Assembly (NCBI GenBank): GCA_043815505.1 | Contig: JBDRIV010000004.1 | Coordinates: 113,671-177,670 of the forward strand | Source: a bacterium | Lineage (GTDB): Bacteria; Patescibacteriota; JABMPQ01; JBDRIV01 | Reading direction: 5' to 3' | Length of the DNA: 64,000 nucleotides | Shown: one piece after another, positions 1 to 64,000 of the stretch | Numbering within the stretch: position 1 is the first letter of the stretch | Layout of the letters: every line of letters begins with the position of its first letter | Position numbers and translations under genes: made by a program | Notes under the pieces: model-generated | Seen by the model: the letters and a program-made list of their open reading frames with translations, nothing else | The model's database searches: none | What the model was told of the DNA's origin: nothing

Positions 1-737
1 TGGCCATATGATTTACTCCTTTTGAATGTTTTTTGGTTCGCCAGTCCGCCAAGATTGGCGGGTTGAATTTCAGTCAATGCTAAAGTTTACCCGATCTCCT
101 AAAACGTCTAATTTACCCATTTCCTTTTTCTAAGGCTTGTAGTATCAGTTGTTTGGACATGTAGCGGTTATAATATACACAACATACGAGTCCAGAACAA
201 AGCTACATATACCCCATTTATCCGAGTAAATTACGGTTTTACTGTGGCTATCGGTTTTCCTTCAGTCATTGCTGAAACTATTGAACGAAGATGTGCAGGT
301 GTGGGTCACGCGGTATGAAAAACATGAATGTTATCAATACGCGACCCACACCTTTAATGAATTTTGAAGGAGGATAATTTATCCTAAACAGTTCTATTAC
401 AGTCAAACTAGTCCCCCTCCTTCTTTTTTTAAGTACCATCTCTTATTAAAGACATGGCGCCCCTTTCTTCCTGGTGGCACATTTTGATTATATCAGCATT
501 TATTCCGGTGATGCTGAATTGGAAGAAGCCGAGCACAATAATAAATTCATTCCTCCACAAGATGTGCCAATATTTTATTTTAACAGTTACTTTACAGCGC
601 GTTGGCACATTACATTATTGTACGCCCTTAAAAGTAACGGTGTATTGTATTACTAATGAATAATTTTGTCAAGTATTTATTCTTATATAGTTTCCTATCA
701 CTATTAAATGGCTCACAAAAGCCATTTATACACATTT

Positions 738-1979
738 TTACACAGTAATTCCGGGTGGTGGAAAGTCCTTACAGAAGCTTAATACTTCATTTTTTACCCC
801 CTTTATCGTATTCTCATTTTCCGGATCTTGCACAATTCTATCCATCCATTTAGCAATTCTTTCCATCTCTTTTTCCTTCATTCCCCGAGATGTTATAGCC
901 GGAGTACCAAGTCTAATTCCTGATGGCTTAAGTGGTGGATTCGTGTCGTAGGGAACTGTATTGGCGTTGCAAATGATGCCAGCAACTGCCAGCGCCTTGG
1001 CAGTTTTTTTACCGCTCAAACTTTTATTTGTCATATCAATTAGCAATAAATGATTATCAGTTCCACCGGTCACAAGTTCAAAACCTTTTTCCAATAATTT
1101 TTCTGCCAGCGCTTTAGCATTGGCTACAATTTGCTTGGCATATTCTTTAAATTCATCTGTCGCAGCTTCTTTCAAAGCAACCGCAATAGCAGCGGTCGTA
1201 TTATTGTGTGGTCCGCCTTGCAGTCCTGGAAAAATTGCCCTATCAATTTTTTCGGCTAATTCTTCTTTACACATTATCATGCCACCACGTGGTCCACGTA
1301 AAGTTTTATGAGTGGTGGTTGTTACAACATCAGCCACACCAACTGGTGAGGGATGAACTCCACCAGCTATTAATCCCGCAATATGAGCAATGTCAGCTAG
1401 AAGATATGCTCCAACACTATCTGCCACCTCACGAAACTTGTACCAATCAATAACTCGCGGATAAGCTGTGGCACCAGCAATAATTAGTTTTGGTTTTTCT
1501 TTTAAAACTTGATCGCGTAGAGTATCAAAATTAATAAGTTTTGTTTCTTTATCAACTGTATATTGAACCGATTCAAATATTTTAGCGGTCGCACTAACAT
1601 TCCAACCGTGAGTCAAATGTCCGCCGTGTAACAAATTCATTCCCATAATTTTATCACCCGGCTCTAAAAGTCCCATGTAAACTGCTAAATTGGCCGGACT
1701 ACCAGAATAAGGTTGTACATTTACATGTTCAGCCTTAAATAATTCTTTAGCGCGCGCAATGGCCAACTCTTCAATCTCATCAATAAATTCTTGTCCTTCA
1801 TAATATCTTTTATGAGCATAACCTTCAGAATATTTGTTGGTCAAAATAGAACCAGTTGCTTCCATCACAGCCTCGGAAGCATAATTCTCTGATGGAATCA
1901 AACGAATAACTTCTGCTTGACGCTTGTTTTCAGAATTTATTAGTTCATAAATTTTGGAGTCACTTTGTTTCAGAGACAT
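738..1979 (-). CDS. glyA: serine hydroxymethyltransferase
   Basis: 413 aa ORF; SHMT PLP-lysine region TTTTHKTLRGPRGG and overall SHMT-like sequence. Confidence 0.9.
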   Translation of the reverse strand: MSLKQSDSKIYELINSENKRQAEVIRLIPSENYASEAVMEATGSILTNKYSEGYAHKRYYEGQEFIDEIEELAIARAKELFKAEHVNVQPYSGSPANLAVYMGLLEPGDKIMGMNLLHGGHLTHGWNVSATAKIFESVQYTVDKETKLINFDTLRDQVLKEKPKLIIAGATAYPRVIDWYKFREVADSVGAYLLADIAHIAGLIAGGVHPSPVGVADVVTTTTHKTLRGPRGGMIMCKEELAEKIDRAIFPGLQGGPHNNTTAAIAVALKEAATDEFKEYAKQIVANAKALAEKLLEKGFELVTGGTDNHLLLIDMTNKSLSGKKTAKALAVAGIICNANTVPYDTNPPLKPSGIRLGTPAITSRGMKEKEMERIAKWMDRIVQDPENENTIKGVKNEVLSFCKDFPPPGITV

Positions 1980-3141
1980 ATTCTTCTTTTTCGTTTAGAA
2001 ATAAATATAGCAAGGAATAAAAAGCGGCTGGTATAAACACGTAAGCTAAATTATCGGTATAATAAACAATTATAAAACAAATGATGGCTGCCAGTATTCT
2101 ACCAAGATTTAAGCTAAGTTGAAATAGGTTGACTCCTTTCATAACGCCGTGGCGGGAAGCGTGACCATAAGCTGAAGCCATTACCGGAATACCGATAGAA
2201 TTTCTGGCGGTGCGAGAAAAAACATCTATAAAGAAAGCTTGGGGAGCAGAACGAATAAAAACTTTCACTATTAAAACCACAAAGTAAACAATTGATCCGG
2301 TTTTTAGGATATTTTTCTTTTTATCAGCTTGTTTGCCTACAGCCAACATAATTAAAACGGTAATAAGGGTTGAAAAAGCAACAATTGAGCCGAGCGCAAA
2401 AGTATCTTGTACAACTAAGTAAATAAAAACTGGCCAAAGAATACAGGTCATAAAATCCTCGGCCACGCCCATATAGCCGAGAACGCGGCGACGGTTTTCT
2501 TTTTTAAATAGGCGTTTATAAGCCTTGGTGTAACTGAATTTACTTGGTGTAAATTTTTCTTTGGTTGTAAAAATAGGAATAATGGATATAAAAAGCAAAA
2601 TTGCAACTATTACAAACAAAGTGCTAAAATTAGAAATTTTTAAGATTAATCCACCAAGAAAGGGGGCAGCGATGGTTACGGTTAACACCAAGCTTTTCAA
2701 CTTACCAATTTCTTTACCGCGCTGATCTTGACTGCCATAAAAAGCCAAATCGCCATGATAAGCTGGCCAAAATATAGTTCGAAAAAAAACCAACAAAAAC
2801 ATCGCCAACGGCAACAACCACAAATAAAATTGCAACATGTAAAGCACAATAAAATAACCAATCAGAATTGGAATTGAATAAAAAATGTTGTGTTCAAAAC
2901 CAAAATGAGCTGACATTTTAGCACCAAACGGTAACAACAAAAAATAAAAGAAAGCAACAAATCCATAAAACATTATTACTTGCAGAATAGATAATCCTAA
3001 ACTGATAAAATAAATCGGCTCAAAAAGCGAAAACATACTCCGCGCAAACTGCTGAATTATAAAAGTTAAGTACAATTCGTTTATTTCCCGACGTGCTTTA
3101 TGATCCAGATAGGAATAATGTGGTTGTGTTTCAGTTGGCAT
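1960..3141 (-). CDS. hypothetical polytopic membrane protein
   Basis: 393 aa ORF with many hydrophobic segments; no recognised motif. Confidence 0.45.
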   Translation of the reverse strand: MPTETQPHYSYLDHKARREINELYLTFIIQQFARSMFSLFEPIYFISLGLSILQVIMFYGFVAFFYFLLLPFGAKMSAHFGFEHNIFYSIPILIGYFIVLYMLQFYLWLLPLAMFLLVFFRTIFWPAYHGDLAFYGSQDQRGKEIGKLKSLVLTVTIAAPFLGGLILKISNFSTLFVIVAILLFISIIPIFTTKEKFTPSKFSYTKAYKRLFKKENRRRVLGYMGVAEDFMTCILWPVFIYLVVQDTFALGSIVAFSTLITVLIMLAVGKQADKKKNILKTGSIVYFVVLIVKVFIRSAPQAFFIDVFSRTARNSIGIPVMASAYGHASRHGVMKGVNLFQLSLNLGRILAAIICFIIVYYTDNLAYVFIPAAFYSLLYLFLNEKEEYVSETK

Positions 3142-3754
3142 TTTGTATTGCTTTTTTAATTTGCTCTAAAGTTATTTTTCCAGTGCGCACAATTTTAGGT
3201 TCTTCTGCGGTTAAATCTACAATAGTTGAATTAGGATTTTCTTCTAAATCACCCGCATCAACTAGCATTTTTATTTGTTTTAACTCAGCAAAATTTTTAG
3301 CCTTACTAATTTTATAAATTGGTTCTAAACCAGATTCATTTAAACTGGTAGAAATTAGAGGAAAGTCTATAGCGTTAAAAAGCTCATTTATAACTGGATA
3401 ATTAGAAATTCTTATCGCCAGTGTTTTATTCATACCTAAATAAGTGGGACAAGAATCCTTTTTCTTTAGAATAACAGATAAACCATCATTCGGAAATGCT
3501 CTTAAAATTGCTTTAGCTTCGTCATTCATTTCAACAATTTCACTTGCCATGGTTTTGTCTTTTACTAAAACGAGAAAAGATTTACTCTTTTCTCTTTGCT
3601 TTATTTGTTCTATTTCCTCTACCAAATCCTTTTTATAAATGGAACAAGAAAGTCCATATGAAGTTTCGGTAGGTAACACCACAACATAATTTTCTAAAGC
3701 TGTGGCAATTAATTCTTTATTTTTAGGCAAATTTGAGGCTAAAATATGTTGCAT
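3131..3754 (-). CDS. tsaC: L-threonylcarbamoyladenylate synthase (Sua5/YrdC/YwlC family)
   Basis: 207 aa; YrdC-like LPTETSYGL motif. Confidence 0.7.
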   Translation of the reverse strand: MQHILASNLPKNKELIATALENYVVVLPTETSYGLSCSIYKKDLVEEIEQIKQREKSKSFLVLVKDKTMASEIVEMNDEAKAILRAFPNDGLSVILKKKDSCPTYLGMNKTLAIRISNYPVINELFNAIDFPLISTSLNESGLEPIYKISKAKNFAELKQIKMLVDAGDLEENPNSTIVDLTAEEPKIVRTGKITLEQIKKAIQNAN

Positions 3755-3835
3755 AGAAATCTTAAACTATTGTGCGACGCGTTAGATTTTTAGTAAATTG
3801 TGCGACACCTCCCCATCATTACACAAAAAAACAGT

Positions 3836-4621
3836 TTAGTTTTTCTTTTCTCTGGCTGCTTGTAACTGTTCTGGTGTATTTACACCATGCCATTCAGCTA
3901 AGTTTTCCAATTTATAAGCAATTACTCTTTCTCTATTCTCTTCTAGGGCCAGTTTAATCAAATCTGGTGCAATTAATTCACCCTTGCCAGTTGTTGAAGG
4001 TTGAAGTTTGGTTATGGAAGCTGCAAGCCATTTTTTATTAAATAAATAGAAACCGGCATTTATTTCTGTGAATTTCCACAAATCCTCTGTCATTGATTCT
4101 TTCTCCACAATTTGTAACACTTTGCCATCATCATCCCGAATCACGCGACCAATGTCACGTGTTTCCGGATACTCAACGGTAATAAAACTTAATAAAGCAT
4201 TATTTTTAATATGGCAATCAATAAAATTAGCGATCGTTTTTTTCTGGTAAAAAGCAGAGTCATCACCTTGAAGGGCGAGTACGTATTCTGACTTGTCAGA
4301 AACTTCTGCTAATCCACAACCAATTGCGTGTCCAGTACCAAGCTGTTCTTCTTGAACAGCATATTTAACGCGATCACCAAAATAATCTTGAATCATGGCT
4401 CTTTTATAACCAACAACAAGAATTTTCTCTAAGATCTCCAGTGATTCTAAAAGTTCCACCGAATATTCCACCATGGGTTTTCCGTTTAATTCCATTAAAA
4501 CTTTAGGAATTTCGGCTGGCTGACCATTATTAATTCTGGTGCCTTTGCCGGCAGCTAAAACTACGGCTGAAATGTTTGTATATTTTGACATAATAAAATA
4601 GAGCCTTAATAGTTTGCTCAA
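3836..4621 (-). CDS. sugar-phosphate nucleotidyltransferase
   Basis: AVVLAAGKGTRI nucleotidyltransferase glycine-rich loop near the N-terminus; true start may be the internal Met (MSKYTNIS...). Confidence 0.65.
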   Translation of the reverse strand: MSKLLRLYFIMSKYTNISAVVLAAGKGTRINNGQPAEIPKVLMELNGKPMVEYSVELLESLEILEKILVVGYKRAMIQDYFGDRVKYAVQEEQLGTGHAIGCGLAEVSDKSEYVLALQGDDSAFYQKKTIANFIDCHIKNNALLSFITVEYPETRDIGRVIRDDDGKVLQIVEKESMTEDLWKFTEINAGFYLFNKKWLAASITKLQPSTTGKGELIAPDLIKLALEENRERVIAYKLENLAEWHGVNTPEQLQAAREKKN

Positions 4622-4624
4622 ATA

Positions 4625-7507
4625 CTATTGTACCACAAAATTAAGAATTTTACCCGGTACAAATATGGTTTTAATAATCTTTTTATCCGCAAGACTTTTC
4701 TTAACCTTATCGTCGTTTTCAGCCAGTTTTATAATTTCTTTTTCCGCAGTATCTTTTTTAACTTGCAAAGTTGCTTTTAATTTGCCGTTAACTTGAATAA
4801 CAATTTCAACTTCTTCTTCTCTAACTACTTTTTTATCATACTGAGGCCATTGTGATGCGGTAATATCAGTTTTTTCCATTTGTGACCAGAGCTCAGAAGT
4901 AATGTGTGGAGCAAAAGGAAATAGAATTTGCAAAAATCTTTTTAGTTGATCATGAGAAACCGACTTAGAATTTTCAAATTCGCGAGCCAGAATCATCATT
5001 TTAGAAATGGCAGTATTGAATTTTAACGCTTCAATATCATCGGTAACTTTTTTAATGGTTTGTTGTAAAAGTTTTTCAATCTCACTTGAACCTTTAGTGT
5101 TGTCAGCAATAATTCTTTCCGAAATTTTCCAAATGCGCTCAACAAATCGTCTCACACCAACAATTCCTTTAGTGCTCCATGGTTTAGAATCTTCCAAAGG
5201 ACCCATAAACATTTCGAACATGCGCATAGCATCAGCGCCATATTCCGCTATTACATCGTCAGGATTTATAACATTGCCCCAACGTTTACTCATTTTACGC
5301 GAATCTTCTGCCAAAATAATTCCTTGATTGCGAATCTTTATAAATGGTTCATCAAAATCTAAGAATTTTAGGTCACGCAAGGCTTTGGTAATAAAGCGAG
5401 CATAAATAAGATGACCAACTGCATGTTCCATACCACCAACATATAAATCAACCGGCAGGAAGAATTTGGCCTTATCTTTGCCAAAAGGCTCTTTATCGTT
5501 TTTTGGATCCAGGAAGCGCAAGAAGTACCAAGAGGAACAAACAAAAGTATCTAGCGTGTCATTTTCTCGTCTGGCTTTGCCAGAACATTTTGGGCATTTT
5601 ACATCATGGAAGGTTTTGGAACTTTTAAGTGGGGACTCGCCAGTTGGTTTAAAATCAACATCTTCGGGAAGTTTAATGGGTAAATCTTTTTCTGGGACGG
5701 GAACTTCACCGCATTTATCACAATAAACAATGGGAATGGGTGCACCCCAATATCGCTGGCGGGAAACCAACCAATCACGAATTTTATATTGAACCTGTTT
5801 TTTGCCTTTAACAAATTTAGTAATTTTTTCTTTAGCAGTTTCTGAATCCAGTCCGTTAAATTGGCCTGAATTAATCATAACACCTTTGCCAGAATAAACT
5901 TCGGTTTTATTGTTCATTCGATCCAACCAAATATCCATCTCACTATGAGTCATGTTATCAACTGTTAGTTTGGAAATATCTTGCCAAACATAATCATGAA
6001 TTTCTTTTTCTTCTGCTGATATTTCATCTTTTTCATCATTATCTAAATCTAAACTAACAAGACTTGTGTAAGCAATTCTGTTTTCCTTTTTATGATTAGC
6101 ATAATAGTTTGCTTTTACCTGACCACCAAGCACTTTAGCATTTTTAAAGTTTTTATAACCCGTTTCTTCTTTCACTTCTCGCATAGCGGCCTCAATTAAA
6201 CTTTCATCATCATCAACACCGCCCATCGGAAAGGTTGTCCAAGGAAACTTTTTCCATTTCAATATTAGAACCTTGTTGTTCTTTGGATTACGAACCAAAA
6301 CATGAATAATCTTTCTAACAACTTCTTTTTTATCAGGTTGGGGAGGATTTTTTTCATCCGTTCTTTCTGGAATAACAACTTCTTCAATTGGTAAATTATA
6401 TTTCTTAGCAAACTCATTATCGCGCTGATCATGAGCTGGGACGGCCATTATAGAACCTGTGCCGTAATCAAGTAGAACGTAATCGGCCACCCAAATTGGT
6501 ATCTCTTTTTTAGTGGCGGGATTTATGGCAGAAATTCCTTTTATTTCCACACCAGTTTTTTCTTTGGCTAAATCGGTTCGTTCCAATTTATTTTTCTTTT
6601 GCGCCTGCTTAATATATTCTTCAACTTCTGACCAGTTAGAAATTTCATTTTTTAAATCTTGCAAAACTTTGTGTTCTGGCGCAATAACCATGTAAGTAGC
6701 GCCAAAAAGAGTGTCTGGACGCGTTGTAAACACCTCTAAAGCCTTATTTTTGGCTGTAAGAGCGAATTTTATGCTCGCACCCTCAGATTTACCAATCCAG
6801 TTCTTTTGCGTTGTTTTAAGCGATTCTGACCAATCTAAATCATCAATTTTTTCTAATATTTCCTCAACATAAGCAGTTTGTTTAAAAAACCACTGTTCCA
6901 ATTCTTTTTGAATAACTTCTGCACCACAACGTTCACATTTACCATCAATAACTTGCTCGTTAGCCAAAACAGTTTTACAGTCATCACACCAATTTACTGG
7001 CGCTGATTTTTTATAAGCCAAACCTTTTTTATATAATTGCAAAAATAACCACTGCGTCCATTTATAAAATTTAGGATCAGAAGTATTTATTTCGCGATCC
7101 CAATCATAAGATAAACCAATGGCCTTAATTTGTTTTTTGAAGTTGGCAATATTAATTTCAGTTTTTTTGGCTGGATGTGTTCCAGTTTTTATAGCAAAGT
7201 TTTCTGCTGGCAATCCAAAAGAATCCCAACCCATGGGATGTAAAACTTCAAAACCATTTAATCTTTTGTGATGTGAGATAATATCGGTGGCTGTATATCC
7301 TTCTGGATGTCCAACGTGTAATCCATCTCCTGATGGATATGGAAACATGTCTAAGCAATAGAATTTTTTCTTATCGGTGGGGAAGTCAGTTGAAAAAGTT
7401 TTTTCCTCTTCCCATTTCTTTTGCCATTTTGATTCAATTTTTTGATGGTTATATTCGTACATATCAGATGTTAAATACCCTCTTAGCATTGTGCGACGCA
7501 TGGGCAA
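4625..7507 (-). CDS. leuS: leucyl-tRNA synthetase
   Basis: 960 aa class I aaRS; HVGHPEGY (HIGH) and KMSKRWGN (KMSKS) motifs; start is TTG at 7507 or ATG at 7501. Confidence 0.9.
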   Translation of the reverse strand: MPMRRTMLRGYLTSDMYEYNHQKIESKWQKKWEEEKTFSTDFPTDKKKFYCLDMFPYPSGDGLHVGHPEGYTATDIISHHKRLNGFEVLHPMGWDSFGLPAENFAIKTGTHPAKKTEINIANFKKQIKAIGLSYDWDREINTSDPKFYKWTQWLFLQLYKKGLAYKKSAPVNWCDDCKTVLANEQVIDGKCERCGAEVIQKELEQWFFKQTAYVEEILEKIDDLDWSESLKTTQKNWIGKSEGASIKFALTAKNKALEVFTTRPDTLFGATYMVIAPEHKVLQDLKNEISNWSEVEEYIKQAQKKNKLERTDLAKEKTGVEIKGISAINPATKKEIPIWVADYVLLDYGTGSIMAVPAHDQRDNEFAKKYNLPIEEVVIPERTDEKNPPQPDKKEVVRKIIHVLVRNPKNNKVLILKWKKFPWTTFPMGGVDDDESLIEAAMREVKEETGYKNFKNAKVLGGQVKANYYANHKKENRIAYTSLVSLDLDNDEKDEISAEEKEIHDYVWQDISKLTVDNMTHSEMDIWLDRMNNKTEVYSGKGVMINSGQFNGLDSETAKEKITKFVKGKKQVQYKIRDWLVSRQRYWGAPIPIVYCDKCGEVPVPEKDLPIKLPEDVDFKPTGESPLKSSKTFHDVKCPKCSGKARRENDTLDTFVCSSWYFLRFLDPKNDKEPFGKDKAKFFLPVDLYVGGMEHAVGHLIYARFITKALRDLKFLDFDEPFIKIRNQGIILAEDSRKMSKRWGNVINPDDVIAEYGADAMRMFEMFMGPLEDSKPWSTKGIVGVRRFVERIWKISERIIADNTKGSSEIEKLLQQTIKKVTDDIEALKFNTAISKMMILAREFENSKSVSHDQLKRFLQILFPFAPHITSELWSQMEKTDITASQWPQYDKKVVREEEVEIVIQVNGKLKATLQVKKDTAEKEIIKLAENDDKVKKSLADKKIIKTIFVPGKILNFVVQ

Positions 7508-8225
7508 TTATTTTATCGATCGCTTTTCCTTTTAACTCCGCGACTCTTTTGTAAATATACTTTACATTAGCAGGTTCATTGCGTTCTCCCCTCACTGCTT
7601 GCGGAGAAAGATAGGGAGCGTCCGTTTCAATCATAAACTTGTCCAAAGGAATTTCTTTTACCACTTCATATAGTTCATCATTTTTTGGATACGTAATAAT
7701 TCCCGTAAAAGAAATTGTGAATCCTAAATCTAAAAACAATTTCGCCTCTTCCCTACTCCCGGCAAAGCAATGTAGGTTTCCTTTTAGCCATCCTTCATGC
7801 TTTATCACCTCGGCCATATCTTTATAGGAATTCCGGCAATGAAGCATTAGTGGCAAATCATTTTCTTGTGCAATTCTAATTTGCTCTACTAAAAGTCTTC
7901 TTTGTAGTTTTTTCTCATCATCAGAAATTTCCCCGAAAAAATCTAAACCGCATTCCCCCACTGCCACAACCTTATTTTTCTTGGCCATCTTGGCAATCCT
8001 TATTACGTCTTCATCGCCATATTTTTTGGCTGCATGAGGATGAATACCAACTGAAGCCCAAACGAAATCGTACTTTTTGGCTAACACAAGGGATTTCTTA
8101 CTGGTTCTTGCATCAACACCAACGTTTATAATTTTCTCAATTCCCTCTTCATGATTCTCTTTTATTACCTTGTCGCGATCAGAATTAAATTTCTTAAAAT
8201 CTAAATGCGCGTGAATGTCATTCAT
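7464..8225 (-). CDS. TatD-family metal-dependent DNase/hydrolase
   Basis: 253 aa; TatD-like H..H..GIHPH, GECGLD, ETDAPYL motifs. Confidence 0.8.
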   Translation of the reverse strand: MNDIHAHLDFKKFNSDRDKVIKENHEEGIEKIINVGVDARTSKKSLVLAKKYDFVWASVGIHPHAAKKYGDEDVIRIAKMAKKNKVVAVGECGLDFFGEISDDEKKLQRRLLVEQIRIAQENDLPLMLHCRNSYKDMAEVIKHEGWLKGNLHCFAGSREEAKLFLDLGFTISFTGIITYPKNDELYEVVKEIPLDKFMIETDAPYLSPQAVRGERNEPANVKYIYKRVAELKGKAIDKIIAHASHNAKRVFNI

Positions 8226-8229
8226 AAAT

Positions 8230-9831
8230 TTATTTATCTTGTCCTGAGCCTGTCGAAGGATCCTCTAGTCTTGGAAATAATGGTTCTGCTTTTTGAATTT
8301 CATTAATATCAAGTTTATTATTCTTAACATCAATACCTAATTGTTTAAATATCTCATTTTCTGTTTCCGGCATGATGTGTTTCAAATAATAAGCAATATA
8401 TACTAATGCGTTAACAATATTCCATAGTATTTCGTACACTTTTTCTTTTTTGTTTTTCTTGAACAGAGTCCATGGTTCAGTATCGGCAATATACTTATTT
8501 GTTTTATCTACTTTTTCCCAAATAACTTTGATTACCTTATCAAATTCAAAATTTTCATAATACTTTTTTACTTCTTCCTCATTAAATCTCAATTCTTTGT
8601 TTTGAGTTTTAGAATATATAGTTTTAAAAGGGACTTTTTTATTTTCTGTATATTTTTCAATCATAGTAACCGTTCGAGACAATAAATTTCCCAAACCATC
8701 TGCTAGCTCACCTTTGTATCGCGCTTCCAGTTTTTTAATTGAAAAATCACCATCATCTCCGAACGGGATTTCGCGCAACATAAAATAGCGCAGAACGTCA
8801 TTTCCATATTTTTCAGATAATTCCAACGGATCAATGGTATTCCCAAGTGATTTACTAATTTTTTTACCATTCAATGTAAAGAATCCATGAACATATATTT
8901 GTTTCGGTAAAGGTAGTCCGGCTGACATTAGCATTGCCGGCCACAGAGCACAATGAAATTTGGTGATGTCTTTACCAATTAAATGTGTACCTGGCCAAAA
9001 CTTTTTCATTTTATAATCATTATCTATTCCGAAATCTAACGCAGAAATGTAATTTATTAAAGCATCAAACCAAACATAGAAAACATGATCTTTTTCACCG
9101 GGCACAGGAATGCCCCACTTAATATCACCTGAGCGAGAAATACTTATATCTTCCATTTCATCTTTTATATAATTTATTATTTCTCTCTTCCTTTTTTCAG
9201 GTTTTATAAAATCAGGATTGGTTTTTATATATTCAAGCAATTTTTCCCTATATTCTGAAAGTTTAAAAAATAGGTTATCTTCTTCAATCTCTTTTAAGGC
9301 TTCTTTATGATCAGGACACTTTCCATCAACCAAGTCGGATTCCTTTTTAAAAGCTTCACAACCAACACAATATAGGCCTATATACTTTCCTTTGTAAATA
9401 TCTCCTTTTGCCTTAATTAAGCCATATAACTTCTCAACAGCTCTAATATGTCGTTTTTCTGTTGTATGTATAAAGCTTTCCTTTTTATTTGATCTTACAA
9501 TACTTAAGCCGAGCTTTTCCCATGTATCAAACCAAATATCATTCATTTCTTTCAAATATTCTTCTGGGGATTTTTTAGCTTTTTCGGCTGCTTGTATGGT
9601 TTTTAAACTATTTTCATCAGTACCAGTCATTAACAAACCTTCTACATTATTCACCTTTTTACTCCGGATAATTTCACCTGCACCAGTCATTAAGCTTTTA
9701 GTTCTATTAATGCTTGTATGAAAACGTAATGCCACGTCCGCCATAATTGTAGTATAAGCATGACCAATATGTGGTTTGTCGTTAACGTAATAAATTGGAG
9801 TTGTGATATAAAATGTATTTTTTTCTGCCAT
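8230..9831 (-). CDS. metG: methionyl-tRNA synthetase
   Basis: 533 aa; PHIGHAYT (HIGH) and KISKSLGN (KMSKS). Confidence 0.9.
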   Translation of the reverse strand: MAEKNTFYITTPIYYVNDKPHIGHAYTTIMADVALRFHTSINRTKSLMTGAGEIIRSKKVNNVEGLLMTGTDENSLKTIQAAEKAKKSPEEYLKEMNDIWFDTWEKLGLSIVRSNKKESFIHTTEKRHIRAVEKLYGLIKAKGDIYKGKYIGLYCVGCEAFKKESDLVDGKCPDHKEALKEIEEDNLFFKLSEYREKLLEYIKTNPDFIKPEKRKREIINYIKDEMEDISISRSGDIKWGIPVPGEKDHVFYVWFDALINYISALDFGIDNDYKMKKFWPGTHLIGKDITKFHCALWPAMLMSAGLPLPKQIYVHGFFTLNGKKISKSLGNTIDPLELSEKYGNDVLRYFMLREIPFGDDGDFSIKKLEARYKGELADGLGNLLSRTVTMIEKYTENKKVPFKTIYSKTQNKELRFNEEEVKKYYENFEFDKVIKVIWEKVDKTNKYIADTEPWTLFKKNKKEKVYEILWNIVNALVYIAYYLKHIMPETENEIFKQLGIDVKNNKLDINEIQKAEPLFPRLEDPSTGSGQDK

Positions 9832-10559
9832 TATAATTTCCTTAAAACAATTACAAATTCCCCTTTTAATTTTTTATCCTTTATTTGAGCGCTAACTTCT
9901 GCCGTTGTACCCCTAAATTTTTCTTCATACATTTTTGTTAGTTCACGGGCTACCATTATTTCTCTATCTGGTTGCCTACTAGAAATTTCTGCTACTGTTT
10001 TTATGATTCTAAATGGTGATTCATACAATACTGTTGTTTCTGTAGTTTCTGCTAGCTCATTAAAAAATGTTTCTCTCCCCTTTTTTACTGGCACATAACC
10101 TTTGAAAACAAATTGCTGGGTGGGAAATCCAGAAATGCTTAAAGCAGAAATTACAGCGGACGGTCCGGGAATTGCTTGAACATCAGCTTTAGTTTCTACT
10201 ACTACTTTTTCTACTAATCTGGAACCAGGATCAGAAATGGCTGGTGTACCAGCATCAGAAACAAGAGCCACCTGTTTTCCGCTTTTTAACTCCTTCACAA
10301 TTTCATCTGCTTTCAAGTCGTGATTATGTTCGTTGTAAGAAGATAAGGGTACGGAAAAATCATAAGCGTCCAGGATTTTTTTTGTTTGTCTGGTGTCCTC
10401 GCAAAATATAATATCTACCGCTTGTAAAATGTTTAGCGCTCTAGTTGAAATATCGTCAAGATTTCCAATGGGAGTGGCAACCACAAACAGCGTGCCAAGT
10501 TGTTTTCTTTCGCTTGTCATATAGAGATGGTTATGAAATTCACTTTCGTTGCGAAGCAT
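9831..10559 (-). CDS. rsmI: 16S rRNA (cytidine1402-2'-O)-methyltransferase
   Basis: 242 aa tetrapyrrole-methylase fold; LFVVATPIGNLDDIS N-terminus typical of RsmI. Confidence 0.8.
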   Translation of the reverse strand: MLRNESEFHNHLYMTSERKQLGTLFVVATPIGNLDDISTRALNILQAVDIIFCEDTRQTKKILDAYDFSVPLSSYNEHNHDLKADEIVKELKSGKQVALVSDAGTPAISDPGSRLVEKVVVETKADVQAIPGPSAVISALSISGFPTQQFVFKGYVPVKKGRETFFNELAETTETTVLYESPFRIIKTVAEISSRQPDREIMVARELTKMYEEKFRGTTAEVSAQIKDKKLKGEFVIVLRKL

Positions 10560-10560
10560 T

Positions 10561-10650
10561 CAAATTTTGTAGCGAAAAAAGTGAATGGCGACAAGCTTAT
10601 GTTGAAAAACATAGGCGAGAAGAAATGAACTTTTTGCAGCCAAAATTTGG
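10561..10650. repeat. copy 1 of a roughly 90-nt conserved leader-like element (upstream of rsmI)
   Basis: About 70% identical to 33634-33720; shared words TAGCGAAAA, GCTTATG, CATAGGCGA, GGCGACAAGCT. Confidence 0.45.
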
Positions 10651-10730
10651 TTGCTGTAGTAGATAGTGAATTTTATAAGTATCTCTCAATAGAATACCCT
10701 ACTTTTACCTTTGTTTCAAGCACAAAAAAA

Positions 10731-10769
10731 CCGCCCAGCTTCAGTTACAAAAAAACTGAGGCTGGGCGG
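10731..10769 (-). terminator. intrinsic terminator downstream of the AI-2E transporter gene
   Basis: CCGCCCAGCTTCAGTT/AACTGAGGCTGGGCGG hairpin, followed by a U-run on the minus strand (A7 at 10724-10730 on plus). Confidence 0.6.
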
Positions 10770-10777
10770 AAAATAAA

Positions 10778-11842
10778 TTATTTAGCTTTTACAGTTGATT
10801 GATGCGGTACTTTTTCTTTATCAAATCGATCATTAAACAAATCATCAATAAAGACCGATAAAGCGGTGGCTATAGGAACAGATAAAATCATACCTAAAAC
10901 ACCAGCCAATTTTGAACCTATTAGAACAACAATTATTACAATTATGGGGTCGAGCCCGACAGCTTTGGACATAATTTTAGGTACCAGAATGTTATTTTCT
11001 AATTGCTGAACTATTATAAACAATGCTAATACTGCCAAAGCCAACCAAGGATTATCAGTAAAACCTAAAAATATTGCAGGAATAGCAGAAATAATTGGTC
11101 CAACATAGGGCACAATTTCCATAATACCAGCAAATAGAGCTAGGATTAAAGCAAATTTTACACCCAGTGACAAGAGACCAATATATATCAATATTCCGAC
11201 TGCTAAAGCGAGAAGCATTTGACCACGAAACCAGTCACCAATTCTATTCTGAATGCGTCCTAATAAATCGTTAATATATACTTCATGTTTGTTGGGAATC
11301 ATACTAGCAAATTTTTGGATGCCCTTTTCTCTGATCAAAAGATAAAAAGTAATTACTAAAATCATTATTAGGGAGAAAACTCCACCAAAGAATTGCGAAA
11401 TACCACCAAAGAAACTTTGGCTTACATTTCCGAGCTGTGAAGAAACGGTACTTAAGAAATCAGAAATACTATCAACAATACCTTGATTTTGCGAAACCTC
11501 AATATTGCCAACAACATCTGATAAATAACTTGGTAGAGATGAAGCTAAATTTCTTGCCTCATCAACAATAGTTGGAATTAAGGCAATGGTAATTAAGGAA
11601 ACGATGAGCAAAAAGGAAAAATAAATTACCAGTACACTTACAGAACGCGGAAATTTTATTTTACGATGCAACCATTCTACACTGGGAGTTAAAGCAGCCG
11701 AAAGTACTGCAGCCACAAACAAAATTAAAATAATATCTCTAATCATAAACAGAAAAGCACCGATTAAAATAATTATAATTGCTTTGAAAAATGTTTGGTA
11801 AGAAACATCTATTGTGCGACGATCATTTTGATTTTCTGTCAT
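10778..11842 (-). CDS. AI-2E family transporter (UPF0118/PerM-like)
   Basis: 354 aa multi-TM protein with AI-2E-like architecture. Confidence 0.7.
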   Translation of the reverse strand: MTENQNDRRTIDVSYQTFFKAIIIILIGAFLFMIRDIILILFVAAVLSAALTPSVEWLHRKIKFPRSVSVLVIYFSFLLIVSLITIALIPTIVDEARNLASSLPSYLSDVVGNIEVSQNQGIVDSISDFLSTVSSQLGNVSQSFFGGISQFFGGVFSLIMILVITFYLLIREKGIQKFASMIPNKHEVYINDLLGRIQNRIGDWFRGQMLLALAVGILIYIGLLSLGVKFALILALFAGIMEIVPYVGPIISAIPAIFLGFTDNPWLALAVLALFIIVQQLENNILVPKIMSKAVGLDPIIVIIVVLIGSKLAGVLGMILSVPIATALSVFIDDLFNDRFDKEKVPHQSTVKAK

Positions 11843-11843
11843 G

Positions 11844-13115
11844 TTATAAAGCTAATAATTTTAAAAACGATTTTGTGTCCTGGTGAGGACTAATCATGGC
11901 TAAATTTAATTTATCGGTTGTAAATATTTCCTGGGCTACTTCTTTTATATCAGCGGCTGTTACGGCATCAATTTTTTTAAAGAATGAGTTTAGTGATGGA
12001 ACTTTTTGTCTAAACAATTCGTTAACTGCTATCCAAACGGCACTTTCGGACGTGTCTTCTAAACTCATCATGGTTTGACCCTTCAAATGCTCTTTGGCTT
12101 TTTTTAATTCTTTAGCTGGAACTGTCTGTTTTTTAATCTTTTTTAGTTCTTGAATAATTATCGCGATTGCTTCTTTAGCCTTACTATTATCACAACCAGC
12201 AGTAATTGCCAAATAACCTGTATCTTTGTAAGCTTCAACACTGGAACGAACATAATAAGCTAAACCTCTTCTTTCTCGCACAGCAATGAAAAGCCGTGAA
12301 CTCATGTAGCCACCCAGCAAAGCTGACAGTATACTTAAAGCATAACGTTTTTTGTCATACATATCAAAGGCACGAACACCGAGTGATAAATGAGACTGAT
12401 CAGTTTTTTTATAAAATAATTTTATTTGCGGAGCTACTTGCTTGTCTTTTGTTTCTGGCATTACTCGCGGTTCTTCTTTTGGCAATTTATTAGCAAAATA
12501 TATTTTTACTAATTCCCTACTTTTATTTTCAGAAATTCCTCCGGCTACTCCAACAACAATATTTTTAGCTACATATAAATCTTTTTTGTAATCAACAAAT
12601 TGCTTTCTTATCATGCTACGAACAGTTTTTTTACTACCAATAATCAAACGACCACCGGGCTGATTGCCATAAAGAAGTTGTTCAAACAAATCACCAATAT
12701 AACGCATAGGCGTATCCTGATACATGTTCATTTCTTCAATAATCACACCTTTTTCCCGCTCAATTTCAATAGCTGGCAATTTGGCGTTTTGAAGCATGTC
12801 AGAAATGAAATCAAAGGCTTTCGGAGCGTGTTGTTTGGCCACTTTAGCATAATAACCGGTAAATTCTTTGTGAGTGAAGGCATTATATTCACCACCAATT
12901 TGATCCATAAACTCGGCTACAATTTTAGCGCTTGGTCTTTTTTTTGAACCTTTAAAAAACATGTGTTCTAAAAAGTGCGAAAGCCCTGCTTCGTCTTTAG
13001 TTTCATATTTGGAGCCGGCACCGACCAAAACTAAAACGGTTACGGTTTTTTGATCAGCGGGTGCAGCCAATAAGCGTAAGCCACTAGAAAATGTGTGTCG
13101 GGAAATTTTAGGCAT
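11844..13115 (-). CDS. M16 family zinc peptidase (insulinase-like)
   Basis: 423 aa; [11 protein letters not shown] inverted zinc-binding HxxEH motif. Confidence 0.75.
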
Positions 13116-14436
13116 ATCTCTTTTTCAAATTCGTTAATAAATCAGTTATCGCCACGCGATCTTGTTGCATAGAATCACGATCCCGTACAGTTACTTGTTT
13201 ATCTTCTAAGGAATCAAAATCTATAGTTACACAAAATGGTGTGCCAATTTCGTCCTGTCGGCGGTAGCGTTTTCCTATTGAAGCAACTTCATCATAAGTT
13301 ACAGATAAATCTTTTTGTAATTCAGTTAATATTTCTTTTGCCAATTTGGTAAGAGGTTCTTTTTTTGATAAAGGTAAAACTGCAACTGTGTAAGGTGCCA
13401 ATTTATACGGCAAGCGCAACACAACTTCTTCATCTTTTATGCTTTCCGTTGTGGTTGATCTACCACCTTTTACTGCTTCGTAAGAATCCATCAGCACTGC
13501 GAGTACCGCTCTGTCAATTCCACCAGAAGTCTCTATGATCCAAGGAATATATTTTTCGTTTGCTTCTTGATCAAAATATTTTAAGTCTTTTTTAGAATGT
13601 AATTCATGCTGAGTTAAATCAAAATCACCTCGATTATGAATCCCCTCAAGTTCAATCCAACCCCAAGGCGCCTGATATTCAATATCAACGGCGGCCTTAG
13701 CATAATGGGCTAACTTGTCTTTTGGATGTTCATAAAATCTAAGCTTCTTTTTATCAATTCCTAAATTTATATACCAATTCATTCTATTATCTTTCCATTG
13801 TTCAAAATATTTATCAGCTTCCTCCGGTTTTACAAAATATTGCATTTCCATTTGCTCAAATTCGCGGGTGCGAAAAATAAAATTGCCAGGAGTTATTTCG
13901 TTACGAAAAGCTTTCCCAATTTGTGCCATTCCAAAAGGTAATTTTTGCCGCATACTTTCTTGTACATTTTTGAAATTTACATAAAGTCCTTGGGCAGTTT
14001 CTGGACGAAGGTATGTTTTACTAGCATCATCTTGAACCGGCCCTAAGAAAGTTTCCATCATCATATTAAAGTCTTTGGCGATTGTTAATTCCCCTTTACA
14101 ATCGGGACACTTTTCCTGATTTTCTAAGTCTTCAGCTTTAAATCTATGGTGGCACTTTTTACATTCCACTAACGGATCAGAAAATTCTTCTACATGTCCA
14201 GAAGCTTCCCAAACTTTTGGATGCATTAAAATGGCAGCGTCAAATCCCACAATATCTTCTTGCTTTTGCACCATTTCCTGCCACCAGAATTTTTTTAAGT
14301 TGTTTTTCAATTCTATGCCAAGGGGTCCGAAATCGTACGTACTCCCTAATCCCCCATAAATTTCTGATGACTGAAATACAAAACCGCGCCGTTTGGCGAG
14401 TGAAACAATTTTTTCCAGTGTTAATTTATCGGTCAT
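13108..14436 (-). CDS. glyS: glycyl-tRNA synthetase (dimeric GlyQS type)
   Basis: 442 aa class II aaRS with anticodon-binding C-terminus; start codon directly abutted by the GTAC-core motif. Confidence 0.85.
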
Positions 14437-14542
14437 CTCGGTAGTACGATTTAATGATTAATTTAAATTAGATTTCTAGTTTACCTCGATTCTTAAGAAA
14501 AGTATCTTCTACATCTTTTTTCGCCCGATTGTACTACCGGGC
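14437..14542. promoter_or_regulatory. GTAC-core inverted-repeat cassette upstream of glyS
   Basis: Proximal CTCGGTAGTACGATTT abuts the glyS ATG on the minus strand; distal GCCCGATTGTACTACCGGGC at 14524-14542. Confidence 0.5.
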
Positions 14543-14614
14543 ATAACAAAAATTAGTAACAAAAAATCACCTGTATTATATCACAAGTGATTTTTAGCTT
14601 CAATAAGGGTTTTT

Positions 14615-16159
14615 CTATTGCACAACGTCAAAATAGGCGCATTCACCATCTTCGGCGTCAGGATAAGTTCCCACCTTAAAACACATTCGATAAGTTCCAA
14701 ACGGAGCAGTACCAGGAACAAGGACGGATTTATTTGCAGAAAGAGATCCATTTGGTCCGATAGTTGTTGAAGATGGACTTATTGGATTTCCTCCATAACT
14801 GCTTCCATTTGGTAAATAAGCTTCTAACCAATAATCAAATTGTTTGGTAATTTCTTCATAATTTTTTACAGTGAGTTTGAAAGTGGCATATTCATTTCTG
14901 TGTACTACAGGAGTATTGGCTGTAGCAAATGCTTGGAAAGGAACTGTGGCTGTGTCATAAAAGATATCGCGCCCGGTTCCAGCAAACAAATCATTGGAAA
15001 ATGACACGTGAGCCGATTTATCATTAGCCATTTGAACAAACGAATAAGAAACATCAGGAGAATATCCAGGATTATCATCTTCAAAATTTGTTTCATCAGT
15101 CCAAGTTTCTCCACCATCAAACGATCTCATAAAATATCCTTCTGAAGCAAACCCTGATGTGTTTCTATTATCATCCCAAGCCATATAAATATAGGCAGGG
15201 CGAGCAGAATCAATAGTTACTGTTTGAGCAACTGCTTCTTCAGTACTTACTATTCTAATTGGCTCAAACGATGTGTTACCATGCTTCATTCTGGTAAAAT
15301 ATATATCACCATCAAAATCAAACGACAAATACAAATAATTTTCATCAACTGTACATCCCGGACTATACTGAAAAGAAGTAATTTGTGCTGGGTCAGCCAT
15401 TATGGGTTGTGTGAAAGTTTGTCCACCATCTGTAGAAACTGCTGCCCAAGCATATTCAGTATTATAATCATCTAAAAATCCTTGCCAACAAACTCCAATT
15501 ATATCATTGCGGGTATCTGTACCTTCAAGCACATCCATATGCACAGTTGTACCTTGATAACGTTCAACAATGTTTCCAGCCATGTCACCATCTATAACTT
15601 TAGGTGTGGAAAAAGTTTGACCATTGTTGGTTTTAGAAAAATAAAGCTTTCCATTCAAATATGTATCAAAGTTTTTCCAAACAATATAAGCACTACCACT
15701 TTTTCCCATATCTGCTTCAGGAAACATATTATAACCCACTGTTGAAACAGCAGCCGGATTAGAAAAGGAATCACCACCGTTGGTGGAATAAGCAAAATGA
15801 ACTTGGGTTTCAAAATTATTTCCTCTTACCCAGGAAGCTACTAAAGTTCCTTGTTTGTTAATATCTATAGCTTCATTTTTAGCACCGTCTCCAGCTGGAT
15901 CTAAAACATAAGATGTAAAAGGTCCGACTCCGGCTGTTTGCTTAGCAAAAAGAAATTTAAGTGGTTCTATTTCTTCATTATCATAAACAACATAAACAGA
16001 TTTGTCTGGTCCAACTGCCAATGAATCATGTTGTATGAATTGCCATCCTGGTAGTGCCGACACAACTTGATCAATCCCAAATGTTGTCATGGTGGCTAAA
16101 GCTACAGAAGCTACACCAAAAATTATTAACGAAATTCCGAAAAATAAAACTTTTTTCAT
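14615..16159 (-). CDS. secreted BNR/Asp-box repeat protein (sialidase-like beta-propeller)
   Basis: N-terminal signal peptide; repeated S-x-D-G-G-x-T-F/W boxes (STNGGDSF, STDGGQTF, SFDGGETW). Confidence 0.6.
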   Translation of the reverse strand: MKKVLFFGISLIIFGVASVALATMTTFGIDQVVSALPGWQFIQHDSLAVGPDKSVYVVYDNEEIEPLKFLFAKQTAGVGPFTSYVLDPAGDGAKNEAIDINKQGTLVASWVRGNNFETQVHFAYSTNGGDSFSNPAAVSTVGYNMFPEADMGKSGSAYIVWKNFDTYLNGKLYFSKTNNGQTFSTPKVIDGDMAGNIVERYQGTTVHMDVLEGTDTRNDIIGVCWQGFLDDYNTEYAWAAVSTDGGQTFTQPIMADPAQITSFQYSPGCTVDENYLYLSFDFDGDIYFTRMKHGNTSFEPIRIVSTEEAVAQTVTIDSARPAYIYMAWDDNRNTSGFASEGYFMRSFDGGETWTDETNFEDDNPGYSPDVSYSFVQMANDKSAHVSFSNDLFAGTGRDIFYDTATVPFQAFATANTPVVHRNEYATFKLTVKNYEEITKQFDYWLEAYLPNGSSYGGNPISPSSTTIGPNGSLSANKSVLVPGTAPFGTYRMCFKVGTYPDAEDGECAYFDVVQ

Positions 16160-16220
16160 TAGAATTTTATTAATTACTAAAGTAAAATTATTATATAACT
16201 ATATTTTTATTTTGTCAATA

Positions 16221-18971
16221 CTAGAGAATTTCTCCCGATTCCACACGAATTTTTCCACCTTGTTCTAAAATAGCTACATCTCGTCTTTTTAAATTACCGC
16301 TTAATATTTTTTTTGCCAAAGCACTATCAACCTGATCTTGTAAAACCCGACGCAGAGGCCTGGCCCCATATTTGGGATCATAACCGGAGTGGGCTAATTC
16401 CAAAATAGCTGTTTCGGTAACCCGTAAATTTATGCCTTTTTTAAGCAGTCTTTTCTCAACTTTATTTAGAAGCAATCTAGTAATATCAACTAAATCTTTT
16501 TCACTTAGTGGTTTAAAGACAACAATTTCATCAAAGCGATTTATAAATTCGGGACGATAAATCTTTTGTAATTCTTCTTCCATTAAAATTTTATGAATTT
16601 CTACTACAGTTTTACCTGCCTCTAATTGATCTTGAATAAAACTGGTATTGGCATTTGAAGTCGCAATTAAAATTACATTGGTAAAATCTATAGTTCTGCC
16701 CAGACCGTCTGTTAAACGTCCGTCATCCATAACTTGCAAAAAGAGATTTAAAATATCAGGATGAGCTTTTTCTAATTCATCTAAAAGTAAAAGTGAATAA
16801 GGACTTTTGCGTACGGCTTCGGTTAAATAACCACTACTTTCTTCGTCGCCAATTAATCTGGCAATGCTAGTAACTTCCTGATATTCCGACATATCCACGC
16901 GAATCATATCGTTTTCACTACCAAAATAAGCTTCGGCTACAGTTTTTGAAAGTTCAGTTTTACCAACTCCAGTTGGTCCCAAAAATAACAGAGTAGCAAT
17001 TGGTCTTTTTTCATCGCGCAGTTCCGCTCGAGCGCGACGTAAAGCTTCAGCCACCGCCGTTACTGCTTGATCTTGACCAATAATTCTGTTGTGAATTAAA
17101 TCTTCTAATTTTAACAACTTAGCTGATTCTGAGGCTGTAACGTTTTCCGTTGGAATATTTGTTTTATCGGCAATAATTTTGGCTACTTCATCAGCCGAAA
17201 CAATAGAACCTTCTCCTTTTTCCCCAGCTGCTAAAACAGCTGCTTCTTCTAAAATATTTATCGCTTTATCTGGCAAATGGCTTTCATGAATATAACGACT
17301 ACTCATATCAACCGCTGATTGAATAGCGCCATAAGAAAAATAAACATTATTTTTTGCTTCAATTCCCAGTGCCTTAATTTCTGAAATTCTAATAGCATTG
17401 TCTTCATCCACTTCTGTAATATCAATTTTGGTCATCACCGAATCAAGACTGGATTTATTTTCAATGACATCGGAAAAATCTTTGGAATTGGTCGTAGCAA
17501 TAATTAGTAAATTAAATTTCTTTATTGCTTCTGTTAAAATATCAGAAATATCAAAAGTTTGACCGCCACCGGTGGCCACCCCAACTAAATCATGAACGTT
17601 TTCTATTACTAAAACAATATTCCGAGCTCGAGCAATTTCGTTCATAACTTTTTGAATACGACCTTCTAATTGACCAACCCCAGCTCCAGAAAGCATGGAC
17701 GAAACTGACAAATTGATCAATCTTTTATCTTGTAATATTTTTGGAACATCTTCAACCGTCATTAAACGAGCCAGTCCATTAATGATGGCCGATTTTCCCA
17801 CTCCATCTTCGCCCACTAAAACTACGCTATTACCACTTTCCACGACGCGCAAAATTTCGTCCGTTTCTTTTTCACGATTAACACAAACTTCCAAAACACC
17901 GCGGGAAGACAAATATGTTAAATCTGTACTCATGCGCTCCAGCACAGGTGAAGCCACAGCCGTCATGGCTCTATCCATCACTCCCTTGGGTTTAAACATC
18001 GCCAATCTTTTTTCTTCACGGTAACGTCTCATAATATCATGGCGCGTGTTATACCATTCTACAATGTGACGAATTTTATTTTGAGACATATCTAAATCAA
18101 GCATAATTTCGTTTGCCGCTGAATCAGTATTAGTTATAGCTGATAGCAGTTCTGCTAAATCGATTTTCGGTCTTCTGTTTTCAACTGCTTCGTAATATGA
18201 ATAAAGAAGTAATCTAATAGTTTGTGGTGCAATAACTAATTTACCTTTTTCTTTTGGTTGTTTAGCTAAAACACTTTTAATCATTTTTATAAAACGCTCG
18301 TTGTCAAAAGCAATTCGGCCAAACACTTCAGAGATTTCTTTTTTGGTCAGGAGGGCTGCCAAAACATGTACCGGTAAAACTTGAGCATGATTACTGCTTT
18401 TAGCCATACTGTAAGCATCTTCAATTACATCTAAAGCCTCTCCCCTCATTACATTATGAATTCTGATGGTATCTTCTTTTGGTAAAGATAAAAGTTCTGT
18501 GGTGTTTAATTCCTTTGGCAACTGACCAATATTTTTTAATTCACTTTTTTTAATTACCCATTCTTCTTTTTCGTCACGAGATTTAAACCGATAAAGTAAA
18601 TACATATTACTTAAAATACTTATCCAAAATAGTAAATGGGTAAACCGCCCGACATCTGCCAGTTTATAATTACCACTGCTGAACATGTCGAAAAAGAGTA
18701 TCGTAATGGCCAGCGCGCCAAAAGAAAAAAGAATAATATCAATTAAAACATCTAGTTTTCTAGTGAGTTGTCTGGTTTTATTGCTAAGAGTGCTGAGTGG
18801 CAAATCCCATAACAATATTTTATTACCAATCACACCAACTTCATGATAACCACCGCATGCTTGGCACTCAGAACCAATTGTTTGACACTGAGAGCAGGTG
18901 GCTAGACGCAGTGTAATATTTTTTTCTAAATCGTTATTCATAGAAGAAATAAAAAATCTGCCGCACCACAA
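16221..18971 (-). CDS. Clp/Hsp100-family AAA+ ATPase (ClpC/ClpB-like) with N-terminal zinc ribbon and TM segments
   Basis: Two Walker A motifs (GEDGVGKS; GPTGVGKT); C-x2-C...C-x2-C at the N-terminus, followed by hydrophobic helices. Confidence 0.8.
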   Translation of the reverse strand: MWCGRFFISSMNNDLEKNITLRLATCSQCQTIGSECQACGGYHEVGVIGNKILLWDLPLSTLSNKTRQLTRKLDVLIDIILFSFGALAITILFFDMFSSGNYKLADVGRFTHLLFWISILSNMYLLYRFKSRDEKEEWVIKKSELKNIGQLPKELNTTELLSLPKEDTIRIHNVMRGEALDVIEDAYSMAKSSNHAQVLPVHVLAALLTKKEISEVFGRIAFDNERFIKMIKSVLAKQPKEKGKLVIAPQTIRLLLYSYYEAVENRRPKIDLAELLSAITNTDSAANEIMLDLDMSQNKIRHIVEWYNTRHDIMRRYREEKRLAMFKPKGVMDRAMTAVASPVLERMSTDLTYLSSRGVLEVCVNREKETDEILRVVESGNSVVLVGEDGVGKSAIINGLARLMTVEDVPKILQDKRLINLSVSSMLSGAGVGQLEGRIQKVMNEIARARNIVLVIENVHDLVGVATGGGQTFDISDILTEAIKKFNLLIIATTNSKDFSDVIENKSSLDSVMTKIDITEVDEDNAIRISEIKALGIEAKNNVYFSYGAIQSAVDMSSRYIHESHLPDKAINILEEAAVLAAGEKGEGSIVSADEVAKIIADKTNIPTENVTASESAKLLKLEDLIHNRIIGQDQAVTAVAEALRRARAELRDEKRPIATLLFLGPTGVGKTELSKTVAEAYFGSENDMIRVDMSEYQEVTSIARLIGDEESSGYLTEAVRKSPYSLLLLDELEKAHPDILNLFLQVMDDGRLTDGLGRTIDFTNVILIATSNANTSFIQDQLEAGKTVVEIHKILMEEELQKIYRPEFINRFDEIVVFKPLSEKDLVDITRLLLNKVEKRLLKKGINLRVTETAILELAHSGYDPKYGARPLRRVLQDQVDSALAKKILSGNLKRRDVAILEQGGKIRVESGEIL

Positions 18972-19302
18972 AAATTGGCAACAACAGATAAAACAAAATA
19001 GTTAACACCGCCACAACTAAAATTAAGAAATATAATATTATATCAAAAGTGAGAACAAATGTTCTGATGATAATTCCTATAACTAAACCAGCAAAGGTAT
19101 AATCCTGAAACATTGGTTTGAAAAGATTTTTAATTTTTATTAGCAGACCTAAAATCTTTTCAAAATAAACCAGCTGTTTCCCAACAAATTTTAATAAGCG
19201 CAGAAAACCTTTGGTATACCACCAAATTGGAAAGTTTAAAACATCACCTACTAAATTCAGGCTCAAATATTTCACACTATGACTAAAAGCAGAATTTTTC
19301 AT
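18934..19302 (-). CDS. hypothetical small membrane protein
   Basis: 122 aa hydrophobic ORF overlapping the clp gene start; weak. Confidence 0.3.
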   Translation of the reverse strand: MKNSAFSHSVKYLSLNLVGDVLNFPIWWYTKGFLRLLKFVGKQLVYFEKILGLLIKIKNLFKPMFQDYTFAGLVIGIIIRTFVLTFDIILYFLILVVAVLTILFYLLLPIFVVRQIFYFFYE

Positions 19303-19458
19303 TTATTTTAATTTTCTAAAAGATCTATTATATTATACAATTTTTTGATAGATTTGGAAACTAAAATGACTTTCTTCTCACCTTCCAGAGATTGTCTAGA
19401 TTCCCTGGAAGGAGAGCAAAAAGCCATTAATTACATTATATTACTTAATATTTTATCG

Positions 19459-20034
19459 TCAAACTTTAAGAGCGGAAACTAAAGATATTGGCCCTGATTG
19501 AATTTTAATTTTTTGAAAACCATTTTGTTTAAGAAGTCTAGGTAAAAAAGACGAAGGCCAAAATGTTGTATGCCCATCTCCAATTTTACGAAAATATTTC
19601 TCTAAAATTCTTGCTACTAGCGAGTCGCGAAAATAATCATAAATATAAATTTTTCCGTACGGCCTTAAAACGCGGTAAGTTTCAGCAATGGCTTTGTTCG
19701 GATCGGTAAAATGATGAAAAGCGTCAATGCTAGAAATAGCAGAAAAAAAATTAGCTAACCAAGGAAGCTGTTCGGCCAGTCCTAGTTCAAAATTAGTATT
19801 GGGTAAAAAAGGAGAATAATTTAAGGCTTTTTCTATCATATTTTCTGAAACATCTAAACCAAAAACTTCGCTCTGAGGAAATTTATTGGCAGTTTGACGA
19901 ACAAATTCTCCCGCACCACATCCTAAATCTAAAAGTTTTTCTTTAGGACGCAAAAAAACATTGGTCAATAATCTTTTTGCCTGGCGACGCGACCAAGATT
20001 CGTTGAAAGGATTGTATAATATTTTATTTGTCAT
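19459..20034 (-). CDS. class I SAM-dependent methyltransferase
   Basis: LDLGCGAGEF motif I; start codon abutted by a GTAC-core motif variant. Confidence 0.75.
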   Translation of the reverse strand: MTNKILYNPFNESWSRRQAKRLLTNVFLRPKEKLLDLGCGAGEFVRQTANKFPQSEVFGLDVSENMIEKALNYSPFLPNTNFELGLAEQLPWLANFFSAISSIDAFHHFTDPNKAIAETYRVLRPYGKIYIYDYFRDSLVARILEKYFRKIGDGHTTFWPSSFLPRLLKQNGFQKIKIQSGPISLVSALKV

Positions 20035-20137
20035 CCCGGTAGGACAACTTACTGCTTAATTAATATATTAACTTTACTTTTGTGTTCAATTTTTAGAAAG
20101 TTTTGTATGAGTTTTGTTCCCAGTTGTACTACCGGGC
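20035..20137. promoter_or_regulatory. GTAC-core inverted-repeat cassette upstream of the methyltransferase gene
   Basis: Proximal CCCGGTAGGACAA abuts the ATG on the minus strand; distal CCCAGTTGTACTACCGGGC at 20119-20137. Confidence 0.5.
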
Positions 20138-20140
20138 TTT

Positions 20141-20761
20141 TTAAGTGGTGATGGCAATTACTCGAGCAGGAGCACCACCGAGAGCTAATTTTATTGGTAA
20201 AGCCACCACAGTAAATTCTTCTTTATCTAAAAGTTTTTCTAAATTAGTAAGATTTTCTATCAGTAACACATCGTGATCAAGTAAAATTTTATGAACAGGA
20301 TACGGATTATGATCTATGCTATGGGAATCAATTCCCACCATAGCTACTTTTTTCTGTACTAAAATGTTGGCAACTTCCTGAGTTATTTGCGGACCAGTAG
20401 TAAAATAATTATCCTCAAAATAGTTTTCAATGTGATCAGTATAAAACAAAACTATATTACCCGGTTTAATATTCAAATTCATAACTAAATTACGATCAAT
20501 TATCTTTTCACCGCGGGCGTCGACCAAAACGCCGTCGCCAATAAAACATTTGGGAGCGTAATTGGTAATTAGTTTTCCCTCTTTAAAAAGATGGGAGGGC
20601 GCGTCAATGTGCGTACCCACGTGAGTAGGCAAACTTAATTCCGACTGAAAATATCCTTCGTTGGCAACGGTGGTAACAGGAGAAATTTTCAGCTTGGGAT
20701 CGCCAGGATAAACTGGCGTTTTTTTATTTAGGGAAACTGTTAAGTCGATGTAATCTATCAT
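20141..20761 (-). CDS. cyclase-family protein (kynurenine formamidase-like)
   Basis: HVGTHIDAPSH cyclase motif; the first 41 codons of the tracked ORF look non-protein-like, so the start is probably Met at 20761. Confidence 0.65.
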   Translation of the reverse strand: MIDYIDLTVSLNKKTPVYPGDPKLKISPVTTVANEGYFQSELSLPTHVGTHIDAPSHLFKEGKLITNYAPKCFIGDGVLVDARGEKIIDRNLVMNLNIKPGNIVLFYTDHIENYFEDNYFTTGPQITQEVANILVQKKVAMVGIDSHSIDHNPYPVHKILLDHDVLLIENLTNLEKLLDKEEFTVVALPIKLALGGAPARVIAITT

Positions 20762-20983
20762 TTTTAAATGATAATGATGGAGATTATTTCCCCTCCTGAA
20801 GCATAAGAAACCTGTTATAATTTTATTATAGCATATTTTGGACAAAAAAATCCCACTTAAGTTTCCAGTTACTATTGTTGTCATATTAAAAGAAAAAGAC
20901 CCGCGCTAGTTTTTAGAAAACTAACGCGGGCCGAAACGACGAATCCAAGGACTAAGACCAAAGTTCAGATGAGAACTGAGAGC

Positions 20984-21658
20984 TTAAGTCCAAAGAACTC
21001 TAGTTACTTTCGAGGACGGACGCAGGATTTTGCTGGCGCTCCCGTCGTCATGGTCGACCCAGGAGCAGCCCCAGTCCCAGGAACCATCGCCAAACCGACA
21101 GAGGTAAAGAACGTTGCGACCGCCGTCGGGGTTGCGGAGAATGGCACCCCAGAACGACAGGAACTTGATGCCCTTCGTGTCATACAGCCACTTGAGGGTC
21201 TTATGACCCTTCTCCTGCCACAGCGCCATGAAGTCTTGCTCATCGAGCTGGACATCTTCGGGAACTGCCTTGATGCGCTGAAGACGTTCCTTTCCGTTGA
21301 TGTAGGATTCACCTTCGAGATAGTCCTTATTGACAATCCTTCCAGCATCCAGATTGCCACTTTCGCGCTTTCCCACTCGCTCGATGATGCTCCAGCCTTT
21401 GCCCAGGAACTGTTCGGGGTTGAAGAGCTGGCGCTCGAGCAGATGAGGCTCGGTGGCACGCAGGTGAGCTTCCACGCGAGTACGCAGGTCGGCGAGGGTG
21501 TTTTCGGCGATTTCTGCTCCCTGTGCTTCGATCACCTGCTGGCTCGCCTCTCTTGGCAGATCGCTTTTCCTCCCCTTTGCCACGATGACATCGGCGAGTT
21601 TTGTCAGCTGTCCACCAGTGATAGTTTCTGCGGATGGGGACACGGTGTCTTTACCCAT
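20984..21658 (-). CDS. hypothetical protein in a high-GC island (about 224 aa)
   Basis: About 58-60% GC against about 33% genome; strong SD (AAGGAGG, 8-nt spacer) before ATG at 21658; no recognisable domain. Confidence 0.6.
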   Translation of the reverse strand: MGKDTVSPSAETITGGQLTKLADVIVAKGRKSDLPREASQQVIEAQGAEIAENTLADLRTRVEAHLRATEPHLLERQLFNPEQFLGKGWSIIERVGKRESGNLDAGRIVNKDYLEGESYINGKERLQRIKAVPEDVQLDEQDFMALWQEKGHKTLKWLYDTKGIKFLSFWGAILRNPDGGRNVLYLCRFGDGSWDWGCSWVDHDDGSASKILRPSSKVTRVLWT

Positions 21659-21785
21659 GGCGACATCCTCCTTATGTTGTATAGTACACGTCCTAGAACG
21701 CACAGAGCCTATCTCTGCACATTACTAAGACTGTGTATTATATATTATTATATCTTTTTTTCAACCATTTTCAGGAAAATATCCC

Positions 21786-22910
<1,125 letters not shown>

Positions 22911-22929
22911 TTAATCTTTGCTTTTTAAA

Positions 22930-24708
22930 TTAGTCTATTACGACGCCGTCATCAGTGGCATAAATATCATCAGCTAAATCGGTATCAACAAGTCCTGAAG
23001 GATCAGACAAAGAATCGTCAGTAGCATCGTCAGTAGCTGTAAAAGTTGAACCATTTAATAATGTTACCAGTGAACCAGCTTCATTTGGTGTAATGCTTAA
23101 GGTAAAAGTTCCTTCCATTTCTCTAATGACTGATGAGCTGTTTTTCAGTATCCCTATGTCCCAAGTAATTTGTCTGGTGGCTGCTTCGTAAGTTATGGTT
23201 CCTTGTTCGGCTGTAGTGGTGCCAACAAATTTTACACCCGCTGGCAAAATGGTTGTAACTTTAGCATTATTTAATTTATCAACACCACTTGAGACAAACC
23301 AATAAATCCGATAAGTTGTAGTTTTACCAACTTTGGGCGGAATGGGACCAGTTCCAAGTTGAATTCCTTCATAATCGTAGTAGTGACCTTCGGTAACAAG
23401 AGAAATGCTTCCAGCAATGCTGACGGTAATGGTATCACTTTCTGAAGTAATGGTTGCTTCTCCATCCTGCACAGTTCCAGCTGAAACCCGAGCTTTGCCT
23501 AATAGTTGTAAACCATTTGTTGCTGAAGGCAAAGTATCTTTTAAATTAATTTTGAAACTCAAAGTTTCTTCAGCATTCGGTTCAATGGTAGCAATTTCTG
23601 AAAATGTAACTTTGTTGTCAACCAAGGTTCCTGGTTCTGAAACAAAAGTGGTGGCATCATATAAATCGGAACGATTAAATTCTTCCGTTATTTCCACATT
23701 CTGCAAAGTCACATCACCTTCATTTTTATATGTAATTTTATATTCCAACTCGTCGCCTGCAGACACGTTGGCAGAATCGCCGTCGTTAACAGTTTGCGTC
23801 AAAGTTAAGGCTGGTTTTACAATGGTAACAGAAAATTCTTCGGCTGCTTGCACGACATAATTACCGTCAGCTTGCTTAACTTCCAAAGTGGCTACAAATT
23901 TTTGGACATCGCCTTCGTCGCCAGTTAAATCACCGCTTACTGCAATGGTTGAACTTTCATCGGAATTAAGTTTAGCAATATCAAAAATATTGTTCTCTAA
24001 ACTAGCATTTGGTTCTGAAGAAGTGTAAGTGAAATTTTCTGGATAGGAAAATCTTAATCTAATATCATCTAGTTCTTCTTCTAAATCATTTGTTAAAGCC
24101 ACTGAAAAACTTAATGAACTGCCGGAAGGAGAATTTTCTGGTGTGGTAATTTCCATAGTTAAAGCCGACTGACTAATAGCAGTGGAAATTTCTGTTTCAG
24201 TTGTAAAAGAAGAACTTAAATTACCAGGCAAATAGGACATGGTAACTTTTATATTTTGCCGATCATTCACTTCACCAAAAAGTTTCCCTGAAATTTCAAT
24301 ACTACCAGATTGCAATGGACGCAATTCTTCAATCTGCCATAGTGAATTGCTTTCTTTAGCTTCTGGTGAAGTGGCGCTTACTTCAAATCCAGCTGGATAC
24401 TGAACCTGAATTTCCACATTATTTAAAGCCACCCCTTCATTATTTAAATATTTGACTGTATATGTTGTATCTTTGCCAGAAGCAATTTGCGACGGACCAT
24501 CAATGCTCAAAATTACATTTTCGCTGGAAAAATTAGGATTGAGGTTTTGCACAGTTAAATAAATTCCCACGCCAATCAAAATTAAAACTACTACCACCGC
24601 CATAATAATTTTAGCTTTTCTTTTGTTGTCCATTTTAGGCTTGGCTTTTTTGCTAGAACCAGAGCTTTTATAAGGAATATTTGATTTTCTGGTATATTGT
24701 TTGGGCAT
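22930..24708 (-). CDS. membrane-anchored surface protein with repeated beta-rich domains
   Basis: 592 aa; basic N-terminus, single TM, Thr/Ser/Asn-rich repeats. Confidence 0.5.
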   Translation of the reverse strand: MPKQYTRKSNIPYKSSGSSKKAKPKMDNKRKAKIIMAVVVVLILIGVGIYLTVQNLNPNFSSENVILSIDGPSQIASGKDTTYTVKYLNNEGVALNNVEIQVQYPAGFEVSATSPEAKESNSLWQIEELRPLQSGSIEISGKLFGEVNDRQNIKVTMSYLPGNLSSSFTTETEISTAISQSALTMEITTPENSPSGSSLSFSVALTNDLEEELDDIRLRFSYPENFTYTSSEPNASLENNIFDIAKLNSDESSTIAVSGDLTGDEGDVQKFVATLEVKQADGNYVVQAAEEFSVTIVKPALTLTQTVNDGDSANVSAGDELEYKITYKNEGDVTLQNVEITEEFNRSDLYDATTFVSEPGTLVDNKVTFSEIATIEPNAEETLSFKINLKDTLPSATNGLQLLGKARVSAGTVQDGEATITSESDTITVSIAGSISLVTEGHYYDYEGIQLGTGPIPPKVGKTTTYRIYWFVSSGVDKLNNAKVTTILPAGVKFVGTTTAEQGTITYEAATRQITWDIGILKNSSSVIREMEGTFTLSITPNEAGSLVTLLNGSTFTATDDATDDSLSDPSGLVDTDLADDIYATDDGVVID

Positions 24709-24747
24709 ATTTATTTATGAAAATTCTTAATTAATATCTTACCTTGT

Positions 24748-25518
24748 TTAAGCGCTTTTTTCAAGCGCCTTAATGTGACGAACAAAGTCTTTGCTAGGCA
24801 AATGGCGATCTAATATGGCTTTTATAAAATCACTTAAAATATCTTCCAAATTTTGCCAAGCTTGGTCTTCAGGAGAAATTTTGGCCACAGTGGCCAATTC
24901 ATTTTTTGTTATCAATCGCAAAAGTTTGATGGCGCCATCAGAAATTGCCACCGCTTCATCTCTTTTCGAAGCACAACCTGAACAAACCACGCCACCAAGC
25001 AAATCCGAAAAACCATTTCTTTGAGGTTTTAAAGCGCGCCCGCAACGCACACATTTATCAGCTACTGGGGCGTGACCTGTAATAGTTAGAAGTTTAATTT
25101 CAAAAGCGCGCAAAATAATATGCCTATTTTTTGATTGCGCATTTTCATTTAACCATTCTAAAGTATTTTTTAGCAGTGTAAATATTCTAGTATCGTTGTG
25201 GCCTTCTGGTGTCATCAAATCAACCATTTCTAAAACACTTCCCAGCTGACTATAAATTTCTAAGTCGTTGCGCAAATGTTTGTAAGCTTCAATATTTTCA
25301 GCTGAAGTTATCACATCAAGATTTTTGCCATTGGCAATAATTAAATCGGTCAGCATGAATAATTCTAGATGTCCGGAACGACGACTCTTTGCCTTGCGAA
25401 TACCTTTGGCAATAGCGCGCAGTTTTCCCTGATGACGAGTATAGAAAGTAATAATCTGGTCGGCTTCAAATATATTGTTTTTTCGAAGAATTATTCCTTC
25501 GGTTTTATATGTTGGCAC
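24748..25518 (-). CDS. recO: DNA repair protein RecO
   Basis: 256 aa; RecO-like N-terminus and C-x2-C...C-x2-C zinc motif. Confidence 0.75.
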   Translation of the reverse strand: MPTYKTEGIILRKNNIFEADQIITFYTRHQGKLRAIAKGIRKAKSRRSGHLELFMLTDLIIANGKNLDVITSAENIEAYKHLRNDLEIYSQLGSVLEMVDLMTPEGHNDTRIFTLLKNTLEWLNENAQSKNRHIILRAFEIKLLTITGHAPVADKCVRCGRALKPQRNGFSDLLGGVVCSGCASKRDEAVAISDGAIKLLRLITKNELATVAKISPEDQAWQNLEDILSDFIKAILDRHLPSKDFVRHIKALEKSA

Positions 25519-25751
25519 AAATTAGATTAAAGATAAAAGAGCAAGGAGAAAAATAACTAGTACTTATATTCTAACAGATTTTATCGCATTTTACTTAAAA
25601 AGGAAACTCTTGCTTAAAACCCCCTTAGGACTTTTCTATAGAATAGTCCTATTTTAAATTTTGCTTGACTATTTTTACAAATAGCTCATTATTAACTGAA
25701 ATGATCTTTATGAATTGAAACGTTCATTTGTTTAACATCAGGAGGCACACC

Positions 25752-26261
25752 ATGAAATACTGGCTATTGTCTTTGCTTCTGCTGCTGACAACTGTGAGTT
25801 GTCTGGCGCAAAATTCTCCCCTCTCCAATCTGGTTTATCCAGAAATTCGGGAGGAATTTAGAAATTTGGTTGAGGCTCGTGATGAAAATGTTATAGATCT
25901 GATTCTAACTCACTGTTATAACACCAAATTTCCCTGTTGTGTGGGATCAAGTTATAAGGAGTTGCGAGAAGCATTTCCTTATGCCAACGAAAATTCAGTC
26001 CACTTTATGGTAGAAGTTTGTGAACGCCTGACGGAAATTGAGAACTACTATCAGTGGTCAGAATTTCTGGCTAAGTTCTGGCAACACAATCCTAACTATC
26101 TTAATCTCAGATTTTTAAAGTCTAAATGTCGTAGTAACGTTAATGAAAATTGGATAATTCGCAGTGTTCTTATCGGTTCAATTTTCATTTTGATGGCAGA
26201 CAATCCGGAAATTACTATTCCTGATGAAGTACTGAATTTCTTCCAAATCGCCCGGGAATGA
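25752..26261 (+). CDS. secreted Cys-containing hypothetical protein
   Basis: AGGAGG SD 6 nt before ATG at 25752; signal peptide MKYWLLSLLLLLTTVSCLA; GC higher than genome. Confidence 0.5.
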   Translation: MKYWLLSLLLLLTTVSCLAQNSPLSNLVYPEIREEFRNLVEARDENVIDLILTHCYNTKFPCCVGSSYKELREAFPYANENSVHFMVEVCERLTEIENYYQWSEFLAKFWQHNPNYLNLRFLKSKCRSNVNENWIIRSVLIGSIFILMADNPEITIPDEVLNFFQIARE

Positions 26262-26287
26262 GCAATCATTCCCTTTCTTTTTGCCTT

Positions 26288-26385
26288 CCCAGTAGTACAA
26301 TTAAATGATTCTTGTGTTTTATATTTTCTTATCTAATTTGCTAAAAAAGTTAGACTTTTCTATGTTCTACATTGTACTACTGGGC
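26288..26385. promoter_or_regulatory. GTAC-core inverted-repeat pair
   Basis: CCCAGTAGTACAATT (26288-26302) and its exact reverse complement AATTGTACTACTGGG (26371-26385). Confidence 0.5.
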
Positions 26386-26423
26386 TTATTTAAGCTATTT
26401 TATGTTTTATGTTTGCTAGAAGC

Positions 26424-26452
26424 TTGACAATTTTATGTTTTGGTAGTATAAT
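26424..26452 (+). promoter_or_regulatory. consensus sigma70-type promoter TTGACA-N17-TATAAT
   Basis: Exact TTGACA (26424-26429) and TATAAT (26447-26452) with a 17-nt spacer, about 85 nt upstream of the GTG-start gene. Confidence 0.5.
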
Positions 26453-26536
26453 ATAGCTCAAATAAAAATAAAGAAAGTTCTCTAACCCCCGCTTTCCGTA
26501 TTCTGGAAAAACAACTTAAAAAAGGGAGGACGGAAA

Positions 26537-26860
26537 GTGACAAAAAGAGACGTTTTGGTGGTGATGGCAATGTTACTCTGCATGACCGCGGGAAACATTG
26601 CAGGATTATTCCTCGCAAATGAGAACCCAATCCAGCAGATCTGGGAAGGTCCCGACGGGAACTTCAAGCTCCTGTTGGTTCTGTTCCCCTTCATCGTCAT
26701 CACCTTCTGCGTTCTCTGCATCCGCGAGGTGCGGAGAACCAGAAACAAACAGTGGGTGACACTGTATACCGTTTTGGCTATCGCCGGCATGGCAGCGGCC
26801 ATCGGAGTTGGGATTTGGAGTAGTAAGTGCTTCATCGCACTTATGGCTCCATCCTGCTAA
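26537..26860 (+). CDS. small membrane protein (107 aa)
   Basis: GTG start preceded by a GGGAGGA SD; three hydrophobic helices; about 50% GC. Confidence 0.5.
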   Translation: MTKRDVLVVMAMLLCMTAGNIAGLFLANENPIQQIWEGPDGNFKLLLVLFPFIVITFCVLCIREVRRTRNKQWVTLYTVLAIAGMAAAIGVGIWSSKCFIALMAPSC

Positions 26861-26869
26861 CCCCCTCAA

Positions 26870-26914
26870 CCCGCTCGTAGCAACCTTAATTGGAAGCTGC
26901 AGCGGGTTTTTTTT
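26870..26914 (+). terminator. intrinsic terminator
   Basis: CCCGCT...AGCGGG hairpin followed by T8. Confidence 0.5.
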
Positions 26915-26990
26915 GACAAAAATAGTATTTTTCGCTTTACTGCAAATATAAACAAGTGATCTTTTTACAAACTACATAAGGAGAATATTG

Positions 26991-27263
26991 ATGACCACAA
27001 AAGAATTTTTCAGAAGTTGGAGATTTCTCGTCTACTTGATATTATTGGTTCCGCTTTTTCTATCTGGATGGTGGACTGGTCATCTCATGCAAATGGGTGA
27101 AAATTCCACAAACTCTCCGGTCATTGGGATGGTCCTTATCAGTATTTTGTTCGTACTTTCAATCTTTACTTACATTGAAAAGGTAAGTGAGGGATTTGGA
27201 TTCTGCATTTTCTTTTTCTCACTTCTTGTCGTGGCTGGTAGCATGATCCTGTCATGTTATTAA
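26991..27263 (+). CDS. small membrane protein (about 90 aa)
   Basis: AAGGAG SD 8 nt upstream of ATG; two TM helices. Confidence 0.4.
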   Translation: MTTKEFFRSWRFLVYLILLVPLFLSGWWTGHLMQMGENSTNSPVIGMVLISILFVLSIFTYIEKVSEGFGFCIFFFSLLVVAGSMILSCY

Positions 27264-27327
27264 GCAAATCAAAAAGACCTCGGGATTTAGTTTTACTAAA
27301 TTCTCAAGGTCTTTTAAATTTGTAAAA

Positions 27328-30300
27328 CTATTTTGCTAGGGCAAGTAGAATTCTCTCGCCTTCTATTTCCAGTTCTTTTTCAATTTTAAATTCACTTTTT
27401 TTGTGAATAATATTTTCTGCCAGCACTTCTTTTTTTATTGTGTCAGAATATTTTTCTAAAACCTTTTTTAAATCTTTAGAATCTGTTTCAGCAAACAAGG
27501 TAATTCTATCTTCCACATTAAATCCCGCTTCTTTACGTAATTCCTGAACAAAGCGCACCAAATCGCGCATCATGCCTTCAAGTTTCAAATCTTTATCTAT
27601 TTCTATGTTTAAGAATAATACTTTGTCTTTTTCTGCAACAACAATATATTGAGAATTGAAAACAATTTCACTTTCTTTTTTTGGCACATAATCAATCCTA
27701 TATTCGTTATCCTCTAAGATATAATTTCCTATTTTTAGTTTTAATCCATCGTCAGTGGTAACAAAAGAGAATTTTTTTGAACCTTTTTCAATTTCTTTAA
27801 GTTTTTCTTTGTATTTTTTACCTAAAACAGAGTAATTTAAATTTATTTTTGCTTCTGTTAGATCATCAAAATCGCCTCTATTAATAATTTCATATTCTTT
27901 CACATTTAGTTCTTCACAAATTGCTTTAACTAAATCTATATCATTTATTAATTTGCTATTAAAATTAAAGACTCGAATTCCTTTTAATGGTTGACGAACT
28001 TTAATTTGAGCTTGATCGCGAGCGGTATGACCAAGACTTACCATAGTTAGAACATCTTGCATTTGTTCGTTTAATTCAGTATCAATTAATTTTTTATAAC
28101 TTTTAGGGAAATCACAATAATGAACTGACTCTGGAGCTTTTGTGTCAACTGCTCGCACCAAATTCTGATACATCTCCTCGGTCGCAAAAGGAATAATTGG
28201 AGCGAGAATTTTGATAACTGTTGTTAATACTTCATATAAAGTTTGATAAGCGGCCAATTTGTCGTTGTCAGATTCAGACTTCCAGAAACGACGACGACTC
28301 CGCCTCACATACCAAGTGGAAAGATCTGTTATAAATTTCTCCACCTTTTTCATTAACTTCGTTAAATCATATTTTTCATAATCCTTGGTAGCATCTTCTA
28401 CAAAAGCATTTAGGGCAGAAAGAATCCAGCGATCCAATTTATTTTCTTTTTTAACCTGTTTTTGCTTCGGATCAAATTTATCCAAAGCTGCATAAGTTGT
28501 GAAAAATGAATAGACATTCCAAAGGGTTAGCAATTTCTTGCGCATTTGATCAGCCAAACCGTAACCAAAACGAATATTCATAAAAGGATTTTGCGAAACA
28601 TACAACCAGCGCATGGCGTCGGCTCCCATTTTTTCCACCGCTTCATCGAACCAAATCGTATTGCCTTTACTCTTGTGCATCGACTCACCTTTTTCGTCCA
28701 TCAAAGTCGCATAAGCTAAAACTTTTTGATATGGAGTTACGCCTTCAAGAGTTACTGACATAAAAAGCGTGGCATAAAACCAAAGTTTAATTTGCGGCAC
28801 TGATTCGGAAACAAATTCAGCTGGAAACCACTTCTGCCAGTATTTTTTATCTTCCAAATATTTTAAAGTTGAGAAATAAACAATTCCCGCATCGAGCCAA
28901 CAATCCCCCACATCAGTCACGCGGGAAACAACTTCTGCACATTTTGGGCATTTAATTTTTATTTCGTCAATCCACGGTCGGTGTAATTCTGGAAGTTTAT
29001 CAACCCTTTCCGGTTCCACAGCCAGCTTTTTTAATTCTTCTTTGGAACCAACAACCATAAATTCACCACATGTACATTCATAAAATGGTAAAGCTAATCC
29101 CCAAAATCTCTTGCGAGAAATCGGCCAGTCGCCCATATTATCCAACCAATCCTGCATGCGCTTCCCTGCCGATTCTGGCATCCAATCAACTTTGCCTGCT
29201 TCTTTTTTCATCAGTGGACGAATTTGTTCCACATCAATAAACCATTCACTGGTGATACGGAAAACTAATTCTTCTTTACAACGCCAACAAATTGGATAAC
29301 GATGTCTAGTATTAGTAATGCGAAAAACGAATTTTTTCTCTTTCAAATCTTTAAAAATTTCGTCGGCGGCGTTCGCTGCCACTTGGCCGGTAAAATCACC
29401 GAAGCCGTCAATGTAAACACCAAACTCATCTAGCGGAGCAATAACTTTTAGCTTGTGGATTTTTCCCAATTCATGATCTTCCTCACCACAACCCGGGGCA
29501 ATATGAACAATGCCAGTTCCTTCTTCTTCGCCAACTTCTTCCCAAGGAATTACGATTCGTTCAGAATTTTTTTGCGCTGGCAATTCATCAAACGGCCCCT
29601 GGTATTTCAGACCTACTAAATCTTTTCCTTTTATTTCTTCAATTACTTCACCGTCTTTAATTAAATCTTTAGTTCCTTCAGATAAAATATATATATTTTT
29701 ACCACTTTTTACTTTGACATATTTTAGATCGGGATGAACTGCAATAGCCACATTGGCCAGCAATGTCCATGGAGTTGTTGTCCAAACGAGAAAATTTTCG
29801 TTATTTTTTCCTTGAAGCGGCATAGCCACATAAACTGAACGATGTTCCAATTCTTTATAACCTTCGTCGGAAAGTTCGTGGGCAGAAATGGCTGTACCAC
29901 AACGCGTACACCATGGCATTGAATCTGTTCCTTTTTTCAACCAACCTTTGGCCTGACATTTTTTCAAGAAATACCAAATATATTCATTATTGGTCTCAGA
30001 CATTGTGTAATAAGAATTCTCCCAATCCATCCATTGTCCGAGGCGAATTGACTGGTCAGTTTGAACCTTAGAAAATTTTTCTACGCGCGCCCGACAAGCT
30101 TTAGAGAATTTGTCCAAACCAAATTTTTCAATGTCTTTTTTGGAATTAAATCCTAAATCTTTTTCTACCTCTACTTCCACCCACAAGCCTTGGCAATCAA
30201 ATCCATTTTGATAACGCTGATCAAATCCCTGCATGGCTTTATAGCGCTGAAAAGCATCTTTAATGGCTCGCCCCCAAGCATGGTGCACACCCATGGGATT

Positions 30301-30453
30301 ATTGGCAGTTATGGGACCATCAATAAAAGACCAGGGTTCTTTGCCCTCGTTTTTCTTTTGTAATTTGACAAAGGAATTATTCTCTTGCCAAAACTGCAAA
30401 ATCTTTTCTTCCAGCTTGGGAAAGTCAACTTTGGGATCTACTTTTTTGAACAT
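27328..30453 (-). CDS. ileS: isoleucyl-tRNA synthetase
   Basis: 1041 aa class I aaRS; KMSKS-like MHKSKGN; editing and C-terminal domains. Confidence 0.9.
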   Translation of the reverse strand: MFKKVDPKVDFPKLEEKILQFWQENNSFVKLQKKNEGKEPWSFIDGPITANNPMGVHHAWGRAIKDAFQRYKAMQGFDQRYQNGFDCQGLWVEVEVEKDLGFNSKKDIEKFGLDKFSKACRARVEKFSKVQTDQSIRLGQWMDWENSYYTMSETNNEYIWYFLKKCQAKGWLKKGTDSMPWCTRCGTAISAHELSDEGYKELEHRSVYVAMPLQGKNNENFLVWTTTPWTLLANVAIAVHPDLKYVKVKSGKNIYILSEGTKDLIKDGEVIEEIKGKDLVGLKYQGPFDELPAQKNSERIVIPWEEVGEEEGTGIVHIAPGCGEEDHELGKIHKLKVIAPLDEFGVYIDGFGDFTGQVAANAADEIFKDLKEKKFVFRITNTRHRYPICWRCKEELVFRITSEWFIDVEQIRPLMKKEAGKVDWMPESAGKRMQDWLDNMGDWPISRKRFWGLALPFYECTCGEFMVVGSKEELKKLAVEPERVDKLPELHRPWIDEIKIKCPKCAEVVSRVTDVGDCWLDAGIVYFSTLKYLEDKKYWQKWFPAEFVSESVPQIKLWFYATLFMSVTLEGVTPYQKVLAYATLMDEKGESMHKSKGNTIWFDEAVEKMGADAMRWLYVSQNPFMNIRFGYGLADQMRKKLLTLWNVYSFFTTYAALDKFDPKQKQVKKENKLDRWILSALNAFVEDATKDYEKYDLTKLMKKVEKFITDLSTWYVRRSRRRFWKSESDNDKLAAYQTLYEVLTTVIKILAPIIPFATEEMYQNLVRAVDTKAPESVHYCDFPKSYKKLIDTELNEQMQDVLTMVSLGHTARDQAQIKVRQPLKGIRVFNFNSKLINDIDLVKAICEELNVKEYEIINRGDFDDLTEAKINLNYSVLGKKYKEKLKEIEKGSKKFSFVTTDDGLKLKIGNYILEDNEYRIDYVPKKESEIVFNSQYIVVAEKDKVLFLNIEIDKDLKLEGMMRDLVRFVQELRKEAGFNVEDRITLFAETDSKDLKKVLEKYSDTIKKEVLAENIIHKKSEFKIEKELEIEGERILLALAK

Positions 30454-30668
30454 TAAAATCTTTGTTAGTCGTTAAAATTCTAAACTTATAAAGCGCTTTT
30501 GTCAAAGGCTGGTTCTGTTTGTAGAATAAAAATTGGTTTCAAAATTTTGTGGAATGGTAGCAATGGAATCGGCCAGCGTCCAAACATAAATTCCGAAGCC
30601 CAAACAAAACAAAGCAATTGAAATTAGAATAACGATAGTTGTAGTTTTCGAAAAAACGAAATTTAATC

Positions 30669-31775
30669 TCATGTTTCTTTAACACTTTTATAAACTTCTA
30701 AAGTTTCTCTGGCACATTTTTCCCAGGAAAATTTTTCTAACTGCTTTTTGCCTTTTTCAACTAACTCGGCTCGCAATTCTTTGTTGGTATAAATATTGCG
30801 CATAGCCAGAGCAATCGACTTGTAATCTTCGGGGTCAGTTAGAATAGCGGCGTCCCCCGCCACCTCAGGAATGGAAGTAGTATTAGAAGTTATTACTGGC
30901 GTGCCTTCACGCATAGCCTCCAAAATTGGCAAACCAAAACCTTCATGTAAAGATGGGAAAACAAACATAGTTGAATTTTGTAGCAGAATTCTTTTTTCAA
31001 TTTCTGAAACATACCCGAGCTGTAAAACTTTTGGGTTGGCTTTGATGGCGGTGGAAATTTCTTCTGTGCGCCAGCCCATATTTCCTGCTAGAGCTAATTT
31101 TAGTTCGGGAAAACTCCCTGACAAAGACTCAAAGGCTTCTATTAAAGTAATTATGTTTTTACGCGGTTCAATAGTGCCAATAAACAAAATGTAAGGTTCT
31201 GTTAATTTGTATTTCTGCAGAGTTTCTGAAGCTTGAGGAAGTTTAATGGGTGTTTGATCGACGCCATTATAAACAACTTTTATTTTATCCGGTGCAATCG
31301 GTAGCAGTTTTGTAATATGATTCTTAGTGTGATTGGAAACGGTAATAATCTTGGCAGCTTTGCGCAAACTTTTTGGTACCACAATATTTGTAGAAAATCC
31401 CTGACCTTTAGGAAACCATTCGGGATGATCATAAATCGCCATGTCGTGAATCGTTAGAACCGAAACACCTCCATAAAAAAGTGGGATGAAAGAAGCGGGT
31501 GAATGAAAAACCTCAACCTTGGCTCCCTTTATTGTTTCGGCATCAAAAACGTGCGAGGAAAAAAGTGGTAAACTTTTTTTAGCAAATTTCACTATTTCTC
31601 CGCCTTTCTTAACAAATTCTGGAACTTCTTGATCAGCTCCTATAAAAAACACTAGTTCATCTTTTTGCCCAAGCGGAATTAAATTCTTTAACAAATGATA
31701 AGTATAGTGCCCCACTCCGGCACCTTCACCTGCTTTAGAATCTAAAATTGTCCTAATGTCTATTCCGATTCTCAC
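30669..31775 (-). CDS. glycosyltransferase family 4 (GT-B)
   Basis: EGFGLPILEAMREGTPVITS motif. Confidence 0.8.
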   Translation of the reverse strand: MRIGIDIRTILDSKAGEGAGVGHYTYHLLKNLIPLGQKDELVFFIGADQEVPEFVKKGGEIVKFAKKSLPLFSSHVFDAETIKGAKVEVFHSPASFIPLFYGGVSVLTIHDMAIYDHPEWFPKGQGFSTNIVVPKSLRKAAKIITVSNHTKNHITKLLPIAPDKIKVVYNGVDQTPIKLPQASETLQKYKLTEPYILFIGTIEPRKNIITLIEAFESLSGSFPELKLALAGNMGWRTEEISTAIKANPKVLQLGYVSEIEKRILLQNSTMFVFPSLHEGFGLPILEAMREGTPVITSNTTSIPEVAGDAAILTDPEDYKSIALAMRNIYTNKELRAELVEKGKKQLEKFSWEKCARETLEVYKSVKET

Positions 31776-31857
31776 AAATATAAATTAAAGCAAAAAATTA
31801 GAAATAATCAGTTATAAAAGTTTTCTTTGCATTTTATCTTTACTCTTTACTCTCTTT

Positions 31858-33570
31858 CTACATTTCCTCTACAGTTTCTATTCCCAGTAACAATAAACCA
31901 TTTTTCAAAATCTCAGCTGAAGCTTTAACAATAGCTAATTTCAATTCCTTGTTTTCGGTAGCTTTTAAAACTGGAACTTTTTGGTAATAGGAATTGATCA
32001 TTTTAGCTAAATCATACAAATAGTTAGCAATGGTATGGGGGAAATAATTTTTAGCGGCGTCCTCAACAATTTCTGGAAAACGATATAAATATCTAGCCAA
32101 GATTTCTTCTTCACTTTTTAAATCTCCGGAAACTTCTTTAATTTCGGTTTCTGCTTTTCTTAAAATACTTTGCAAACGAGCATAAGTGTATTGCAAATAT
32201 GGTCCCGTGTCGCCATCAAAACTCAACATCTTGTCCCAAACAAAAGTTACATTTTTGGTACGCGATTGTGAAAGGTCGCCATATTTAATGGCTCCCACAC
32301 CAATTTTTTTAGCAATCTCTTCTTTGTTTGGCAAATCAGGATTCTTTTCCGCAATTATTTTCTTGGCTTTTTTAATCGCTTCATCAATAAATTTTTCTAA
32401 ATCAACAACATTGCCTTCTCGGGTAGACATTTTTCCTTCTGGCAATCTCACCATACCAAAACTTACATGAACATTTTCTCCCGTTTTATCACCCAGTAAT
32501 TCTACGATCTTGAAAAGTTGATTGAAGTGATGAGTTTGGTCTGAAGCCACAACGTAAACATTTTTCTTATAATTATATATTTGCTGACGATATTTTAAAG
32601 TGGCTAGATCGCGCGTGTGATAAAGTGTGGCGCCGTCCGATTTGATTAAAATACAACGACCTAAATCATATTTTTCTAAATCAATAAAAACGGAACCGTC
32701 GGTATCAATGGCAGCAATTTTTTTCTTTAAAAGCTCATCAATGACAACCTGCATTTTATCTTTGTAAAAACTTTCGCCCAGTTTATTGTCAAAAGGAAGA
32801 ATTCCCAAAATATTATAAAGCTTTTCAAATTCTGTTAAACTAATTTCTACAAACCATTTCCACAACTGCAAATTCTCTTCGTCACCTTCTTCTAATTTTT
32901 TAAATTCCTTTTTGCCTTTTTCACGCAAATCTGGTTGATCATTTATTTTCTGCGTCATTTCCTGATAAAGTTTAGCCAGCTCTTGAACTGGATTGGCTTC
33001 AACTTTTTTCTTATTGCCATCATGTTTGTAGGCGTAAAGTAAAATTCCAAATTGCACTCCCCAGTCTCCCATGTGATTATCGGTTACAACGTCGTATCCC
33101 AAAAATTTAAAAATTCTGGTTAATGAGTCGCCAATAATGGTAGAACGCATGTGACCGACGTGCATAGGCTTAGCAACATTGGGCGAAGAATATTCAATGA
33201 TTACTTTTTTATTCTGCCCCAAGGTAGAAGCGCCATATTTATTTTTAGCTTCCAAAATATTCTGCAATTCCTTCTGCAAAATTTCTGTTGCTAAAGTTAT
33301 ATTTATAAATCCCGGACCAGCCACTGCCACTGCTTTTATTAGTTCATTTTTCTCTAGCTGCAATTGTTCAGAAATTTCTGTTGCTAAGTTCTTTGGATTT
33401 TCTTTCAATTCTTTCGCTAAAATCATGGCAATATTGGCAGCAAAATCACCATGAGCAAGATCATCTGGATGTTCTAAAATCCATTTAGGCATCTTAAAAT
33501 TTGCCTGTTTTTTGTTTGTAACAGACAATGTGGCCTTGGCAACCAATTGTTTTACCCTATCTCTAATCAT
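31858..33570 (-). CDS. argS: arginyl-tRNA synthetase
   Basis: 570 aa; SSPNVAKPMHVGHMRST HIGH region. Confidence 0.9.
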   Translation of the reverse strand: MIRDRVKQLVAKATLSVTNKKQANFKMPKWILEHPDDLAHGDFAANIAMILAKELKENPKNLATEISEQLQLEKNELIKAVAVAGPGFINITLATEILQKELQNILEAKNKYGASTLGQNKKVIIEYSSPNVAKPMHVGHMRSTIIGDSLTRIFKFLGYDVVTDNHMGDWGVQFGILLYAYKHDGNKKKVEANPVQELAKLYQEMTQKINDQPDLREKGKKEFKKLEEGDEENLQLWKWFVEISLTEFEKLYNILGILPFDNKLGESFYKDKMQVVIDELLKKKIAAIDTDGSVFIDLEKYDLGRCILIKSDGATLYHTRDLATLKYRQQIYNYKKNVYVVASDQTHHFNQLFKIVELLGDKTGENVHVSFGMVRLPEGKMSTREGNVVDLEKFIDEAIKKAKKIIAEKNPDLPNKEEIAKKIGVGAIKYGDLSQSRTKNVTFVWDKMLSFDGDTGPYLQYTYARLQSILRKAETEIKEVSGDLKSEEEILARYLYRFPEIVEDAAKNYFPHTIANYLYDLAKMINSYYQKVPVLKATENKELKLAIVKASAEILKNGLLLLGIETVEEM

Positions 33571-33633
33571 GTGATTATTATAACTTAAGACCTCTTGTCA
33601 AACAACCTTTCGCAACGAAATGCGGAAATTCTT

Positions 33634-33720
33634 TAGCGAAAATTATGAAGAGCGCGGAGCTTATGCTGTAAGCATAGGCGACAAGCTCTGAATAATTTGG
33701 AGCAAGAATTTCAAATTGCA
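33634..33720. repeat. copy 2 of the roughly 90-nt conserved element (upstream of argS), flanked by a 19-bp perfect inverted repeat
   Basis: Homology to 10561-10650; flanked by AGACCTCTTGTCAAACAAC (33588-33606) and its exact reverse complement (33730-33748). Confidence 0.45.
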
Positions 33721-33814
33721 GTAGAAAGAGTTGTTTGACAAGAGGTCTCTAATTTTGGCTTTGTTAAAGGGGTTTTCTTTGCTTTCTTGCCAATTTTGCT
33801 CTAATATTAACAAT

Positions 33815-34534
33815 ATGGAAGAAAATAGTACTAAAAATTTAATTTCAGTTATTGTCCCGGTTTTTAATAGTGGCTGGATTATTACTGATTGTCTGAATAG
33901 TTTGCTTAATCAAACTTACAAGAACTGGGAAATTATTGTGGTTAATGACGGCTCAACTGATAATTCGGTTGAGATTCTAAACACTTTTTCCGATCGCGTG
34001 AAAATTATCAATCAGAAAAATAGTGGTGCCAATTCAGCACGTAACCGAGGTTTGAAGGAAGCACGAGGAGATTTTTTACTTTTTAGTGATTCTGATATTA
34101 TTTGGCAAACAGATGCTTTAGAAAAACTTTTTTCAGCTTTAGAAAATAATCCTGATAAATCTTATGCTTATTCATCTTTTAAATTTGGTTGTAAAAGATT
34201 TAAATTATGGAAATTTGATGCTAACAAATTAAAAACGGTAAATTATATTCACTCTTCATCTTTGGTCAGACGAGAACATTTTCCAGGCTGGGACGAAAGC
34301 ATAAAACGATTACAAGATTGGGATGTGTGGCTAACAATGCTTGAACAAAACTATACAGGTATTTGGGTGCCAGAAATTTTGTTTGTTTCAAAAACAAAAA
34401 ATAACAGTATAAGTTCTTGGTTACCATCCTTTTTCTACAAAATTCCTTTTGCAAAATTAGGTTTAAAAAATCCTCAAAAAATTGCAGATTATAAAAAAGC
34501 TGAACAAATTGTAAAAGCGAAACATAATTTATGA
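33815..34534 (+). CDS. glycosyltransferase family 2
   Basis: ISVIVPVFNSG...VVNDGSTD GT2 N-terminal motif; start chosen at the internal Met rather than the tracked 33731. Confidence 0.7.
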   Translation: MEENSTKNLISVIVPVFNSGWIITDCLNSLLNQTYKNWEIIVVNDGSTDNSVEILNTFSDRVKIINQKNSGANSARNRGLKEARGDFLLFSDSDIIWQTDALEKLFSALENNPDKSYAYSSFKFGCKRFKLWKFDANKLKTVNYIHSSSLVRREHFPGWDESIKRLQDWDVWLTMLEQNYTGIWVPEILFVSKTKNNSISSWLPSFFYKIPFAKLGLKNPQKIADYKKAEQIVKAKHNL

Positions 34535-35502
34535 GCGATAAACTTCTAGACATCGTAATAATAACTTATAACTCACAAAGTGATATTTCTAATCTATTGG
34601 ATTCTTTGCGCTTACAAACTTGGCGTGATTTTTCTATTACCGTAATTGATAATTTTTCCCAAGATAAAACTCGTGGGATCATAAAAAAGAACTATCCGGA
34701 AGTTACACTTATTAAAAACAATGAAAATAATTATTTTTCTCCAGCTTGTAATCAGGGTTTGAAAAATACTTCCGCGCAATATGTTTTATATTGCAATCCT
34801 GACATGGTAATTGATAAAAATGCTTTGCAAGAATTTTACAATTATTTTAAAACTCATCCTAAATTTGGATCACTTGGTGGCAAGATATATCAATTATCAA
34901 TGTGTAAAAACAAAACTGAAATGCTTGATTCAGCTAGTATTAAAATACTTTCCAGTCTACAAGCCATAGATCGCGGATATAATGAAAAAGATTCTGGGCA
35001 ATTTGAAAATGTGGAACAGGTATTTGGTCACTCTGGTGCTTTTGTGTTGTATAATCGTAAAGCTTTAAATGATATTGCCATTAACGGAGAAGTTTTTGAC
35101 AACGACTTCAAAATGTACAAAGAAGATGTTGATGTTGCCTATCGTTTAAATCTACGTGGTTGGAAAAATTTCTATTTGCCGCGCGTTTTTGCTTGGCATT
35201 GTCGTTCTATAAATGCCAAACAAAATAGAAAAAGTCGTTCCGTTTTAATTAGGCGCTTGAGTTATACCAATCATATTCTCACAATTTTCAAAAATATTCC
35301 TTGTGGAATTTTTATGAAACATTTTTTGCCCTTTTTTTGGTACGAAATAAAAAAGAAGGTTTATATTCTTATTTTAGATTGGCCAGTTGTGCCGGCTTTA
35401 TTTGCCATAGTTCCTGGATTTTTCCGTATGATAAAAAAACGCCGCCAAATGCCGCGCCGTGTAATTAATAATTCAGATTTAGAAAAGATTATTTTCGGAT
35501 AG
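34531..35502 (+). CDS. glycosyltransferase family 2
   Basis: IVIITYNSQ...VIDNFSQD; 4-nt overlap with the upstream GT2 gene. Confidence 0.75.
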   Translation: MSDKLLDIVIITYNSQSDISNLLDSLRLQTWRDFSITVIDNFSQDKTRGIIKKNYPEVTLIKNNENNYFSPACNQGLKNTSAQYVLYCNPDMVIDKNALQEFYNYFKTHPKFGSLGGKIYQLSMCKNKTEMLDSASIKILSSLQAIDRGYNEKDSGQFENVEQVFGHSGAFVLYNRKALNDIAINGEVFDNDFKMYKEDVDVAYRLNLRGWKNFYLPRVFAWHCRSINAKQNRKSRSVLIRRLSYTNHILTIFKNIPCGIFMKHFLPFFWYEIKKKVYILILDWPVVPALFAIVPGFFRMIKKRRQMPRRVINNSDLEKIIFG

Positions 35503-35560
35503 TAATTTAGCATTACTATTTTCCATAGCGGAAACGATTTGAAAATATATTTAATTTAAA

Positions 35561-35625
35561 CATTCTGACATTCTTGAGAATGTTGGAATGTTTTATTCTG
35601 GTGTTCTTAAGAATTTAAGAATAGA
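35561..35625. repeat. 3'-end repeat family copy 1
   Basis: 24-nt exact match ACATTCTTGAGAATGTTGGAATGT with 61386-61409, plus shared GTTCTTAAGAATTT. Confidence 0.5.
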
Positions 35626-35653
35626 CGTAGCAATTTTATAGTTTACAATTTGA

Positions 35654-36361
35654 TTATTTTCGGATAGTTGCAAAACTTAAATTTTTAGGACATTTTGTCA
35701 GGCACCTACTGCCTTTTTTTGTGACCAAATAATCATCTTCTATTCTCACTCCACCAAAATCCTTAATGTAAATACCCGGTTCAATGGTAATTACATCTCC
35801 AACTTTTAAACGTTCAAACTTTTTAGCTTTGCGGGATAGAAAAGGACGTTCGTGAATTTGTCTTCCTACTCCGTGTCCGAGACCATGATTAAAATATTCT
35901 AAATAGTTTTTCTTTTTCAAATTAGCGCAAGCGATTTCATAAAGTTTTTTTGCTCCCCGACCAGATTTTATTTCCCCCGCTGCCAGCTTTTGCGTTTGTA
36001 AAACTAGATTATAAATTTCTTTTTGTTTTTTTGTAGGATTTCCCATAATAAAAGTTCTGGTAATATCTGAGTGCCAGCCAAAATATTTCGCACCAAAATC
36101 TATAAACACCACATCCCCTTTTTTTAATTTTGTTGAATTTGGTTTATGATGAGGATTAATTCCGTTTTTTCCGGTAGCTACTAAAATTGGAAAAGCTAAA
36201 TCATCGGTTCCCCTTTTTAAAATTTCTGCTCTAATAAAATGAGCGATTTCTATTTCTGTTCTTCCTACTCGCAAGAACTTTCTAACTAACAACATAACCT
36301 GATCAGAAATTTGACAACCTTTAGTGATATAAAAATATTTTTTCTTTAACTTCTTTGTCAT
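35654..36361 (-). CDS. map: methionine aminopeptidase type I
   Basis: 235 aa M24 peptidase with conserved metal-binding D/H/E residues. Confidence 0.85.
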   Translation of the reverse strand: MTKKLKKKYFYITKGCQISDQVMLLVRKFLRVGRTEIEIAHFIRAEILKRGTDDLAFPILVATGKNGINPHHKPNSTKLKKGDVVFIDFGAKYFGWHSDITRTFIMGNPTKKQKEIYNLVLQTQKLAAGEIKSGRGAKKLYEIACANLKKKNYLEYFNHGLGHGVGRQIHERPFLSRKAKKFERLKVGDVITIEPGIYIKDFGGVRIEDDYLVTKKGSRCLTKCPKNLSFATIRK

Positions 36362-36691
36362 AAATCTATTTTAGCATGAATAAAAAATATTGACTTCAAA
36401 ATAAAAACCAACTATCATTGTATCAGATATTTTTCGACTCTTTTCTAACAAATAGGTGAATCATGAAAATTGCACTAAAAATGTTCGAGACGAATGGATT
36501 GACTGAATTGGCCGTGCAACGTCTGCATGAACTTAATCCAAACCAAACAAATGAAGAGGAAATAAACTTTTCTCACCATGCACCTCCCACAGAACAAAAC
36601 AATTCACCTGCAAAATAAAATAATCAATGATCTTTTTTCTCCTGGGGACTCAACGTTCCCCTCTTTTTTTGCTTTATGATACACTTGTTAT

Positions 36692-37162
36692 ATGAAAATA
36701 TTAGCGAAAAATCGCAGAGCAAAATTTGATTACCACCTGAAAGAATTTTTTGAAGCAGGTATTGTTTTGACTGGTCAAGAAACAAAATCAACCAAAGGTG
36801 GAAATATTAGCTTGAAAGGAAGTTACGTGACTTTGCATCCGGTTAAAGGTAAGCCCGGCTATATGGAAGCCTTTCTCTTAAATGCTCATATTTCCCCTTA
36901 TAAACACGCGGGGGAATTACCGGATTATGACCCGGTGCGCACCAGAAAATTACTGTTGAAAAAAGCAGAAATTAGAAAATTGATCGGTAAAAAGCAGGCA
37001 GAAGGCTTGACAATAGTACCTACAAAAGTGTATACTAAGCGACGCAAAATTAAAGTTGAAATCGCCCTTGCCCGCGGTAAGAAACAATATGACAAGCGCG
37101 AAGGAATTAAGCAACGCCAAGATGATCGCGCCGCCGAACGCGAATTGCGGGGAAAGATATAA
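36692..37162 (+). CDS. smpB: SsrA-binding protein
   Basis: 156 aa with SmpB-like sequence; immediately upstream of the tmRNA locus. Confidence 0.9.
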   Translation: MKILAKNRRAKFDYHLKEFFEAGIVLTGQETKSTKGGNISLKGSYVTLHPVKGKPGYMEAFLLNAHISPYKHAGELPDYDPVRTRKLLLKKAEIRKLIGKKQAEGLTIVPTKVYTKRRKIKVEIALARGKKQYDKREGIKQRQDDRAAERELRGKI

Positions 37163-37163
37163 T

Positions 37164-37628
37164 ATGTATAAAAAAGAAGATTTTTTTCAAGTTATAGGCC
37201 ATGTAAGTGTTTTTTTCTCAACATTAGATGTTTTAACCTCAATTCTAATTAGTGAATTAGTTAAGAAATCAGTAGCCAACAAACCAAAATATGATGATAC
37301 TTTAGGTATAAAATTCCGTTTTTTGAAAGGTTTAAATAATGAAGATGTAAATAGTGTTAAAACTTTAAAAAAGTTAAACGGGTTAATTGATGAAGCAATT
37401 AAGATAAGCGATGAAAGAAATAGATATATTCACGACCTATGGGTATTTGATGATAAAAATATAAGAAAAGGATATATTGATCGGTTGCGCATGAAAGGAA
37501 CCAATAAAATAGGATTTGAAAAAGAAGTTTCAACGCTATCAATTAATGATTTATACGTGTTTCTGAAAGGAATTGGTAATATGCAAGAATCGATTGGTAA
37601 GATGATAAAGAATAAGGGTAATATATAA
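37164..37628 (+). CDS. hypothetical protein coupled to smpB
   Basis: ATG overlaps the smpB stop (TAATATG); 154 aa, AT-rich, no recognised motif. Confidence 0.45.
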   Translation: MYKKEDFFQVIGHVSVFFSTLDVLTSILISELVKKSVANKPKYDDTLGIKFRFLKGLNNEDVNSVKTLKKLNGLIDEAIKISDERNRYIHDLWVFDDKNIRKGYIDRLRMKGTNKIGFEKEVSTLSINDLYVFLKGIGNMQESIGKMIKNKGNI

Positions 37629-37912
37629 TATTTTTAGTAAGTAGTATGGTTAAACCGACACTTAAAACTTCATATAAGGATTTAGTATTATGGATTAATG
37701 GTAGTAATGGTTCATCTTTTCCCCACAGTATGATAAAGCAAAAGCTGTTTTAGATGCTAAAATAGCAATTCAACAAACTGAACAAACTAAACAATTAAAA
37801 TTTGCAACTTGGATACTTGCTTTTGCAATAATTGGACTTCTAATCGCAAATATTGTATTAATAATAGTAACTTTGTGCCATTAGCTATATGCTATTGGCC
37901 ATAGGCCAATAC

Positions 37913-38308
37913 GGGGATGCACGGCTTCGATAGTTTTGTTCCCTAAGAATTTGCAAACCGAGCTGTTATCTCGTAAATCTAACACCTGAACACGTGCAAA
38001 CACTGTTCAAAGAATGAAAGACAAAGTTGTTAGCTTTGCTCGCAGCCTTACGCCTTCATTCGCTCCTGTAGTTGCTTAATTAAGTAACTACCATCGCACT
38101 CACCTGCCTGAGGGGGAGGTTCGCGGTGTCATTTATCAGGCTTAGATTCTAAATGCTAATCATCCATTTATAATCGACATCTCTTGATGATTATGATTTA
38201 TTCGCTTTTGTCTATTTTTATGAATAAATCGAGAACTCCAAATAGACTATGTTTGTAGAAGGTTTTTAGATACGATGCTAGACGTGGGTTCGATTCCCAC
38301 CATCTCCA
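37913..38308 (+). ncRNA. ssrA: tmRNA (ssrA)
   Basis: 5' GGGGAUGCACGGCUUCGAUAG tRNA-like start; 3' T-arm GUGGGUUCGAUUCCCAC plus acceptor strand CAUCUCC complementary to the 5' GGGGAUG; candidate tag ORF ending ...PVVA-UAA; located just after smpB. Confidence 0.75.
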
Positions 38309-38310
38309 TA

Positions 38311-38340
38311 AAAGAATCCCTTAAGAAAGGGATTTTTTTA
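38311..38340 (+). terminator. intrinsic terminator after ssrA
   Basis: AAAGAATCCC-TTAAG-AAAGGGATTTTTTT hairpin plus T-run. Confidence 0.55.
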
Positions 38341-38517
38341 TTAACTACAATTCAAACGAGGCGCGCAGTGAACGAAGTGAACGAGCACGCGTTTGAATTA
38401 AGAGGAAGAATAATATGCAAGCTGTAGCAAATAAATTTATTTGTTTGCGAAAGCTGGAGAATTATTCTGACGAGAGGCCGGACCAAAAAAGATTTACGTC
38501 AGTAAATCTATTTTTGG

Positions 38518-38535
38518 CGATTCCCACCATCTCCA
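38518..38535 (+). repeat. 18-bp direct repeat of the tmRNA 3' end (att-like)
   Basis: CGATTCCCACCATCTCCA is identical to 38291-38308. Confidence 0.6.
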
Positions 38536-38795
38536 CCAAAAATATTCATGCTTTTGTATGGATTTTTTTGATTGAGATGCATGAACATTTATTCTTTAAG
38601 GATTTGCTTTAATAAATATAATAGTATAATTTAATATTAATGTGGGGAAACGGCGTGTTCCTACCTAACAAACTCGTTAATGATCTCACCAAATATGTTT
38701 AAATACTGCTTGTTTACCTTCTCTAGGTAAACACCAACTATGTCCCATAACTGTCTCAGAAACAGTTTAACACGCCGTTTCTCCGTTTCTCTTGA

Positions 38796-38893
38796 CCCAG
38801 CCCCAGTTTTATAGAACTCGTGGTTTTGAAAATTATTAATGCTAATGAATTTCTGAAATTCAAGTACTTGAATTTAGCAAAACTGGAGCTGGG
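38796..38893. repeat. long-loop member of the CCCAGCYCCAGTTTT/AAAACTGGRGCTGGG hairpin family
   Basis: 15-bp arms with one mismatch and a loop of about 68 nt; related copies at 55346-55440, 48298-48328 and 10731-10769. Confidence 0.5.
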
Positions 38894-38921
38894 TTGACAG
38901 ATTTTACAGTTTAAGTATAAT
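38894..38921 (+). promoter_or_regulatory. consensus sigma70-type promoter TTGACA-N16-TATAAT
   Basis: Exact hexamers at 38894-38899 and 38916-38921. Confidence 0.45.
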
Positions 38922-38929
38922 TTCTAATG

Positions 38930-39450
38930 CCATCAATCGGCACTTGATCATTTGATAATATGGGGATACGGGGGCGTAGACGAGAGAGTTTGTTTGCATG
39001 TAACTTAGTGGAAATTCGACGAACAGCACCATTGGCGCCCGCACATCGGTTAACGCGGTTTCGCCAGACTTGGTGCTACGTGGTTTATCGCCATCGACGC
39101 AAGACGCGGATTAACTATCCGCGCATCCGCCGGACAGCCCAGCGAGCCTTGCTCGCTGACGTTATCAACATTTTCACGCAGGTGTAGATCTTATTGGAAG
39201 ACCTTCGTCCTCGCAAAATAAAAACGCGACTCTATCGAATGTCTGCTATCAGCACCATAAACACCATGCAATCCAGTATGGCTTTATGGATCGTTGATCC
39301 TTGACTGCATCTAACCTGCGTCTTCGTGCTCTCTCTGATGCGCCTCCGTCCCCTACCCATACCCAACCAGAGGAGAATTTCTACCCCCTTCCCCTCTGCC
39401 CACCGGGGCCACAGCAAATCTTCATCGAGATGCTGTGGTCCCATTTTTTT
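38930..39450 (+). ncRNA. candidate structured ncRNA (about 520 nt)
   Basis: Promoter-to-terminator unit with no credible ORF, GC-rich with many local hairpins; terminator GGGCCACAGCA...UGCUGUGGUCCC plus U7 at about 39405-39450. Confidence 0.3.
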
Positions 39451-39499
39451 ATTAAATATTTGACAAAATATTTCTTGATATTATACTAATAAAGCTCTT

Positions 39500-39830
39500 T
39501 AGATATAAATATGTGGTGTGGTGCGGGGTGGCTGATAAGCTGATACGGTTGAGTGCTGTGTAAAAATCGTAATGGATATCCTTATTGGGGTCACGGCTAG
39601 ATTCCCATGATGTCCGAGGAACAGGAGTAAACCTGTACACACGTGCTGTGTCGCAGCATCGCGCAAAGTCAGTTAGTTCTGCATGCGCAGGCCCGCCAAG
39701 ATCAGTACCGAAAGGGAAAAATCGTTGGCCAATAATTCTGGGCACCATCTCGCCGAAATATCGCTTTTTCATCCCCCCGCACCCACCCTTTTTCAAGGCA
39801 GATTTGGACCAAGTCCTTTCTGCCTTTTCT
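39500..39830 (+). ncRNA. candidate structured ncRNA (about 330 nt)
   Basis: TTGACA-N16-TATACT promoter at 39461-39488; 5' GGTGCGGGG pairs with 3' CCCCGCACC; terminator AAGGCAGA...TCTGCCTT plus U-run at about 39787-39830. Confidence 0.25.
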
Positions 39831-39840
39831 TTTTCCTTGA

Positions 39841-39937
39841 CCCAGCAGCACAAGTATCTACACAAATATTAAGTATTTAAATTATTTATACTATTCTATT
39901 ATATCTGAAATAATAAAATGGAATTTGTACTACCGGG
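39841..39937. promoter_or_regulatory. GTAC-core cassette upstream of infC
   Basis: Degenerate distal CCCAGCAGCACAAGTA; proximal AATTTGTACTACCGGG (39922-39937), 57 nt before the infC TTG start. Confidence 0.4.
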
Positions 39938-39993
39938 TTGACCAAATGGTCATTTTTTTGTATTTTAAAGGTACTAACTACTAATTTTACATA

Positions 39994-40503
39994 TTGAAAA
40001 AACGTACCCGCATCAACGACCAAATCAGAGTTCCTCGTGTTAAAGTAATCGACGAAAACGGCGAGATGATTGGCGAAATAGAAACATCCGCAGCCCTACA
40101 AATGGCCAAAGAAAAAGAATTGGATTTAATAGAAGTTTCTCCTAATGCCAATCCACCAGTAACAAAGATCTTGGATTTTGGTTCATATCAGTATCGCCAG
40201 AAAAAACAAGAGCGCAAGCATAAAAGTAAACAGAAGAAATTTGAGATAAAAGGTGTCAGAATTTCGATGCGTATTAGTGACAACGATTTCAATTTTAAAG
40301 TGAAACAAGCCAATAATTTTTTAGATCAAGGACATAAAGTTAGAGTTGAATTGATTGTTAAAGGTCGTGAAAATCAGCATATTAATTTGGCTTATGATAA
40401 TATTCAGAAATTTGTTGATGCTTTGGAAGGAGAAGTTGTGATTGAACAAAAAGCTGCTAAACAGCGCTTGGGACTAGCTTGTGTGGTTGCTAGAAAAAGC
40501 TAG
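39994..40503 (+). CDS. infC: translation initiation factor IF-3
   Basis: 169 aa IF-3; non-ATG (TTG) start as usual for infC; followed by rpmI-rplT. Confidence 0.85.
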   Translation: MKKRTRINDQIRVPRVKVIDENGEMIGEIETSAALQMAKEKELDLIEVSPNANPPVTKILDFGSYQYRQKKQERKHKSKQKKFEIKGVRISMRISDNDFNFKVKQANNFLDQGHKVRVELIVKGRENQHINLAYDNIQKFVDALEGEVVIEQKAAKQRLGLACVVARKS

Positions 40504-40578
40504 ACTTGCTAAAATTTCAAATATTAGTTAAAATGATTAACGCATAAATTTACGCAATTAACTGCGATTTTTTAATAG

Positions 40579-40685
40579 CTCGGTAGTACAACCGGACTAA
40601 TAAAATAAGTATAATCCTTTCTGATAGTATTATGCTGATTAAATAAGTAAAAAACATTAAATAATCATTAAGTTGTACTACCGGG
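40579..40685. promoter_or_regulatory. GTAC-core inverted-repeat cassette upstream of rpmI
   Basis: Distal CTCGGTAGTACAACCGGA; proximal AGTTGTACTACCGGG ends at 40685, ATG at 40686. Confidence 0.55.
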
Positions 40686-40883
40686 ATGCCCAAACTAAAG
40701 ACTCATAAAGCAACTGCCAAAAGAATCAGATTAACTGCGAAGAAAAAACTGATGCAACGCTATACTCATCAGGATCATTTTAATGCTCGTGATACTGGCA
40801 ATAAAACTCGCAAAAAAAGAAGAGATGTTGTTTCTAGTTCAACCAACGTTAAGAAAATGAAAAAATCTCTTCCCTATCAATAG
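40686..40883 (+). CDS. rpmI: 50S ribosomal protein L35
   Basis: MPKLKTHKATAKR L35 N-terminus. Confidence 0.9.
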   Translation: MPKLKTHKATAKRIRLTAKKKLMQRYTHQDHFNARDTGNKTRKKRRDVVSSSTNVKKMKKSLPYQ

Positions 40884-40963
40884 AGATTAAAAAGCAAAGA
40901 GTAAAGAGCAAAATACTCGTTTCGTTTCTTTAATCTTTTATCTCTTAATTTTTATTTAATATT

Positions 40964-41317
40964 ATGCCGAGAGTAAAACGCGGAGTACAAGCTTCCAAAA
41001 GAAGAAAAAATGTTTTAAAAAAAGCCAAGGGCTATAGATTAGAACGTCATAAAAAATATCGAGCTGCTAAACAAGCTCGTATTAAAGCCGAATCTTATGC
41101 TACGCGCGATCGCAAAGTTCGTAAACGAGCAGTACGCCAATTGTGGATTGTTCGTCTAAACGCTGCTTGTAGAAAACACGACTTAAAATATTCGGAATTT
41201 ATGTCCCTGCTGAAAAAGAATAAAATTGAATTGGATAGAAAAATATTAGCTGACATTGCTATTAAAGAACCAAAAACATTTAAGGCCATTGTTGATCAGG
41301 TCAAACCGAAGAAATAA
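40964..41317 (+). CDS. rplT: 50S ribosomal protein L20
   Basis: MPRVKRGVQASKRRK L20 N-terminus. Confidence 0.9.
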   Translation: MPRVKRGVQASKRRKNVLKKAKGYRLERHKKYRAAKQARIKAESYATRDRKVRKRAVRQLWIVRLNAACRKHDLKYSEFMSLLKKNKIELDRKILADIAIKEPKTFKAIVDQVKPKK

Positions 41318-41327
41318 TAATTTGAGT

Positions 41328-41358
41328 TAAAAAAATAAGGGCTGCCCGAATGGGTAGC
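41328..41358. terminator. hairpin terminator after rplT
   Basis: AAGGGCTGCCC-GAAT-GGGTAGCCCTT. Confidence 0.5.
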
Positions 41359-41395
41359 CCTTTCTAGTTTGTTGTGTTCGTGTCGTCACCTGTTG

Positions 41396-42049
41396 TTAGG
41401 CGACGGCGGTTTCTTCGACGGTGGGTTCGGCCGGCTTGTCTTCCGACTTGGGGGGAAGCCACGCTTCTTCGACGATCGGCGGACGCATGTCCTCCGGCAT
41501 GTCGAACTCGTTGGTGCCGGGACGCGGGTCGTAGGCGAAGTCGACCCACAAGTAGTTGTTGAACCACTGGAACCAGGCCGATGTCTTGACGCCGATTTTC
41601 ATTCGCACCTGGTAGTCGAAGTGAGTCGGAAACAGCTCCCGCATCTCACCGAAATCAATGGCACGCTGGTAGACCTGTTGTTGCCCCCGCTTGTCGATGT
41701 AAACCAGTCGCACCTGCGACTGGACGATCCTCGAGACGCGCTCGAAGTCGGCGGCCGGTGCCCAGGCGATGGCCTGGTACTTGGCCCGATGTCCTGGGGG
41801 AGCCTCGACGATCCGCATAGGGATCACCTTCTCCAGTTCGGGGCGTGCGAAGAGCCGTTTCTTCTTCAAATCGAAGAAAAAGCCATTGCCGATGGGCTCG
41901 ATGGCTCGACCCGCCAAACGATGGACGTAGCATCCTTCGCGTCGTCCGTTGATGACGACTGTAGTGAAGAAAAACTCACTGTCGCCGATCTTGGCAACAG
42001 TACCGACCGTATTGATCGGCTTGGACTGACTCTGATATTGTCCTCTCAT
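41396..42049 (-). CDS. hypothetical protein in a high-GC island (about 217 aa)
   Basis: About 60% GC; AAGGAGG SD 7 nt before ATG at 42049; acidic Pro-rich C-terminal tail; no recognised domain. Confidence 0.6.
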   Translation of the reverse strand: MRGQYQSQSKPINTVGTVAKIGDSEFFFTTVVINGRREGCYVHRLAGRAIEPIGNGFFFDLKKKRLFARPELEKVIPMRIVEAPPGHRAKYQAIAWAPAADFERVSRIVQSQVRLVYIDKRGQQQVYQRAIDFGEMRELFPTHFDYQVRMKIGVKTSAWFQWFNNYLWVDFAYDPRPGTNEFDMPEDMRPPIVEEAWLPPKSEDKPAEPTVEETAVA

Positions 42050-42151
42050 GGCTTTTCCTCCTTGCCTTAGAGAGATTATATTATGGCGCAAAATTTTACA
42101 TGCGCCACCGAACACAAATTGAAACGAACATCATAACAACAAAAACATTGC

Positions 42152-42179
42152 ATTATACATTATTTGTAATATTTGTCAA
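42152..42179 (-). promoter_or_regulatory. consensus sigma70-type promoter (minus strand) TTGACA-N16-TATAAT
   Basis: TTGACA at 42179-42174 and TATAAT at 42157-42152, reading the minus strand. Confidence 0.45.
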
Positions 42180-42240
42180 TATTTAGAGGCTAAAACAAAA
42201 ACTGTCCATTTTTATAGACAGTTTTTTATACCTTATTTAA

Positions 42241-42340
42241 GCCCAGTAGTACAATTTACTTATTGAATTTTATCCTATTTTTTTGAACTTGTGAATAAAG
42301 AAGAAAATATTATTATCTAAGACAATTGTACTATCTGGGA
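42241..42340. promoter_or_regulatory. GTAC-core inverted-repeat pair
   Basis: GCCCAGTAGTACAATTT and CAATTGTACTATCTGGGA, between the subtilase stop and the promoter of the high-GC gene. Confidence 0.45.
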
Positions 42341-42347
42341 AGCCTTT

Positions 42348-44915
42348 TTAAAACAATCCAGCCGTTACATCAGCGCCTCCTCGAAAAGCGGAATCATAGG
42401 CAAAGAAATTTGGATAATTTCTGGGATAACCATTTACCTCAAATCCTCTTATGTGCGGACCACCACCATTGACTGCAGCAGTTAAAATTTCGGTGCGTCC
42501 GTCTTCATCAATATCAAACAAATCTACATGTGCTCCAATTTGGATATCGCCGTAGGCTTTAAATTCTCCTAATTGTGTATGATCTGAATTATAACGATAA
42601 ACTTTTATCCAAGCTTGCTCAGAAGAAGAACTTTGCGAAACGACAATTTCATCTTTACCATCGCCATCGTAATCCCCTGTCCCTACATCTACCCCACCAC
42701 GATAATCGGGATGAAAGGCAAAAAACTGAATTCCTTTAGCTGTGCCGTCCGCTTCAAAAACTCTAATTTGTGGTCCACCACCTGGTCCAGCACCGACAAT
42801 CACTTCGTCCTTACCATCATTATCAACGTCTCCCATAGCCACCGAGGCACCGGATTCCACATTACCAAAAGCATTCCATTCGCCCACAATTGTTTTGTCA
42901 TTATTGTAGCGATAAATTTTTACCCAGGCTTGTCCACCTTGCGCTTGCGCGGCAGCAATTTCTGCTTTGCCGTCGCCGTCCGTATCGCCACAAGCAATGT
43001 TAGTTCCAGTTCGAGAATCGGGATGAAAAGCAAAAAATTGAATTCCGCGCATCGAACCATCGGCTTCATAAACTTTAATGTGCGAACCAGCTCCAGCCAT
43101 CGGGGCAGTTATAACTTCATCAGCTCCGTCGCCATCAATATCACAAGCAGCCACATTAACACCGGATCGCATGGAAGTTCCATAAGGAAAAACATTTAAA
43201 ACTGATGGTGTTCCCGTTGGGCCGAAGCTTCTAACCTGACCACTACCTGGTCCAGAACCAGTTATAATTCGTAAATAATTTGGCATTGCTGAAACTTTGG
43301 TTTTAGCAGAATAATTGGGAACTTCATCATAAGAAAATATACTATAATAATATGTTTGACCGTTTGTAACCGAGGTATCTTCTTTGTATTCTCTACTACC
43401 AGAATAAATAGATGTTCCATCAGTGACGCTGGAAGGATAACCTGAAGTTTTTCGTCTGATCTTCACACCAGCAAAATCGTTGGTAGAGGGATTATCCCAG
43501 GTTAAAGAAACAAATCCATCATGTGGAATGGCAGTAAAATTACTAACTTTTGCAGGGGGTGTAGAATCATTGTTTAAAGCAGCAGAAATATTTATTAAAC
43601 CGTAACCATATTTATTATCTCTACCAGCCGCACCTAAATCAGTTGCGGTGTTTTTTATTGTTGTCCAAATATTAGCGGGAGCGATGCCTTTAGCTAACAT
43701 TAAAGCGACAGCTCCAGATACGTGAGGTGTAGCCATCGAAGTTCCCTGCCAAAATTGATAGGAAAAAGTAGTACAAGCTGAAGTGTTGCAAGTATCTTGT
43801 ATAATTCCATCGCCATGGCCATCACCGTTTTGATCAACAGAAGTATCTCCACCTGGCGCCATAATATCTAAAGCTGAACCGTAATTGGAATAACTAGCAC
43901 GCGTGGCATCATAACGAGTGGCACCAACCGCAATTACACCAGAGTGCGAAGCAGGATAATCAAGAGTGGGATCACCAATACTATCGCCTCCACCATTGCC
44001 AGCGGCAGCAACCACAATAACATTATGGGAAATAGCATGATCAATTGCTGATTTTAATGTAGCGCTATAACTTCCGCCCAAACTTAAATTTATAACGTCG
44101 GCGCCATGATTAACGGCATAATTAATTCCATCTGCTACAGCTGAAATTGGCCCCCAACCTACATCATCTAAAACTTTAACGGGCATTATTGTAGTATTGA
44201 AAGCAATTCCCGCTGTACCTAAATTATTATTGGTAGCTTGGGCAATCGTTCCAGAAACGTGCGTGCCGTGTCCATTATCATCATTGGGATGCGCATCACC
44301 ATTTATATAATCATAACCAGAGGTAAAATTTGTTCCTGCAAAATCTGGTGCTTTTTTATAACCACCATAATTCTCATAAGAAACTCCTGTATCAACAACT
44401 GCTACTACCACACTAGCAGCACCACCATATTTAGGATTTTTTTGATCAACGTTCCAAGCACTGGGCATATTAACATCTGAATTTGTTCCATTTCTAGTAT
44501 TGTGAAAATTCCATTGTAAATAAAAATAAGTGTCATTGGGCACATAGGAAGCTGTGTAAATATAATTCGGCTCGGCAAATTCCACTGCTGGGTTGTTATT
44601 TAATTCTGTAACAAATTCTTCTACACTTTTATTTTGTGGCACAGAAGCATTTGTTATTTTTTGCTCTGTAACACTTTTTACAGTCGAATTTTTTGCTGAC
44701 AATATTTTTAAACCACCAGTTTCTGATACATTATCTTTGAATTTAACTAAAACTTCACCTTCTACATAATCGGTAGCAGGTTCAGTGATGAAAGTTTTTC
44801 TTCCCAAATCGTCTTGAGCTGCTTGCAAATAAAAATCCGGATTAAATCCAGACATAGAAAACATGGTTGCCACAGCAATTAGACAAATCAAATAAAGGTG
44901 TTTTTTGTTTTTCAT
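42348..44915 (-). CDS. secreted subtilisin-like serine protease (S8) with C-terminal FG-GAP/VCBS-like repeats
   Basis: D (VVAVVDTGV), H (HGTHVSGT) and S (GTSMATPHVSG) catalytic triad motifs; signal peptide; Gly/Asp-rich repeats. Confidence 0.8.
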   Translation of the reverse strand: MKNKKHLYLICLIAVATMFSMSGFNPDFYLQAAQDDLGRKTFITEPATDYVEGEVLVKFKDNVSETGGLKILSAKNSTVKSVTEQKITNASVPQNKSVEEFVTELNNNPAVEFAEPNYIYTASYVPNDTYFYLQWNFHNTRNGTNSDVNMPSAWNVDQKNPKYGGAASVVVAVVDTGVSYENYGGYKKAPDFAGTNFTSGYDYINGDAHPNDDNGHGTHVSGTIAQATNNNLGTAGIAFNTTIMPVKVLDDVGWGPISAVADGINYAVNHGADVINLSLGGSYSATLKSAIDHAISHNVIVVAAAGNGGGDSIGDPTLDYPASHSGVIAVGATRYDATRASYSNYGSALDIMAPGGDTSVDQNGDGHGDGIIQDTCNTSACTTFSYQFWQGTSMATPHVSGAVALMLAKGIAPANIWTTIKNTATDLGAAGRDNKYGYGLINISAALNNDSTPPAKVSNFTAIPHDGFVSLTWDNPSTNDFAGVKIRRKTSGYPSSVTDGTSIYSGSREYKEDTSVTNGQTYYYSIFSYDEVPNYSAKTKVSAMPNYLRIITGSGPGSGQVRSFGPTGTPSVLNVFPYGTSMRSGVNVAACDIDGDGADEVITAPMAGAGSHIKVYEADGSMRGIQFFAFHPDSRTGTNIACGDTDGDGKAEIAAAQAQGGQAWVKIYRYNNDKTIVGEWNAFGNVESGASVAMGDVDNDGKDEVIVGAGPGGGPQIRVFEADGTAKGIQFFAFHPDYRGGVDVGTGDYDGDGKDEIVVSQSSSSEQAWIKVYRYNSDHTQLGEFKAYGDIQIGAHVDLFDIDEDGRTEILTAAVNGGGPHIRGFEVNGYPRNYPNFFAYDSAFRGGADVTAGLF

Positions 44916-44984
44916 TTTATTTCCCTCTTTTAAAAGTCTTTTACTATTTAAGTATACACCAAAATAGCAATAAAATCAAGGTTT

Positions 44985-46169
44985 TTAAATAACTTTTACC
45001 GCTTTAATGGCAAAAAGACTTATTACTCCCAAAATTAAAACAGTAATTCCTAAAACTATAAAAGTTTGTGAAATCGAATAAATATCGGCAAAATAACCGG
45101 CAAAAGGAATTATTAAGGCATATGTTATGCTATTAATTAATCCATGAATAGACAAAACGGTTGCGCGGCGATCAGAAGTGGTTAATTTGTTTATGTAATC
45201 GGTTAAAACAGTTTTGGCAAAGGCTCTCACAAATTGTTGAATAAAAGCAAAGGAAAAACTAAAAAGCCAAATAATGTTACCCATCAACAAATAACTGATA
45301 CCAATTAAAAATGGCAACATTACTAAAGAATAGCGCGCGCCCAGTTTCTTTTCCAGTTTGTAAGTTAATTTAGAACTGATAGCTGCCACAATTTGGAAAG
45401 ATGCAAAAATAACTCCAAAATAAATAATATCAACACCGGTTTCTTTTACATAAGGTTGATAAAACCACAGCACCGCTTGATTAAAACCAAAAATAATTCC
45501 AGCATAAATTATCAACCACTTCAATTTTTTGCTATGTAAAAATATTTCTTTAAGTATGTTTACAAGCTCTTTCGTATACCCTTCTTTAATAACTAATTTT
45601 GTTCTAACTGGTTCATACAAAGAAAAGGCTATAGGAATAAGCAATATTTGAAAAGGTAAAACTAAATAAAAAGTTAAACGAAAACTATAGTCACCAATAA
45701 TACTTCCTAAAATGGAAGAGATGGCAATAAAAGTTAAAGTTATAAAATAAGTATTGCCAAATATTTTTTTGTAATCTTTTGTTCTGCCCAGCCCTTTTAA
45801 AGTATCAAAAATAAAAGCGGAATCAGTTCCAGAAATGAAGGAAATGGCCAAAGCCAAAGAAAATTCTGCTAAAAAGAATTCTAGGAAAGAATCGCTAATA
45901 CTATAAATAGCCATTCCTAAAAATGAAAATAAGCCAGCCCAAATTAGAATTTTCTTACGACTAAAAAGATCGGCCAAATATCCTGATGGCACTTCTAAAA
46001 CCACAACTGAAATAGCAAACAAAGATTGCAGAACCATAATTTGCGTTAGTGACAAACCATGTTCCTGCCAAAACAAAACCACAATGGGCAAAGCAAAAAA
46101 TATACCTCTTATGGCCATGAAGAGGTAGAATTTCCAAATATTACTTTGTAACTTCAATTCTTCATTCAT
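44985..46169 (-). CDS. MFS transporter
   Basis: 394 aa with about 12 TM segments. Confidence 0.65.
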   Translation of the reverse strand: MNEELKLQSNIWKFYLFMAIRGIFFALPIVVLFWQEHGLSLTQIMVLQSLFAISVVVLEVPSGYLADLFSRKKILIWAGLFSFLGMAIYSISDSFLEFFLAEFSLALAISFISGTDSAFIFDTLKGLGRTKDYKKIFGNTYFITLTFIAISSILGSIIGDYSFRLTFYLVLPFQILLIPIAFSLYEPVRTKLVIKEGYTKELVNILKEIFLHSKKLKWLIIYAGIIFGFNQAVLWFYQPYVKETGVDIIYFGVIFASFQIVAAISSKLTYKLEKKLGARYSLVMLPFLIGISYLLMGNIIWLFSFSFAFIQQFVRAFAKTVLTDYINKLTTSDRRATVLSIHGLINSITYALIIPFAGYFADIYSISQTFIVLGITVLILGVISLFAIKAVKVI

Positions 46170-46512
46170 TTTTTACTCTGCGTACAATTAAATAAGAAAC
46201 AAAAATACCCACACCGTCTATTAAAACATCCATACTGCTGCCCATTCTACCCAGAATAAACAATTGATGAAACTCATCCAGTACCGCATACAAAATTGCC
46301 AATAGAATTGCATAAGTTACCAGTTTTTTATCATATTTCAAGGCGCGATAAACTAACCAAAACAAAACGCCAAATTCTACCATATGAGCAATTTTACGCA
46401 AGACAAAATCCCAATTTCCCAGACCGGAACTTAAGTTGGGTTGATTGGAAAAAAAGAAAATTAGGCCAGCCCATAAAATTGGTGGCAATACCTTGTAGAA
46501 AAAGTGTTTCAT
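46162..46512 (-). CDS. VanZ-like family membrane protein
   Basis: 116 aa with three or four TM helices, VanZ-like pattern. Confidence 0.5.
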   Translation of the reverse strand: MKHFFYKVLPPILWAGLIFFFSNQPNLSSGLGNWDFVLRKIAHMVEFGVLFWLVYRALKYDKKLVTYAILLAILYAVLDEFHQLFILGRMGSSMDVLIDGVGIFVSYLIVRRVKNE

Positions 46513-46561
46513 TGCTATGCTAAATAAGACCTTAAATGGTTTCTTTTATATTATAACATTT

Positions 46562-46676
46562 TTGGAAAAAAGCCCGGTTGTACAACCGGGAACAATCAGA
46601 ATACAAACCTCTCTTATTAATAATATCGTAATAGAAAGATAAATACAATTATTAATCATTAATTTGTACAACTGGG
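46562..46676. promoter_or_regulatory. GTAC-core inverted-repeat cassette upstream of the PHP gene
   Basis: Distal perfect palindrome CCCGGTTGTACAACCGGG; proximal AATTTGTACAACTGGG ends at 46676, ATG at 46677. Confidence 0.55.
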
Positions 46677-47510
46677 ATGGCGACTTTGCGGTTAAGACGT
46701 GAAAAATTAGATGCTAAAAAATGGCACGATCAGGGTTATCAGCTTTTTGATATGCATTTGCATACCAAATTTTCTAATGATGCTTTTTCTTCAGTTAATA
46801 GAGTTTTAAAATTGGCCAAGAGAAAAGGAATTGGTTTGGCAATTTCCGATCACAATGAAATTCGCGGCTCGGTAATTGCTGCCAAAAACAAAATGGGCGT
46901 GCCCATAATTCCCGGTATTGAATTGAAATTTCAGCGTAATTTAGACATTTTATGTTACTTTTATTCAGTGGAAGATTTACAAAATTTTTTTCGTAAATAT
47001 GTCGAACCACATTTAAAAACTCCTTTCGCACCAACCAATATTCGCTTCATCGATATGGCGCCGGAATATTTCTTTTCCCAGATTCATGATATTAATTACG
47101 TTGTAAGTATTGCTCATCCTTTTGTTTTTCGAGCTGGTGCCGCTGTTTTAATAAAGGAAAAATTCATTTCGGCTCATTTATTAGATTATGCTACTATGGT
47201 AGAAATTATGAATGGTCACATGACAAAAGGAACAAATTTGAAGGCAGCTCGTTGGAAACTAGCATCACACAAGAACGCTTCGGGCGGCTCCGATTCTCAT
47301 ATGGGAATCAATGTTGGACGCATGGTCACAGCTACTAAAGTTATGGATGCCGAGCATTTTTTAGATGCTGTTAAGCGTGAATCAATTGCTATTGGTAAAG
47401 AACCTTTTTATATGAACACGATTGTTTCTTTTGCCATTGGATTATTAAAAATTATTATATTACATTTTAAAGATTTAATTTTTAAATCATCAAGGAAAAA
47501 AGATGTCTAA
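46677..47510 (+). CDS. PHP-domain phosphoesterase
   Basis: HLHTKFSND...ISDHN PHP motifs; ATG directly abutted by the GTAC-core motif. Confidence 0.7.
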   Translation: MATLRLRREKLDAKKWHDQGYQLFDMHLHTKFSNDAFSSVNRVLKLAKRKGIGLAISDHNEIRGSVIAAKNKMGVPIIPGIELKFQRNLDILCYFYSVEDLQNFFRKYVEPHLKTPFAPTNIRFIDMAPEYFFSQIHDINYVVSIAHPFVFRAGAAVLIKEKFISAHLLDYATMVEIMNGHMTKGTNLKAARWKLASHKNASGGSDSHMGINVGRMVTATKVMDAEHFLDAVKRESIAIGKEPFYMNTIVSFAIGLLKIIILHFKDLIFKSSRKKDV

Positions 47511-48102
47511 TATTTCTGGTCTTAGTAAAGAAGAATCTGGATTTTGGAATAAATGGAATAATATGAAAAAGCCAATTTTTGAACCATTTGTTAAAATTTG
47601 CCAGATTTTAAAAATTCAACCCAATTGGATAAGTTATACGGCTATTGTCTTGTCGATTGTATTTTATTTCTTAATTAGCAAAGATATTTTATGGGCGACT
47701 GTAATTTTGTTTGCCGGATTACTACTAGATGGTTTAGATGGACCAGTTGCTCGCGCTACAGGCAAAGCCGGTCCGCGTGGTGCTATTACAGATGTAACAG
47801 CTGATATGCTCGCTATTACTTTTACGGCGATGGCTTGGGCGAAAATTGGTTTGGTAGAATATAATTTAACTGTGATTTACGTTTTGTTTTACGCTTTGAT
47901 TTTATTTTCTACTTTTGTACGCAATGCTATGGATAAACCGCATGGTTATATGATAATTCGTCCTCGCCTTACAACTTACATTTTGTTTTTGTTTTTTGTA
48001 ATTTGGAACGTGAATTTGCTCCCAGTCGCCTTTTGGATGTCCGTAGTTTATTTAGGAATTGTGTTAGTGATGAATTTTGTGGTTATTCGAAGAGAGTTAT
48101 AG
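47503..48102 (+). CDS. CDP-alcohol phosphatidyltransferase
   Basis: DGLDGPVAR...G...D...D signature. Confidence 0.75.
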   Translation: MSNISGLSKEESGFWNKWNNMKKPIFEPFVKICQILKIQPNWISYTAIVLSIVFYFLISKDILWATVILFAGLLLDGLDGPVARATGKAGPRGAITDVTADMLAITFTAMAWAKIGLVEYNLTVIYVLFYALILFSTFVRNAMDKPHGYMIIRPRLTTYILFLFFVIWNVNLLPVAFWMSVVYLGIVLVMNFVVIRREL

Positions 48103-48297
48103 ATTTTGGCTTTTTGAAAAAGCCAGGTGGAAAAACCTGGTTTTTTGTATAAATAATTATCATTATGGCTTTAGTCTTCCACCTTTTGGCAGCAATTTCT
48201 CCTCTACCTTTTGGCGCCAAAAGGTAGCCAAAAGCGCCTCGCGGTGGTTGATTTTTGAAGCTCACTATCAGCTCGACCTTATTAATTTCCTGAACTC

Positions 48298-48328
48298 CCC
48301 AGCTCCAGTTTTTTAAACTGGGGCTGGG
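48298..48328. repeat. short-loop member of the CCCAGCYCCAGTTTT/AAACTGGGGCTGGG hairpin family
   Basis: Near-perfect 14-bp stem with a 2-nt loop. Confidence 0.5.
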
Positions 48329-48387
48329 TCAAACAGCAGGAAATTTTGCTAACGCAAACATTCGGTCTTTGCTTGAGTCGAGCAAAC

Positions 48388-48417
48388 AAAAATCCCCACA
48401 TGCTCGGGGATTTTTTT
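48388..48417. terminator. bidirectional hairpin terminator
   Basis: AAAAATCCCC-ACATGCTC-GGGGATTTTT perfect stem flanked by an A-run and a T-run. Confidence 0.5.
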
Positions 48418-48603
48418 ACGACGACTTATACTCTTACTCATCAAGTCAAGTTAACCAACCTCACCCCAGGTTGGAAATCGTGCTATTAGCCATTAGCTCT
48501 TGGCTATTTGCCAATTATGCTCACCATAGGCTCGATAAACGACGTCGGACAAAGTTAAGTTTACCAAATTCAACTCAGATAGGATTACAAATTAAATACT
48601 CTA

Positions 48604-49251
48604 TTAGGGAATATAATTAGAGTAAATTATTCTCCAGAATAGAATAACTGTATAAAGTATTGAAAAGATAGAATACAACAATACAAAATAAAATAAAAAT
48701 AAACCATAATCTAATTTAATAAATTCAACCGATAAAAGAATTAAGCTTATTATAATATTTATTGATAAAAATATAAAAGAGTGCCTTAAATTTCTAAATA
48801 CTTCATTTTTTCTTTTGTAATTAATTTTATAATATTCAAATAGTGTTTTTATTAAATCTATTGTCCCTGTATTTGTGTTTGGTTCTGGAATAAATCCGAA
48901 GCTTGAAATTAAATATTTTCTTAATTCATCAAGTTTTTCAGCTGTCAATATATCGACATTTATTTTCTTAAATTCTTTTATAATTTTAAAGTTATGAATG
49001 TTTGGATATTTATATTTAGGTAATTGTGTTTTCTTTATCTTGAATATTAAATCTATAATGATTTCTCTGTATTTATAAATACAAGTTGTAATTTTATCAA
49101 TTTTAAACACAACAAATGTTCCACCCAACGCTAAAATGGCCGCACAAACTTGAGCAATTGTACTAAAAGTCCAAAACCAAATTTCTTGTGTAATAATCAT
49201 ATATTTTATAATAAACCAACTACATTGTAGTTGGTTTGAGTGATTTTGCAA
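48604..49251 (-). CDS. hypothetical very AT-rich membrane protein
   Basis: 215 aa, Lys/Ile/Phe/Tyr-rich, several TM helices. Confidence 0.45.
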   Translation of the reverse strand: MQNHSNQLQCSWFIIKYMIITQEIWFWTFSTIAQVCAAILALGGTFVVFKIDKITTCIYKYREIIIDLIFKIKKTQLPKYKYPNIHNFKIIKEFKKINVDILTAEKLDELRKYLISSFGFIPEPNTNTGTIDLIKTLFEYYKINYKRKNEVFRNLRHSFIFLSINIIISLILLSVEFIKLDYGLFLFYFVLLYSIFSILYTVILFWRIIYSNYIP

Positions 49252-49258
49252 GGTTTAA

Positions 49259-49864
49259 TTAACCTCTTAATTCTTTTTCGTACAAAATTTTTCTACAAGT
49301 GCAGTAGTTCCCTAAATGACACAACGCTAAACGAGTTGCTGTGAATTCTATTGGATAACTAAGCTCATCCTTTAGATCTCCTATCCCCAATGTTATGTGA
49401 GGATTATAATTTTCATAACTGCTTTCGTTTAAATAACTATTGACCCAAATATCTGCAACCTCAACTTCTGGTGGAGTAAAAAACATCTTATTTTTCGCAT
49501 TCCATTTTAGTAATTCCAAGTTTTTATTTATAATTTTCTCGTGCAATTCCTGTATTTGATCATTTGCATGTATTAAAAAATATGGACACAGTTCATTTGT
49601 AGGAATTTTTTCAATGGTAGTATCTTGAATTTGCAAATTTATTGATTTTGTTTCTTTAGCAATTTTATCTAGATTCTGTCCAATTGTTGGTAAATTCACA
49701 TAATCTATAACACCCATAGCCAAAGATATATGTGGTAAACATTTTTCTTTGTCTAAGACTATTTTTTCTTTTCCCTCAACTATAAGCTTTCTATTTTGTT
49801 CTATTGCCAAATCCATTATTTCATCTGGTGGCAATAGAACAATATCAATAGCAAGTTTTTTCAT
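49259..49864 (-). CDS. 2H phosphoesterase superfamily protein (LigT/cyclic phosphodiesterase-like)
   Basis: Two H-x-T/S-x motifs (PHISLAMG and PHITLGIG). Confidence 0.6.
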   Translation of the reverse strand: MKKLAIDIVLLPPDEIMDLAIEQNRKLIVEGKEKIVLDKEKCLPHISLAMGVIDYVNLPTIGQNLDKIAKETKSINLQIQDTTIEKIPTNELCPYFLIHANDQIQELHEKIINKNLELLKWNAKNKMFFTPPEVEVADIWVNSYLNESSYENYNPHITLGIGDLKDELSYPIEFTATRLALCHLGNYCTCRKILYEKELRG

Positions 49865-49876
49865 AATATTTTTTAA

Positions 49877-51100
49877 TTACATAGCATCTGCTATGCGCTT
49901 CACTGCTAACAGATACGCGCCCATGCGGAGGTCTGCTTTGTGTTTTTTTGCCATTTTATAAATATCTTGGAAAGCTTTCTTCATTATCGGTTCAAGTTTT
50001 TGTAAAACTTCTTCCTCTGTCCAATGTTCATTTTTCATATTCTGATCCCATTCAAAATAACTTCCAGTTACTCCGCCAGCGTTGGCTAAAACATCAGGAA
50101 TAAGGAGAATATTATTCTGGAATAGAATTTCATCTGCTTCAGGAGTTGTTGGACCATTGGCTAATTCCACAACAATTTTAGCTTTAATATTAGCTGTATT
50201 AACATCGGTAATCTGATTTTCAAGTGCTGCTGGCACTAACACATCTACATCGAGTTCCAATATTTCTTCGTTAGAAACTTTTTTAGGAGCTTCGAAGTTC
50301 ACTACGCTCCCCTTCTCTAATTTCATTTTTTCAACTGCATCTGGATCCATACCATCAGGATTATAAATTCCACCTTGCGAATCAGAGACAGCCACAATCT
50401 TCATATCTTTTTTATGAAGTAATTTTGCCATGTGAGCGCCAGCATTGCCAAAACCTTGAATGGCAACCGTAGTTCCCTCTTCTAGCTTTTTTAATACTTT
50501 AAGCGCTTCTTCCAAAACATAAACTCCGCCTTGGGCTGTGGAAAAACTTCTTCCTTCCGAACCGCCATCTTCAATTGGCTTACCGGTAATTACAGCTGGT
50601 GTGTCTTTACCAACAATTTTTGAATATTCATCTTTCATCCACGACATAATTTGTGGCGTGGTATTTACGTCTGGTGCTGGTACGTCTTTGTTTGGTCCAA
50701 TAAATTCATGAATTTCTTGAATAAAACCGCGGGTAAGTTTTTCTAATTCTGTGTTAGAAAGTTCTTTCGGATTAACTGTAATTCCCCCCTTACCACCACC
50801 GAAAGGAATATTAACAGCCGCACATTTTATCGCCATCCAAGCTGACAACGCTTTTACTTCATCCATATTTACTTGTTCATGGTATCTGATTCCGCCTTTG
50901 TAAGGACCGCGCGCATTATTAAACTGAACTCGGTAGCCGTGAAATTTTTTAGTTTCGCCATTATCCATTTGCACGGGAACTTCAACTTCAATTATATTTT
51001 TTGGTTTTGTTAATTTGGCAATTGTGTCATCATCCAAATTTAACATTTTAGCCGCTTTGGTAATTTGACTTACAGCAGTTTGAAAAGGATTGTTTTCCAT
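49877..51100 (-). CDS. gdhA: Glu/Leu/Phe/Val-family glutamate dehydrogenase
   Basis: 407 aa; FGGGKGG glycine-rich motif and catalytic Lys region. Confidence 0.85.
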   Translation of the reverse strand: MENNPFQTAVSQITKAAKMLNLDDDTIAKLTKPKNIIEVEVPVQMDNGETKKFHGYRVQFNNARGPYKGGIRYHEQVNMDEVKALSAWMAIKCAAVNIPFGGGKGGITVNPKELSNTELEKLTRGFIQEIHEFIGPNKDVPAPDVNTTPQIMSWMKDEYSKIVGKDTPAVITGKPIEDGGSEGRSFSTAQGGVYVLEEALKVLKKLEEGTTVAIQGFGNAGAHMAKLLHKKDMKIVAVSDSQGGIYNPDGMDPDAVEKMKLEKGSVVNFEAPKKVSNEEILELDVDVLVPAALENQITDVNTANIKAKIVVELANGPTTPEADEILFQNNILLIPDVLANAGGVTGSYFEWDQNMKNEHWTEEEVLQKLEPIMKKAFQDIYKMAKKHKADLRMGAYLLAVKRIADAM

Positions 51101-51199
51101 TGAGATAATTAAATATTTAGAATTTCATTATAGCACATTTCAATATATAAAAAGTTAGAAAAACCGCTTTTTTGAAAACGGTTTAATTTATTATCATTT

Positions 51200-53023
51200 C
51201 TATTTATCGCTCTTTTTTGTGTCTTCTTCCACCTCAAAACCATTTGTGGTGGCGGTTTGTTGAACTTGATCAGAGATTTCTTCCAACACGGAATTATTTA
51301 TATCTCGATTACGAGCAGATTCTAGGGCATCTAGAATTTCATAAAAAGTATCAATAGTAGGGTCATTGCCAAAATCTTTGAGCTTAGTTTGTAAAATTTC
51401 AATATAGATTTGGTTAGCACTCTCTTTCAAAATATTAATTTCGTCCTGCGGTAAACTTAAAATATCAGCTCTAATCATACTATCAGCCAACTTTTGATAA
51501 TTGCTTTCGGACGGATCGTTAACATATTCATCCAAACGAAAATCAACCACACTTTGTTTATAATTCTGACCAGCTTCACTTAATTTATTTTCATCAATAT
51601 CAACTCTTAATTGCAGCAATTTTTCATAATAAAGAGCAAATTTGCTAAAGTTATCTTCACCACCATCACTTTTCATACGATTCACTTCATTATTAAATGC
51701 TTGCCCATAAAATTCTGCTGCTTCTTGTGGCTGCAATAATTCTGCTTGGGGAAAGGTAGTGAGAGTTGGTGGAACTTCTCCTAAAATATAAGCCGCTACA
51801 ATTCTGGAATCTGTAATTCTTTGAGGTTGAAAGAAACTACCTGTTACATCAAGAACTTTTCTTTGCTCAGAATTATTTATAATTCTAACGTCCAGTTCCA
51901 TAAAACCTCCCCGCGAAACAGCTAATATTTCCAACTCTCCTTTTTCATACATTCTATCCAACTCGGAAACATTCACCACTTCCTCATCTTCAGCATATAC
52001 TGTCGGCACCAAACTAAGTTTAATTTCACCAGAATCAAAATAGTTATAGGTTAATATTACAAGCATTAAAAGCAGAATTGTAAAAGCTATTAAAATTAAA
52101 GCCATCAGATATGGTTTTTTGGAAAAGAAAATTCTTTTTTTAACCATAACTATAAATGCAATAATAACCAAAAGAAAACTGAAAAACATTCTAACAATAT
52201 CTAGAAGATCTAAACCACCAAATTTTAATTCTTCAACAGAAAAGAGTTCAGTGTCTTCCAAACCAGCCAAACTGGAGGCGCCTTCAGTTTTAGCGTCATC
52301 CAAAATTGATTTTTGAATATTATAAGGATCAGCAATATCAGCTTTAGCAGCACTTAGTAACGTTGACAAAGAAGATCTTTTTAAATTGACTTGATTTCCT
52401 TGATAAAACATTTCTTCACCAGTATAAGGAATTCCCCTTTCGCCATCAAGCGCATAAGTACGCAAACGCAAGTATTTTTCTTCGCCCGCTTCAAGAATAA
52501 CTGAAGATTTTTTGACAGCAACGCTAGTTGAACAATTGAAACTTGCTAATAATTTTTTCTGATTAACTATTTTCTGTCGCCAATTTTTTGTAGCTTCAGC
52601 TTCATATTTAGCATCTGTATTATTGATCAAACAAGTAAAAGAAGAGTTGGCTAATTCTACTTCAGCTTTTCTGGTTGCTAATTCTCCCTGACAACGAAGA
52701 ACTTCGGTATCGTCAGTTTCTTGTTCACTAATTCCAGCAAAAACGGTTTCTCCTAAAGATTTAAAATAGTTTCGAGAAACTAATTTGATTTTATTTTCCG
52801 CTAAGGAAATAAATTCGTTGTGTAATACATCTAAACTGTCTAATTCAGAAACCTCGTCAGCAGAATCTGATTCACGCGGCACAGCTCCATTTTCATATGA
52901 AATTTGATAAGAATCGACACACTGACCATTTAAGTCATCAATTTCGGCAAGAGAAAAAGCCAGACTGGTTACTGGTACAATTAGAAACAAAGCAATAAAA
53001 AAAGTAAAAATTAGTCGCTTCAT
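51200..53023 (-). CDS. hypothetical secreted/membrane-associated protein (607 aa)
   Basis: N-terminal signal peptide, central TM region, acidic coiled-coil-like segments. Confidence 0.45.
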   Translation of the reverse strand: MKRLIFTFFIALFLIVPVTSLAFSLAEIDDLNGQCVDSYQISYENGAVPRESDSADEVSELDSLDVLHNEFISLAENKIKLVSRNYFKSLGETVFAGISEQETDDTEVLRCQGELATRKAEVELANSSFTCLINNTDAKYEAEATKNWRQKIVNQKKLLASFNCSTSVAVKKSSVILEAGEEKYLRLRTYALDGERGIPYTGEEMFYQGNQVNLKRSSLSTLLSAAKADIADPYNIQKSILDDAKTEGASSLAGLEDTELFSVEELKFGGLDLLDIVRMFFSFLLVIIAFIVMVKKRIFFSKKPYLMALILIAFTILLLMLVILTYNYFDSGEIKLSLVPTVYAEDEEVVNVSELDRMYEKGELEILAVSRGGFMELDVRIINNSEQRKVLDVTGSFFQPQRITDSRIVAAYILGEVPPTLTTFPQAELLQPQEAAEFYGQAFNNEVNRMKSDGGEDNFSKFALYYEKLLQLRVDIDENKLSEAGQNYKQSVVDFRLDEYVNDPSESNYQKLADSMIRADILSLPQDEINILKESANQIYIEILQTKLKDFGNDPTIDTFYEILDALESARNRDINNSVLEEISDQVQQTATTNGFEVEEDTKKSDK

Positions 53024-53075
53024 ATAATAGTATTATAACATTTTTACCATAGAAAAAACAGGCTATTTTAGCCTG

Positions 53076-53795
53076 TTACATAACCATTTTTTCATTAATA
53101 TGCTTTATGTATTTTTGCAAAGCATTTTTGATTGCCTTATCACTAACTGTATCGCGAATAGGATCAATTATTACTTCCGAAGCAATAGTTTTAACGGCCG
53201 TTGCTTGTTTACTTAAATCAGAATAATTTTCCATTAACAAAGTAGCATAACCCAATTGTTTTTTTCCCACCACCGCTTTAATGTGAATGACGTCCTGACA
53301 AGGATAATTGGCCACCACAATTATTTCCCTTTTTTCTTCGTCTTCAAATTTCATACCTTGATCAATGGCATAACGAAAAGAAGGATCGTGATCGTGTTGA
53401 GCAATTTCAAAAGCCAGTGTGTCCATACCAAAAAGAATTTCTTGTTGTTTGGTTATCTCATCAGCGCGAGTTGAACCGTGGGCCGAAGCATAAGGTTGCT
53501 TAAATTTTTGGGAGAATTCTTTTACTTCACGTTTAATTGCATCTTCATCGTTTTCTTTATCTTTACCATAAACAAAAATATAGCGACGTCGATTCATATC
53601 ATAATAAACAAAAGGGTTGAGATTTAGAACAAATGATTTCTTACAATGTGGGCAATCGGCCTGATTCATTCTTTCCAACACAATTTCTTTTTTTAAATCT
53701 GCGTCCATAGACACATTTACCGACGCATAGTAGTCGGTAAGAAATTTTTTTCCGCAATAAATGCATTCGACTTTTTCACCAAGGCGCCTAGTCAT
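53076..53795 (-). CDS. zinc-ribbon (CpXC-like) protein
   Basis: CIYCGKKF ... CPHCKKSF paired C-x2-C motifs at the N-terminus. Confidence 0.45.
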   Translation of the reverse strand: MTRRLGEKVECIYCGKKFLTDYYASVNVSMDADLKKEIVLERMNQADCPHCKKSFVLNLNPFVYYDMNRRRYIFVYGKDKENDEDAIKREVKEFSQKFKQPYASAHGSTRADEITKQQEILFGMDTLAFEIAQHDHDPSFRYAIDQGMKFEDEEKREIIVVANYPCQDVIHIKAVVGKKQLGYATLLMENYSDLSKQATAVKTIASEVIIDPIRDTVSDKAIKNALQKYIKHINEKMVM

Positions 53796-54774
53796 TTTTG
53801 TTATTTATGGTTGTAATCAAATTTTTAAAAGCAATCGATTCCTGCATCATACTGGTTGCATCTTCATTTAAATCCTGCAAATAGTTTATAATTTGTTTGT
53901 ATTCTTCTCTGTCCAATTCATTTTCTGATTCTTGTAATTCTTTGGCGCGAGCAATGACTTCTTGCATTAAATTTAAATGCTCCGACATTTTTTCAACAGC
54001 TTCATTAACTTTGTCTAAATCTGAACTTTCTTCATCCAATTCTTCAGAGATTGTCATGGCAGCAATATGCGTTTCCTGCATTTTTTCAATTAAATCTTCA
54101 CCTTGAGAAATTATAGTCTTGGCCTGTTCCTCATAAGTACCAGACATACTAGCTACAATTTCGGGATCTTTTTCCTCAATTGCCATTCGACTTTCTTCTG
54201 CATCAATGAAGGATGAATAATTATCAATTTCACTTGGCCAAGTATAAGAACTATTATAAAGATCTAAATTCTTTTGCGATATTTTATTGGTAGCAATTTT
54301 GGTTACTGACGATTCCTTGGTTTCTGTTTCTTTGTTATTTTCTTCTTCTTTGGGCATACTTGGGGTTGTGGTTTTTGTTTCCGGTTCTTTGACAATTTGA
54401 ACATCAGAATTATTAAATCTATAAACGGCAATGACAGCCACTATAAGAATTGCCAATACAGCTAAAACAGCTGTGTAGCGCCATAAATATCCAACCACAG
54501 AAACTTCTTCTTCAACCTTGCCTTCTTTTTTACTGACAAGAACAGCTTTAATTTCATTAACTTTAACCGGATTAATTTCTTTATCCGCTTCGTTTAACTG
54601 CCTAGCCAGTAGAGTTAATTCTCTTGTCTTTTTGTCCATCTTTAAACTGGATGGCTTTTCTCCTTTAGCCAAGCTTTCTAAATATTTATCTAAATTTTCT
54701 ACCTGTTTATTCTTCATTGCTTGTAAATTTATCTCTAACTTTTTGTAAGGCGCGGTATTGTCTAACTTTAACAT
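53788..54774 (-). CDS. membrane-anchored coiled-coil protein, candidate anti-sigma factor
   Basis: Single TM (LWRYTAVLAVLAILIVAVIAV); directly downstream of and overlapping the ECF sigma gene; start uncertain. Confidence 0.4.
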   Translation of the reverse strand: MLKLDNTAPYKKLEINLQAMKNKQVENLDKYLESLAKGEKPSSLKMDKKTRELTLLARQLNEADKEINPVKVNEIKAVLVSKKEGKVEEEVSVVGYLWRYTAVLAVLAILIVAVIAVYRFNNSDVQIVKEPETKTTTPSMPKEEENNKETETKESSVTKIATNKISQKNLDLYNSSYTWPSEIDNYSSFIDAEESRMAIEEKDPEIVASMSGTYEEQAKTIISQGEDLIEKMQETHIAAMTISEELDEESSDLDKVNEAVEKMSEHLNLMQEVIARAKELQESENELDREEYKQIINYLQDLNEDATSMMQESIAFKNLITTINNKND

Positions 54775-55276
54775 TATTAACAGTAATACTCATTTCTTCA
54801 GCAATTTCAGCTGTAGAATATCCTTTTAAAAACCTTAATTCTAGGACTTGTTTGTATTTGTCGGGAAGTATTTTTAATAACTTCTTCACTTTGGCCTCCT
54901 TCATATTTAACTCAGCCTCAATTTCTGCTTCATCTTCAAAATTTTTAGGATCTTCACCCGCACAGAATTCTAATAGCGGTAATGAACCTTTTTTATAATG
55001 CCAGCGCCAAGAATCCATTACGGTTACATAAGCGATGTGATATAACCAAGTTTTAAAAGACGACCGAAACTCAAATCTTTTAATTGATTTCATTACTTTA
55101 ATGAAAGTTTCCTGCAAAACATCTTCTGCTTCTTCGCGTGAACCTAAGCGAGAATATAAATAACGGTATAATTTCTCATAATGTAAATCAAATAAAACAG
55201 ACAGCGCATCGGTATCGCCAGATTGCGCTTTTTTTGCCAATTCTTCTTCTGATAAATTACTATCTTTCGTGTTCAT
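54707..55276 (-). CDS. ECF-type RNA polymerase sigma-70 factor
   Basis: Region 2 (LYRYLYSRLGSREEAEDVLQETFIKV) and region 4 HTH (GYSTAEIAEEMSITVNNVKVRQYRAL). Confidence 0.8.
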   Translation of the reverse strand: MNTKDSNLSEEELAKKAQSGDTDALSVLFDLHYEKLYRYLYSRLGSREEAEDVLQETFIKVMKSIKRFEFRSSFKTWLYHIAYVTVMDSWRWHYKKGSLPLLEFCAGEDPKNFEDEAEIEAELNMKEAKVKKLLKILPDKYKQVLELRFLKGYSTAEIAEEMSITVNNVKVRQYRALQKVRDKFTSNEE

Positions 55277-55345
55277 AAAGTAGTCGCTATCCTGTTACAA
55301 TATTGAAAATCTATTATAACATTTTGTTGTGAATTTCAAAAATGA

Positions 55346-55440
55346 CCAGCTCCAGTTTTTTTAGCATTAGAAATTGACAGATTTAACATATTATTTTGAT
55401 TTATCAATAATAACTGTTAGAAACTGAAAAAACTGGGGCT
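55346..55440. repeat. long-loop member of the CCAGCTCCAGTTTTT/AAAAACTGGGGCTG hairpin family
   Basis: Arms match the 38796, 48298 and 10731 copies; the loop shares TTGACAGATTT and TAATGCTA words with the 38.8 kb copy. Confidence 0.5.
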
Positions 55441-55576
55441 GATCATTTTTTAATATCACGATATTTTTTATCTTCTTTGCTCTCACTTCTTCTTTCATAG
55501 ATTTTCATAAACACCGCCCCTACAACTGCCAAAGCAATCAGAATTTCTATACCTAAAATTATGTATCCAAGTATCA

Positions 55577-55897
55577 TTATTTTTTAGCTAATTTTACAGC
55601 GGTACCATAAGCCAATAATTCTGCAGCTCCCTGGGTAATAGTTGAAGTTGTAAATCTAACATTTACTATGCCGTCGGCGCCTTTGCTTTTAGCATCTTCT
55701 AGCATACGATCGTAAGCTTGTTCGCGCGCTTCGGCCATAAGTTTGGTATATTCGTGAACTTCGCCACCAACAATGTTTTTAGCAAAAGCCATAATGTCGC
55801 GACCAACATTGCGAGCTCGAATGGTATTGCCACGTACAATTCCTAAGGATTCGGTTATAGTTTCTCCAACAATGGTTTCGGTGTTTGATACTTTCAT
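55577..55897 (-). CDS. YbjQ/UPF0145 family protein
   Basis: 106 aa; characteristic YbjQ-like sequence throughout. Confidence 0.7.
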   Translation of the reverse strand: MKVSNTETIVGETITESLGIVRGNTIRARNVGRDIMAFAKNIVGGEVHEYTKLMAEAREQAYDRMLEDAKSKGADGIVNVRFTTSTITQGAAELLAYGTAVKLAKK

Positions 55898-55910
55898 AGT
55901 TTTTTGTTAA

Positions 55911-57146
55911 TTATCCAAACATTAACATTTCGGGACGAAAGATTAGTAACAGTCCCACTATTAACATTATAATTCCACCAATCAAATTTGAAAAGCGCGC
56001 ATATTTGGTGTTCATGGTTACAGATTTTAGTGATGTCATAGCAATTCCAAAAACAATAATATCATCAAGCATGAAGAAGAAAATATATCCTAATAAATAT
56101 AAATAATATTGGAATGTTGAGAGATTAGACAAGGCCAATACTCCTGTAAATACTACCGGCAGACCAGCTGAACAAACAAGCTCTACCATATTTACAGCGG
56201 CTGCTAAAACAATTATGCCACCAATGGCCAACCAAAACTTTTTTTCTTGGGTAGCTTCTTTTAGTCGAGCAAAAGTTTTCTGACGCTTATCGCTGGCCGT
56301 CACTTTACAAGTGCCGTCTTTATTTTTTCTATATTCACGTAAATTAAATATTCCACCGCCCAAAGAAACTAAACCAATAACAAACCTTACCCAAAATACG
56401 AAACCGAGCAGAATTAACACATTTAGCCAAGCCGCCATAAAAATAAAATATACAGTACCGGAAGCAACAATAAAAGTAATTCCTAAAATCCACATACGCG
56501 TGCGATTCTTCATGCCTAGTAGCAAACTGATTAGGAACAATAGTACCCACATGGCGCAAGGATTGAAACCATCAATTAATCCTATAACAATTGTAAAAAC
56601 TGGCAAAGATAAAGACGAGGTATTAATTTCACCAAAAACTGGAATTTTAATTGATTCTGGGATAGCAGATTCGTCAGATTTTTTTATTTCTTCGGTGTTA
56701 CTTAACGTGGCGGTACTTTTAGCCTCGCTATCAGCTAAAACATCTGTACACTCATTTTCAGTACAATATTGAAACGCATTCTCTATTTGAACGCCAGTAA
56801 CTTTATCACTCAAATAGCCAACTATACCTTCCGAGCCAATTACCGTTAGAGGAACACCATTAACAGTTTTTCCTAATTTGTCAGCCACTTCTCGCATAAG
56901 AGCAGCGTTGTCAGTATCATACCAAACCTCGTAACGATCAATTTTCAAATTGTCATAGCGGTTTTCTAAATCAGCTAAAAAGACTTCTTCATCGGCACAA
57001 TGCGGACAACCGTCGCCATAGAAAAAATAAATGGTTACTTCATTGCTCTCGGCTTCTACTGAATGATTAAAAAATGTAAAACCACCCAAAATGAGAGCTA
57101 TAAAAAATAGTGTTGCTACACTAAATATTTTTAGTGAATTTTTCAT
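55911..57146 (-). CDS. thioredoxin-like domain fused to a CcdA/DsbD-type thiol-disulfide transporter
   Basis: GDGCPHCADEE CxxC motif; C-terminal multi-TM region with the conserved Cys FNPCAMW. Confidence 0.65.
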   Translation of the reverse strand: MKNSLKIFSVATLFFIALILGGFTFFNHSVEAESNEVTIYFFYGDGCPHCADEEVFLADLENRYDNLKIDRYEVWYDTDNAALMREVADKLGKTVNGVPLTVIGSEGIVGYLSDKVTGVQIENAFQYCTENECTDVLADSEAKSTATLSNTEEIKKSDESAIPESIKIPVFGEINTSSLSLPVFTIVIGLIDGFNPCAMWVLLFLISLLLGMKNRTRMWILGITFIVASGTVYFIFMAAWLNVLILLGFVFWVRFVIGLVSLGGGIFNLREYRKNKDGTCKVTASDKRQKTFARLKEATQEKKFWLAIGGIIVLAAAVNMVELVCSAGLPVVFTGVLALSNLSTFQYYLYLLGYIFFFMLDDIIVFGIAMTSLKSVTMNTKYARFSNLIGGIIMLIVGLLLIFRPEMLMFG

Positions 57147-57160
57147 TAGATTTTGATTTT

Positions 57161-57769
57161 CTAGATTTTTAATTCTTTAGCACTAGCTATAATATCATCT
57201 GGCACTCCGATGTCAATCACCTTGGCCCCAGGAATTTTGGCAAAACCCAAACAATAAATTTCGTCAGCATCAAAATCTGGTGCAGGAATATCAATTGCGA
57301 TTCTTGTGGTCGGCATTTTATTAAGTTTGTCAATAATGTTTTTCTTTTCTTCTGACAAATCACCTTTTAAACCTGAACCAACAATTCCTTCAATTACTAA
57401 ATCATAATCTCCTTTAATTGAATCGGCAGTGGCATTTTCGGTCAAAGATAGTTTGGAGGAATCATAATTCCAGTTGTTGCCTGTAATGAAGGACATAAAA
57501 ACAGAATTGTCATCAAGTAAATAAAGATGCACGTCGTTGTTAACAGCGAGAATTAAAGCTGCCAACATGCCATCTCCTCCATTGTTTCCGCTCCCGCAAA
57601 CAAAAGCGATTTTTTTACCGCTTCCATACGCGCTCGTAATTAAATCGGCAATACCTTGACCAGCTTTTGCCATCATGTCTTTAATCTGAATCCCTCTTTG
57701 TAAGGCATTGTCATCCATGAACTTTGTTTGAGCGCTAATTAATTTTCTTTGCTCAAAATCTATTTTCAT
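57161..57769 (-). CDS. NAD(P)H-hydrate epimerase (YjeF N-terminal domain)
   Basis: FVCGSGNNGGDG motif. Confidence 0.7.
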   Translation of the reverse strand: MKIDFEQRKLISAQTKFMDDNALQRGIQIKDMMAKAGQGIADLITSAYGSGKKIAFVCGSGNNGGDGMLAALILAVNNDVHLYLLDDNSVFMSFITGNNWNYDSSKLSLTENATADSIKGDYDLVIEGIVGSGLKGDLSEEKKNIIDKLNKMPTTRIAIDIPAPDFDADEIYCLGFAKIPGAKVIDIGVPDDIIASAKELKI

Positions 57770-57969
57770 GGTAAAAAGTTTAATTTATATAGGCGTTGCC
57801 AATGTTCACTACCACTACAAAACCCATAACAATCATAAATAAAACCAGCACTAAAATCCAGATGCTGGCGTGTTGATGACCGTCGTTAGATGATTTCTTT
57901 TTATCATCGGCCATAGTCATATGTTAATAATATGCTTTTATTATAAAACATTTAAGGAAGATTGTAAAA

Positions 57970-58896
57970 TTACTTTTTCACTTCAGCAAACAACCAATCT
58001 ACAAAGCGCTCTACAGCCGGTGCGGGACTGTGTGGAACAAGAGCTGGGCGCGTATTTACTTCAATAATATTATAACTTTTCATATTTTTAGGAATAATCA
58101 TGTCAATTCCCATGGTTGGTAGACCAAAAGCTCGCGAAATTTCCTCAGCAGTTTTTCTTAAAGTCTTCGGAAACTCGTTTGTAACATCAACCTTTTTTCC
58201 ACCGGTTGAAAGATTAGCTGTATCACGTACTCGAACAATTCTACCTTTTTGCAAAACAGAATCGAGCTTGCGTCCTTTTCTTTCTACAGCATGTTTTGTT
58301 GAACGATCCAAAGGAATTCTATATGGACAATCTCTATTTCTAAAATCTTCATTTCTTTTTTGAATCAACTCTTTGATTGTCTTTCTGCCGTCTCCTTTTA
58401 CTCTAGCTGGAATACGTTTTGCCGCAGCCACAAATTTATGTCCTATTACCAAGGCTCTGTAATCTGAGCCTCTAGCATATTCTTCAAGCAGAACTTTGTT
58501 TGAATATCTCATGGCTAAGCGGAAAGCGCTTGGATATTCTCTATTAGAAACTTTTATACTGATCCCCTCACCCTTTTGGCCATCAACTGGTTTAACAACT
58601 ATTTGCTTATACTTTTTTATAAACCATAAGCCATCTTTGTTTCTGCAAACACAAATTTGATCAGGAACTTTAAAATTTCTTTCTGCTAAGTACTCTCTAG
58701 TTAAATGTTTATCTCGACAAATTTTGGCAGTAGCACCCCCAGTAGCATCAGTAATAGAAGTCCAGAGTCTGATTTTTTTACCGTTAAAACTCATTTCAAA
58801 GATGCTGTATTCAGGATCAATTACTTTTATGCTAGCACCACGTCGCTCTGCTTCTTCTGCTACGCGCTTAGCATCTATATCCTTTAAATTGATCAT
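57970..58896 (-). CDS. ATP-grasp ligase (RimK/cyanophycin-synthetase-like)
   Basis: 308 aa; ATP-grasp pattern IVVKPVDGQKGEGI. Confidence 0.65.
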   Translation of the reverse strand: MINLKDIDAKRVAEEAERRGASIKVIDPEYSIFEMSFNGKKIRLWTSITDATGGATAKICRDKHLTREYLAERNFKVPDQICVCRNKDGLWFIKKYKQIVVKPVDGQKGEGISIKVSNREYPSAFRLAMRYSNKVLLEEYARGSDYRALVIGHKFVAAAKRIPARVKGDGRKTIKELIQKRNEDFRNRDCPYRIPLDRSTKHAVERKGRKLDSVLQKGRIVRVRDTANLSTGGKKVDVTNEFPKTLRKTAEEISRAFGLPTMGIDMIIPKNMKSYNIIEVNTRPALVPHSPAPAVERFVDWLFAEVKK

Positions 58897-59076
58897 AAAT
58901 TTAAACTAAAAAAACACTCAAACTAAAATGTTAGTAAGTGTTGTTATTAACTTGTGGCTTCTCTTTCTGGTAGTGGAAAGCATTAAGCCTATTTAATATG
59001 AGGTAATAATATCAATAAATAAAATTATTGCAAATATGAACAAAATAAAGCGAGGGCAAATTTCTGCACTCGCTAT

Positions 59077-59340
59077 TCAAAACGATTCCCACTGATTTTT
59101 TATGCTGGGTTTTTTAATGAGGATGCACCAGGGCGGAACACTTATAATTTTTGAACGCAGGAGACCATCGGTGGCAACATCTACATCTACAATGACCAGC
59201 AACTGGCTGATAGAGTTTACTTTGCCACTAAAAGTAATCAGCTCAAGTCCCTTCATCCCATCAATAGCATATAGAACGTCTACCTCTTGTTGGGGTTGAA
59301 TGATGTCGCCGCGCAAATTCATAAGTCGTGGAGATGCCAT
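59077..59340 (-). CDS. hypothetical small protein (87 aa)
   Basis: Strong SD (AAAGGAGG, 7-nt spacer); about 45% GC. Confidence 0.4.
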   Translation of the reverse strand: MASPRLMNLRGDIIQPQQEVDVLYAIDGMKGLELITFSGKVNSISQLLVIVDVDVATDGLLRSKIISVPPWCILIKKPSIKNQWESF

Positions 59341-59498
59341 AATTAACCTCCTTTAAAACGGTTTTAAATCAACAAGACCTTTTTTACCTCTATTTTTCGT
59401 TTTGTTTTTGTTTTAAAGAGATCTTTTATTTCTACTATTATTTTACTATTTTAGCTAATATTGAAAAGGTTTATTTGCATGATTTTGTCATACTATTT

Positions 59499-59526
59499 AA
59501 AAAATCCCGCATTGCGGGATTTTTTG
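59499..59526. terminator. bidirectional hairpin terminator
   Basis: AAAAATCCCGC-ATT-GCGGGATTTTT. Confidence 0.55.
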
Positions 59527-59547
59527 TCATACTTTTTCTTATCTTAT

Positions 59548-59862
59548 TTAGGCTAAAACCGCTAAAATTATTAGTGTAATTAATGTGATCAAAAATAGCC
59601 AGCCAATTGTGTATAACAAAAATTGCACGCCTTCTTTTTTCTGTCCTTCCATATATAAATAAACTGGACGGAAAACAACTAAAGAACCAGTAATGGCGGC
59701 CGAAACTGTGAAAATCATAACCATAATCATAAATCCCCAACTGTCATCTATTTTACCCATCACACTTTCCATCGAAAACATAATTTGTGCAATCAGAAAA
59801 ATGTATAGAGCAACGCCAAGAGCGTGCAATAAACTTTGTCCAGTGATTTTTTGAATTGTCAT
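59548..59862 (-). CDS. hypothetical membrane protein (104 aa)
   Basis: Three TM helices. Confidence 0.4.
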   Translation of the reverse strand: MTIQKITGQSLLHALGVALYIFLIAQIMFSMESVMGKIDDSWGFMIMVMIFTVSAAITGSLVVFRPVYLYMEGQKKEGVQFLLYTIGWLFLITLITLIILAVLA

Positions 59863-59875
59863 TGTATTTTGTTAA

Positions 59876-60733
59876 TTATGGTAAATGTAATGTTTCTCCG
59901 CGAGGAAAATGTTTATTTAAATCATCAATATCGATATCATCCAATTTCCATTCCAAAGCTCCTAAATTTTCTTGAAGATGATCAATGTTTGAAGTTTTTA
60001 CAAGAGTCACAATATTTGGTTTGCTTAACAACCAATTGATGGCTATTTGCGATGGCGGTTTTTGATATTTATCAGCCAACCTTCTTAAAATGTCATTATT
60101 TCCCGTTGCAAATACTCCTTTATCTAAAGGTCGGTAGGCAGTTACCAAAATATTATTCTTTTGACAATATTCTATGGTGCCATTTGTTTCGTAATCGCGT
60201 GCTGACAAGTTGTAATGTATTTGATTATTTACAATTTTATATTTCGTAAGAGAAGCTGCTTCTTCAACTAAAGGAACATCAAAATTACTCACCCCAATAT
60301 TCTTTGTTAATTCATGTTCCAACAAATAATCCATGGCCGGCATAGTTTTTTTCAGAGGCACATCCAAACTTGACCAATGAATTAAATATAAATCAACATG
60401 ATCTAGCCCGAGTCTTTTTAAGCTAGCTTTCATTGATCTCTTCAGATCAAAGGGTTTTAGATTTTCACCTTTTACTTTAGTTGTAATAAATAATTTCTCT
60501 CGCGGTACATCTTTTATCGCCTCGTGAACTAATTCTTCCGCGTGACCAGCCGCATAAACTTCGGCGGTATCAATATGAGTTACACCCAGTTCTATAGCTT
60601 TTTTAATAGCTTTAATGTCTTTAGTATCATCGTTGTTAGGATCCCTTTCTCTTTCTCCACCCATTTTCCATGTTCCTAAACCAAAAACTGGTAGGGAAAA
60701 TTCACCGGCGGTTTTTGTAGAAATACTATACAT
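59876..60733 (-). CDS. aldo/keto reductase
   Basis: 285 aa AKR-like sequence (DTAEVY..., IGVSNF). Confidence 0.8.
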   Translation of the reverse strand: MYSISTKTAGEFSLPVFGLGTWKMGGERERDPNNDDTKDIKAIKKAIELGVTHIDTAEVYAAGHAEELVHEAIKDVPREKLFITTKVKGENLKPFDLKRSMKASLKRLGLDHVDLYLIHWSSLDVPLKKTMPAMDYLLEHELTKNIGVSNFDVPLVEEAASLTKYKIVNNQIHYNLSARDYETNGTIEYCQKNNILVTAYRPLDKGVFATGNNDILRRLADKYQKPPSQIAINWLLSKPNIVTLVKTSNIDHLQENLGALEWKLDDIDIDDLNKHFPRGETLHLP

Positions 60734-61334
60734 ATTACTTGCTTAGAGTTTTATTATGTTAATTTTAACAACAAAAATGGTGATTGTAAATTATTTTGAG
60801 CATGAAAAAGCGGGCCCAGAAATTTTTGAGTCCGCTTGTGGAGTTTTTGCAATTACTATTTCGGAGCCATCGAAATAATGCAGATACCATGCTCTTGATT
60901 TAGAAACCATAATTAACCTCTAAAAATATTATCGATTTCAATGAGCGACGGTCAGTCACAATAGTGGATAACTTTGAAAACGGCCAAATCACAAAGATCG
61001 AATAAGGAAGTTCTATCACTGCCATCCAATCCGATGTTCGTTTCTATTTTGTGGCAGCTTCATACATCACAATCTCCTTTTTAATTTATAAAAATTTCCC
61101 ATAACCATTTTTTAACATATGGCCATATGAAGGTGAAAAAAATGTAAGCTACAAAAACAAAATTCAATCCGAGTACCAAAATTCTATCATACCGAATTTT
61201 AATTTTCCCCTTATTCATAGCAACCTCCCATTTTTTTTGTGAAAGTTCATCGAACGCAGAAAACTAATAAGTATATGTTATTGAGTGATTTTTGTCAACT
61301 CAAAAATGCTTACATAAATTATTTCATATTCTCA

Positions 61335-61410
61335 TGTTCTTAAGAATTTGAGAATGGGTTTTTTTAAGAATTTGTTAACATTCCAACATTCTTGAGAATG
61401 TTGGAATGTC
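61335..61410. repeat. 3'-end repeat family copy 2
   Basis: Same 24-mer and GTTCTTAAGAATTT word as 35561-35625; a near-palindromic 14-bp hairpin just beyond the 3' end of the HD-domain gene. Confidence 0.5.
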
Positions 61411-61956
61411 TTAGAAGCCGAGTTCTTGGGAAATTTCTTGCATGGCTTCAATTATCATCATAATATGCTCATTTTCATCCGCTCCCAGCTCTTCTATTCC
61501 TTGTTTGATTATACTGCGGTCAACTTTAGCAGCAAACCCTTTTTTCTTCAAATTCTTTTTTACAGATTTTGGTTTCATTCCCTCTAAATTTGTTGGTCGT
61601 ACATAAGCGCAAGCGGTAATAAAACCAGCTAATTCGTCCACGGCATACAAACATTTCGCCAGTTGCGATTCACGAGAAATTCCTGTTTCGTCGTTGTGTC
61701 CTTGAATTGCCTCAATTATTTCTGCATCATATCCTTTTTCTTCTAGAATCTTTTTTCCTTCCTGCGGATGATTATCGGGATATTTTTCATAATCAAAATC
61801 GTGCAACAAACCTGTAACAGCGTATTTGGCTTCATCTTCATTATACTTTTTAGCACACGCAATCATCGCTGCCTCAACCGCCAAAGCATGTTTAATCAAC
61901 GAATCAGAATTCGTATATTCTTTTAGCAATTTGTAGGCATCTTCGCGATTTGGCAT
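61411..61956 (-). CDS. HD-domain phosphohydrolase
   Basis: H...HD motif (HALAVE...LLHDFD). Confidence 0.7.
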   Translation of the reverse strand: MPNREDAYKLLKEYTNSDSLIKHALAVEAAMIACAKKYNEDEAKYAVTGLLHDFDYEKYPDNHPQEGKKILEEKGYDAEIIEAIQGHNDETGISRESQLAKCLYAVDELAGFITACAYVRPTNLEGMKPKSVKKNLKKKGFAAKVDRSIIKQGIEELGADENEHIMMIIEAMQEISQELGF

Positions 61957-61960
61957 TGAT

Positions 61961-63511
61961 TTAATTTAATTTTTTAACAATTCCTTTGTTGGCGTCAACT
62001 TCTACTTTATCTCCGTCTTTTAAAACTTTTGTAGCAATGTTAATACCTGTTATGCAAGGTGTGCCCATTTCACGCGATACAATAGCGGCATGGCAAGTTA
62101 TTCCCCCGTCTTCAGTAATAATCGCCGCCGCCTTTTTCATAGCTGGAACTAGTGCTGGATAAGTGGTATGAGAAACCATAACATCACCTGCTTCCATTTT
62201 GCTCATTTCTTCTGGTGAGTTTACAATTTTTACTTTGCCTTTGGCTTGACCAGAACAAGCACATGTCCCTTGTAATTCTTTTAAATTCTCATCAATTTCT
62301 TCTTCTTTAATATTTTTGTCACTTAGGAAATCATCAGCTTCTTTGGCTGTTAAAATTTTTACATCTTCACCGTTGTAATACATAACTGCTTTTTTAGCTC
62401 TTCTGCTTAGTTCCTGTAAATCAATATCTTGACCATCAATAAAAATATCTTGCACCTCCCAATAGCTTAATAAATGCATTTGGTTTAACGATAAATATAT
62501 CCTTTTGCCCATTTCCCTTAATATTTTGTCCAGCGCGTAAAAACCGTGATACATTATTTCCTTGCGATGTCCTTTTAAATAAGAAATGTCGGCTGCTAAA
62601 TCAAAGATTCTCATATCTTCCTTACTAATACTGAGTTTTTGAACCAGTTCTTCTCTTTTTTTCTTTACTTCACTGGGCCGATTTTCTAATTTGGCAATAG
62701 CTTTATCTAAGTCTGTTTTTTCCTTTATTAAACCTGACCAAATCTGTAAATAGGTATCAATGTTGTAGGCTGGGCCCATATAATTAAACGGTAACCAGCG
62801 CCATTTCTGGTGATGCTTCTCAATTCCTGCTAAAATTACAGGATTTAAACCATCAGGTATTTTTGAAAAATCCTCTAATTCTGCAAATAATTTTTTCGCG
62901 GTTTCGTCTTCTGAAATTTGTTGAGCGAATTTCAAAGATTCTATTTCTTCATTTATTACAAATCCATTTCTCTCATCTGTTGTTAATTTGCTAAAAGTAT
63001 CGGCCACATCTAAATCTGAATTGGAACCTTCTATTAATTCTTCCGTTCTTTTCATAAGTTTTTTAGAAAAATTCTGTTTGTAGCCATCTGAGAACCAGGT
63101 CGTTGATAATGAGTGCTGATGACCCTTTTTTTGATTTTTTATTAATTCTTTGTAAATACTTCCGAGTTCTTCATTGGAAAGTTCCTCTAAATTTAGATCG
63201 AGAATTTCTTTGGCATAATTAAAATATCTATCGTTAATTTTGTAAGTTTCCTTATTTATGTCTTCCGCTTTGGCAGGATTCATGTAAATTGTTTCAATAA
63301 TCGCATTCTCCAGTTTTTCAAGTTCTTTTTCTGGTTCATAAAAAGCTATTAAGTCAACTCCATCCCAAACTGCTATCATTTCCTTCAGAATCACATTACC
63401 TTTGCCAAGTAATATTTCTTGACAATTTTTAAAGTTTTTAAAAGTCGGGGTTATTAAATGATACCCCGATTTGTCTATCTTAAAATTTTCTACCCAGACT
63501 TTTTCTTTCAT
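61961..63511 (-). CDS. PEP-utilizing-enzyme family protein (PEP synthase/PPDK-like N-terminal region plus mobile phosphohistidine domain)
   Basis: C-terminal GGITCHAAIVSREMGTPCITG swivel-domain motif. Confidence 0.6.
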   Translation of the reverse strand: MKEKVWVENFKIDKSGYHLITPTFKNFKNCQEILLGKGNVILKEMIAVWDGVDLIAFYEPEKELEKLENAIIETIYMNPAKAEDINKETYKINDRYFNYAKEILDLNLEELSNEELGSIYKELIKNQKKGHQHSLSTTWFSDGYKQNFSKKLMKRTEELIEGSNSDLDVADTFSKLTTDERNGFVINEEIESLKFAQQISEDETAKKLFAELEDFSKIPDGLNPVILAGIEKHHQKWRWLPFNYMGPAYNIDTYLQIWSGLIKEKTDLDKAIAKLENRPSEVKKKREELVQKLSISKEDMRIFDLAADISYLKGHRKEIMYHGFYALDKILREMGKRIYLSLNQMHLLSYWEVQDIFIDGQDIDLQELSRRAKKAVMYYNGEDVKILTAKEADDFLSDKNIKEEEIDENLKELQGTCACSGQAKGKVKIVNSPEEMSKMEAGDVMVSHTTYPALVPAMKKAAAIITEDGGITCHAAIVSREMGTPCITGINIATKVLKDGDKVEVDANKGIVKKLN

Positions 63512-63512
63512 G

Positions 63513-63971
63513 TTAAATTATTTTTACTTTACCATTTGTGGCATCAACTTCGACTTCGTCGCCATCTTTTAGAACTTCGGTCGCGATTTTGGTTCCGACG
63601 ACGCAAGGAATTTGTAACTCCCGCGACACAATAGCTGCGTGACATGTTAACCCTCCCTCATCAGTAATAATGGCTTTGGCAATCCTGATGGCCGACATTA
63701 AATTGGGGTTGGTAGCAGCAGAAATCAAAATGTTACCCGATATCATTTTTTTTATTTCCTCTGGTCGGTTGATTATTTTTGCCACACCCGTAACTTTTCC
63801 TCGGTATGCGGTCGTTCCTGTCAGCTCTTTTTTAAGGGAATATTTTTTAGACAATGGGAAATTGTCTCGCACAAATGCCGTTGCCGATGAACCGTCGTAA
63901 CAGAATTTTTTATTGTCGATTTGGCCATAAACAACTAGTTTAATTCTAGAATTAATTTTTTTTAAATTCAA
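63513..63971 (-). CDS. PEP-utilizing-enzyme mobile-domain protein (152 aa)
   Basis: GGLTCHAAIVSRELQIPCVVG phosphohistidine-domain motif. Confidence 0.6.
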   Translation of the reverse strand: MNLKKINSRIKLVVYGQIDNKKFCYDGSSATAFVRDNFPLSKKYSLKKELTGTTAYRGKVTGVAKIINRPEEIKKMISGNILISAATNPNLMSAIRIAKAIITDEGGLTCHAAIVSRELQIPCVVGTKIATEVLKDGDEVEVDATNGKVKII

Positions 63972-64000
63972 TGATTTGCTTTGTAAGCCTTTAGCTATTT

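Follow-up and report, generated by a model that had tools for sequence, protein, structure and literature searches.

Correia elements (CREE or NEMIS) of Neisseria are non-coding repeats of about 100 to 150 bp, bounded by 26-bp inverted repeats and a TA duplication; many copies lie near genes, with which they are co-transcribed, their repeats form a hairpin in the mRNA, and they carry an IHF-like site. Among other short bacterial repeats, REPs usually lie 3' of genes, are species-specific, lack a target duplication and are associated with one RAYT gene that is itself flanked by REPs, and Rickettsia palindromic elements (RPEs) sit in frame inside ORFs and are translated. The genomes of CPR bacteria (Patescibacteria) are very small and densely packed, mobile elements are considered scarce in them, and little is understood of their gene-expression signals, which lack a Shine-Dalgarno (SD) sequence and include many starts that seem leaderless. 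Here we analyzed a 64-kb stretch of DNA (the window) together with related metagenomic contigs, and we propose, with a probability of about 0.75, that the cassettes of roughly 100 bp recurring in it belong to a family of non-autonomous, MITE-like transposable elements that has spread through Patescibacteria of the Parcubacteria group and that was apparently undescribed before.

Taking the Correia elements as they are generally known, the cassettes share with them size, terminal inverted repeats, many copies, gene proximity and a predicted mRNA hairpin, and a subterminal AATCAT-N4-TTG is one mismatch from WATCAANNNNTTR, a likeness to an IHF site. The cassette arms, however, are unrelated in sequence and shorter (14 to 17 bp against 26 bp), ATG or TATG is duplicated instead of TA, the abutment to start codons is exact, and the hosts are CPR bacteria of several candidate phyla (35 to 63% GC) rather than Neisseria; identity with the Correia element was rejected on the arms (CCCGGTAGTACAAC) and on the ATG, TATG and AAG duplications. 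IS-derived MITEs (RUP, MITEAba12 and the IS5 type) resemble the cassettes in size, terminal inverted repeats, presence/absence polymorphism, subfamilies that share ends and a short target duplication with a quasi-palindromic 4-bp preference (YTAR for IS5, compared with YATR here); what sets the cassettes apart is that two-thirds of the copies occupy start codons, some at junctions of translationally coupled essential genes, that their orientation relative to the gene is defined, and that they have no known parent IS. Inverted motif pairs, a hairpin of about 100 nt, extragenic siting, a GTAG within the motif and a long-lived, well-conserved motif with varying spacers are common to REPINs and REP-BIMEs, but the cassettes have duplications and lie at the 5' gene edge, and no RAYT gene was found among the window ORFs or in 20 kb of a Sungbacteria genome. 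RPEs are likewise palindromic mobile repeats of a reduced genome that are tolerated touching essential genes, and one cassette adds codons too, at the C terminus of TPI; unlike RPEs, the element is not normally part of an ORF, nor does it have conserved reading frames.

Seven cassettes of 97 to 107 bp were identified in the window, each composed of inverted arms of 13 to 16 bp (CCCGGTAGTACAA ... TTGTACTACCGGG) and an AT-rich spacer between them:

14437..14541, minus strand: cassette c1, 105 bp from arm to arm
14437-14449, minus strand: c1 proximal arm, TCGTACTACCGAG, adjoining the glyS ATG at 14436-14434
14524-14541: c1 distal arm, the near-palindrome CCCGGTAGTACAATCGGG
14434-14436 and 14542-14544: CAT flanks of c1, a direct repeat that reads ATG on the gene strand
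13108-14436, minus strand: GlyRS gene (glyS)
14575..14603, minus strand: native glyS promoter-like site, TTGAAG-17-TATAAT with TGn, a consensus match only
20035..20136, minus strand: c2, 102 bp, flanks CAT and CTT (2/3 match); proximal arm TTGTCCTACCGGG adjoining the ATG of a class I SAM methyltransferase gene (19459-20034, minus strand), distal arm 4 nt past the stop codon of the upstream cyclase-like gene (20141-20884)
26288..26384, minus strand: c3, 97 bp, away from start codons, perfect direct-repeat flanks CTT/CTT
39841..39937, plus strand: c4, 97 bp, distal arm degenerate (CCCAGCAGCACAA)
40579..40685, plus strand: c5, 107 bp, in the infC-rpmI spacer, flanks TAG and ATG
42242..42339, no strand assigned: c6, 98 bp, perfect direct-repeat flanks AAG/AAG, one arm with a 1-nt indel
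46573..46676, plus strand: c7, 104 bp, flanks AAG and ATG

The preliminary description of this DNA had reported a motif recurring in seven inverted pairs, and the repetition is real: searching both strands of the window for TTGTACWACCGGG with at most one mismatch gave 12 matches where shuffled sequences lead to an expectation of 0.06, all 14 arms of the seven pairs were found at up to three mismatches, and no further arm pair appeared in the window at that threshold. All seven pairs stand, but the distal arm of c4 is degenerate (10/13). The sequence said to precede the proximal copy in three cases, AATCATTAA, does lie immediately before the proximal arm in c1, c5 and c7, with c3 having the same motif plus one extra T, and AATCATTAANTYGTAC matches the window four times against 0.06 expected. 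In all four gene-adjacent window copies the distal arm is a near-palindrome (CTCGGTAGTACAACCGGA in c5), and that of c7 is indeed a perfect 18-bp palindrome (CCCGGTTGTACAACCGGG, 46573-46590). Together the seven copies, at about 100 bp each, take up roughly 1% of the 64 kb; when Rfam covariance models were run against the window, tmRNA was the sole match at gathering score and the cassettes were unmatched.

As had been described, the proximal arm is flush with the ATG of four native genes in which SD sequences are absent, namely glyS, the SAM methyltransferase gene, rpmI (ATG at 40686, plus strand) and a PHP-domain gene (46677-47510, plus strand), which directly follows the c7 arm TTGTACAACTGGG. 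The association with start codons holds for these four copies but not for c3, c4 and c6. Cassette c3, whose orientation is fixed by the subterminal motif AATCATTTAA, has a terminator-like hairpin after an ORF at 25728-26261 on one side and, on the other, a promoter-like site (TTGACA-17-TATAAT) for the ORF at 26537. Cassette c6 lies between the 3' end of an S8 protease gene (42348-44915, minus strand) and a bidirectional terminator-like hairpin. In c4 the proximal arm is followed by a T and then TGA, so that the flanks TGA/(T)TGA form a direct repeat; this copy is directly beside a TTGACC-17-TATTTT promoter-like site, and its arm ends 56 nt upstream of the infC TTG at 39994, within a nucleotide of the 57 nt given earlier.

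That these cassettes are insertions is indicated by comparison of orthologous sites in close relatives, among which presence/absence polymorphism was observed directly. At the rplM-rpsI junction, one contig (L133) carries the cassette and two others (L179 and L181), with flanks about 92% identical, do not: the empty site reads AAGAACTAG-TATG-ACTGAA, with TATG once, and the filled site reads TAG-TATG-CCCGGTAGTAC...GTACTACCGGG-TATG-ACT, an exact 115-bp insert with TATG twice. The orthologous glyS site is empty in three relatives (L117 to L119), in the first of which GlyRS has 81% amino acid identity, and the rpmI site is empty in two (L171 and L172). Direct repeats of 3 to 4 bp flank most copies, in the window (CAT/CAT, CTT/CTT, AAG/AAG and TGA/(T)TGA) as well as in metagenome copies (CATA/CATA, TATG/TATG, CATG/CATG, CAAG/CAAG and CTTG/CTTG), so the element is flanked by a target duplication, most often (T/C)ATG. 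Where the target is a start codon, insertion duplicates the ATG, so that the gene keeps an intact start directly after the proximal arm and survives.

The family extends well past the window. A metagenome scan recovered 51 loci, about 29 of which hold true cassettes with the same arms on contigs of 40 to 63% GC, and across all copies host GC ranges from 35 to 63%. Exact protein look-ups named Candidatus Sungbacteria RIFCSPLOWO2_01_FULL_60_25, Candidatus Uhrbacteria and Parcubacteria bacterium Gr01-1014_31 as hosts, and the best named relatives of the window GlyRS are Patescibacteria/Parcubacteria; no copy was present in a 20-kb stretch of an Uhrbacteria genome. Copies are dispersed and multiple within a genome, with 7 in the 64-kb window and 4 in 20.5 kb of a Sungbacteria genome. 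They measure 69 to 115 bp, with terminal inverted repeats of 14 to 17 bp (CCCGGTAGTACAAC ... GTTGTACTACCGGG) around a variable spacer of 40 to 90 bp, and in most of 17 copies 12 to 16 of the 16 terminal positions pair (in the degenerate c4 and c6, 4 and 8 positions are mismatched). Several spacer subfamilies have the same arms, and some spacers are alike at different loci and in different genomes: that at pth (L139) resembles that at a mreD-like gene (L164), those of L128, L130, L136 and L146 resemble one another, and that at yqeY (L130) resembles that of L134. The empty orthologous sites, the precise filled/empty pair with its duplicated TATG, the direct-repeat flanks and these shared spacer subfamilies together favor the MITE-like reading, which the preliminary description had listed among several.

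Start codons are strongly overrepresented among the insertion sites. Of 37 copies, 24 (65%) lie 0 to 1 nt from the ATG of an ORF of at least 60 aa, compared with 1.9% of random positions (p ~1e-32). The genes behind them are housekeeping genes, encoding TrpRS, S9, S12, S21, EF-P, Pth, TPI, FBA, GuaA and others, and operon-internal copies occur in rplM-rpsI, HisRS-HIT-S21-YqeY and TPI-FBA, the last of which supplies the final 12 codons of TPI. A preference for YATR/ATG targets, together with purifying selection in very compact genomes, could account for this clustering: in such genomes a start codon would be one of the few spots that tolerate a 100-bp insert, the ATG being regenerated. A rough model of an ATG target plus tolerated sites, however, places only 17 to 32% of copies at start codons against the 65% observed, which leaves room for some extra preference or benefit.

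Native promoter-like sites persist upstream of c1, c5 and c7. The glyS site lies upstream of c1 and is conserved, by alignment, in the cassette-free relative L117, which places c1 within the predicted 5' UTR and makes it probable that the element is co-transcribed with its gene. With native promoters or upstream cistrons outside the insert, the arms of the transcript would pair as a stem of 13 to 20 bp that loops the insert out, leaving the AUG at the base of the stem or partly inside it, and since the promoters lie upstream of the insert, this predicted stem is probably relevant. The earlier proposal of a two-arm mRNA stem is borne out insofar as the arms pair in all seven predicted folds of the window (c5, -29.8 kcal/mol, z = -4.3), and z-scores over the copies that were folded reach -5.9, but the folds of c1 and c4 are no more stable than those of shuffled sequences; the stem appears to be a consequence of terminal inverted repeats and not a native riboregulator. 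In GC-rich copies it is predicted to reach over the UAU of UAUG. The upstream stop codon lies 0 to 21 nt from the stem, and in one case inside the element, so within operons a ribosome ending the upstream gene may melt the stem and expose the AUG, and translational coupling would be retained in a structure-unmasking form.

The position at gene starts, the palindromic arms and the SD-less genes could also describe a native, vertically inherited operator or promoter, but with empty orthologous sites, clean insertion with duplication, copies at non-genic sites and the same element before unrelated genes in other lineages, this is highly improbable. Absence of the motif from orthologous genes of related genomes had been named beforehand as refuting evidence, and with respect to the regulatory readings this is what the relatives show; neither an operator of a dedicated regulon nor a native promoter agrees with that, and no convincing -35/-10 pair is present at a fixed position. 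A mobile element acting as a portable promoter is a different and still rather unlikely proposal, in which transcription would begin within the proximal arm, at an outward promoter close to it (with AATCAT-N4, for example, as its -10 box), and yield a leader of about 10 to 14 nt or effectively none. Selection for it would account for both ATG abutment and polarity, and a passive hairpin does not account for the consistent internal polarity of gene-adjacent copies; AATCAT(TAA) is conserved at a constant 4-nt distance to the proximal arm in c1, c3, c5, c7 and L164, spacers are AT-rich in their proximal third even where the host has 60% GC, and the window genome often has TATAAT 6 to 7 nt before ATG, a leaderless-type geometry. 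Against this, a -35 partner at 16 to 18 nt and an extended -10 are absent, TGTACT, the hexamer found where a leaderless start would need its -10 box, carries a G at the critical -11, the native promoter-like sites remain in place, c3 and c6 point at terminators rather than genes, and spacer similarity within the window scarcely exceeds shuffled background. We are similarly doubtful that the host has domesticated the element, keeping either the arms, for a conserved protein that binds them as an operator or a looping pair, or the RNA stem, as a regulated gate on translation initiation of housekeeping genes. Nearly invariant arms beside freely varying spacers across hosts of 35 to 63% GC (within one genome spacers are mostly unalignable, with arms only 2 to 8% different) also fit host-function selection on the arms; arm changes are compensated in c3 (CCCAG/CTGGG), c7 (a T/A change) and L160_1028, the EF-P and mreD-like start codons are each filled in two species, by copies whose spacers are unrelated, and the AUG is sequestered in the predicted stem of GC-rich copies. 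Yet close relatives lack the cassette at the same genes, which form no coherent regulon, copies occur at non-genic sites too, arm changes are uncompensated as often as they are compensated, and arm conservation is equally expected if only intact-ended copies transpose, the metagenome copy set having been chosen for intact arms. A broader and rather unlikely idea is that the element, instead of being just a parasite that the host tolerates, would be a CPR-wide mobile start-codon module, actively homing to translation starts and kept because it rewires expression by hairpin-gated coupling or an outward promoter, with invariant GTAC-core arms that would bind a conserved protein. Its promoter variant would deliver an outward promoter to SD-less, leaderless-prone genes; its coupling variant would turn direct reinitiation into hairpin-gated translational coupling.

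How the elements move bears on two further alternatives. If an HUH/Y1 enzyme moved the element as single-stranded DNA, as happens with REP/REPIN-RAYT or IS200/IS605-derived elements, the duplication would in fact be a target tetranucleotide on one side and, at the right end, an ATG belonging to the element, which sequence alone cannot tell from a true duplication, and GTAG within the arms, a distal end that is a local hairpin in many copies and the long REPIN-like hairpin are in keeping with it. It is nevertheless improbable: the L134 spacer has the same orientation as that of L130-yqeY with flanks reverse-complemented (CATA...CATA versus ...TATG), which fits a symmetric YATR target used in both orientations and not a guide-read asymmetric one; instead of a pair of subterminal hairpins in like orientation, the element has true inverted repeats at its termini; copies in both orientations lie inside one stretch of constant GC-skew sign; the rare flanks CAAG/CAAG and AAG/AAG are duplicated as well; and no Y1 or RAYT gene was present among the window ORFs (no PF01797-type match) or in 20 kb of the Sungbacteria genome. 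An IS200/IS605-derived element was rejected on the complementary inverted-repeat ends and the L134/L130 comparison. Integron attC-like sites between mobile gene cassettes are suggested by the length of about 100 bp, by imperfect inverted repeats (...ACAAC / GTTGT...) around a variable center and by copies between short ORFs in one array-like stretch (L130), but we rejected this as having almost no likelihood, given that the flanking genes are housekeeping genes in native synteny (rplM-rpsI, rpsU-yqeY and infC-rpmI), that the arms pair perfectly, without extrahelical bases, and have their AAC/GTT triplets on the inner instead of the outer side, and that no integrase was found in the window or the 20 kb of Sungbacteria. 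Returning to the MITE-like reading, mobilization would occur in trans by a transposase recognizing the arms, and a DDE-type enzyme is likely because target duplications accompany insertion in both orientations relative to the target. Neither the 64-kb window nor 20 kb of a Sungbacteria genome (L174) contained a transposase, integrase or HUH gene, and no autonomous element or IS with the same ends was found in the window, L174 or viral contigs, so the case for mobility is a comparative one.

The family represents a transposable element lying exactly on start codons of essential genes that nonetheless survive, with even 1-nt junctions between ribosomal-protein genes taking insertions, and it thereby shows the limits of tolerance of such genomes at initiation sites. 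The copies offer natural experiments on SD-less translation initiation and coupling, as well as a ready-made marker of lineage and of horizontal exchange among uncultured Parcubacteria. They also pose hazards for annotation, both by lengthening intergenic spacers that could be mistaken for regulatory leaders and by adding false N- or C-terminal extensions (MPGSTT...). The element is short (under about 500 bp) and non-coding: mini-ORFs that open at the left ATG differ in both length and sequence past the arm-encoded MPGST(T/I), their reading frames are not conserved, and some continue into the gene.

Seven inverted pairs of a GTAC-core arm, each enclosing an AT-rich spacer, recur in the window, in agreement with the preliminary description. 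At no more than one mismatch the arm motif TTGTACWACCGGG has 12 matches there against 0.06 expected from dinucleotide-preserving shuffles, and at up to three mismatches all 14 arms of the seven pairs are recovered, with no extra pair. Measured arm to arm, these cassettes (c1 to c7) are 97 to 107 bp long (n = 7).

Cassettes in the window, arm to arm
c1: 14437-14541, at the start codon of glyS
c2: 20035-20136, at the start codon of the SAM methyltransferase gene
c3: 26288-26384, away from start codons
c4: 39841-39937, upstream of infC
c5: 40579-40685, at the start codon of rpmI
c6: 42242-42339, away from start codons
c7: 46573-46676, at the start codon of the PHP-domain protein gene

The proximal (gene-side) arm ends exactly at the ATG in c1, c2, c5, and c7, as had been claimed; an arm also precedes the infC start as stated, at a distance that we measured as 56 nt instead of 57 nt. 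The 18-bp palindrome noted earlier was located at 46573-46590 in c7, and AATCATTAA was found 5' of the proximal arm in the three copies expected and nearly so in a fourth. In the four gene-adjacent copies, though not in c3, c4, or c6, the distal (far-side) arm is locally palindromic. Native window genes lack Shine-Dalgarno sequences, again as described, and several have TATAAT 6 to 7 nt 5' of the ATG. The source MAG (35% GC) belongs to the Patescibacteria (CPR); the window GlyRS and IF-3 are identical to MAG-derived proteins in NCBI, and Patescibacteria or Parcubacteria are the nearest named relatives.

The preliminary description had offered four readings of the cassette: an operator, a promoter generating leaderless mRNAs, an RNA structure controlling initiation, or a MITE-like element. 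Comparison of orthologous sequences indicates that it is an insertion and not a native signal. The glyS genes of three GlyRS relatives (81%, 70%, and 69% identity) all lack a cassette, as does rpmI in IF-3 relatives at 67% and 58% identity. The 81% GlyRS relative has the upstream region in common with the window, including a promoter-like TTGAAG-17-TATAAT site, and runs from there straight into the ATG; in the window, 105 additional bases separate the gene's ATG from a first ATG. The decisive case, from the metagenome set, is the rplM-rpsI junction: the S9 gene of comparison locus L133 carries a cassette, and those of Candidatus Uhrbacteria GCA_016188475.1 (L179) and L181 do not, with all three S9 proteins in one 90% cluster and flanking DNA ∼92% identical. 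The empty site reads AAGAACTAG-TATG-ACTGAA (rplM stop, one T, rpsI start), and the filled site reads TAG-TATG[CCCGGTAGTACAAT ... ATTGTACTACCGGG]TATG-ACTGAA. No cassette copy at all was present in the 20 kb searched around the empty Uhrbacteria site. These empty orthologous sites contradict a reading as operator or native promoter.

In gene orientation the consensus is (Y)ATG / CCCGGTAGTACAAC - 40 to 90 nt - GTTGTACTACCGGG(T) / ATG-ORF, and the flanks are repeats in direct rather than inverted orientation. Flank pairs in metagenomes include CATA/CATA, TATG/TATG, CATG/CATG, CAAG/CAAG, and CTTG/CTTG; those in the window are CAT/CAT, CTT/CTT, AAG/AAG, and TGA/(T)TGA, with two of three positions matching in two further copies and one of three in c5. 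This gives a duplication of 3 bp, or of 4 bp with the T beside the proximal arm included; a strict 4-bp duplication was rejected for the window, where the T between arm and ATG is missing. Variant TTGTCCTACCGGG recurs independently in c2, L125, and L160, and the spacers form subfamilies that recur across different genes and genomes.

Spacer subfamilies
L139 pth and L164 mreD-like
L128 rseP, L130 HIT, L136 efp, and L146 mreD-like
L130 yqeY and L134 (upstream of tRNA-Ala)

The efp and mreD-like start codons are each occupied in two related species by cassettes with identical arms and unrelated spacers, which implies repeated insertion or replacement. Within one genome the arms differ by only 2 to 8%, whereas the spacers are unalignable; several coexisting subfamilies mobilized via common ends would explain this contrast, and host-level selection on the arms would also explain it. 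The L134 copy has the same internal orientation as the L130 yqeY copy with reverse-complemented flanks, and the target is therefore usable in both orientations. This would be expected if the target is a quasi-palindromic YATR and the transposase is of the duplication-making DDE type, and it argues against an IS200/IS605-type mechanism of mobilization. Reading frames opened by the left ATG start with MPGST(T/I), and some continue into the gene, whether in frame with it or not; because they stop at inconsistent positions, the idea of a leader peptide or in-frame insert was dropped.

Scanning metagenome contigs with the two-arm pattern returned 51 loci, of which 29 (contig GC, 40 to 63%) bear cassettes with the same arms as the window, 3 are doubtful and kept apart (L122, L150, and L159), and 19 are unrelated. 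The last group (Ga0056xxx, Ga0209680, Ga0209259, and Ga0126xxx; L120, L121, L123, L127, L129, L138, L140, L141, L143, L149, L153-L157, L165-L167, and L170) was rejected from the family as a tandem CGGTTGTACAAC/TTGTCAAAC satellite; these contigs have ∼40 to 50% GC and are dense in tandemly arrayed CCGGTTGTACAACC / TTGTCAAACC units, which have a GTACAAC core in common with the cassette arms and a different organization. Exact protein look-up assigned several loci to Candidatus Sungbacteria RIFCSPLOWO2_01_FULL_60_25, Candidatus Uhrbacteria, and Parcubacteria bacterium Gr01-1014_31. The Sungbacteria locus, recovered as identical sequence from four samples, holds four copies in 20.5 kb, at the starts of pth, a HIT gene, rpsU, and yqeY; a DGR core (L174, 16861-18261), consisting of an RVT_1 reverse transcriptase beside a bAvd gene, lies a few kilobases from the cassette-rich HIT-rpsU-yqeY stretch. 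We discarded 116 genome-collection matches to TTGTACWACYGGGATG, each a single match and none (0/116) with a partner arm, as chance, since roughly 1e12 positions were scanned. The palindrome had no match in viral contigs, and a lone arm in one viral contig, within an ORF, was likewise taken as chance.

Across the family, 24 of 37 copies lie 0 to 1 nt from an ORF of 60 aa or more that begins with ATG, compared to 1.9% of random positions in the same loci (p ∼1e-32). The adjoining genes are ordinary housekeeping genes, encoding TrpRS, GlyRS, GuaA, S9, S12, S21, L35, EF-P (twice), Pth, RseP, TPI, FBA, and others. At L160, where the FBA start had overlapped the end of the TPI gene, the last 12 TPI residues are now encoded by the element. 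Part of the association arises because the target contains ATG (three of the four YATR words have it on one strand), because the duplicated start codon keeps the ORF intact, and because insertions within ORFs are lost. A model of tolerated sites, counting intergenic target words plus start codons, predicts 17% of insertions at start codons in the window (6% if AAG and TGA are also targets) and 32% in the Sungbacteria locus; the observed fraction is 65% overall (p ∼1e-5 against 30%), and a two- to threefold excess therefore remains. Insertions in promoters and terminators may be selected against, the element may have an additional target preference, or the host may benefit; any of these could account for the excess.

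The promoter-like site conserved at glyS is upstream of c1, promoter-like sites also lie 5' of c5 and c7, and many copies are operon internal; transcripts should therefore contain the whole element. The arms of the cotranscribed element are predicted to form an RNA stem of 13 to 20 bp, which in GC-rich hosts would extend over the UAU of UAUG (fold energies, -28 to -56 kcal/mol; z-scores, -0.05 for one copy to -5.9). The arms of the window copies pair in predicted folds, as the preliminary description had proposed, with z-scores of -0.6 to -4.3. The rplM stop codon of L133 falls within the left strand of the predicted stem, the stop of the gene upstream of c2 is 4 nt from the stem, and in the Sungbacteria array the distance from upstream stop to stem ranges from a few nucleotides to about 21 nt. 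A ribosome at termination occupies roughly a dozen nucleotides beyond the stop codon and would therefore have to open such a stem, freeing the AUG. Translational coupling could thus be kept with the insert in place, via unmasking of structure instead of direct reinitiation, and such coupling would explain the tolerance of insertions at 1-nt junctions between essential genes.

Gene-adjacent copies also appear to share one internal polarity: strong spacer homologies all have the same orientation relative to the gene, and an AATCAT-N4 motif invariably lies proximally, although with three strong pairs and the motif the case is modest. Orientations of c3, c4, and c6 could not be drawn from spacer similarity, for which scores were at shuffle level. 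An outward promoter carried by the cassette is a tentative possibility that would have to operate without a -35 element and with a G at -11 of the hexamer at the leaderless position. The distal palindrome was rejected as a terminator, as a T-run occurs in c7 only, on the opposite strand.

The MITE-like reading of the preliminary description is likely right: the cassette conforms in every testable respect, identification of a parent IS excepted, and the RNA stem that the description had proposed as a control of initiation is likely to exist as a consequence of the element. No transposase, integrase, or HUH gene was found among window ORFs or in the Sungbacteria locus. A known RNA or ribozyme was rejected for lack of an Rfam match to the cassette, the only match in the window being tmRNA. 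Our literature search returned no report of the arm sequences in a relevant context and no description of such an element in CPR. The closest analogue among known bacterial MITEs is the Correia elements; this element is set apart from known bacterial MITEs by the sequence of its arms, a duplication of ATG/YATR, a position exactly on start codons (coupled junctions of essential genes included), and a spread over several candidate phyla.

Several other features of the window were recorded. At 39490-39835 (+), a GC-rich (∼55%) segment of ∼300 nt in this 35% GC genome has a near-consensus promoter (TTGACA-16-TATACT, 39460-39487) on one side and a terminator-like hairpin on the other, and the c4 distal arm begins directly after that hairpin. 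The segment is complementary at its two ends (GGTGTGGTGCGGGGTGG ... CCCCCCGCACCCACC), contains no convincing ORF, lacks an Rfam match at E≤1, and is a candidate structured RNA of a new type. A GC-rich 217-aa ORF at 41396-42049 (-), with a strong Shine-Dalgarno sequence (AAGGAGGAAAAGCC-ATG), its own promoter (TTGACA-16-TATAAT, 42179-42152), and no Pfam match, has the appearance of a foreign gene inserted after rplT in a genome otherwise devoid of Shine-Dalgarno sequences. What looks like a second foreign islet, with c3 inside, spans 25728-27263 (+), where three small ORFs (177, 107, and 91 aa; two membrane- or secreted-like) have GGAGG-type Shine-Dalgarno sequences and a consensus promoter at ∼26425-26455; the two scanned against Pfam/NCBIfam had no matches. 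TATAAT-like hexamers end 5 to 10 nt 5' of the start codons of the genes at 31858-33570, 35654-36361, 51200-53023, and 3836-4621 (e.g., TATAAT-AATCAC-ATG at ArgRS), a hint that many mRNAs of the source organism are leaderless or nearly so. A perfect 19-nt inverted repeat, AGACCTCTTGTCAAACAAC (33588-33606 and 33730-33748; 123 nt between arms), with TTGACA in each arm, lies between divergent ArgRS and glycosyltransferase genes and resembles a symmetric promoter or operator for divergent transcription, with no relation to the GTAC cassette. A 36-nt inverted repeat (55329-55364 and 55424-55459; 83% complementary, 59 nt between arms) sits a short distance upstream of a gene for an ECF sigma factor (54707-55276, -). 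The 960-aa leucyl-tRNA synthetase at 4625-7507 (-) has an unusual domain insertion, a NUDIX domain (residues 401 to 519) directly after the editing domain. The tmRNA, at 37913-38311 (+), has a long tag, ANTVQRMKDKVVSFARSLTPSFAPVVA, and SmpB is encoded at 36692-37162.

Follow-up and report, generated by a model that had tools for sequence, protein, structure and literature searches.

What is a solitary GC-rich gene doing in the AT-rich genome of a bacterium of Patescibacteria type, and does its foreign look tell when it got there? The window, as the whole 64-kb stretch of DNA that was analysed is called here, is 35.6% GC overall, against 54.6% for the region 20900-21725 and 56.0% for the gene alone, and the peak for 200-nt windows within this island is 59-61%; only one other stretch of the 64 kb, 41251-42100, has comparable GC. 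A sequence-only reading of the same DNA had given 58-60% in 33%, figures that are slightly high for an island that is real. As the contrast is found at synonymous sites, the GC excess is not an amino-acid effect: GC1/2/3 of the island gene are 0.61/0.42/0.65, and the GC3 comparison with neighbours which that reading had proposed gives 0.65 versus 0.22-0.31 in the cyclase, tgt, methyltransferase and 592-aa genes (n=4). The gene is compositionally foreign to its window. Its product is identical to an NCBI MAG protein, ABIE68_04530, there labelled 'hypothetical protein'. The parts of the island are as follows.

21737..21764, minus strand: promoter-like TTGAAA-16-TATAAT with 11/12 consensus matches (a consensus match only, such matches being no more numerous in the region than in shuffles), within AT-rich flanking DNA ahead of the island gene
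21659..21730, minus strand: 5' UTR, its 5' end inferred from the promoter-like site, with the Shine-Dalgarno (SD) AAGGAGG at 21673->21667 and the spacer ATGTCGCC
20984..21658, minus strand: CDS of a 224-aa protein, by homology the variable protein of a diversity-generating retroelement (DGR), UVR2 class
20936..21000, minus strand: tandem array following the variable region (VR), ~7 degenerate N3-CTT(A/T/G)G units with a period of ~7.5 nt, GTTCTTTGG ACTTAAG CTCTCAG TTCTCATCTG AACTTTGG TCTTAG TCCTTGG
20888..20932, minus strand: intrinsic terminator of the island gene, a 16-pair stem with a 3-nt loop (20898-20932), then TTTTTCTTTT

The 224-aa minus-strand ORF and the C-terminal peptide quoted for it in the sequence-only reading were both found, and homology backs the 20984-21658 frame; the overlapping ORFs, there taken for frame shadows, are just that. 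Also borne out is the claim of a consensus SD in a setting where native genes lack one. AAGGAGG stands 8 nt ahead of the island-gene ATG, an SD of 4-mer core or better precedes just 8 of the 45 ORFs in the window (the other 37 are without any), and the 7-mer AAGGAGG is present ahead of two genes only, that of the island and one at 41396-42049 in a second GC island. The hairpin had been given to the cyclase gene; its T-run is on the minus strand, and on that strand it follows the island gene and precedes the cyclase gene, so that it terminates the island gene instead. With promoter-like site, SD and terminator around the gene, the island is a complete, self-contained transcription unit: promoter-like site, 5' UTR with strong SD, CDS, repeat array and terminator.

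To what does the protein belong? Neither Pfam nor NCBIfam has a significant match to it, its best PHROGs match (E = 0.042) is to a family of unknown function, PDB gave no match by sequence or by profile, and no relative was found among viral contigs (IMG/VR). The lack of any Rfam match over the island speaks against a large structured RNA there. Among 5.8 billion proteins, a word-indexed search yielded just 14 relatives, and an exhaustive profile search 1,726 representative clusters, 904 of them with E <= 1e-10, which have a ~150-residue C-terminal core in common and variable N-termini. None of 114 family members rose above noise against Pfam; the family is large and without a name in the protein-family libraries searched. 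A name for the class exists all the same. When the family alignment (A4, the window protein included) was compared by hhalign with the published UVR2 reference, the probability was 100% (E = 6.7e-42 over 178 columns), and BLASTP of the window protein against the reference gave E = 2e-11. Common to those references and the family are the motifs PF.P..FIG.GW, GE..I.GEEKL.RLK, IRLDA, F.GTILR.P.G.R.VL.L and W.W...WL, and the tail PSAVLAS. Motifs and hhalign probability together identify the island gene as a DGR variable protein of the CPR-specific 'UVR2' class, in a protein for which the sequence-only reading had 'no motif I can place'. The class was named by Wu et al. 2018 (PMC5758913) and its reference sequences are those of Roux et al. 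2021 (PMC8144416, supplementary file 12), who described a cell-encoded DGR clade confined to Patescibacteria ('clade 2' of the reverse transcriptases, RTs) whose targets are without recognisable domains.

The island gene is a solitary member of this known class and not a new system. It is like the class in that the family is homologous to it over the whole core, in that no transmembrane or other domain can be recognised in the island protein, which has also been reported of CPR targets, and in its Patescibacteria-type host genome. It differs in that no template repeat (TR), Avd or RT accompanies the window copy in the 64 kb and in that its conserved tail is frameshifted, and published UVR2 entries were gathered because they adjoin an RT. 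RT-based DGR surveys are, as Roux et al. state (PMC8144416), blind to remote targets; solitary copies such as this one escape surveys that start from an RT, so the target repertoires of CPR may be underestimated. What was a 'hypothetical protein on a GC island' is now an identified element, a hypervariable DGR protein of a kind typical of ultra-small bacteria that live as symbionts, with ligand binding as its predicted role.

The hosts of the family are Patescibacteria/CPR MAGs (Kerfeldbacteria, Saccharibacteria, Yanofskybacteria, Paceibacterota). That all named hosts save two are Patescibacteria MAGs, and that none is viral, is in keeping with clade 2 of Roux et al., which is cell-encoded. 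The two exceptions, for a gene otherwise confined to Patescibacteria, are MAGs labelled 'uncultured Gammaproteobacteria' (loci L008 and L009); over 12.6 kb L008 has 100% identity with L002, a metagenome contig on which the genes are typically CPR-like, and mis-binning or mislabelling is the likely source of both labels.

The relatives show what a complete system looks like. In a DGR, cDNA is made from RNA of the TR, bases being placed at random opposite adenines, and this cDNA overwrites the VR. At seven loci of relatives (L004, L005, L007, L014, L027, L029, L030) a second short profile match, to positions ~172-217 only, lies 250-550 nt 3' of the gene, and DNA alignment to the VRs identifies these short downstream matches as TRs. 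Conserved 3' non-coding DNA had raised the idea of an integron cassette with attC or of a MITE-like unit, an idea rejected as the partial downstream copy in relatives is the TR; at the island itself there are no flanking direct or terminal inverted repeats beyond chance. The cleanest case is L027: its 129-bp alignment of VR with TR contains 13 mismatches, 13/13 of them at TR adenines. In L014 the mismatches at TR adenines are 12/15 and in L030 16/22, and in L004 and L029 the non-adenine mismatches all lie beyond the ...GCAA in which both copies of the repeat end. The TRs read TGG-AAC-TGG-AAC-TAC-AAC-TGG, the classic AAC design. Where relatives are 57-67% identical, the cassette order is gene, ~130-bp TR, Avd-like gene on the opposite strand, and RT. 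Against Pfam, the L027 genes match RVT_1 (E = 5e-22) and bAvd (E = 2e-7), and tblastn with its RT and Avd found partners, 53-68% identical, at seven further distinct loci: both genes in L007, L009 and L014, and Avd at a contig end in L004/L018, L017 and L029.

Is such a system at work today? One Saccharibacteria locus is available from two independent samples (L029 2384-2515, L012 2785-2916), and the two differ at 14 of 2,707 positions, 13 of the 14 falling in the 132-bp VR and 13/13 of those at TR adenines (P ~1e-16). The DGR system of the family is active in nature, and the pair is direct evidence of ongoing diversification.

Not all loci are so complete. In L030 (3791-4971) and L005 (5989-7144) target and TR are present, with no RT or Avd within several kb and with FtsH next in L030; their VR/TR pairs have more non-adenine mismatches, which suggests intermediate stages of cassette decay, and behind the 'TR' of L005 there is a CTTNG array too, as though a VR end had been duplicated. 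For L002, L013, L016 and L024 the stretch fetched has no TR match and no RT or Avd. Cassette-linked loci have a start-box region in which a -10-like TATAAT is followed by GGTAGTAGGTGAATAC...CCGAATCCAGTATCCAT (L004 ~6802, L001 ~6813, L014 ~3548, L027 ~4570 and others), likely the start of the TR-bearing RNA; L001 and L002 retain the start box, with no TR detected in the stretch available. Just 3' of the TRs there is a conserved hairpin, TTCATTTCTCTCCC-loop-GGGAGAGTTTTG (CTCTCCC-loop-GGGAGAG), e.g., at L004 7160-7200.

How does the copy in the window compare? Two features of its 3' end are needed here.

21007..21142, minus strand: VR, residues ~173 to end, ILRNPDGGRNVLYLCRFGDGSWDWGCSWVDHDDGSAS..., which aligns to the TRs of seven relatives
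21030..21031, minus strand: 2 nt more than in the TR/VR register of relatives, an insertion that frameshifts the conserved tail

Set against the TRs of the seven relatives, its cognate TR not being in the window, the VR is changed at 47-55% of sites that are TR adenines and at 19-31% of sites elsewhere, and where relatives' TRs have AAC-TGG-AAC-TAC-AAC it has GAC-TGG-GGC-TGC-TCC. Preferential change at TR-adenine sites, and NNC codons where relatives' TRs have AAC, are the imprint of past adenine mutagenesis that the window VR bears. Alongside this imprint are differences of another kind. In the ancestral frame the gene would end ...NPASVLESN, with its stop TAG at 21001-21003, matching the family tail PSAVLAS from which the 2-nt insertion departs; a Trp otherwise invariant in the family is replaced by Gly; and the VR ends in IMH-like CTCGAAAGT as against the family consensus CTCGCAAGT, a C->A change, the one difference between ...GTCCTCGAAAGT and the consensus ...GTTCTCGCAAGT. 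After that end come the array and the hairpin with its 16-bp stem, both candidate cis elements. The insertion may be genuine damage to the gene, or it may have come from misassembly of a heterogeneous VR.

A retroelement was sought throughout the 64 kb. By blastn (word size 7) the island matched itself only, i.e., there is no TR-like repeat; six-frame hmmsearch gave no second family match; with the L027 queries there was no tblastn match to RT or Avd at E <= 1; and neither a TR-side hairpin nor a DGR-RNA start box was found. For a remnant beside the gene, the best that can be offered is GGTAGTAGGTGAATAC with 6/16 mismatches, and 41% of random segments are as good. With no remnant of a deleted TR module beside the gene, loss of the module in place is conjectural.

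The reading that we prefer, with a probability of about 0.6, is that the window copy is a stranded UVR2 target that is no longer diversified. Frameshift and non-adenine changes in the VR, differences of a sort absent in L027, argue that it is no longer overwritten. While the system operated, the retroelement would have converted TR RNA into cDNA with random bases opposite adenines, and that cDNA would have overwritten the last ~45 codons, the VR, randomising ~11 AAY-templated codons. These codons are predicted to sit on a C-terminal beta-sheet domain, probably a divergent C-type-lectin-like ligand-binding surface, and eleven of them would allow roughly 10^13 variants. The copy would then have been left behind at loss of the retroelement module, or have been acquired alone.

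Some of the evidence pulls the other way. Promoter-like site, SD, array and terminator are intact, which is unlike advanced decay; the DGR search spanned 64 kb of a 255-kb contig, and a DGR elsewhere could act in trans; a VR that varies across the population could have misled the assembly into the frameshift and odd bases, in which case the copy might be intact and active. The foremost alternative is an active remote target whose VR is rewritten in trans by a DGR elsewhere in the genome, the frameshift being an assembly artefact. Non-adjacent, remote DGR targets are documented, e.g., in Treponema and Legionella lineages (Wu et al. 2018, PMC5758913), and resemble the window copy in being VR-bearing genes without an adjoining retroelement. 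Within the family itself several members, the L030, L005, L002, L013, L016 and L024 loci described above, also have no adjoining RT, and some cassettes carry two targets, i.e., two family genes in tandem (L017 106-1500, L025 728-2106, L028 3-1209). The recipient-side elements of the window copy, i.e., IMH-like end, CTTNG array and terminator hairpin, are intact, and many family copies are close to contig ends, as expected of population-variable DNA. Remote targets are defined, however, by a matching TR elsewhere in the same genome, and the window VR has lesions that are not at adenines. The Trp to Gly replacement, the C->A in the IMH-like end and the 2-nt indel are all at positions invariant in the family; repeated homing should erase them, as the 0/13 non-adenine mismatches of L027, the cleanest complete cassette, illustrate, and no DGR part lies within 64 kb. 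An active remote target is possible, and we hold it to be unlikely rather than far-fetched.

Could the copy instead be a paralog outside any DGR, never diversified and with a C-terminus that merely resembles a VR? With 1,726 clusters in the family and many loci having no retroelement nearby, there is room for such genes. But the nearest relatives of the window protein, at 67% identity (L004/L018, L017), are cassette-linked; opposite AAC in the TRs of relatives it has the codons GAC, GGC, TGC, TCC, CAT, GAC and AGC, all for amino acids reachable from AAC; and it retains the VR-specific array. A paralog of that kind is quite improbable.

That leaves the question of the foreign look, which the sequence-only reading had ascribed to recent horizontal acquisition, perhaps of defence or toxin cargo. 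Here the relatives permit a check. Across 21 loci gene GC is 0.528 ± 0.043, with host GC ranging from 0.32 to 0.60 (slope 0.23, r = 0.42), and for L010, L023 and L024, whose hosts are GC-rich, the gene has the lower GC of the two. Within complete cassettes GC3 is 0.63-0.84 for the target versus 0.38-0.57 for RT and Avd, and third-position adenine drops toward the VR, from 0.19 to 0.13 to 0.08 across thirds of the gene. At 11 of 25 family loci, in unrelated hosts, the nucleotides of the initiation region AAGGAGGATGnCGCC-ATG, SD and spacer together, are conserved. High GC, GC3-rich adenine-poor codons and a strong SD are intrinsic to the family and not marks of recent transfer. Composition and SD being family-wide traits, the island's foreign look does not date its acquisition, and a sharp GC island that has a strong SD cannot, in these genomes, be taken as evidence of recent transfer, which matters for genome-island scans.

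Horizontal movement at some time is another matter. Family loci are in mutually unrelated neighbourhoods across different Patescibacteria, which makes horizontal mobility of the family plausible, as judged from the loci compared. For the tgt-cyclase junction in the window, where no empty site could be compared, the nearest tgt homolog is 60% identical and three neighbourhoods compared have no synteny in common with it, and the exact Tgt sequence of the window had no match in an exact-sequence contig look-up. Of the earlier claim there stand the foreign composition and the plausible mobility; composition, SD and single-gene size, all family-wide, offer no dating. As for a single-gene toxin or defence cargo lately received from a GC-rich donor, its compositional contrast is strong, it has its own SD and terminator, and relatives are found in different neighbourhoods; yet the gene is identified as a DGR variable protein, PADLOC had 0 families matching it at E <= 10, which leaves the defence or toxin idea unsupported, gene GC keeps to a value set by the family and not by the host, and the identified hosts are Patescibacteria, not GC-rich donors, so that this origin is scarcely credible. 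Equally hard to credit is an assembly chimera or contaminant, abrupt as the GC change is for a MAG, since a GC-rich gene in AT-rich flanks recurs in independent Patescibacteria assemblies (e.g., L012/L029, L013), the island is inside a 255-kb contig, and its promoter-like site and its terminator make a clean junction with either flank.

What of the array? In ~25 of 30 loci 4-8 N3-CTT(A/T/G)G units come right after the stop codon, even in members only ~30% identical to the window protein, and the terminator hairpin comes after them. Unit density is 30/kb versus 4.6/kb for background, the commonest spacings are 7-8 nt and 15 nt, and the array is directional, with 88 forward versus 12 reverse-complement occurrences. 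Matches number 26 after VRs and 6 after TRs. As an imperfect hairpin compared with shuffles the array has z <= -2.2 in 6 of 12 loci, the window being at -2.9 and L016 at +2.0. DGR targets need cis elements 3' of the VR, namely an IMH and an inverted repeat (PMC5758913, PMC3240598). By analogy, the CTTNG array may be the version of this post-VR cis element in the CPR UVR2 DGR clade: where Bordetella and Legionella DGRs have an IMH-proximal GC hairpin or cruciform, the array could replace it. In the literature searched no description of a post-VR CTTNG array was found, and the VR-specific array of ~7.5-nt period is possibly undescribed. A bolder proposal, which we doubt, would have the array as a homing signal that marks the recipient, target composition as an adaptation to adenine mutagenesis or to translation of the transcript, and solitary array-bearing copies as still being rewritten in trans. 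Whatever its fate, array and target-specific codon bias are testable leads on how recipient DNA is recognised in this uncultivated DGR clade.

On the fold of the protein, prototype DGR targets with solved structures are Mtd of a Bordetella phage (1yu0) and TvpA of Treponema denticola (2y3c). An intact relative of the window protein, P0003, was modelled with pLDDT 94 and pTM 0.81, and in the model an N-terminal helical hairpin is followed by an alpha/beta core, with the VR on its last five strands. The corresponding feature of the window is:

21452..21616, minus strand: N-terminal two-helix hairpin, residues ~15-69, from structure models, the most variable part among family members

The family core begins at about profile position 67. 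Foldseek returned no match, and a divergent minimal CLec-like fold is no more than plausible.

Elsewhere in the window there are further departures from its prevailing composition. A smaller GC-rich patch (53%) at 26501-26950 contains a 107-aa hydrophobic ORF at 26537-26860 on the plus strand, for which Pfam gave only weak 7TM-like matches. Two other features are as follows.

37913-38311: tmRNA gene, Rfam 131.9 bits, ARAGORN tag peptide ANTVQRMKDKVVSFARSLTPSFAPVVA*
41396-42049, minus strand: second-island ORF of 217 aa, MRGQYQSQSKPINTVG..., with AAGGAGG-N7-ATG and its own hairpin terminator at 41339-41364

Just 3' of the tmRNA gene, ~1 kb at 38851-39850 is at ~50% GC, with no convincing ORF, no tRNA and a best Rfam match of E = 0.0073, to a plant miRNA family and far below the gathering score; this is possibly an unclassified structured RNA or a decayed gene. 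The second GC island, 41340-42070, peaks at 60% GC between rplT and a subtilase-like gene and has the same anatomy as the first. It is not a paralog of the first. Its protein has no Pfam match and, among 5.8 billion proteins, no homolog but itself (ABIE68_04625), a true orphan and arguably stranger than the gene with which we began.

Follow-up and report, generated by a model that had tools for sequence, protein, structure and literature searches.

Orphan genes inserted between recO and ileS of a low-GC bacterium, with a MITE-like repeat among them

Immunity proteins of pore-forming bacteriocins often have three or four transmembrane (TM) segments and a length of about 100 to 180 aa, while type I toxins usually have fewer than 60 aa and a single TM segment. 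A moron, by definition, is a self-contained promoter/open reading frame (ORF)/terminator unit of deviant composition. Integron cassettes are bounded by attC sites, whose recombination yields no flanking direct repeats, and bacterial MITEs, such as the Correia (NEMIS) elements of Neisseria, the pneumococcal RUP, and the Rickettsia palindromic elements, are short repeats with terminal inverted repeats that encode no transposase. Finally, lineage-specific orphan genes for envelope proteins are believed to influence how the reduced cells of the candidate phyla radiation (CPR) present their surface and interact with a host. The islet described here, located in a 64-kb (64,000-nucleotide) stretch of DNA that we refer to as the window, shares features with each of these systems.

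The insertion between recO and ileS

In the window, 1809 nucleotides separate recO from ileS, and the three ORFs inside (P1, P2, and P3) are all on the plus strand, opposite to that of the flanking core genes. Every element named in the original prediction was found, at the coordinates given there or no more than a few bases off. The borders are as follows:

25519..27327, no strand: lineage-specific insertion, 1809 nt from the recO start to the ileS stop
24748..25518, minus strand: recO, left border of the insertion; GTG start without a Shine-Dalgarno (SD) sequence; Pfam RecO_N and RecO_C
27328..30453, minus strand: ileS, right border of the insertion
30505-30477, minus strand: ileS's own promoter, with a 23-nt leader without SD

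A comparison of this junction among relatives, as called for by the original prediction of an accessory island, showed that the reading frames of ileS and recO share 4 nt (ATGA) in L001, L003, and L004, which have no P1 to P3 at this position and in all of which the five-gene order GT4-ileS-recO-DUF11/CLIPPER-tgt is kept. Given this overlap within the same synteny, the 1809-nt stretch is a lineage-specific insertion and, since the window IleS and RecO are full length and align end to end with the proteins of the relatives (RecO with that of L001), it is a clean one. The insertion is only loosely dated, because the nearest relatives are distant (the closest have IleS 56 to 63% identical and RecO 39% identical to the window proteins) and essentially represent one clade, the junctions of L001 and L003 being almost identical; a recO-based scan of GTDB genomes found no relative.

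The insertion is also compositionally foreign. Its GC content is 37.6%, versus 35.6% for the window, and P2 reaches 51.5% (with a maximum of 53% over 300 nt), in agreement with the predicted elevation to about 50% in the middle gene. Third-position GC (GC3) amounts to 0.376 in P1, 0.429 in P3, and 0.667 in P2, compared to 0.267 +/- 0.035 (maximum, 0.346) in native genes; relative to 44 native genes, this corresponds to z values of +3.1, +4.6, and +11.3, respectively, all three lying above the native maximum. The fact that the three genes are unlike one another in composition suggests separate origins.

Strong SD sequences unlike those of native genes, another element of the original prediction, were indeed present 6 to 7 nt from the start codon in all three ORFs (AGGAGG, GGGAGG, and AAGGAG), versus at most 2 of the 44 native ORFs of at least 120 aa (Fisher p = 6e-4); with two other GC-rich cassettes of the window (see below) added, the count becomes 5/5 versus at most 2/44 (p = 1e-5). 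Since some SD-like motifs occur in the relative L001, one of them before recO, this contrast may reflect gene class rather than origin. According to a published survey, about half of the Parcubacteria lack an anti-SD motif in their 16S rRNA (PMC9297842). A genome in which canonical SD sequences are found essentially only on genes of foreign composition would thus be a natural test of whether ribosomes without the anti-SD motif still use them, and the presence of an SD may serve as a simple marker of recent gene transfer. As for promoters, 16 near-consensus sigma-70 sites were found in the window, where 4.6 were expected, and native genes use them too, so the promoter of P2 is not a mark of foreign origin.

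Of the features of classical genomic islands, the locus shows absence from relatives at a conserved position and deviant composition, while none of the mobility hallmarks (integrase or transposase, tRNA or tmRNA target, flanking direct repeats), nor any other insertion scar, was detected at its borders. As neither lineage-wide conservation nor native-like composition nor a housekeeping annotation was found for P1 to P3, the accessory character of the island stands.

Three self-contained orphan genes

The genes and their expression signals are listed here in order of position.

25626..25651, no strand: near-perfect 26-nt palindrome, TAGGACTTTTCTA followed by TAGAATAGTCCTA, with the recO start on one side and the promoter-like site of P1 on the other
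25665..25692, plus strand: weak P1 promoter-like site, TTGACT-16-CATTAT, 9/12 (consensus match only)
25740..25745, plus strand: P1 SD, AGGAGG, with the ATG 6 nt downstream
25752..26261, plus strand: P1 (NCBI ABIE68_04550), orphan of 169 aa with a signal peptide and six Cys (two of them as a CC pair); predicted all-alpha
26254..26283, plus strand: intrinsic P1 terminator; 8-bp stem overlapping the stop codon, then a T-run; -12.5 kcal/mol, z = -2.9
26424..26452, plus strand: P2 promoter, sigma-70, TTGACA-17-TATAAT, 12/12 consensus positions
26490..26539, plus strand: P2 leader hairpin; 26490-26504 pair with 26525-26539 (SD and GTG); -16.8 kcal/mol, z = -2.3
26524-26529, plus strand: P2 SD, GGGAGG
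26537..26860, plus strand: P2 (NCBI ABIE68_04555), GTG start, 107 aa; three TM segments; GC 51.5%, GC3 0.667; orphan
26868..26915, plus strand: intrinsic P2 terminator; GC-rich stem, then eight U; -23.7 kcal/mol, z = -4.3
26913..26941, plus strand: candidate promoter for P3, TTGACA-17-TTTACT; it overlaps the P2 terminator at the T-run; read from the sequence, having failed the -10 hexamer rule of the scan
26978..26983, plus strand: P3 SD, AAGGAG, with the ATG 7 nt downstream
26991..27263, plus strand: P3, 90 aa; three TM segments; GC3 0.429
27264..27323, no strand: bidirectional terminator, a long hairpin serving P3 (plus strand) and the convergent ileS (minus strand); -24.3 kcal/mol, z = -6.5

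Each of the three genes ends in its own terminator; therefore, P1 to P3 do not form an operon. The signal peptide and CC motif predicted for P1 were both confirmed, its N terminus being a hydrophobic signal sequence and the motif reading KFPCCVGSS. Judged by eye, the export signal offers either an SPase I site (CLA/QN) or a weak lipobox (TVS-C17), and we expect P1 to be a Cys-containing, probably all-helical protein of about 17 kDa that would be exported through its Sec signal peptide and either released after cleavage behind Ala19 or lipid anchored at Cys17. The palindrome upstream might be an operator or a leader hairpin. P2 and P3 are, as predicted, small multi-TM proteins, with three TM-like segments each, and show no similarity to each other. 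The charge pattern of P2, as read from the sequence (MTKRD, an acidic loop, REVRRTRNK), is positive-inside. P3 is missing from the public protein collection and hence was apparently never annotated.

None of the three proteins could be assigned to a family. Among 5.8 billion clustered proteins, P1 and P2 each matched only themselves; P3, for which narrower collections were searched (e.g., JGI metagenomes and PDB sequences), had no homologue there either. An exhaustive HMMER search with P1 returned, beyond P1 itself, only P0003 (E = 9e-14, nine stretches), a eukaryote-like Ig-repeat protein with a repeat-inflated score, which we discarded as spurious. Searches of Pfam, PHROGs, PADLOC, NCBIfam, and PDB sequences yielded no toxin, immunity, transport, or regulatory domain (from the first four, only subthreshold hydrophobic noise such as YwiC and 7TMR-DISM), and there were no paralogues in the 64-kb window. 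A contig index queried with the exact sequences of P1, P2, P3, RecO, and IleS contained none of them. The AlphaFold2 (AF2) single-sequence model of P1 was of low confidence (pLDDT 54) and too poor for a fold search.

The layout of the locus had led to the proposal of a bacteriocin/toxin-immunity module, with P1 as the secreted bacteriocin or toxin and P2 and/or P3 as small membrane immunity proteins. Indeed, as in pore-forming colicin and class II bacteriocin pairs, an exported protein is followed on the same strand of an accessory locus by small multi-TM proteins, the would-be toxin having a predicted signal sequence with a cleavage site or lipobox placed by eye. The remainder of the comparison argues against such a module, which we consider unlikely. 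Family homology to toxins or immunity proteins is lacking in the databases named above, as are processing, export, and regulatory genes, and linkage by cotranscription is contradicted by the arrangement itself: P1 is followed first by its terminator and then by the 97-nt repeat element and the separate promoter of P2, whose own terminator in turn precedes P3. Moreover, the genes differ in composition, and P1 is acidic (21 D+E versus 15 K+R), without a recognizable lytic or pore-forming region. For want of a recognizable domain and of an operon, the alternative proposal of a secreted effector with membrane partners found no support either.

The middle gene deserves separate consideration. Its promoter was confirmed as perfect, its leader pairs with both SD and start codon, and its mRNA is exceptionally structured, with a fold z of -5.1, compared to values near 0 for native coding sequence and -4.65 for the tmRNA of the window. 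This combination suggests high transcription with low or conditional translation, an unusual design for a membrane protein in that the strongest possible promoter would be joined to a self-occluding leader and tmRNA-like mRNA structure. No structure was predicted around the ribosome-binding site (RBS) of either P1 or P3.

Such a design brings to mind type I toxin mRNAs (hok, tisB), a parallel that holds for P2 only: these too are strongly transcribed and very stably folded, hide the SD and start codon in a leader helix, and encode a hydrophobic protein. P2 alone might thus be a self-toxic small membrane protein (type I toxin or holin-like) that is silenced posttranscriptionally, with P1 and P3 as unrelated neighbors. 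However, with 107 aa and three TM segments, P2 exceeds the usual size of type I toxins (by a factor of two to three relative to products such as those of hok and tisB), it has no homologues or other family members, a minus-strand consensus scan detected no antisense promoter or small RNA gene in or next to it, and the charged C-terminal tail of class I holins is absent, as far as can be read from the sequence. We therefore regard this role as quite unlikely.

The strong fold could also be taken to mean that the P2 unit (about 26459-26915) is a structured noncoding RNA in which the ORF is incidental; after all, it stands out from an AT-rich genome by its GC content and has a promoter and a terminator to itself, like the noncoding RNA candidates near 39 kb, it folds more strongly than the tmRNA, and long antisense ORFs are present in the region. 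Three-base periodicity in the P2 frame is nevertheless significant (p = 4e-4, with T at 42% of second codon positions), and none was found in the neighboring noncoding GC-rich RNAs nc1 and nc2 or in the tmRNA. In addition, TM-like segments occur in the ORF frame only, out of six, the SD is at an ideal distance, and Rfam gave nothing credible in the island at either gathering or permissive thresholds. On these grounds, a noncoding P2 unit seems very unlikely to us, and P2 is best read as coding.

Finally, the ORFs might be nonfunctional, either because they are decaying remnants of DNA transfer or because they arose by chance in a spacer that had expanded. Homologues and remaining mobility genes are absent, structure prediction is poor, and P3 is unannotated, with a GC periodicity that is not significant (p = 0.5). 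Decay or chance is still an improbable explanation for three intact SD-start-ORF-terminator units with undisrupted frames, a well-formed signal peptide, six TM segments, unstructured RBS regions for P1 and P3, and a 12/12 promoter for P2; chance ORFs would not carry optimally spaced SD sequences when, of 44 native ORFs, no more than 2 have one.

On balance, we consider it likely that the islet consists of self-contained cassettes for accessory envelope proteins, acquired piecemeal and inserted in an ancestral ileS-recO pair. In this scenario, foreign DNA would have split a translationally coupled gene pair in an uncultured low-GC bacterium, probably a member of the CPR (Patescibacteria), giving rise to three stand-alone expression cassettes, rather than one module, each with a canonical SD and an intrinsic terminator. 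The differing composition of the genes points to their acquisition one by one. Besides the exported P1, the cassettes would provide two unrelated 3-TM membrane proteins: P2, made from a consensus promoter under a leader hairpin that covers SD and GTG, and the 90-aa P3. A resident MITE-like repeat of about 100 bp may have been inserted later between cassettes 1 and 2, or may already have been present. The products would most likely act as accessory proteins of the envelope or surface of a cell that is reduced and possibly symbiotic.

A dispersed repeat between P1 and P2 and two sister cassettes

The original prediction described a GTAC-core inverted pair just upstream of the P2 promoter. The perfect repeat is there, but it is not unique to the locus, since the window contains seven such pairs, and a function as a local operator was ruled out because the pair represents one copy of a dispersed repeat, with the following parts:

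26285..26387, no strand: element E3, MITE-like, with an AT-rich interior, between the P1 terminator and the P2 promoter
26288-26301 and 26371-26384, no strand: perfect 14-nt terminal inverted repeats of E3
26285-26287 and 26385-26387, no strand: flanking direct repeats of E3, CTT/CTT

The seven window copies are about 100 bp long, with conserved 13- to 14-nt terminal inverted repeats and interiors that are mostly unrelated. Including those in other CPR metagenome-assembled genomes (MAGs), 24 copies were collected, which measure 97 to 113 bp, have terminal repeats of 13 to 21 nt (arm motif, CCCGGTAGTACAAC), and lack coding capacity. Perfect 4-nt direct repeats flank 15 of the 17 copies outside the window (chance p = 1e-34) and perfect 3-nt repeats flank 4 of the 7 copies within it (chance p = 2e-6); the flanking repeat is typically TATG, or ATG in the window genome, and roughly one copy in two lies directly against a genuine gene's start codon. 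In L008, two copies are alike throughout (by eye, roughly 85% identical) and differ in their flanks, and the copies in WY1.bin77 share interior blocks. Lone arms or widely spaced arm pairs were not encountered in the 64 kb of the window and about 200 kb of fetched loci. E3 and another copy, E6, have in common both the arm and the adjoining flank CTTAWWTAAG; a 12/12 promoter of a GC-rich orphan follows each of them 40 to 60 nt downstream. Taken together, these properties lead us to interpret the inverted pair as one copy of a MITE-like repeat common to CPR lineages, of an apparently undescribed family; literature searches turned up no relevant account of the motif or of CPR MITEs.

Other identities were considered and set aside. 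A regulon operator does not fit the functionally unrelated downstream genes (encoding ProRS-like, methyltransferase, L35, PHP, SMC, glycogen synthase, histidine kinase, and AI-2E transporter proteins). A sense-strand RNA stem is not supported by the arm mismatches, which comprise 2 G-U wobbles versus 4 A-C mismatches, and a resemblance to the 806R primer region of 16S rRNA was judged coincidental.

At least two more cassettes in the window have the same build as those of the island, in which a GC-rich orphan ORF with a strong SD is preceded by a strong promoter and a leader and followed by a terminator:

20898-21764: sister cassette G1
41337-42179: sister cassette G3

The proteins of G1 and G3 resemble neither one another nor the neighbor of tgt in L001 and have no phage matches; G3 has no relative in JGI metagenomes, and the AF2 single-sequence model of its protein (pLDDT 40) was too poor for a fold search. 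One could speculate that this genome, and perhaps those of many CPR, has two gene expression regimes, with SD-less core genes on the one hand and self-contained accessory orphan cassettes on the other, and that the repeat is not just a passive MITE but moves to start codons and brings a signal for expression or processing with it. If so, core genes would lack an SD and often have the element, between copies of a duplicated (T)ATG, right at their start codon, whereas accessory orphans (P1 to P3, G1, G3, and small ORFs at 59 to 61 kb) would have a consensus promoter, an SD, and a terminator; the repeat might also mark or assist cassette insertion. We consider this extended model doubtful.

Comparison with known systems

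As a handful of orphan genes, probably for envelope proteins and restricted to one lineage, the islet is of an ordinary kind. Like prophage morons and other orphan islets, it consists of autonomous units of deviant composition between conserved genes that were left intact, even if the promoters of P1 and P3 are weak matches, and the cassettes might accordingly be seen as morons left by a phage or other mobile element once integrated at this site. Unlike morons, however, they do not belong to a prophage: within 10 kb to the left and right there is neither a phage gene nor an integrase or plasmid gene (the neighbors being DUF11, tgt, recO, ileS, and GT4), att-like repeats are absent, no similarity was found in 50,697 phage records (blastn), 72,556 plasmids (tblastn), or IMG/VR contigs, and none of the proteins had a PHROG match. 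These results make a moron origin very improbable. A further difference is that the island units carry SD sequences that are almost never used by the surrounding core genes.

The repeat invites comparison with integron attC sites, which are also imperfect inverted repeats (about 60 to 140 bp) that vary in the interior and are conserved at the ends (...CAAC / GTTG...) and which also adjoin orphan genes of deviant composition. In contrast to attC sites, however, the element is scattered among housekeeping genes (e.g., between infC and rpmI), with neither an array nor an integrase, and the island cassettes have their own promoters; its flanking direct repeats and scattered positions rule out its being an attC site.

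The closest parallel is with the bacterial MITEs mentioned at the outset, which the element resembles in size, terminal inverted repeats, short direct repeats, the presence of several intergenic copies per genome, the lack of an encoded transposase, and, in L008, a near-identical pair with different flanks. We know of no autonomous partner element for the CPR repeat. It differs from those MITEs in being conserved at its termini only, across distant CPR lineages, with mostly unrelated interiors, and in being flanked typically by TATG, with about half of the copies at start codons. With its conserved termini, TATG duplications, and start codon adjacency, this repeat family deserves a study of its own.

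Insertion between recO and ileS

The order GT4 - ileS - recO - DUF11/CLIPPER - tgt is common to the window and to the best-match contigs (L001, GCA_030603885.1; L003 and L004, from ENA) of its nearest IleS relatives, none of them a near relative, with IleS identities of only 56 to 63%. In all three of these contigs, the island is missing and ileS shares 4 nt with recO (..AAAAATGAAAA..), which bears out the original prediction that an accessory island occupies this junction; L001 and L003 are nearly identical here and count as one independent relative clade. In two further IleS relatives (L002 and L005), recO does not lie downstream of ileS. Since the window's IleS and RecO align with the proteins of the relatives from the first to the last residue, the 1,809 nt fit precisely between the two genes, leaving the stop codon of one and the start codon of the other intact. 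The island showed no sign of an integrase, a tRNA target, a repeat at its borders, or any other insertion scar. We infer that the insertion uncoupled recO, whose start codon is now GTG, from ileS and that recO transcription must start inside the island, at its left end.

Features of the island and its flanks (SD, Shine-Dalgarno sequence)
24748..25518, minus strand: recO (Pfam RecO_N and RecO_C)
25519-27327: island, 1,809 nt, three plus-strand ORFs (P1, P2, and P3)
25626-25651: 26-nt palindrome at the left end of the insert
25680-25651, minus strand: promoter-like site on the recO side (9/12 match), adjoining the palindrome
25665-25692, plus strand: P1 promoter-like site (9/12 match only)
25740-25745, plus strand: SD of P1, AGGAGG
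25752..26261, plus strand: P1, 169 aa
26254-26273, plus strand: hairpin of the P1 terminator, followed by a T-run
26424-26452, plus strand: P2 promoter, TTGACA-17-TATAAT (12/12 match)
26524-26529, plus strand: SD of P2, GGGAGG
26537..26860, plus strand: P2, GTG start, 107 aa
26868-26915, plus strand: P2 terminator, GC-rich stem and eight U (-23.7 kcal/mol, z = -4.3)
26913-26941, plus strand: P3 promoter candidate, TTGACA-17-TTTACT, read by eye
26978-26983, plus strand: SD of P3, AAGGAG
26991..27263, plus strand: P3, 90 aa
27264-27323: P3 terminator, long hairpin (z = -6.5), also terminating the convergent ileS
27328..30453, minus strand: ileS, the other flank

Each ORF thus follows a canonical SD at a spacing of 6 to 7 nt and has its own intrinsic terminator. 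P1 carries an N-terminal signal sequence (MKYWLLSLLLLLTTVSCLA), six cysteines, and a KFPCCVGSS motif, and P2 and P3 each contain three TM-like segments; all factual elements of the original prediction (ORFs, SDs, signal peptide, CC motif, multi-TM proteins, promoter, and inverted pair) were confirmed. As a separate observation, the window's IleS, at 1,041 aa, is ~67 aa longer than its closest relatives (974 aa); the additional residues lie within a nonaligning segment of ~80 residues (about 860 to 940) near the C-terminal domain.

Coding signal and translation of the orphan ORFs

All three island ORFs are preceded at suitable spacing by an SD-like core, against at most 2 of 44 native ORFs of at least 120 aa, rpmI, rplT, infC, ileS, recO, and tgt among them (Fisher p = 6e-4); when two other GC-rich orphan cassettes of the window, G1 and G3, are included, the foreign-composition ORFs score 5/5 (p = 1e-5). 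GC content at third codon positions (GC3) is 0.376 in P1, 0.429 in P3, and 0.667 in P2, compared with 0.267 +/- 0.035 (maximum, 0.346) in native genes, in a window of 35.6% GC. Because P2 is GC rich and has long antisense ORFs, it was tested as a possible noncoding RNA. However, its ORF frame has a three-base periodicity (GC1/2/3 = 0.47/0.41/0.67; chi-square 15.7, p = 4e-4), 42% of its second codon positions are T, and TM-like segments are confined to that frame, while neither tmRNA nor two nearby GC-rich noncoding candidates show codon periodicity; that the P2 unit is a noncoding RNA seems very unlikely to us. Periodicity is weaker in P1 (p = 0.03), and P3 has no GC periodicity, yet T occupies 49% of its codon position 2. 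We consider P1 and P2 very probable genes and P3, which was not found in the public protein collection, a probable one. We regard it as unlikely that the island ORFs are nonfunctional remnants.

The P2 leader (26490-26504) pairs with the region of the SD and GTG start (26525-26539) at -16.8 kcal/mol (z = -2.3), and translation of P2 is probably gated in this way; P1 and P3 have unstructured ribosome-binding regions. The P2 coding region itself folds at -130.6 kcal/mol, against -100.7 +/- 5.8 kcal/mol for dinucleotide shuffles (z = -5.1), a stronger signal than that of tmRNA (z = -4.65), with P1 at -2.0, P3 at -1.2, and native coding segments at -0.4 to +0.7.

Native genes, too, have near-consensus sigma-70 promoters (16 observed in the window, 4.6 expected), and the short SD-free leaders of native genes suggest leaderless or SD-independent initiation. 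According to a published survey (PMC9297842), about half of Parcubacteria have no detectable anti-SD motif, whereas L001 has SD-like motifs 5' of recO and tgt and of a few more genes.

Native promoters and sister cassettes (all minus strand)
16218-16190: perfect promoter serving 14615..16159; 30-nt leader without SD
30505-30477: near-consensus ileS promoter; 23-nt leader without SD
33601-33574: near-consensus promoter serving 31858..33570; 3-nt leader without SD
20898-21764: G1 cassette; ORF 20984..21658, 224 aa, ABIE68_04530
21764-21737 and 20932-20898: G1 promoter (11/12) and strong terminator
41337-42179: G3 cassette; ORF 41396..42049, 217 aa, ABIE68_04625
42179-42152: G3 promoter (12/12)

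G1 and G3 are built like P2, with a strong promoter, a leader of 55 to 100 nt, AAGGAGG, a GC-rich orphan ORF, and a terminator. G1 (56% GC, GC3 0.65), inserted directly after tgt, has a structured leader and TAAGGAGG; G3 (GC3 0.74) is flanked by rplT and a subtilase-like gene. Both are singletons with no family matches, and the AF2 model of G3 was unusable (pLDDT 40).

Small SD-led orphan ORFs were also seen on the minus strand at 59077..59340 (87 aa), 60791..60910 (39 aa), and 61081..61218 (45 aa), all in intergenic islets and without a Pfam match, one of them behind a TTGACA-17-TATACT promoter (61298-61270, minus strand). On the plus strand, 39460-39835, between tmRNA and infC, holds a candidate structured noncoding RNA of ~280 nt with a TTGACA-16-TATACT promoter, paired 5' and 3' ends, and a terminator of its own (z = -3.6); it matches nothing in Rfam and lacks codon periodicity. 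Another transcript candidate, GC rich and poor in ORFs, lies at 38894-39200 (plus strand) behind a 12/12 promoter (TTGACA-16-TATAAT, 38894-38921), with long inverted repeats 5' at ~38647-38896, a weak fold signal (z = -1.8), and no periodicity.

A dispersed MITE-like repeat

The GTAC-core inverted pair upstream of P2, with arms CCCAGTAGTACAAT and ATTGTACTACTGGG, is not an operator of the P2 promoter: a search with the arms returned seven such pairs in the window, which makes it a copy of a dispersed repeat.

Copies of the element in the window
14437-14541: E1
20035-20136: E2
26288-26384: E3, in the island
39841-39937: E4, where the 39460-39835 RNA candidate ends
40579-40685: E5
42242-42338: E6, just upstream of G3
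46573-46676: E7

When one genome per GTDB species was scanned for the two-arm pattern, 17 loci emerged, 16 of them in MAGs labelled Parcubacteria, Paceibacterota, Minisyncoccia, Saccharibacteria, Gammaproteobacteria (one), or plain "bacterium"; copies outside the window were recorded at L006-L018 and L020-L022, and none was found in 23 kb of L001. Across 24 copies, the element is 97 to 113 bp long and conserved only in its terminal 13 to 14 nt, sometimes ~20 (CCCGGTAGTACAAC...GTTGTACTACCGGG), with mostly unrelated interiors, although two copies in L008 differ in their flanks but resemble each other throughout the interior (roughly 85% identity by eye), and copies of MAG WY1.bin77 have interior blocks in common. 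Single or widely separated arms were never seen in the sequence examined. Perfect 4-nt direct repeats flank 15 of 17 copies outside the window (chance p about 1e-34; oriented, TATG 11 times, TATA twice, CTTA and TTTG once each), and window copies have 3-nt repeats (ATG, AAG, CTT, and TTG(A)), perfect in 4/7, E3 being flanked by CTT/CTT. By manual count, arm mismatches do not favor G-U pairing on the sense strand, which argues for DNA-level terminal repeats, not an RNA stem. Of the 24 copies, 12 or 13 lie directly against a long ORF, 0 to 1 nt from its ATG; the genes concerned have unrelated functions (SMC, glycogen synthase, histidine kinase, AI-2E transporter, O-antigen ligase, ProRS-like, methyltransferase, L35, and PHP). 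We found no description of the element in the literature searched; the term that suits it best is a MITE-like repeat, one that strikingly favors start codons or is retained at them.

E3 is a resident repeat between the P1 and P2 cassettes, and the island is therefore genuine chromosomal DNA of this organism. E3 (26372-26397) and E6 (42254-42229) are alike beyond the arm (TTGTACTACTGGG-CTTAWWTAAG; GGG-CTTAWWTAAG), and each precedes a 12/12 promoter driving a GC-rich orphan (P2 and G3), an association that, with two cases only, is a lead and no more.

Origin and possible roles of the cassettes

Among 5.8 billion clustered proteins, P1 (ABIE68_04550) and P2 (ABIE68_04555), both entered at NCBI as "MAG: hypothetical protein" and encoded on a 255-kb contig, match only themselves. 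An exhaustive HMMER search of P1 against 1.84 billion representatives added one match, a 1,962-aa Ig-repeat protein, which we rejected as a homologue because nine weak repeat matches had inflated its E-value. The AF2 model of P1 is all-helical at low confidence (pLDDT 54). The island proteins have no match in Pfam, PHROGs, PADLOC, NCBIfam, or PDB sequences, nor P3 in JGI metagenomes, and P2 and P3 are not related to each other. There is likewise no match in plasmids, phages, or IMG/VR, and an origin of the cassettes as phage morons appears highly improbable.

The layout alone had suggested a bacteriocin or toxin-immunity module. That resemblance did not hold up, since none of the proteins belongs to a toxin or immunity family and their separate terminators speak against cotranscription, and we consider such a module hardly likely. 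We think it probable, instead, that the region reflects a lineage-specific and probably piecemeal gain of three independent cassettes. P1 would be a Sec-exported or lipid-anchored protein and P2 and P3 small 3-TM proteins, most likely with accessory roles in the envelope. A broader reading, in which two expression regimes coexist with a functional mobile repeat, seems doubtful.

With its consensus promoter, its self-occluded, highly folded mRNA, and its small membrane protein, P2 does recall type I toxin mRNAs; however, such toxins are smaller than its product, and no promoter was detected on the antisense strand; a self-toxic P2 is, in our estimation, quite unlikely. Small orphan-gene islets are an already known kind of thing, to which this one adds the SD contrast, the folded P2 mRNA, and a repeat adjoining start codons across the candidate phyla radiation.

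Follow-up and report, generated by a model that had tools for sequence, protein, structure and literature searches.

The ssrA locus and its repeated 3' end

The DNA analysed here is a 64-kb stretch, called the window below, from a genome that is a member of the Candidate Phyla Radiation (CPR). It carries an intact tmRNA gene (ssrA, Table 1) within the gene order smpB-ssrA-infC(-rpmI-rplT). Relatives with loci that extend to infC have kept this order, and those in which argS could be seen upstream agree with the window there too. The gene has, according to ARAGORN, the tag peptide ANTVQRMKDKVVSFARSLTPSFAPVVA, whose ending PSFAPVVA is common to the window and the relative L065, and the CCA is not encoded by it.

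The last 18 nucleotides of the gene, CGATTCCCACCATCTCCA, occur a second time on the same strand, exact over their whole length and separated from the first copy by a gap of 209 bp (38309-38517), as the first-pass annotation had reported. Elsewhere in the window no further match was found, even when up to 3 mismatches were allowed, and two matches were obtained in 0 of 100 shuffles. The 18-mer is also the longest exact direct repeat of the window at a spacing of up to 2 kb, the next-longest short-range direct repeats being AT-rich 14- to 17-mers. According to the Rfam alignment, it comprises the T-loop bases 3-7 (CGAUU), the 3' strand of the T-stem (CCCAC), the 3' strand of the acceptor stem (CAUCUCC), and the discriminator base A. 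The repeat ends at the discriminator, beyond which no base matters for tmRNA function; a random duplication would have had no reason to stop there. The sequence context that follows is different for the two copies, TAA being found 3' of copy 1 and CCA 3' of copy 2, a difference that the first-pass annotation does not mention.

TABLE 1 Features of the ssrA-infC region, with positions given in the window
Feature	Position	Strand	Details
tmRNA gene (ssrA), intact	37913..38308	+	ARAGORN; Rfam RF00023 full-length, 131.9 bits
Repeat copy 1, attL-like core	38291..38308	+	18-mer, then TAA
Strong intrinsic ssrA terminator	38309..38341	+	GAATCCCTT/AAGGGATT + T7
Hairpin 2	38349..38399	.	10-bp arms AATTCAAACG/CGTTTGAATT at 38349-38358 and 38390-38399
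Hairpin 3	38407..38468	.	30-nt arms, 77% complementary; spans start of 65-aa ORF
65-aa ORF crossing copy 2	38415..38612	+	Start inside hairpin 3
Hairpin 4	38485..38514	.	13-nt arms AAAAAAGATTTAC/GTAAATCTATTTT; immediately upstream of copy 2
Repeat copy 2 + CCA, attR-like core	38518..38538	+	18-mer 38518-38535, CCA 38536-38538
Weak terminator after copy 2	38539..38570	+	A-tract/hairpin/T7
Unit A, RNA-like, about 150 nt (context only)	38636..38800	+	16-bp closing stem 38644-38659/38769-38784; z -5.25
Unit B, RNA-like, about 500 nt, 50% GC	38894..39450	+	Promoter; terminator 39405-39450
Unit C, RNA-like, about 330 nt, 50% GC	39460..39834	+	Promoter; terminator 39795-39834; z -3.95

The 209-bp interval between the copies holds four hairpins and no gene. 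The ssrA terminator, the 10-bp inverted repeat (hairpin 2), and the tandem motif enclosed by it, all of which had been described before, are real: the GC-rich loop of hairpin 2 carries two exact tandem copies of the 9-mer AGTGAACGA (38367-38384), with no other occurrence beyond this pair. Together with the flank of copy 2, the interval is predicted to fold into a row of hairpins (z = -8.1). Since a hairpin and a T-run come after either copy, both sit where a transcription unit would end. The 65-aa ORF that was said to run across the second repeat exists as well; it has no match in Pfam, PHROG or PADLOC, its exact sequence is absent from the protein collection, and we judged it not to be a gene. 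The NCBI locus tags run from 04600 (a hypothetical protein upstream of ssrA) to 04625 (the gene after rplT), a numbering that fits only ssrA, infC, rpmI and rplT, and thus the spacer is apparently without annotation. The 209-bp sequence has no second copy in the window, in the IMG/VR, phage or plasmid collections, or in the CPR loci examined.

Further downstream lie three candidate elements that, judging from their predicted folds, may be strongly structured and RNA-like (units A to C). Only a -10-like box (38625-38630) is found upstream of unit A, unit B has a perfect promoter (TTGACA-16-TATAAT, 38894-38921), and unit C is preceded by TTGACA-16-TATACT (39460-39487). For unit B, the fold has a z of -7.41 on the + strand versus -4.24 on the - strand. 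None of the units was assigned to an Rfam family or matched in the phage/plasmid collections, in IMG/VR (exact pattern), or in the CPR loci examined, and an ORF antisense to unit C had no match among 1.84 billion representative proteins. Elsewhere in the window there are two GC-rich islands, near 21 kb and at 41.4 kb, which are unrelated to each other. Neither gave a match in Pfam, PHROG or PADLOC (near 21 kb, Pfam was run on the opposite-strand ORF only), and for the one at 41.4 kb the protein collection contains no homologue.

The ssrA-infC spacer in relatives

The SmpB sequence identical to that of the window is a singleton in the collections, and the next best is 65% identical, a distance which does not allow a comparison with an empty site at the DNA level. 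The spacing between ssrA and infC, a comparison that the first-pass annotation had recommended, is unusual in the window: it amounts to 1685 bp versus roughly 0-660 bp in 11 measured relative loci. It is about 0-6 nt in L001 and L004-L006, 38 nt in L065, 150 nt in L062, 204 nt in L069, 284 nt in L002, about 410 nt in L078 (with two tRNA genes), about 517 nt in L079 (with a duplicated ssrA 3' end), and about 660 nt in L068 (with a 133-aa ORF). Relative to these loci, the downstream 1.4 kb of the window is lineage-specific extra DNA. Given that the spacers of the relatives hold unrelated small inserts (tRNA genes, the 133-aa ORF, and a GIY-YIG ORF), the spacer appears to be permissive to insertions.

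A second copy of their own ssrA 3' end was found in none of the 11 other relative loci, all from distant relatives with SmpB at most 65% identical. The duplication is thus not a conserved structure downstream of ssrA; such a conserved structure is what had been named beforehand as speaking against an integration.

The relatives also bear on the question of which copy is the older one. A C stands directly 3' of the discriminator in all CPR relatives checked, and a full CCA in three of them (L062, L065 and L079, with SmpB 65, 63 and 60% identical to that of the window). Copy 2 shares the C, and copy 1 alone has a T (TAA) in this position. With its CCA, or at least the first C of it, in common with the relatives, the distal copy looks like a displaced ancestral 3' end, which fits the earlier proposal that an incoming element provided a new 3' end and pushed the old one aside. 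As the full CCA is present in 3 of about 11 relative lineages, this argument on the ancestral state is suggestive, not decisive.

A second duplicated ssrA 3' end in the CPR

The exception among the relatives is L079, a CPR metagenome contig (JGI Ga0376279_0000002) with the smpB-ssrA-infC context and an SmpB that is 60% identical to that of the window. Here, a 26-nt exact repeat, AATTCCCGCCATCTCCACCAAAAAAA, is found at the ssrA 3' end and again 147 bp on (start to start). At 94% identity, the repeated stretch is about 55 nt long and reaches ~30 nt past the gene, and both copies have the CCA. Its left boundary lies at T-loop base 4, compared with base 3 in the window. The 92-bp spacer between the copies is free of genes and contains two hairpins (z -4.3), and the second copy is followed by an 86-aa GIY-YIG ORF and then infC.

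The two loci have in common an ssrA 3' end duplicated from the T-loop onward and a short, gene-free, hairpin-bearing spacer; they differ in that L079 has the longer repeat, the CCA on both copies, the GIY-YIG ORF, and an unrelated spacer, for which no significant similarity to that of the window was found. With left boundaries that differ by a single base in two unrelated inserts, a site-specific process is more plausible than random duplication.

Searches for a recombinase, a parent element, and an attP

The first-pass annotation had proposed to look for integrase remnants over 38.3-39.9 kb and for islands of other genomes bounded by the same 18-mer; the searches made on these two points found neither. 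Pfam searches of the ORFs of at least 40 aa in 38.3-39.9 kb gave no meaningful family match, and a six-frame Pfam search of 38309-39993 (stops masked, E up to 1) gave no recombinase and no other credible match. Neither PHROGs nor PADLOC revealed a recombinase remnant, and the 40 largest ORFs of the window are housekeeping genes or of unknown function, with no tyrosine or serine recombinase among them.

The 18-mer itself is present in 46 IMG/VR contigs, nearly all of them with whole tmRNA genes or tRNA-Ala T-arms; in an exact-match scan, none of the 46 has the flanks of the window beside it. A 20-mer of the attR type, scanned for exact matches in JGI metagenomes, gave four chance matches in GC-rich coding sequence and no junction. 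Neither an excised circular form (attP) nor a related autonomous element was found by the exact-match scans of IMG/VR and the JGI metagenomes.

Origin of the duplication

We consider a decayed integrative element, of which a scar remains at the ssrA 3' end and the interior has been lost, to be the most probable origin of this structure, with a probability of roughly 0.6. According to this scenario, a mobile element would have integrated site-specifically into the ssrA 3' end, and the two 18-mers would be its attL-like and attR-like cores. The element would have brought its own tmRNA 3' end and terminator, so that copy 1 now completes the gene, and the original 3' end would have been pushed downstream as copy 2, together with the CCA that it encodes and a weak terminator. 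The terminator at 38309-38341 would accordingly have been supplied by the element and that at 38539-38570 would be the former ssrA terminator. The recombinase and any cargo may have been lost later, leaving ~209 bp of hairpin-rich DNA. Under the same assumptions, the empty attB can be reconstructed as ...GTGGGTT + CGATTCCCACCATCTCCA-CCAAAAATATTC and the circular attP as ...ATCTATTTTTGG-CGATTCCCACCATCTCCA-TAAAAGAATCCC. The interval plus one core amounts to 227 bp, about as long as an attP region.

The evidence is circumstantial, and among the readings considered an att-type footprint accounts for it best. On its side are the block that reaches from the T-loop to the gene end, the terminator owned by each copy, the CCA flank, the 11 relatives with a single copy, and the analogue in L079; on the other side, the searches described above recovered no integrase or integrase remnant, no parent element, and no attP. 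The repeat reported in the first-pass annotation stands, and the element proposed there as its origin is a probable one. Between the two origins offered there, a deletion remnant and a former cargo in the 1.3 kb downstream, the first is favored, since the downstream DNA lies outside the repeats, with no third repeat and no recombinase trace. Two observations fit the decay scenario poorly. The 18/18 identity of the cores is odd for an element that would be old enough for all the rest to be gone, although a single deletion could explain this, and the tiny size of both cases (147 and 227 bp) is unexpected if deletion end points were random.

This small size leads to the foremost alternative, in which the 227-bp unit is an intact miniature non-autonomous element, consisting of a bare attP with arm hairpins and moved by a recombinase acting in trans from the genome or a phage. 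Such a unit would count as a cis-mobilizable element of very small size. The two independent CPR cases are attP-sized or smaller (227 and 147 bp), both cores in the window are perfect, and the interval is unusually structured, its four hairpins giving a z of -8.1. Moreover, the tandem 9-mer lies about 60-76 bp from the core, as do arm-type sites in the attP of lambda, which are located at a comparable distance from the core; that AGTGAACGA is an arm-type site of a recombinase is speculation. Cis-mobilizable elements have also been discussed for ssrA islands (PMC3146451). Against this alternative stand the single copy of the 209 bp across the window, IMG/VR, phage, plasmid and CPR loci examined, the spacers of the window and L079 that share no significant similarity, the 9-mer seen nowhere else, and the lack of a recombinase among the window ORFs examined. 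We regard this alternative as unlikely, while ranking it first among those considered.

Less probable still is a local copying of the ssrA 3' end that was not site-specific, by slippage, template switching or templated repair, and that involved no mobile element. It would account for the close spacing of the copies and for a locus with neither recombinase nor cargo, and the L079 repeat continues for ~30 nt after the gene end, which a plain duplication could also produce. The units show no significant similarity outside the 18-mer, so that a tandem duplication of the 227-bp unit does not describe the window, and there is no source for the 209 bp elsewhere in it. The boundaries, at mid T-loop and at the discriminator, also speak against such copying, the left one recurring within one base in an independent lineage.

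A further possibility, quite improbable in our view, is that the downstream 1.4 kb (38570-39993), with units A to C in it, is the cargo of the present event or of an older ssrA island whose far repeat has decayed. The length of the spacer relative to the 11 measured loci would suit it, as would the fact that no other non-coding region of the window is as large or as GC-rich, and ssrA tandem arrays with decayed boundaries are known (PMC3146451). Weak similarities to the tmRNA 3' end are present in unit C (39595-39615 and 39743-39761), but these partial matches are near chance level, and up to infC the core has no significant third copy, nor was a recombinase remnant found in 38309-39993. In an exchange between attP and attB, whatever lies right of the distal core belongs to the original chromosome, and hence the stretch to the right of copy 2 predates the event. 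About 50% GC is expected also of native structured RNAs in an AT-rich genome, and the unrelated small inserts in the spacers of relatives indicate a locus that is permissive in any case.

That copy 2 has a function of its own, as an alternative 3' exon or piece of the tmRNA or as a small CCA-ended tRNA-like RNA, or else that it is a retro-copy of a CCA-tailed tmRNA, is very improbable. If 38290 were joined to 38518, the product would have a perfect tmRNA 3' end including an encoded CCA; copy 2 terminates in ACCA with an A-run behind it, and in the predicted fold part of it can pair with an upstream GAGAGG. Yet copy 1 completes the gene and leads directly into the strong terminator, no promoter was predicted upstream of copy 2, a T-arm cannot form around it, and Rfam gave neither a group I intron nor any other match for the interval at E values up to 10; a retro-copy would leave the position directly downstream of the gene unexplained. 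Least credible of all is an artefact of metagenome assembly, for although the source is a MAG, and an assembler could be misled by differing strains at an ssrA hot spot, assembly k-mers are usually longer than 18 bp, so that a repeat of this length would probably not produce a false join, the flanks are unique sequence, and an analogous structure is found in the independent JGI assembly of L079.

Implications for mobile elements of the CPR

CPR genomes are very small and streamlined, and their mobile elements are poorly mapped. If the scar is read correctly, the tmRNA gene is an integration hot spot in the CPR too, and decay can shrink an element of this group to little beyond the arms of its attachment site. 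Such scars would escape the standard island finders, since these require an integrase. The known mechanism of this kind of integration remains unchanged by the finding, which marks the ssrA-infC spacer as a variable locus and draws attention to the three candidate structured RNAs that lie outside both the annotation and the family libraries. A bolder proposition, which we hold to be improbable, is that the CPR may carry attP-sized mini-elements (about 150-230 bp), gene-less and hairpin-rich, which insert midway in the ssrA T-loop with the help of a recombinase acting in trans. The window and L079 would then be two members, and units A to C would be new classes of non-coding RNA delivered by earlier rounds.

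Comparison with known systems

Several well-known classes of sequence were compared with the locus and rejected. A group I intron or other intervening sequence in the T-loop is incompatible with a gene that is complete with copy 1 and has its terminator directly after it, and no intron family was detected in 38250-40050 at E values up to 10. Regarding a transposon or MITE with a target-site duplication, the 209 bp lack inverted repeats at their ends and no other copy is present in the window; moreover, 18 bp is longer than typical target-site duplications. A tandem duplication of the ssrA 3' region was rejected on the basis that extending the alignment past the 18-mer raises the score to 38 only, from 36 for the 18-mer alone.

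Elements grouped as CIMEs (cis-mobilizable elements) are similar to the locus in having two att-like cores around DNA that, in the window, is without a recombinase. The described CIMEs are kilobases long and have been recognized through related autonomous elements, whereas the interval of the window is tiny and has no known partner element, and any mobility of it is hypothetical. What the locus shares with the class are the att-like flanks and the lack of recombination and transfer genes of its own.

The ssrA-specific islands of Dehalococcoides (McMurdie et al. 2011) are generated by a serine recombinase, and their integrase-less members are discussed by the authors as either cis-mobilizable or fixed; arrays in tandem whose boundaries have decayed are also known at ssrA (PMC3146451). 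The identity block of these islands has the same mid-T-loop position as that of the window. They differ from it in being kilobases long and arranged in tandem arrays, with a DsiB serine-recombinase module next to attL, and in belonging to an unrelated phylum (PMC3146451).

The closest correspondence is with the islands defined by the Islander signature, for which a regenerated tDNA followed by a displaced fragment is the standard mark, the attP measures ~250 bp, and integration is most strongly enriched at the tmRNA gene (PMC4383910). As in those islands, an intact tDNA is followed in the window by a 3' fragment in direct orientation, and the identity block runs from the T-arm region to the gene end at the most favored target, ssrA (PMC4383910; sublocations according to Williams 2002). 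The cognate fragment lies on the same replicon and its block starts at one of the canonical sublocations, which are the anticodon loop, the T-loop/T-stem and the 3' end, and reaches the gene end, but there is no integrase gene between the tDNA and the fragment. With neither integrase nor cargo and with 209 bp, far below the size of an island, the interval would be rejected by the Islander filters. Integration at a tmRNA gene is a known kind of event, most likely encountered here in a little-studied lineage; the small peculiarities of the present case are the attP-sized interval free of genes, the second independent CPR example, and the neighboring unannotated RNA-like units.

RNA-like units in the ssrA-infC spacer

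The spacer between the tmRNA gene ssrA and infC has undergone a lineage-specific expansion and is filled by three RNA-like units, A, B and C (see table), whose predicted folds score z-values between -4 and -7.4, with consensus promoters and terminators present for units B and C. No Rfam family and no detectable homologue was found for any of the three, and the NCBI record seems to carry no annotation across them. Within unit C, two stretches weakly resemble the tmRNA 3' end (39595-39615, GGCTAGATTCCCATGATGTCC, and 39743-39761, CACCATCTCGCCGAAATAT). They stand in the correct order, ~130 nt apart, with a similarity near chance level, and could be relics of an older attachment site.

Features of the window and their positions
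Feature	Position	Strand	Size
RNA-like units A, B and C	38636-39834		A ~150 nt, B ~500 nt, C ~330 nt
GC-rich protein gene, ABIE68_04625	41396-42052	-
GC-rich protein gene	20984-21661	-

Repeats and intergenic structure

A palindromic element, TTGACCCAGCCCCAGTTT...AAACTGGAGCTGGG, recurs in the window: at 38788-38901 its arms enclose a 68-nt insert with a palindrome of its own, the occurrence at 48298-48335 is a simple hairpin, on the opposite strand, and the element's left-arm motif, TTGACCCAGC, is also found 3' of unit C (39834-39846). The 500-bp intergenic region at 48103-48603, which holds locally GC-rich self-complementary stretches (e.g., ccaccttttggc...gccaaaaggtagccaaaagcgcc) as well as a terminator, may represent a further unannotated small RNA. 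Elsewhere, a 17-nt exact direct repeat, GATTATTTTCGGATAGT (35487-35503 and 35652-35668), borders the 148-bp gap between convergent glycosyltransferase and M24 peptidase genes.

GC-rich protein genes

The two GC-rich genes, unrelated to one another, have a GC content of 55-61%, versus ~34% for the genome. Upstream of each lies AT-rich DNA together with a ribosome-binding site of sequence AAGGAGG; ABIE68_04625 also has a perfect TTGACA-17-TATAAT there. Neither matched a family in the libraries searched, and a collection of 5.8 billion proteins returned zero homologues of ABIE68_04625.

Comparison with CPR relatives

The gap between smpB and ssrA spans ~750 bp in the window (37163-37912), versus 5-121 bp among relatives. 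It codes for the hypothetical protein ABIE68_04600 (37161-37628), possibly alongside a small membrane ORF; homologues of ABIE68_04600, 42-56% identical, are located on short contigs and do not adjoin ssrA. Near smpB in other CPR genomes, genes with defence-system domains (LmuB_C, AAA_23, MC3, CTD7) are encoded a short way upstream in one locus (L067, 242-4459), and a LOOT RNA (RF03000, 79.7 bits) lies ~4 kb upstream in another (L006, 6015-6130). In a third CPR genome (L079, JGI contig Ga0376279_0000002, 4931-5465), the ssrA 3' end was duplicated independently; the repeat there comprises 26 nt exact and ~55 nt at 94%, with a 147-bp spacing, and an 86-aa GIY-YIG nuclease ORF is found directly 3' of the duplication, ahead of infC.
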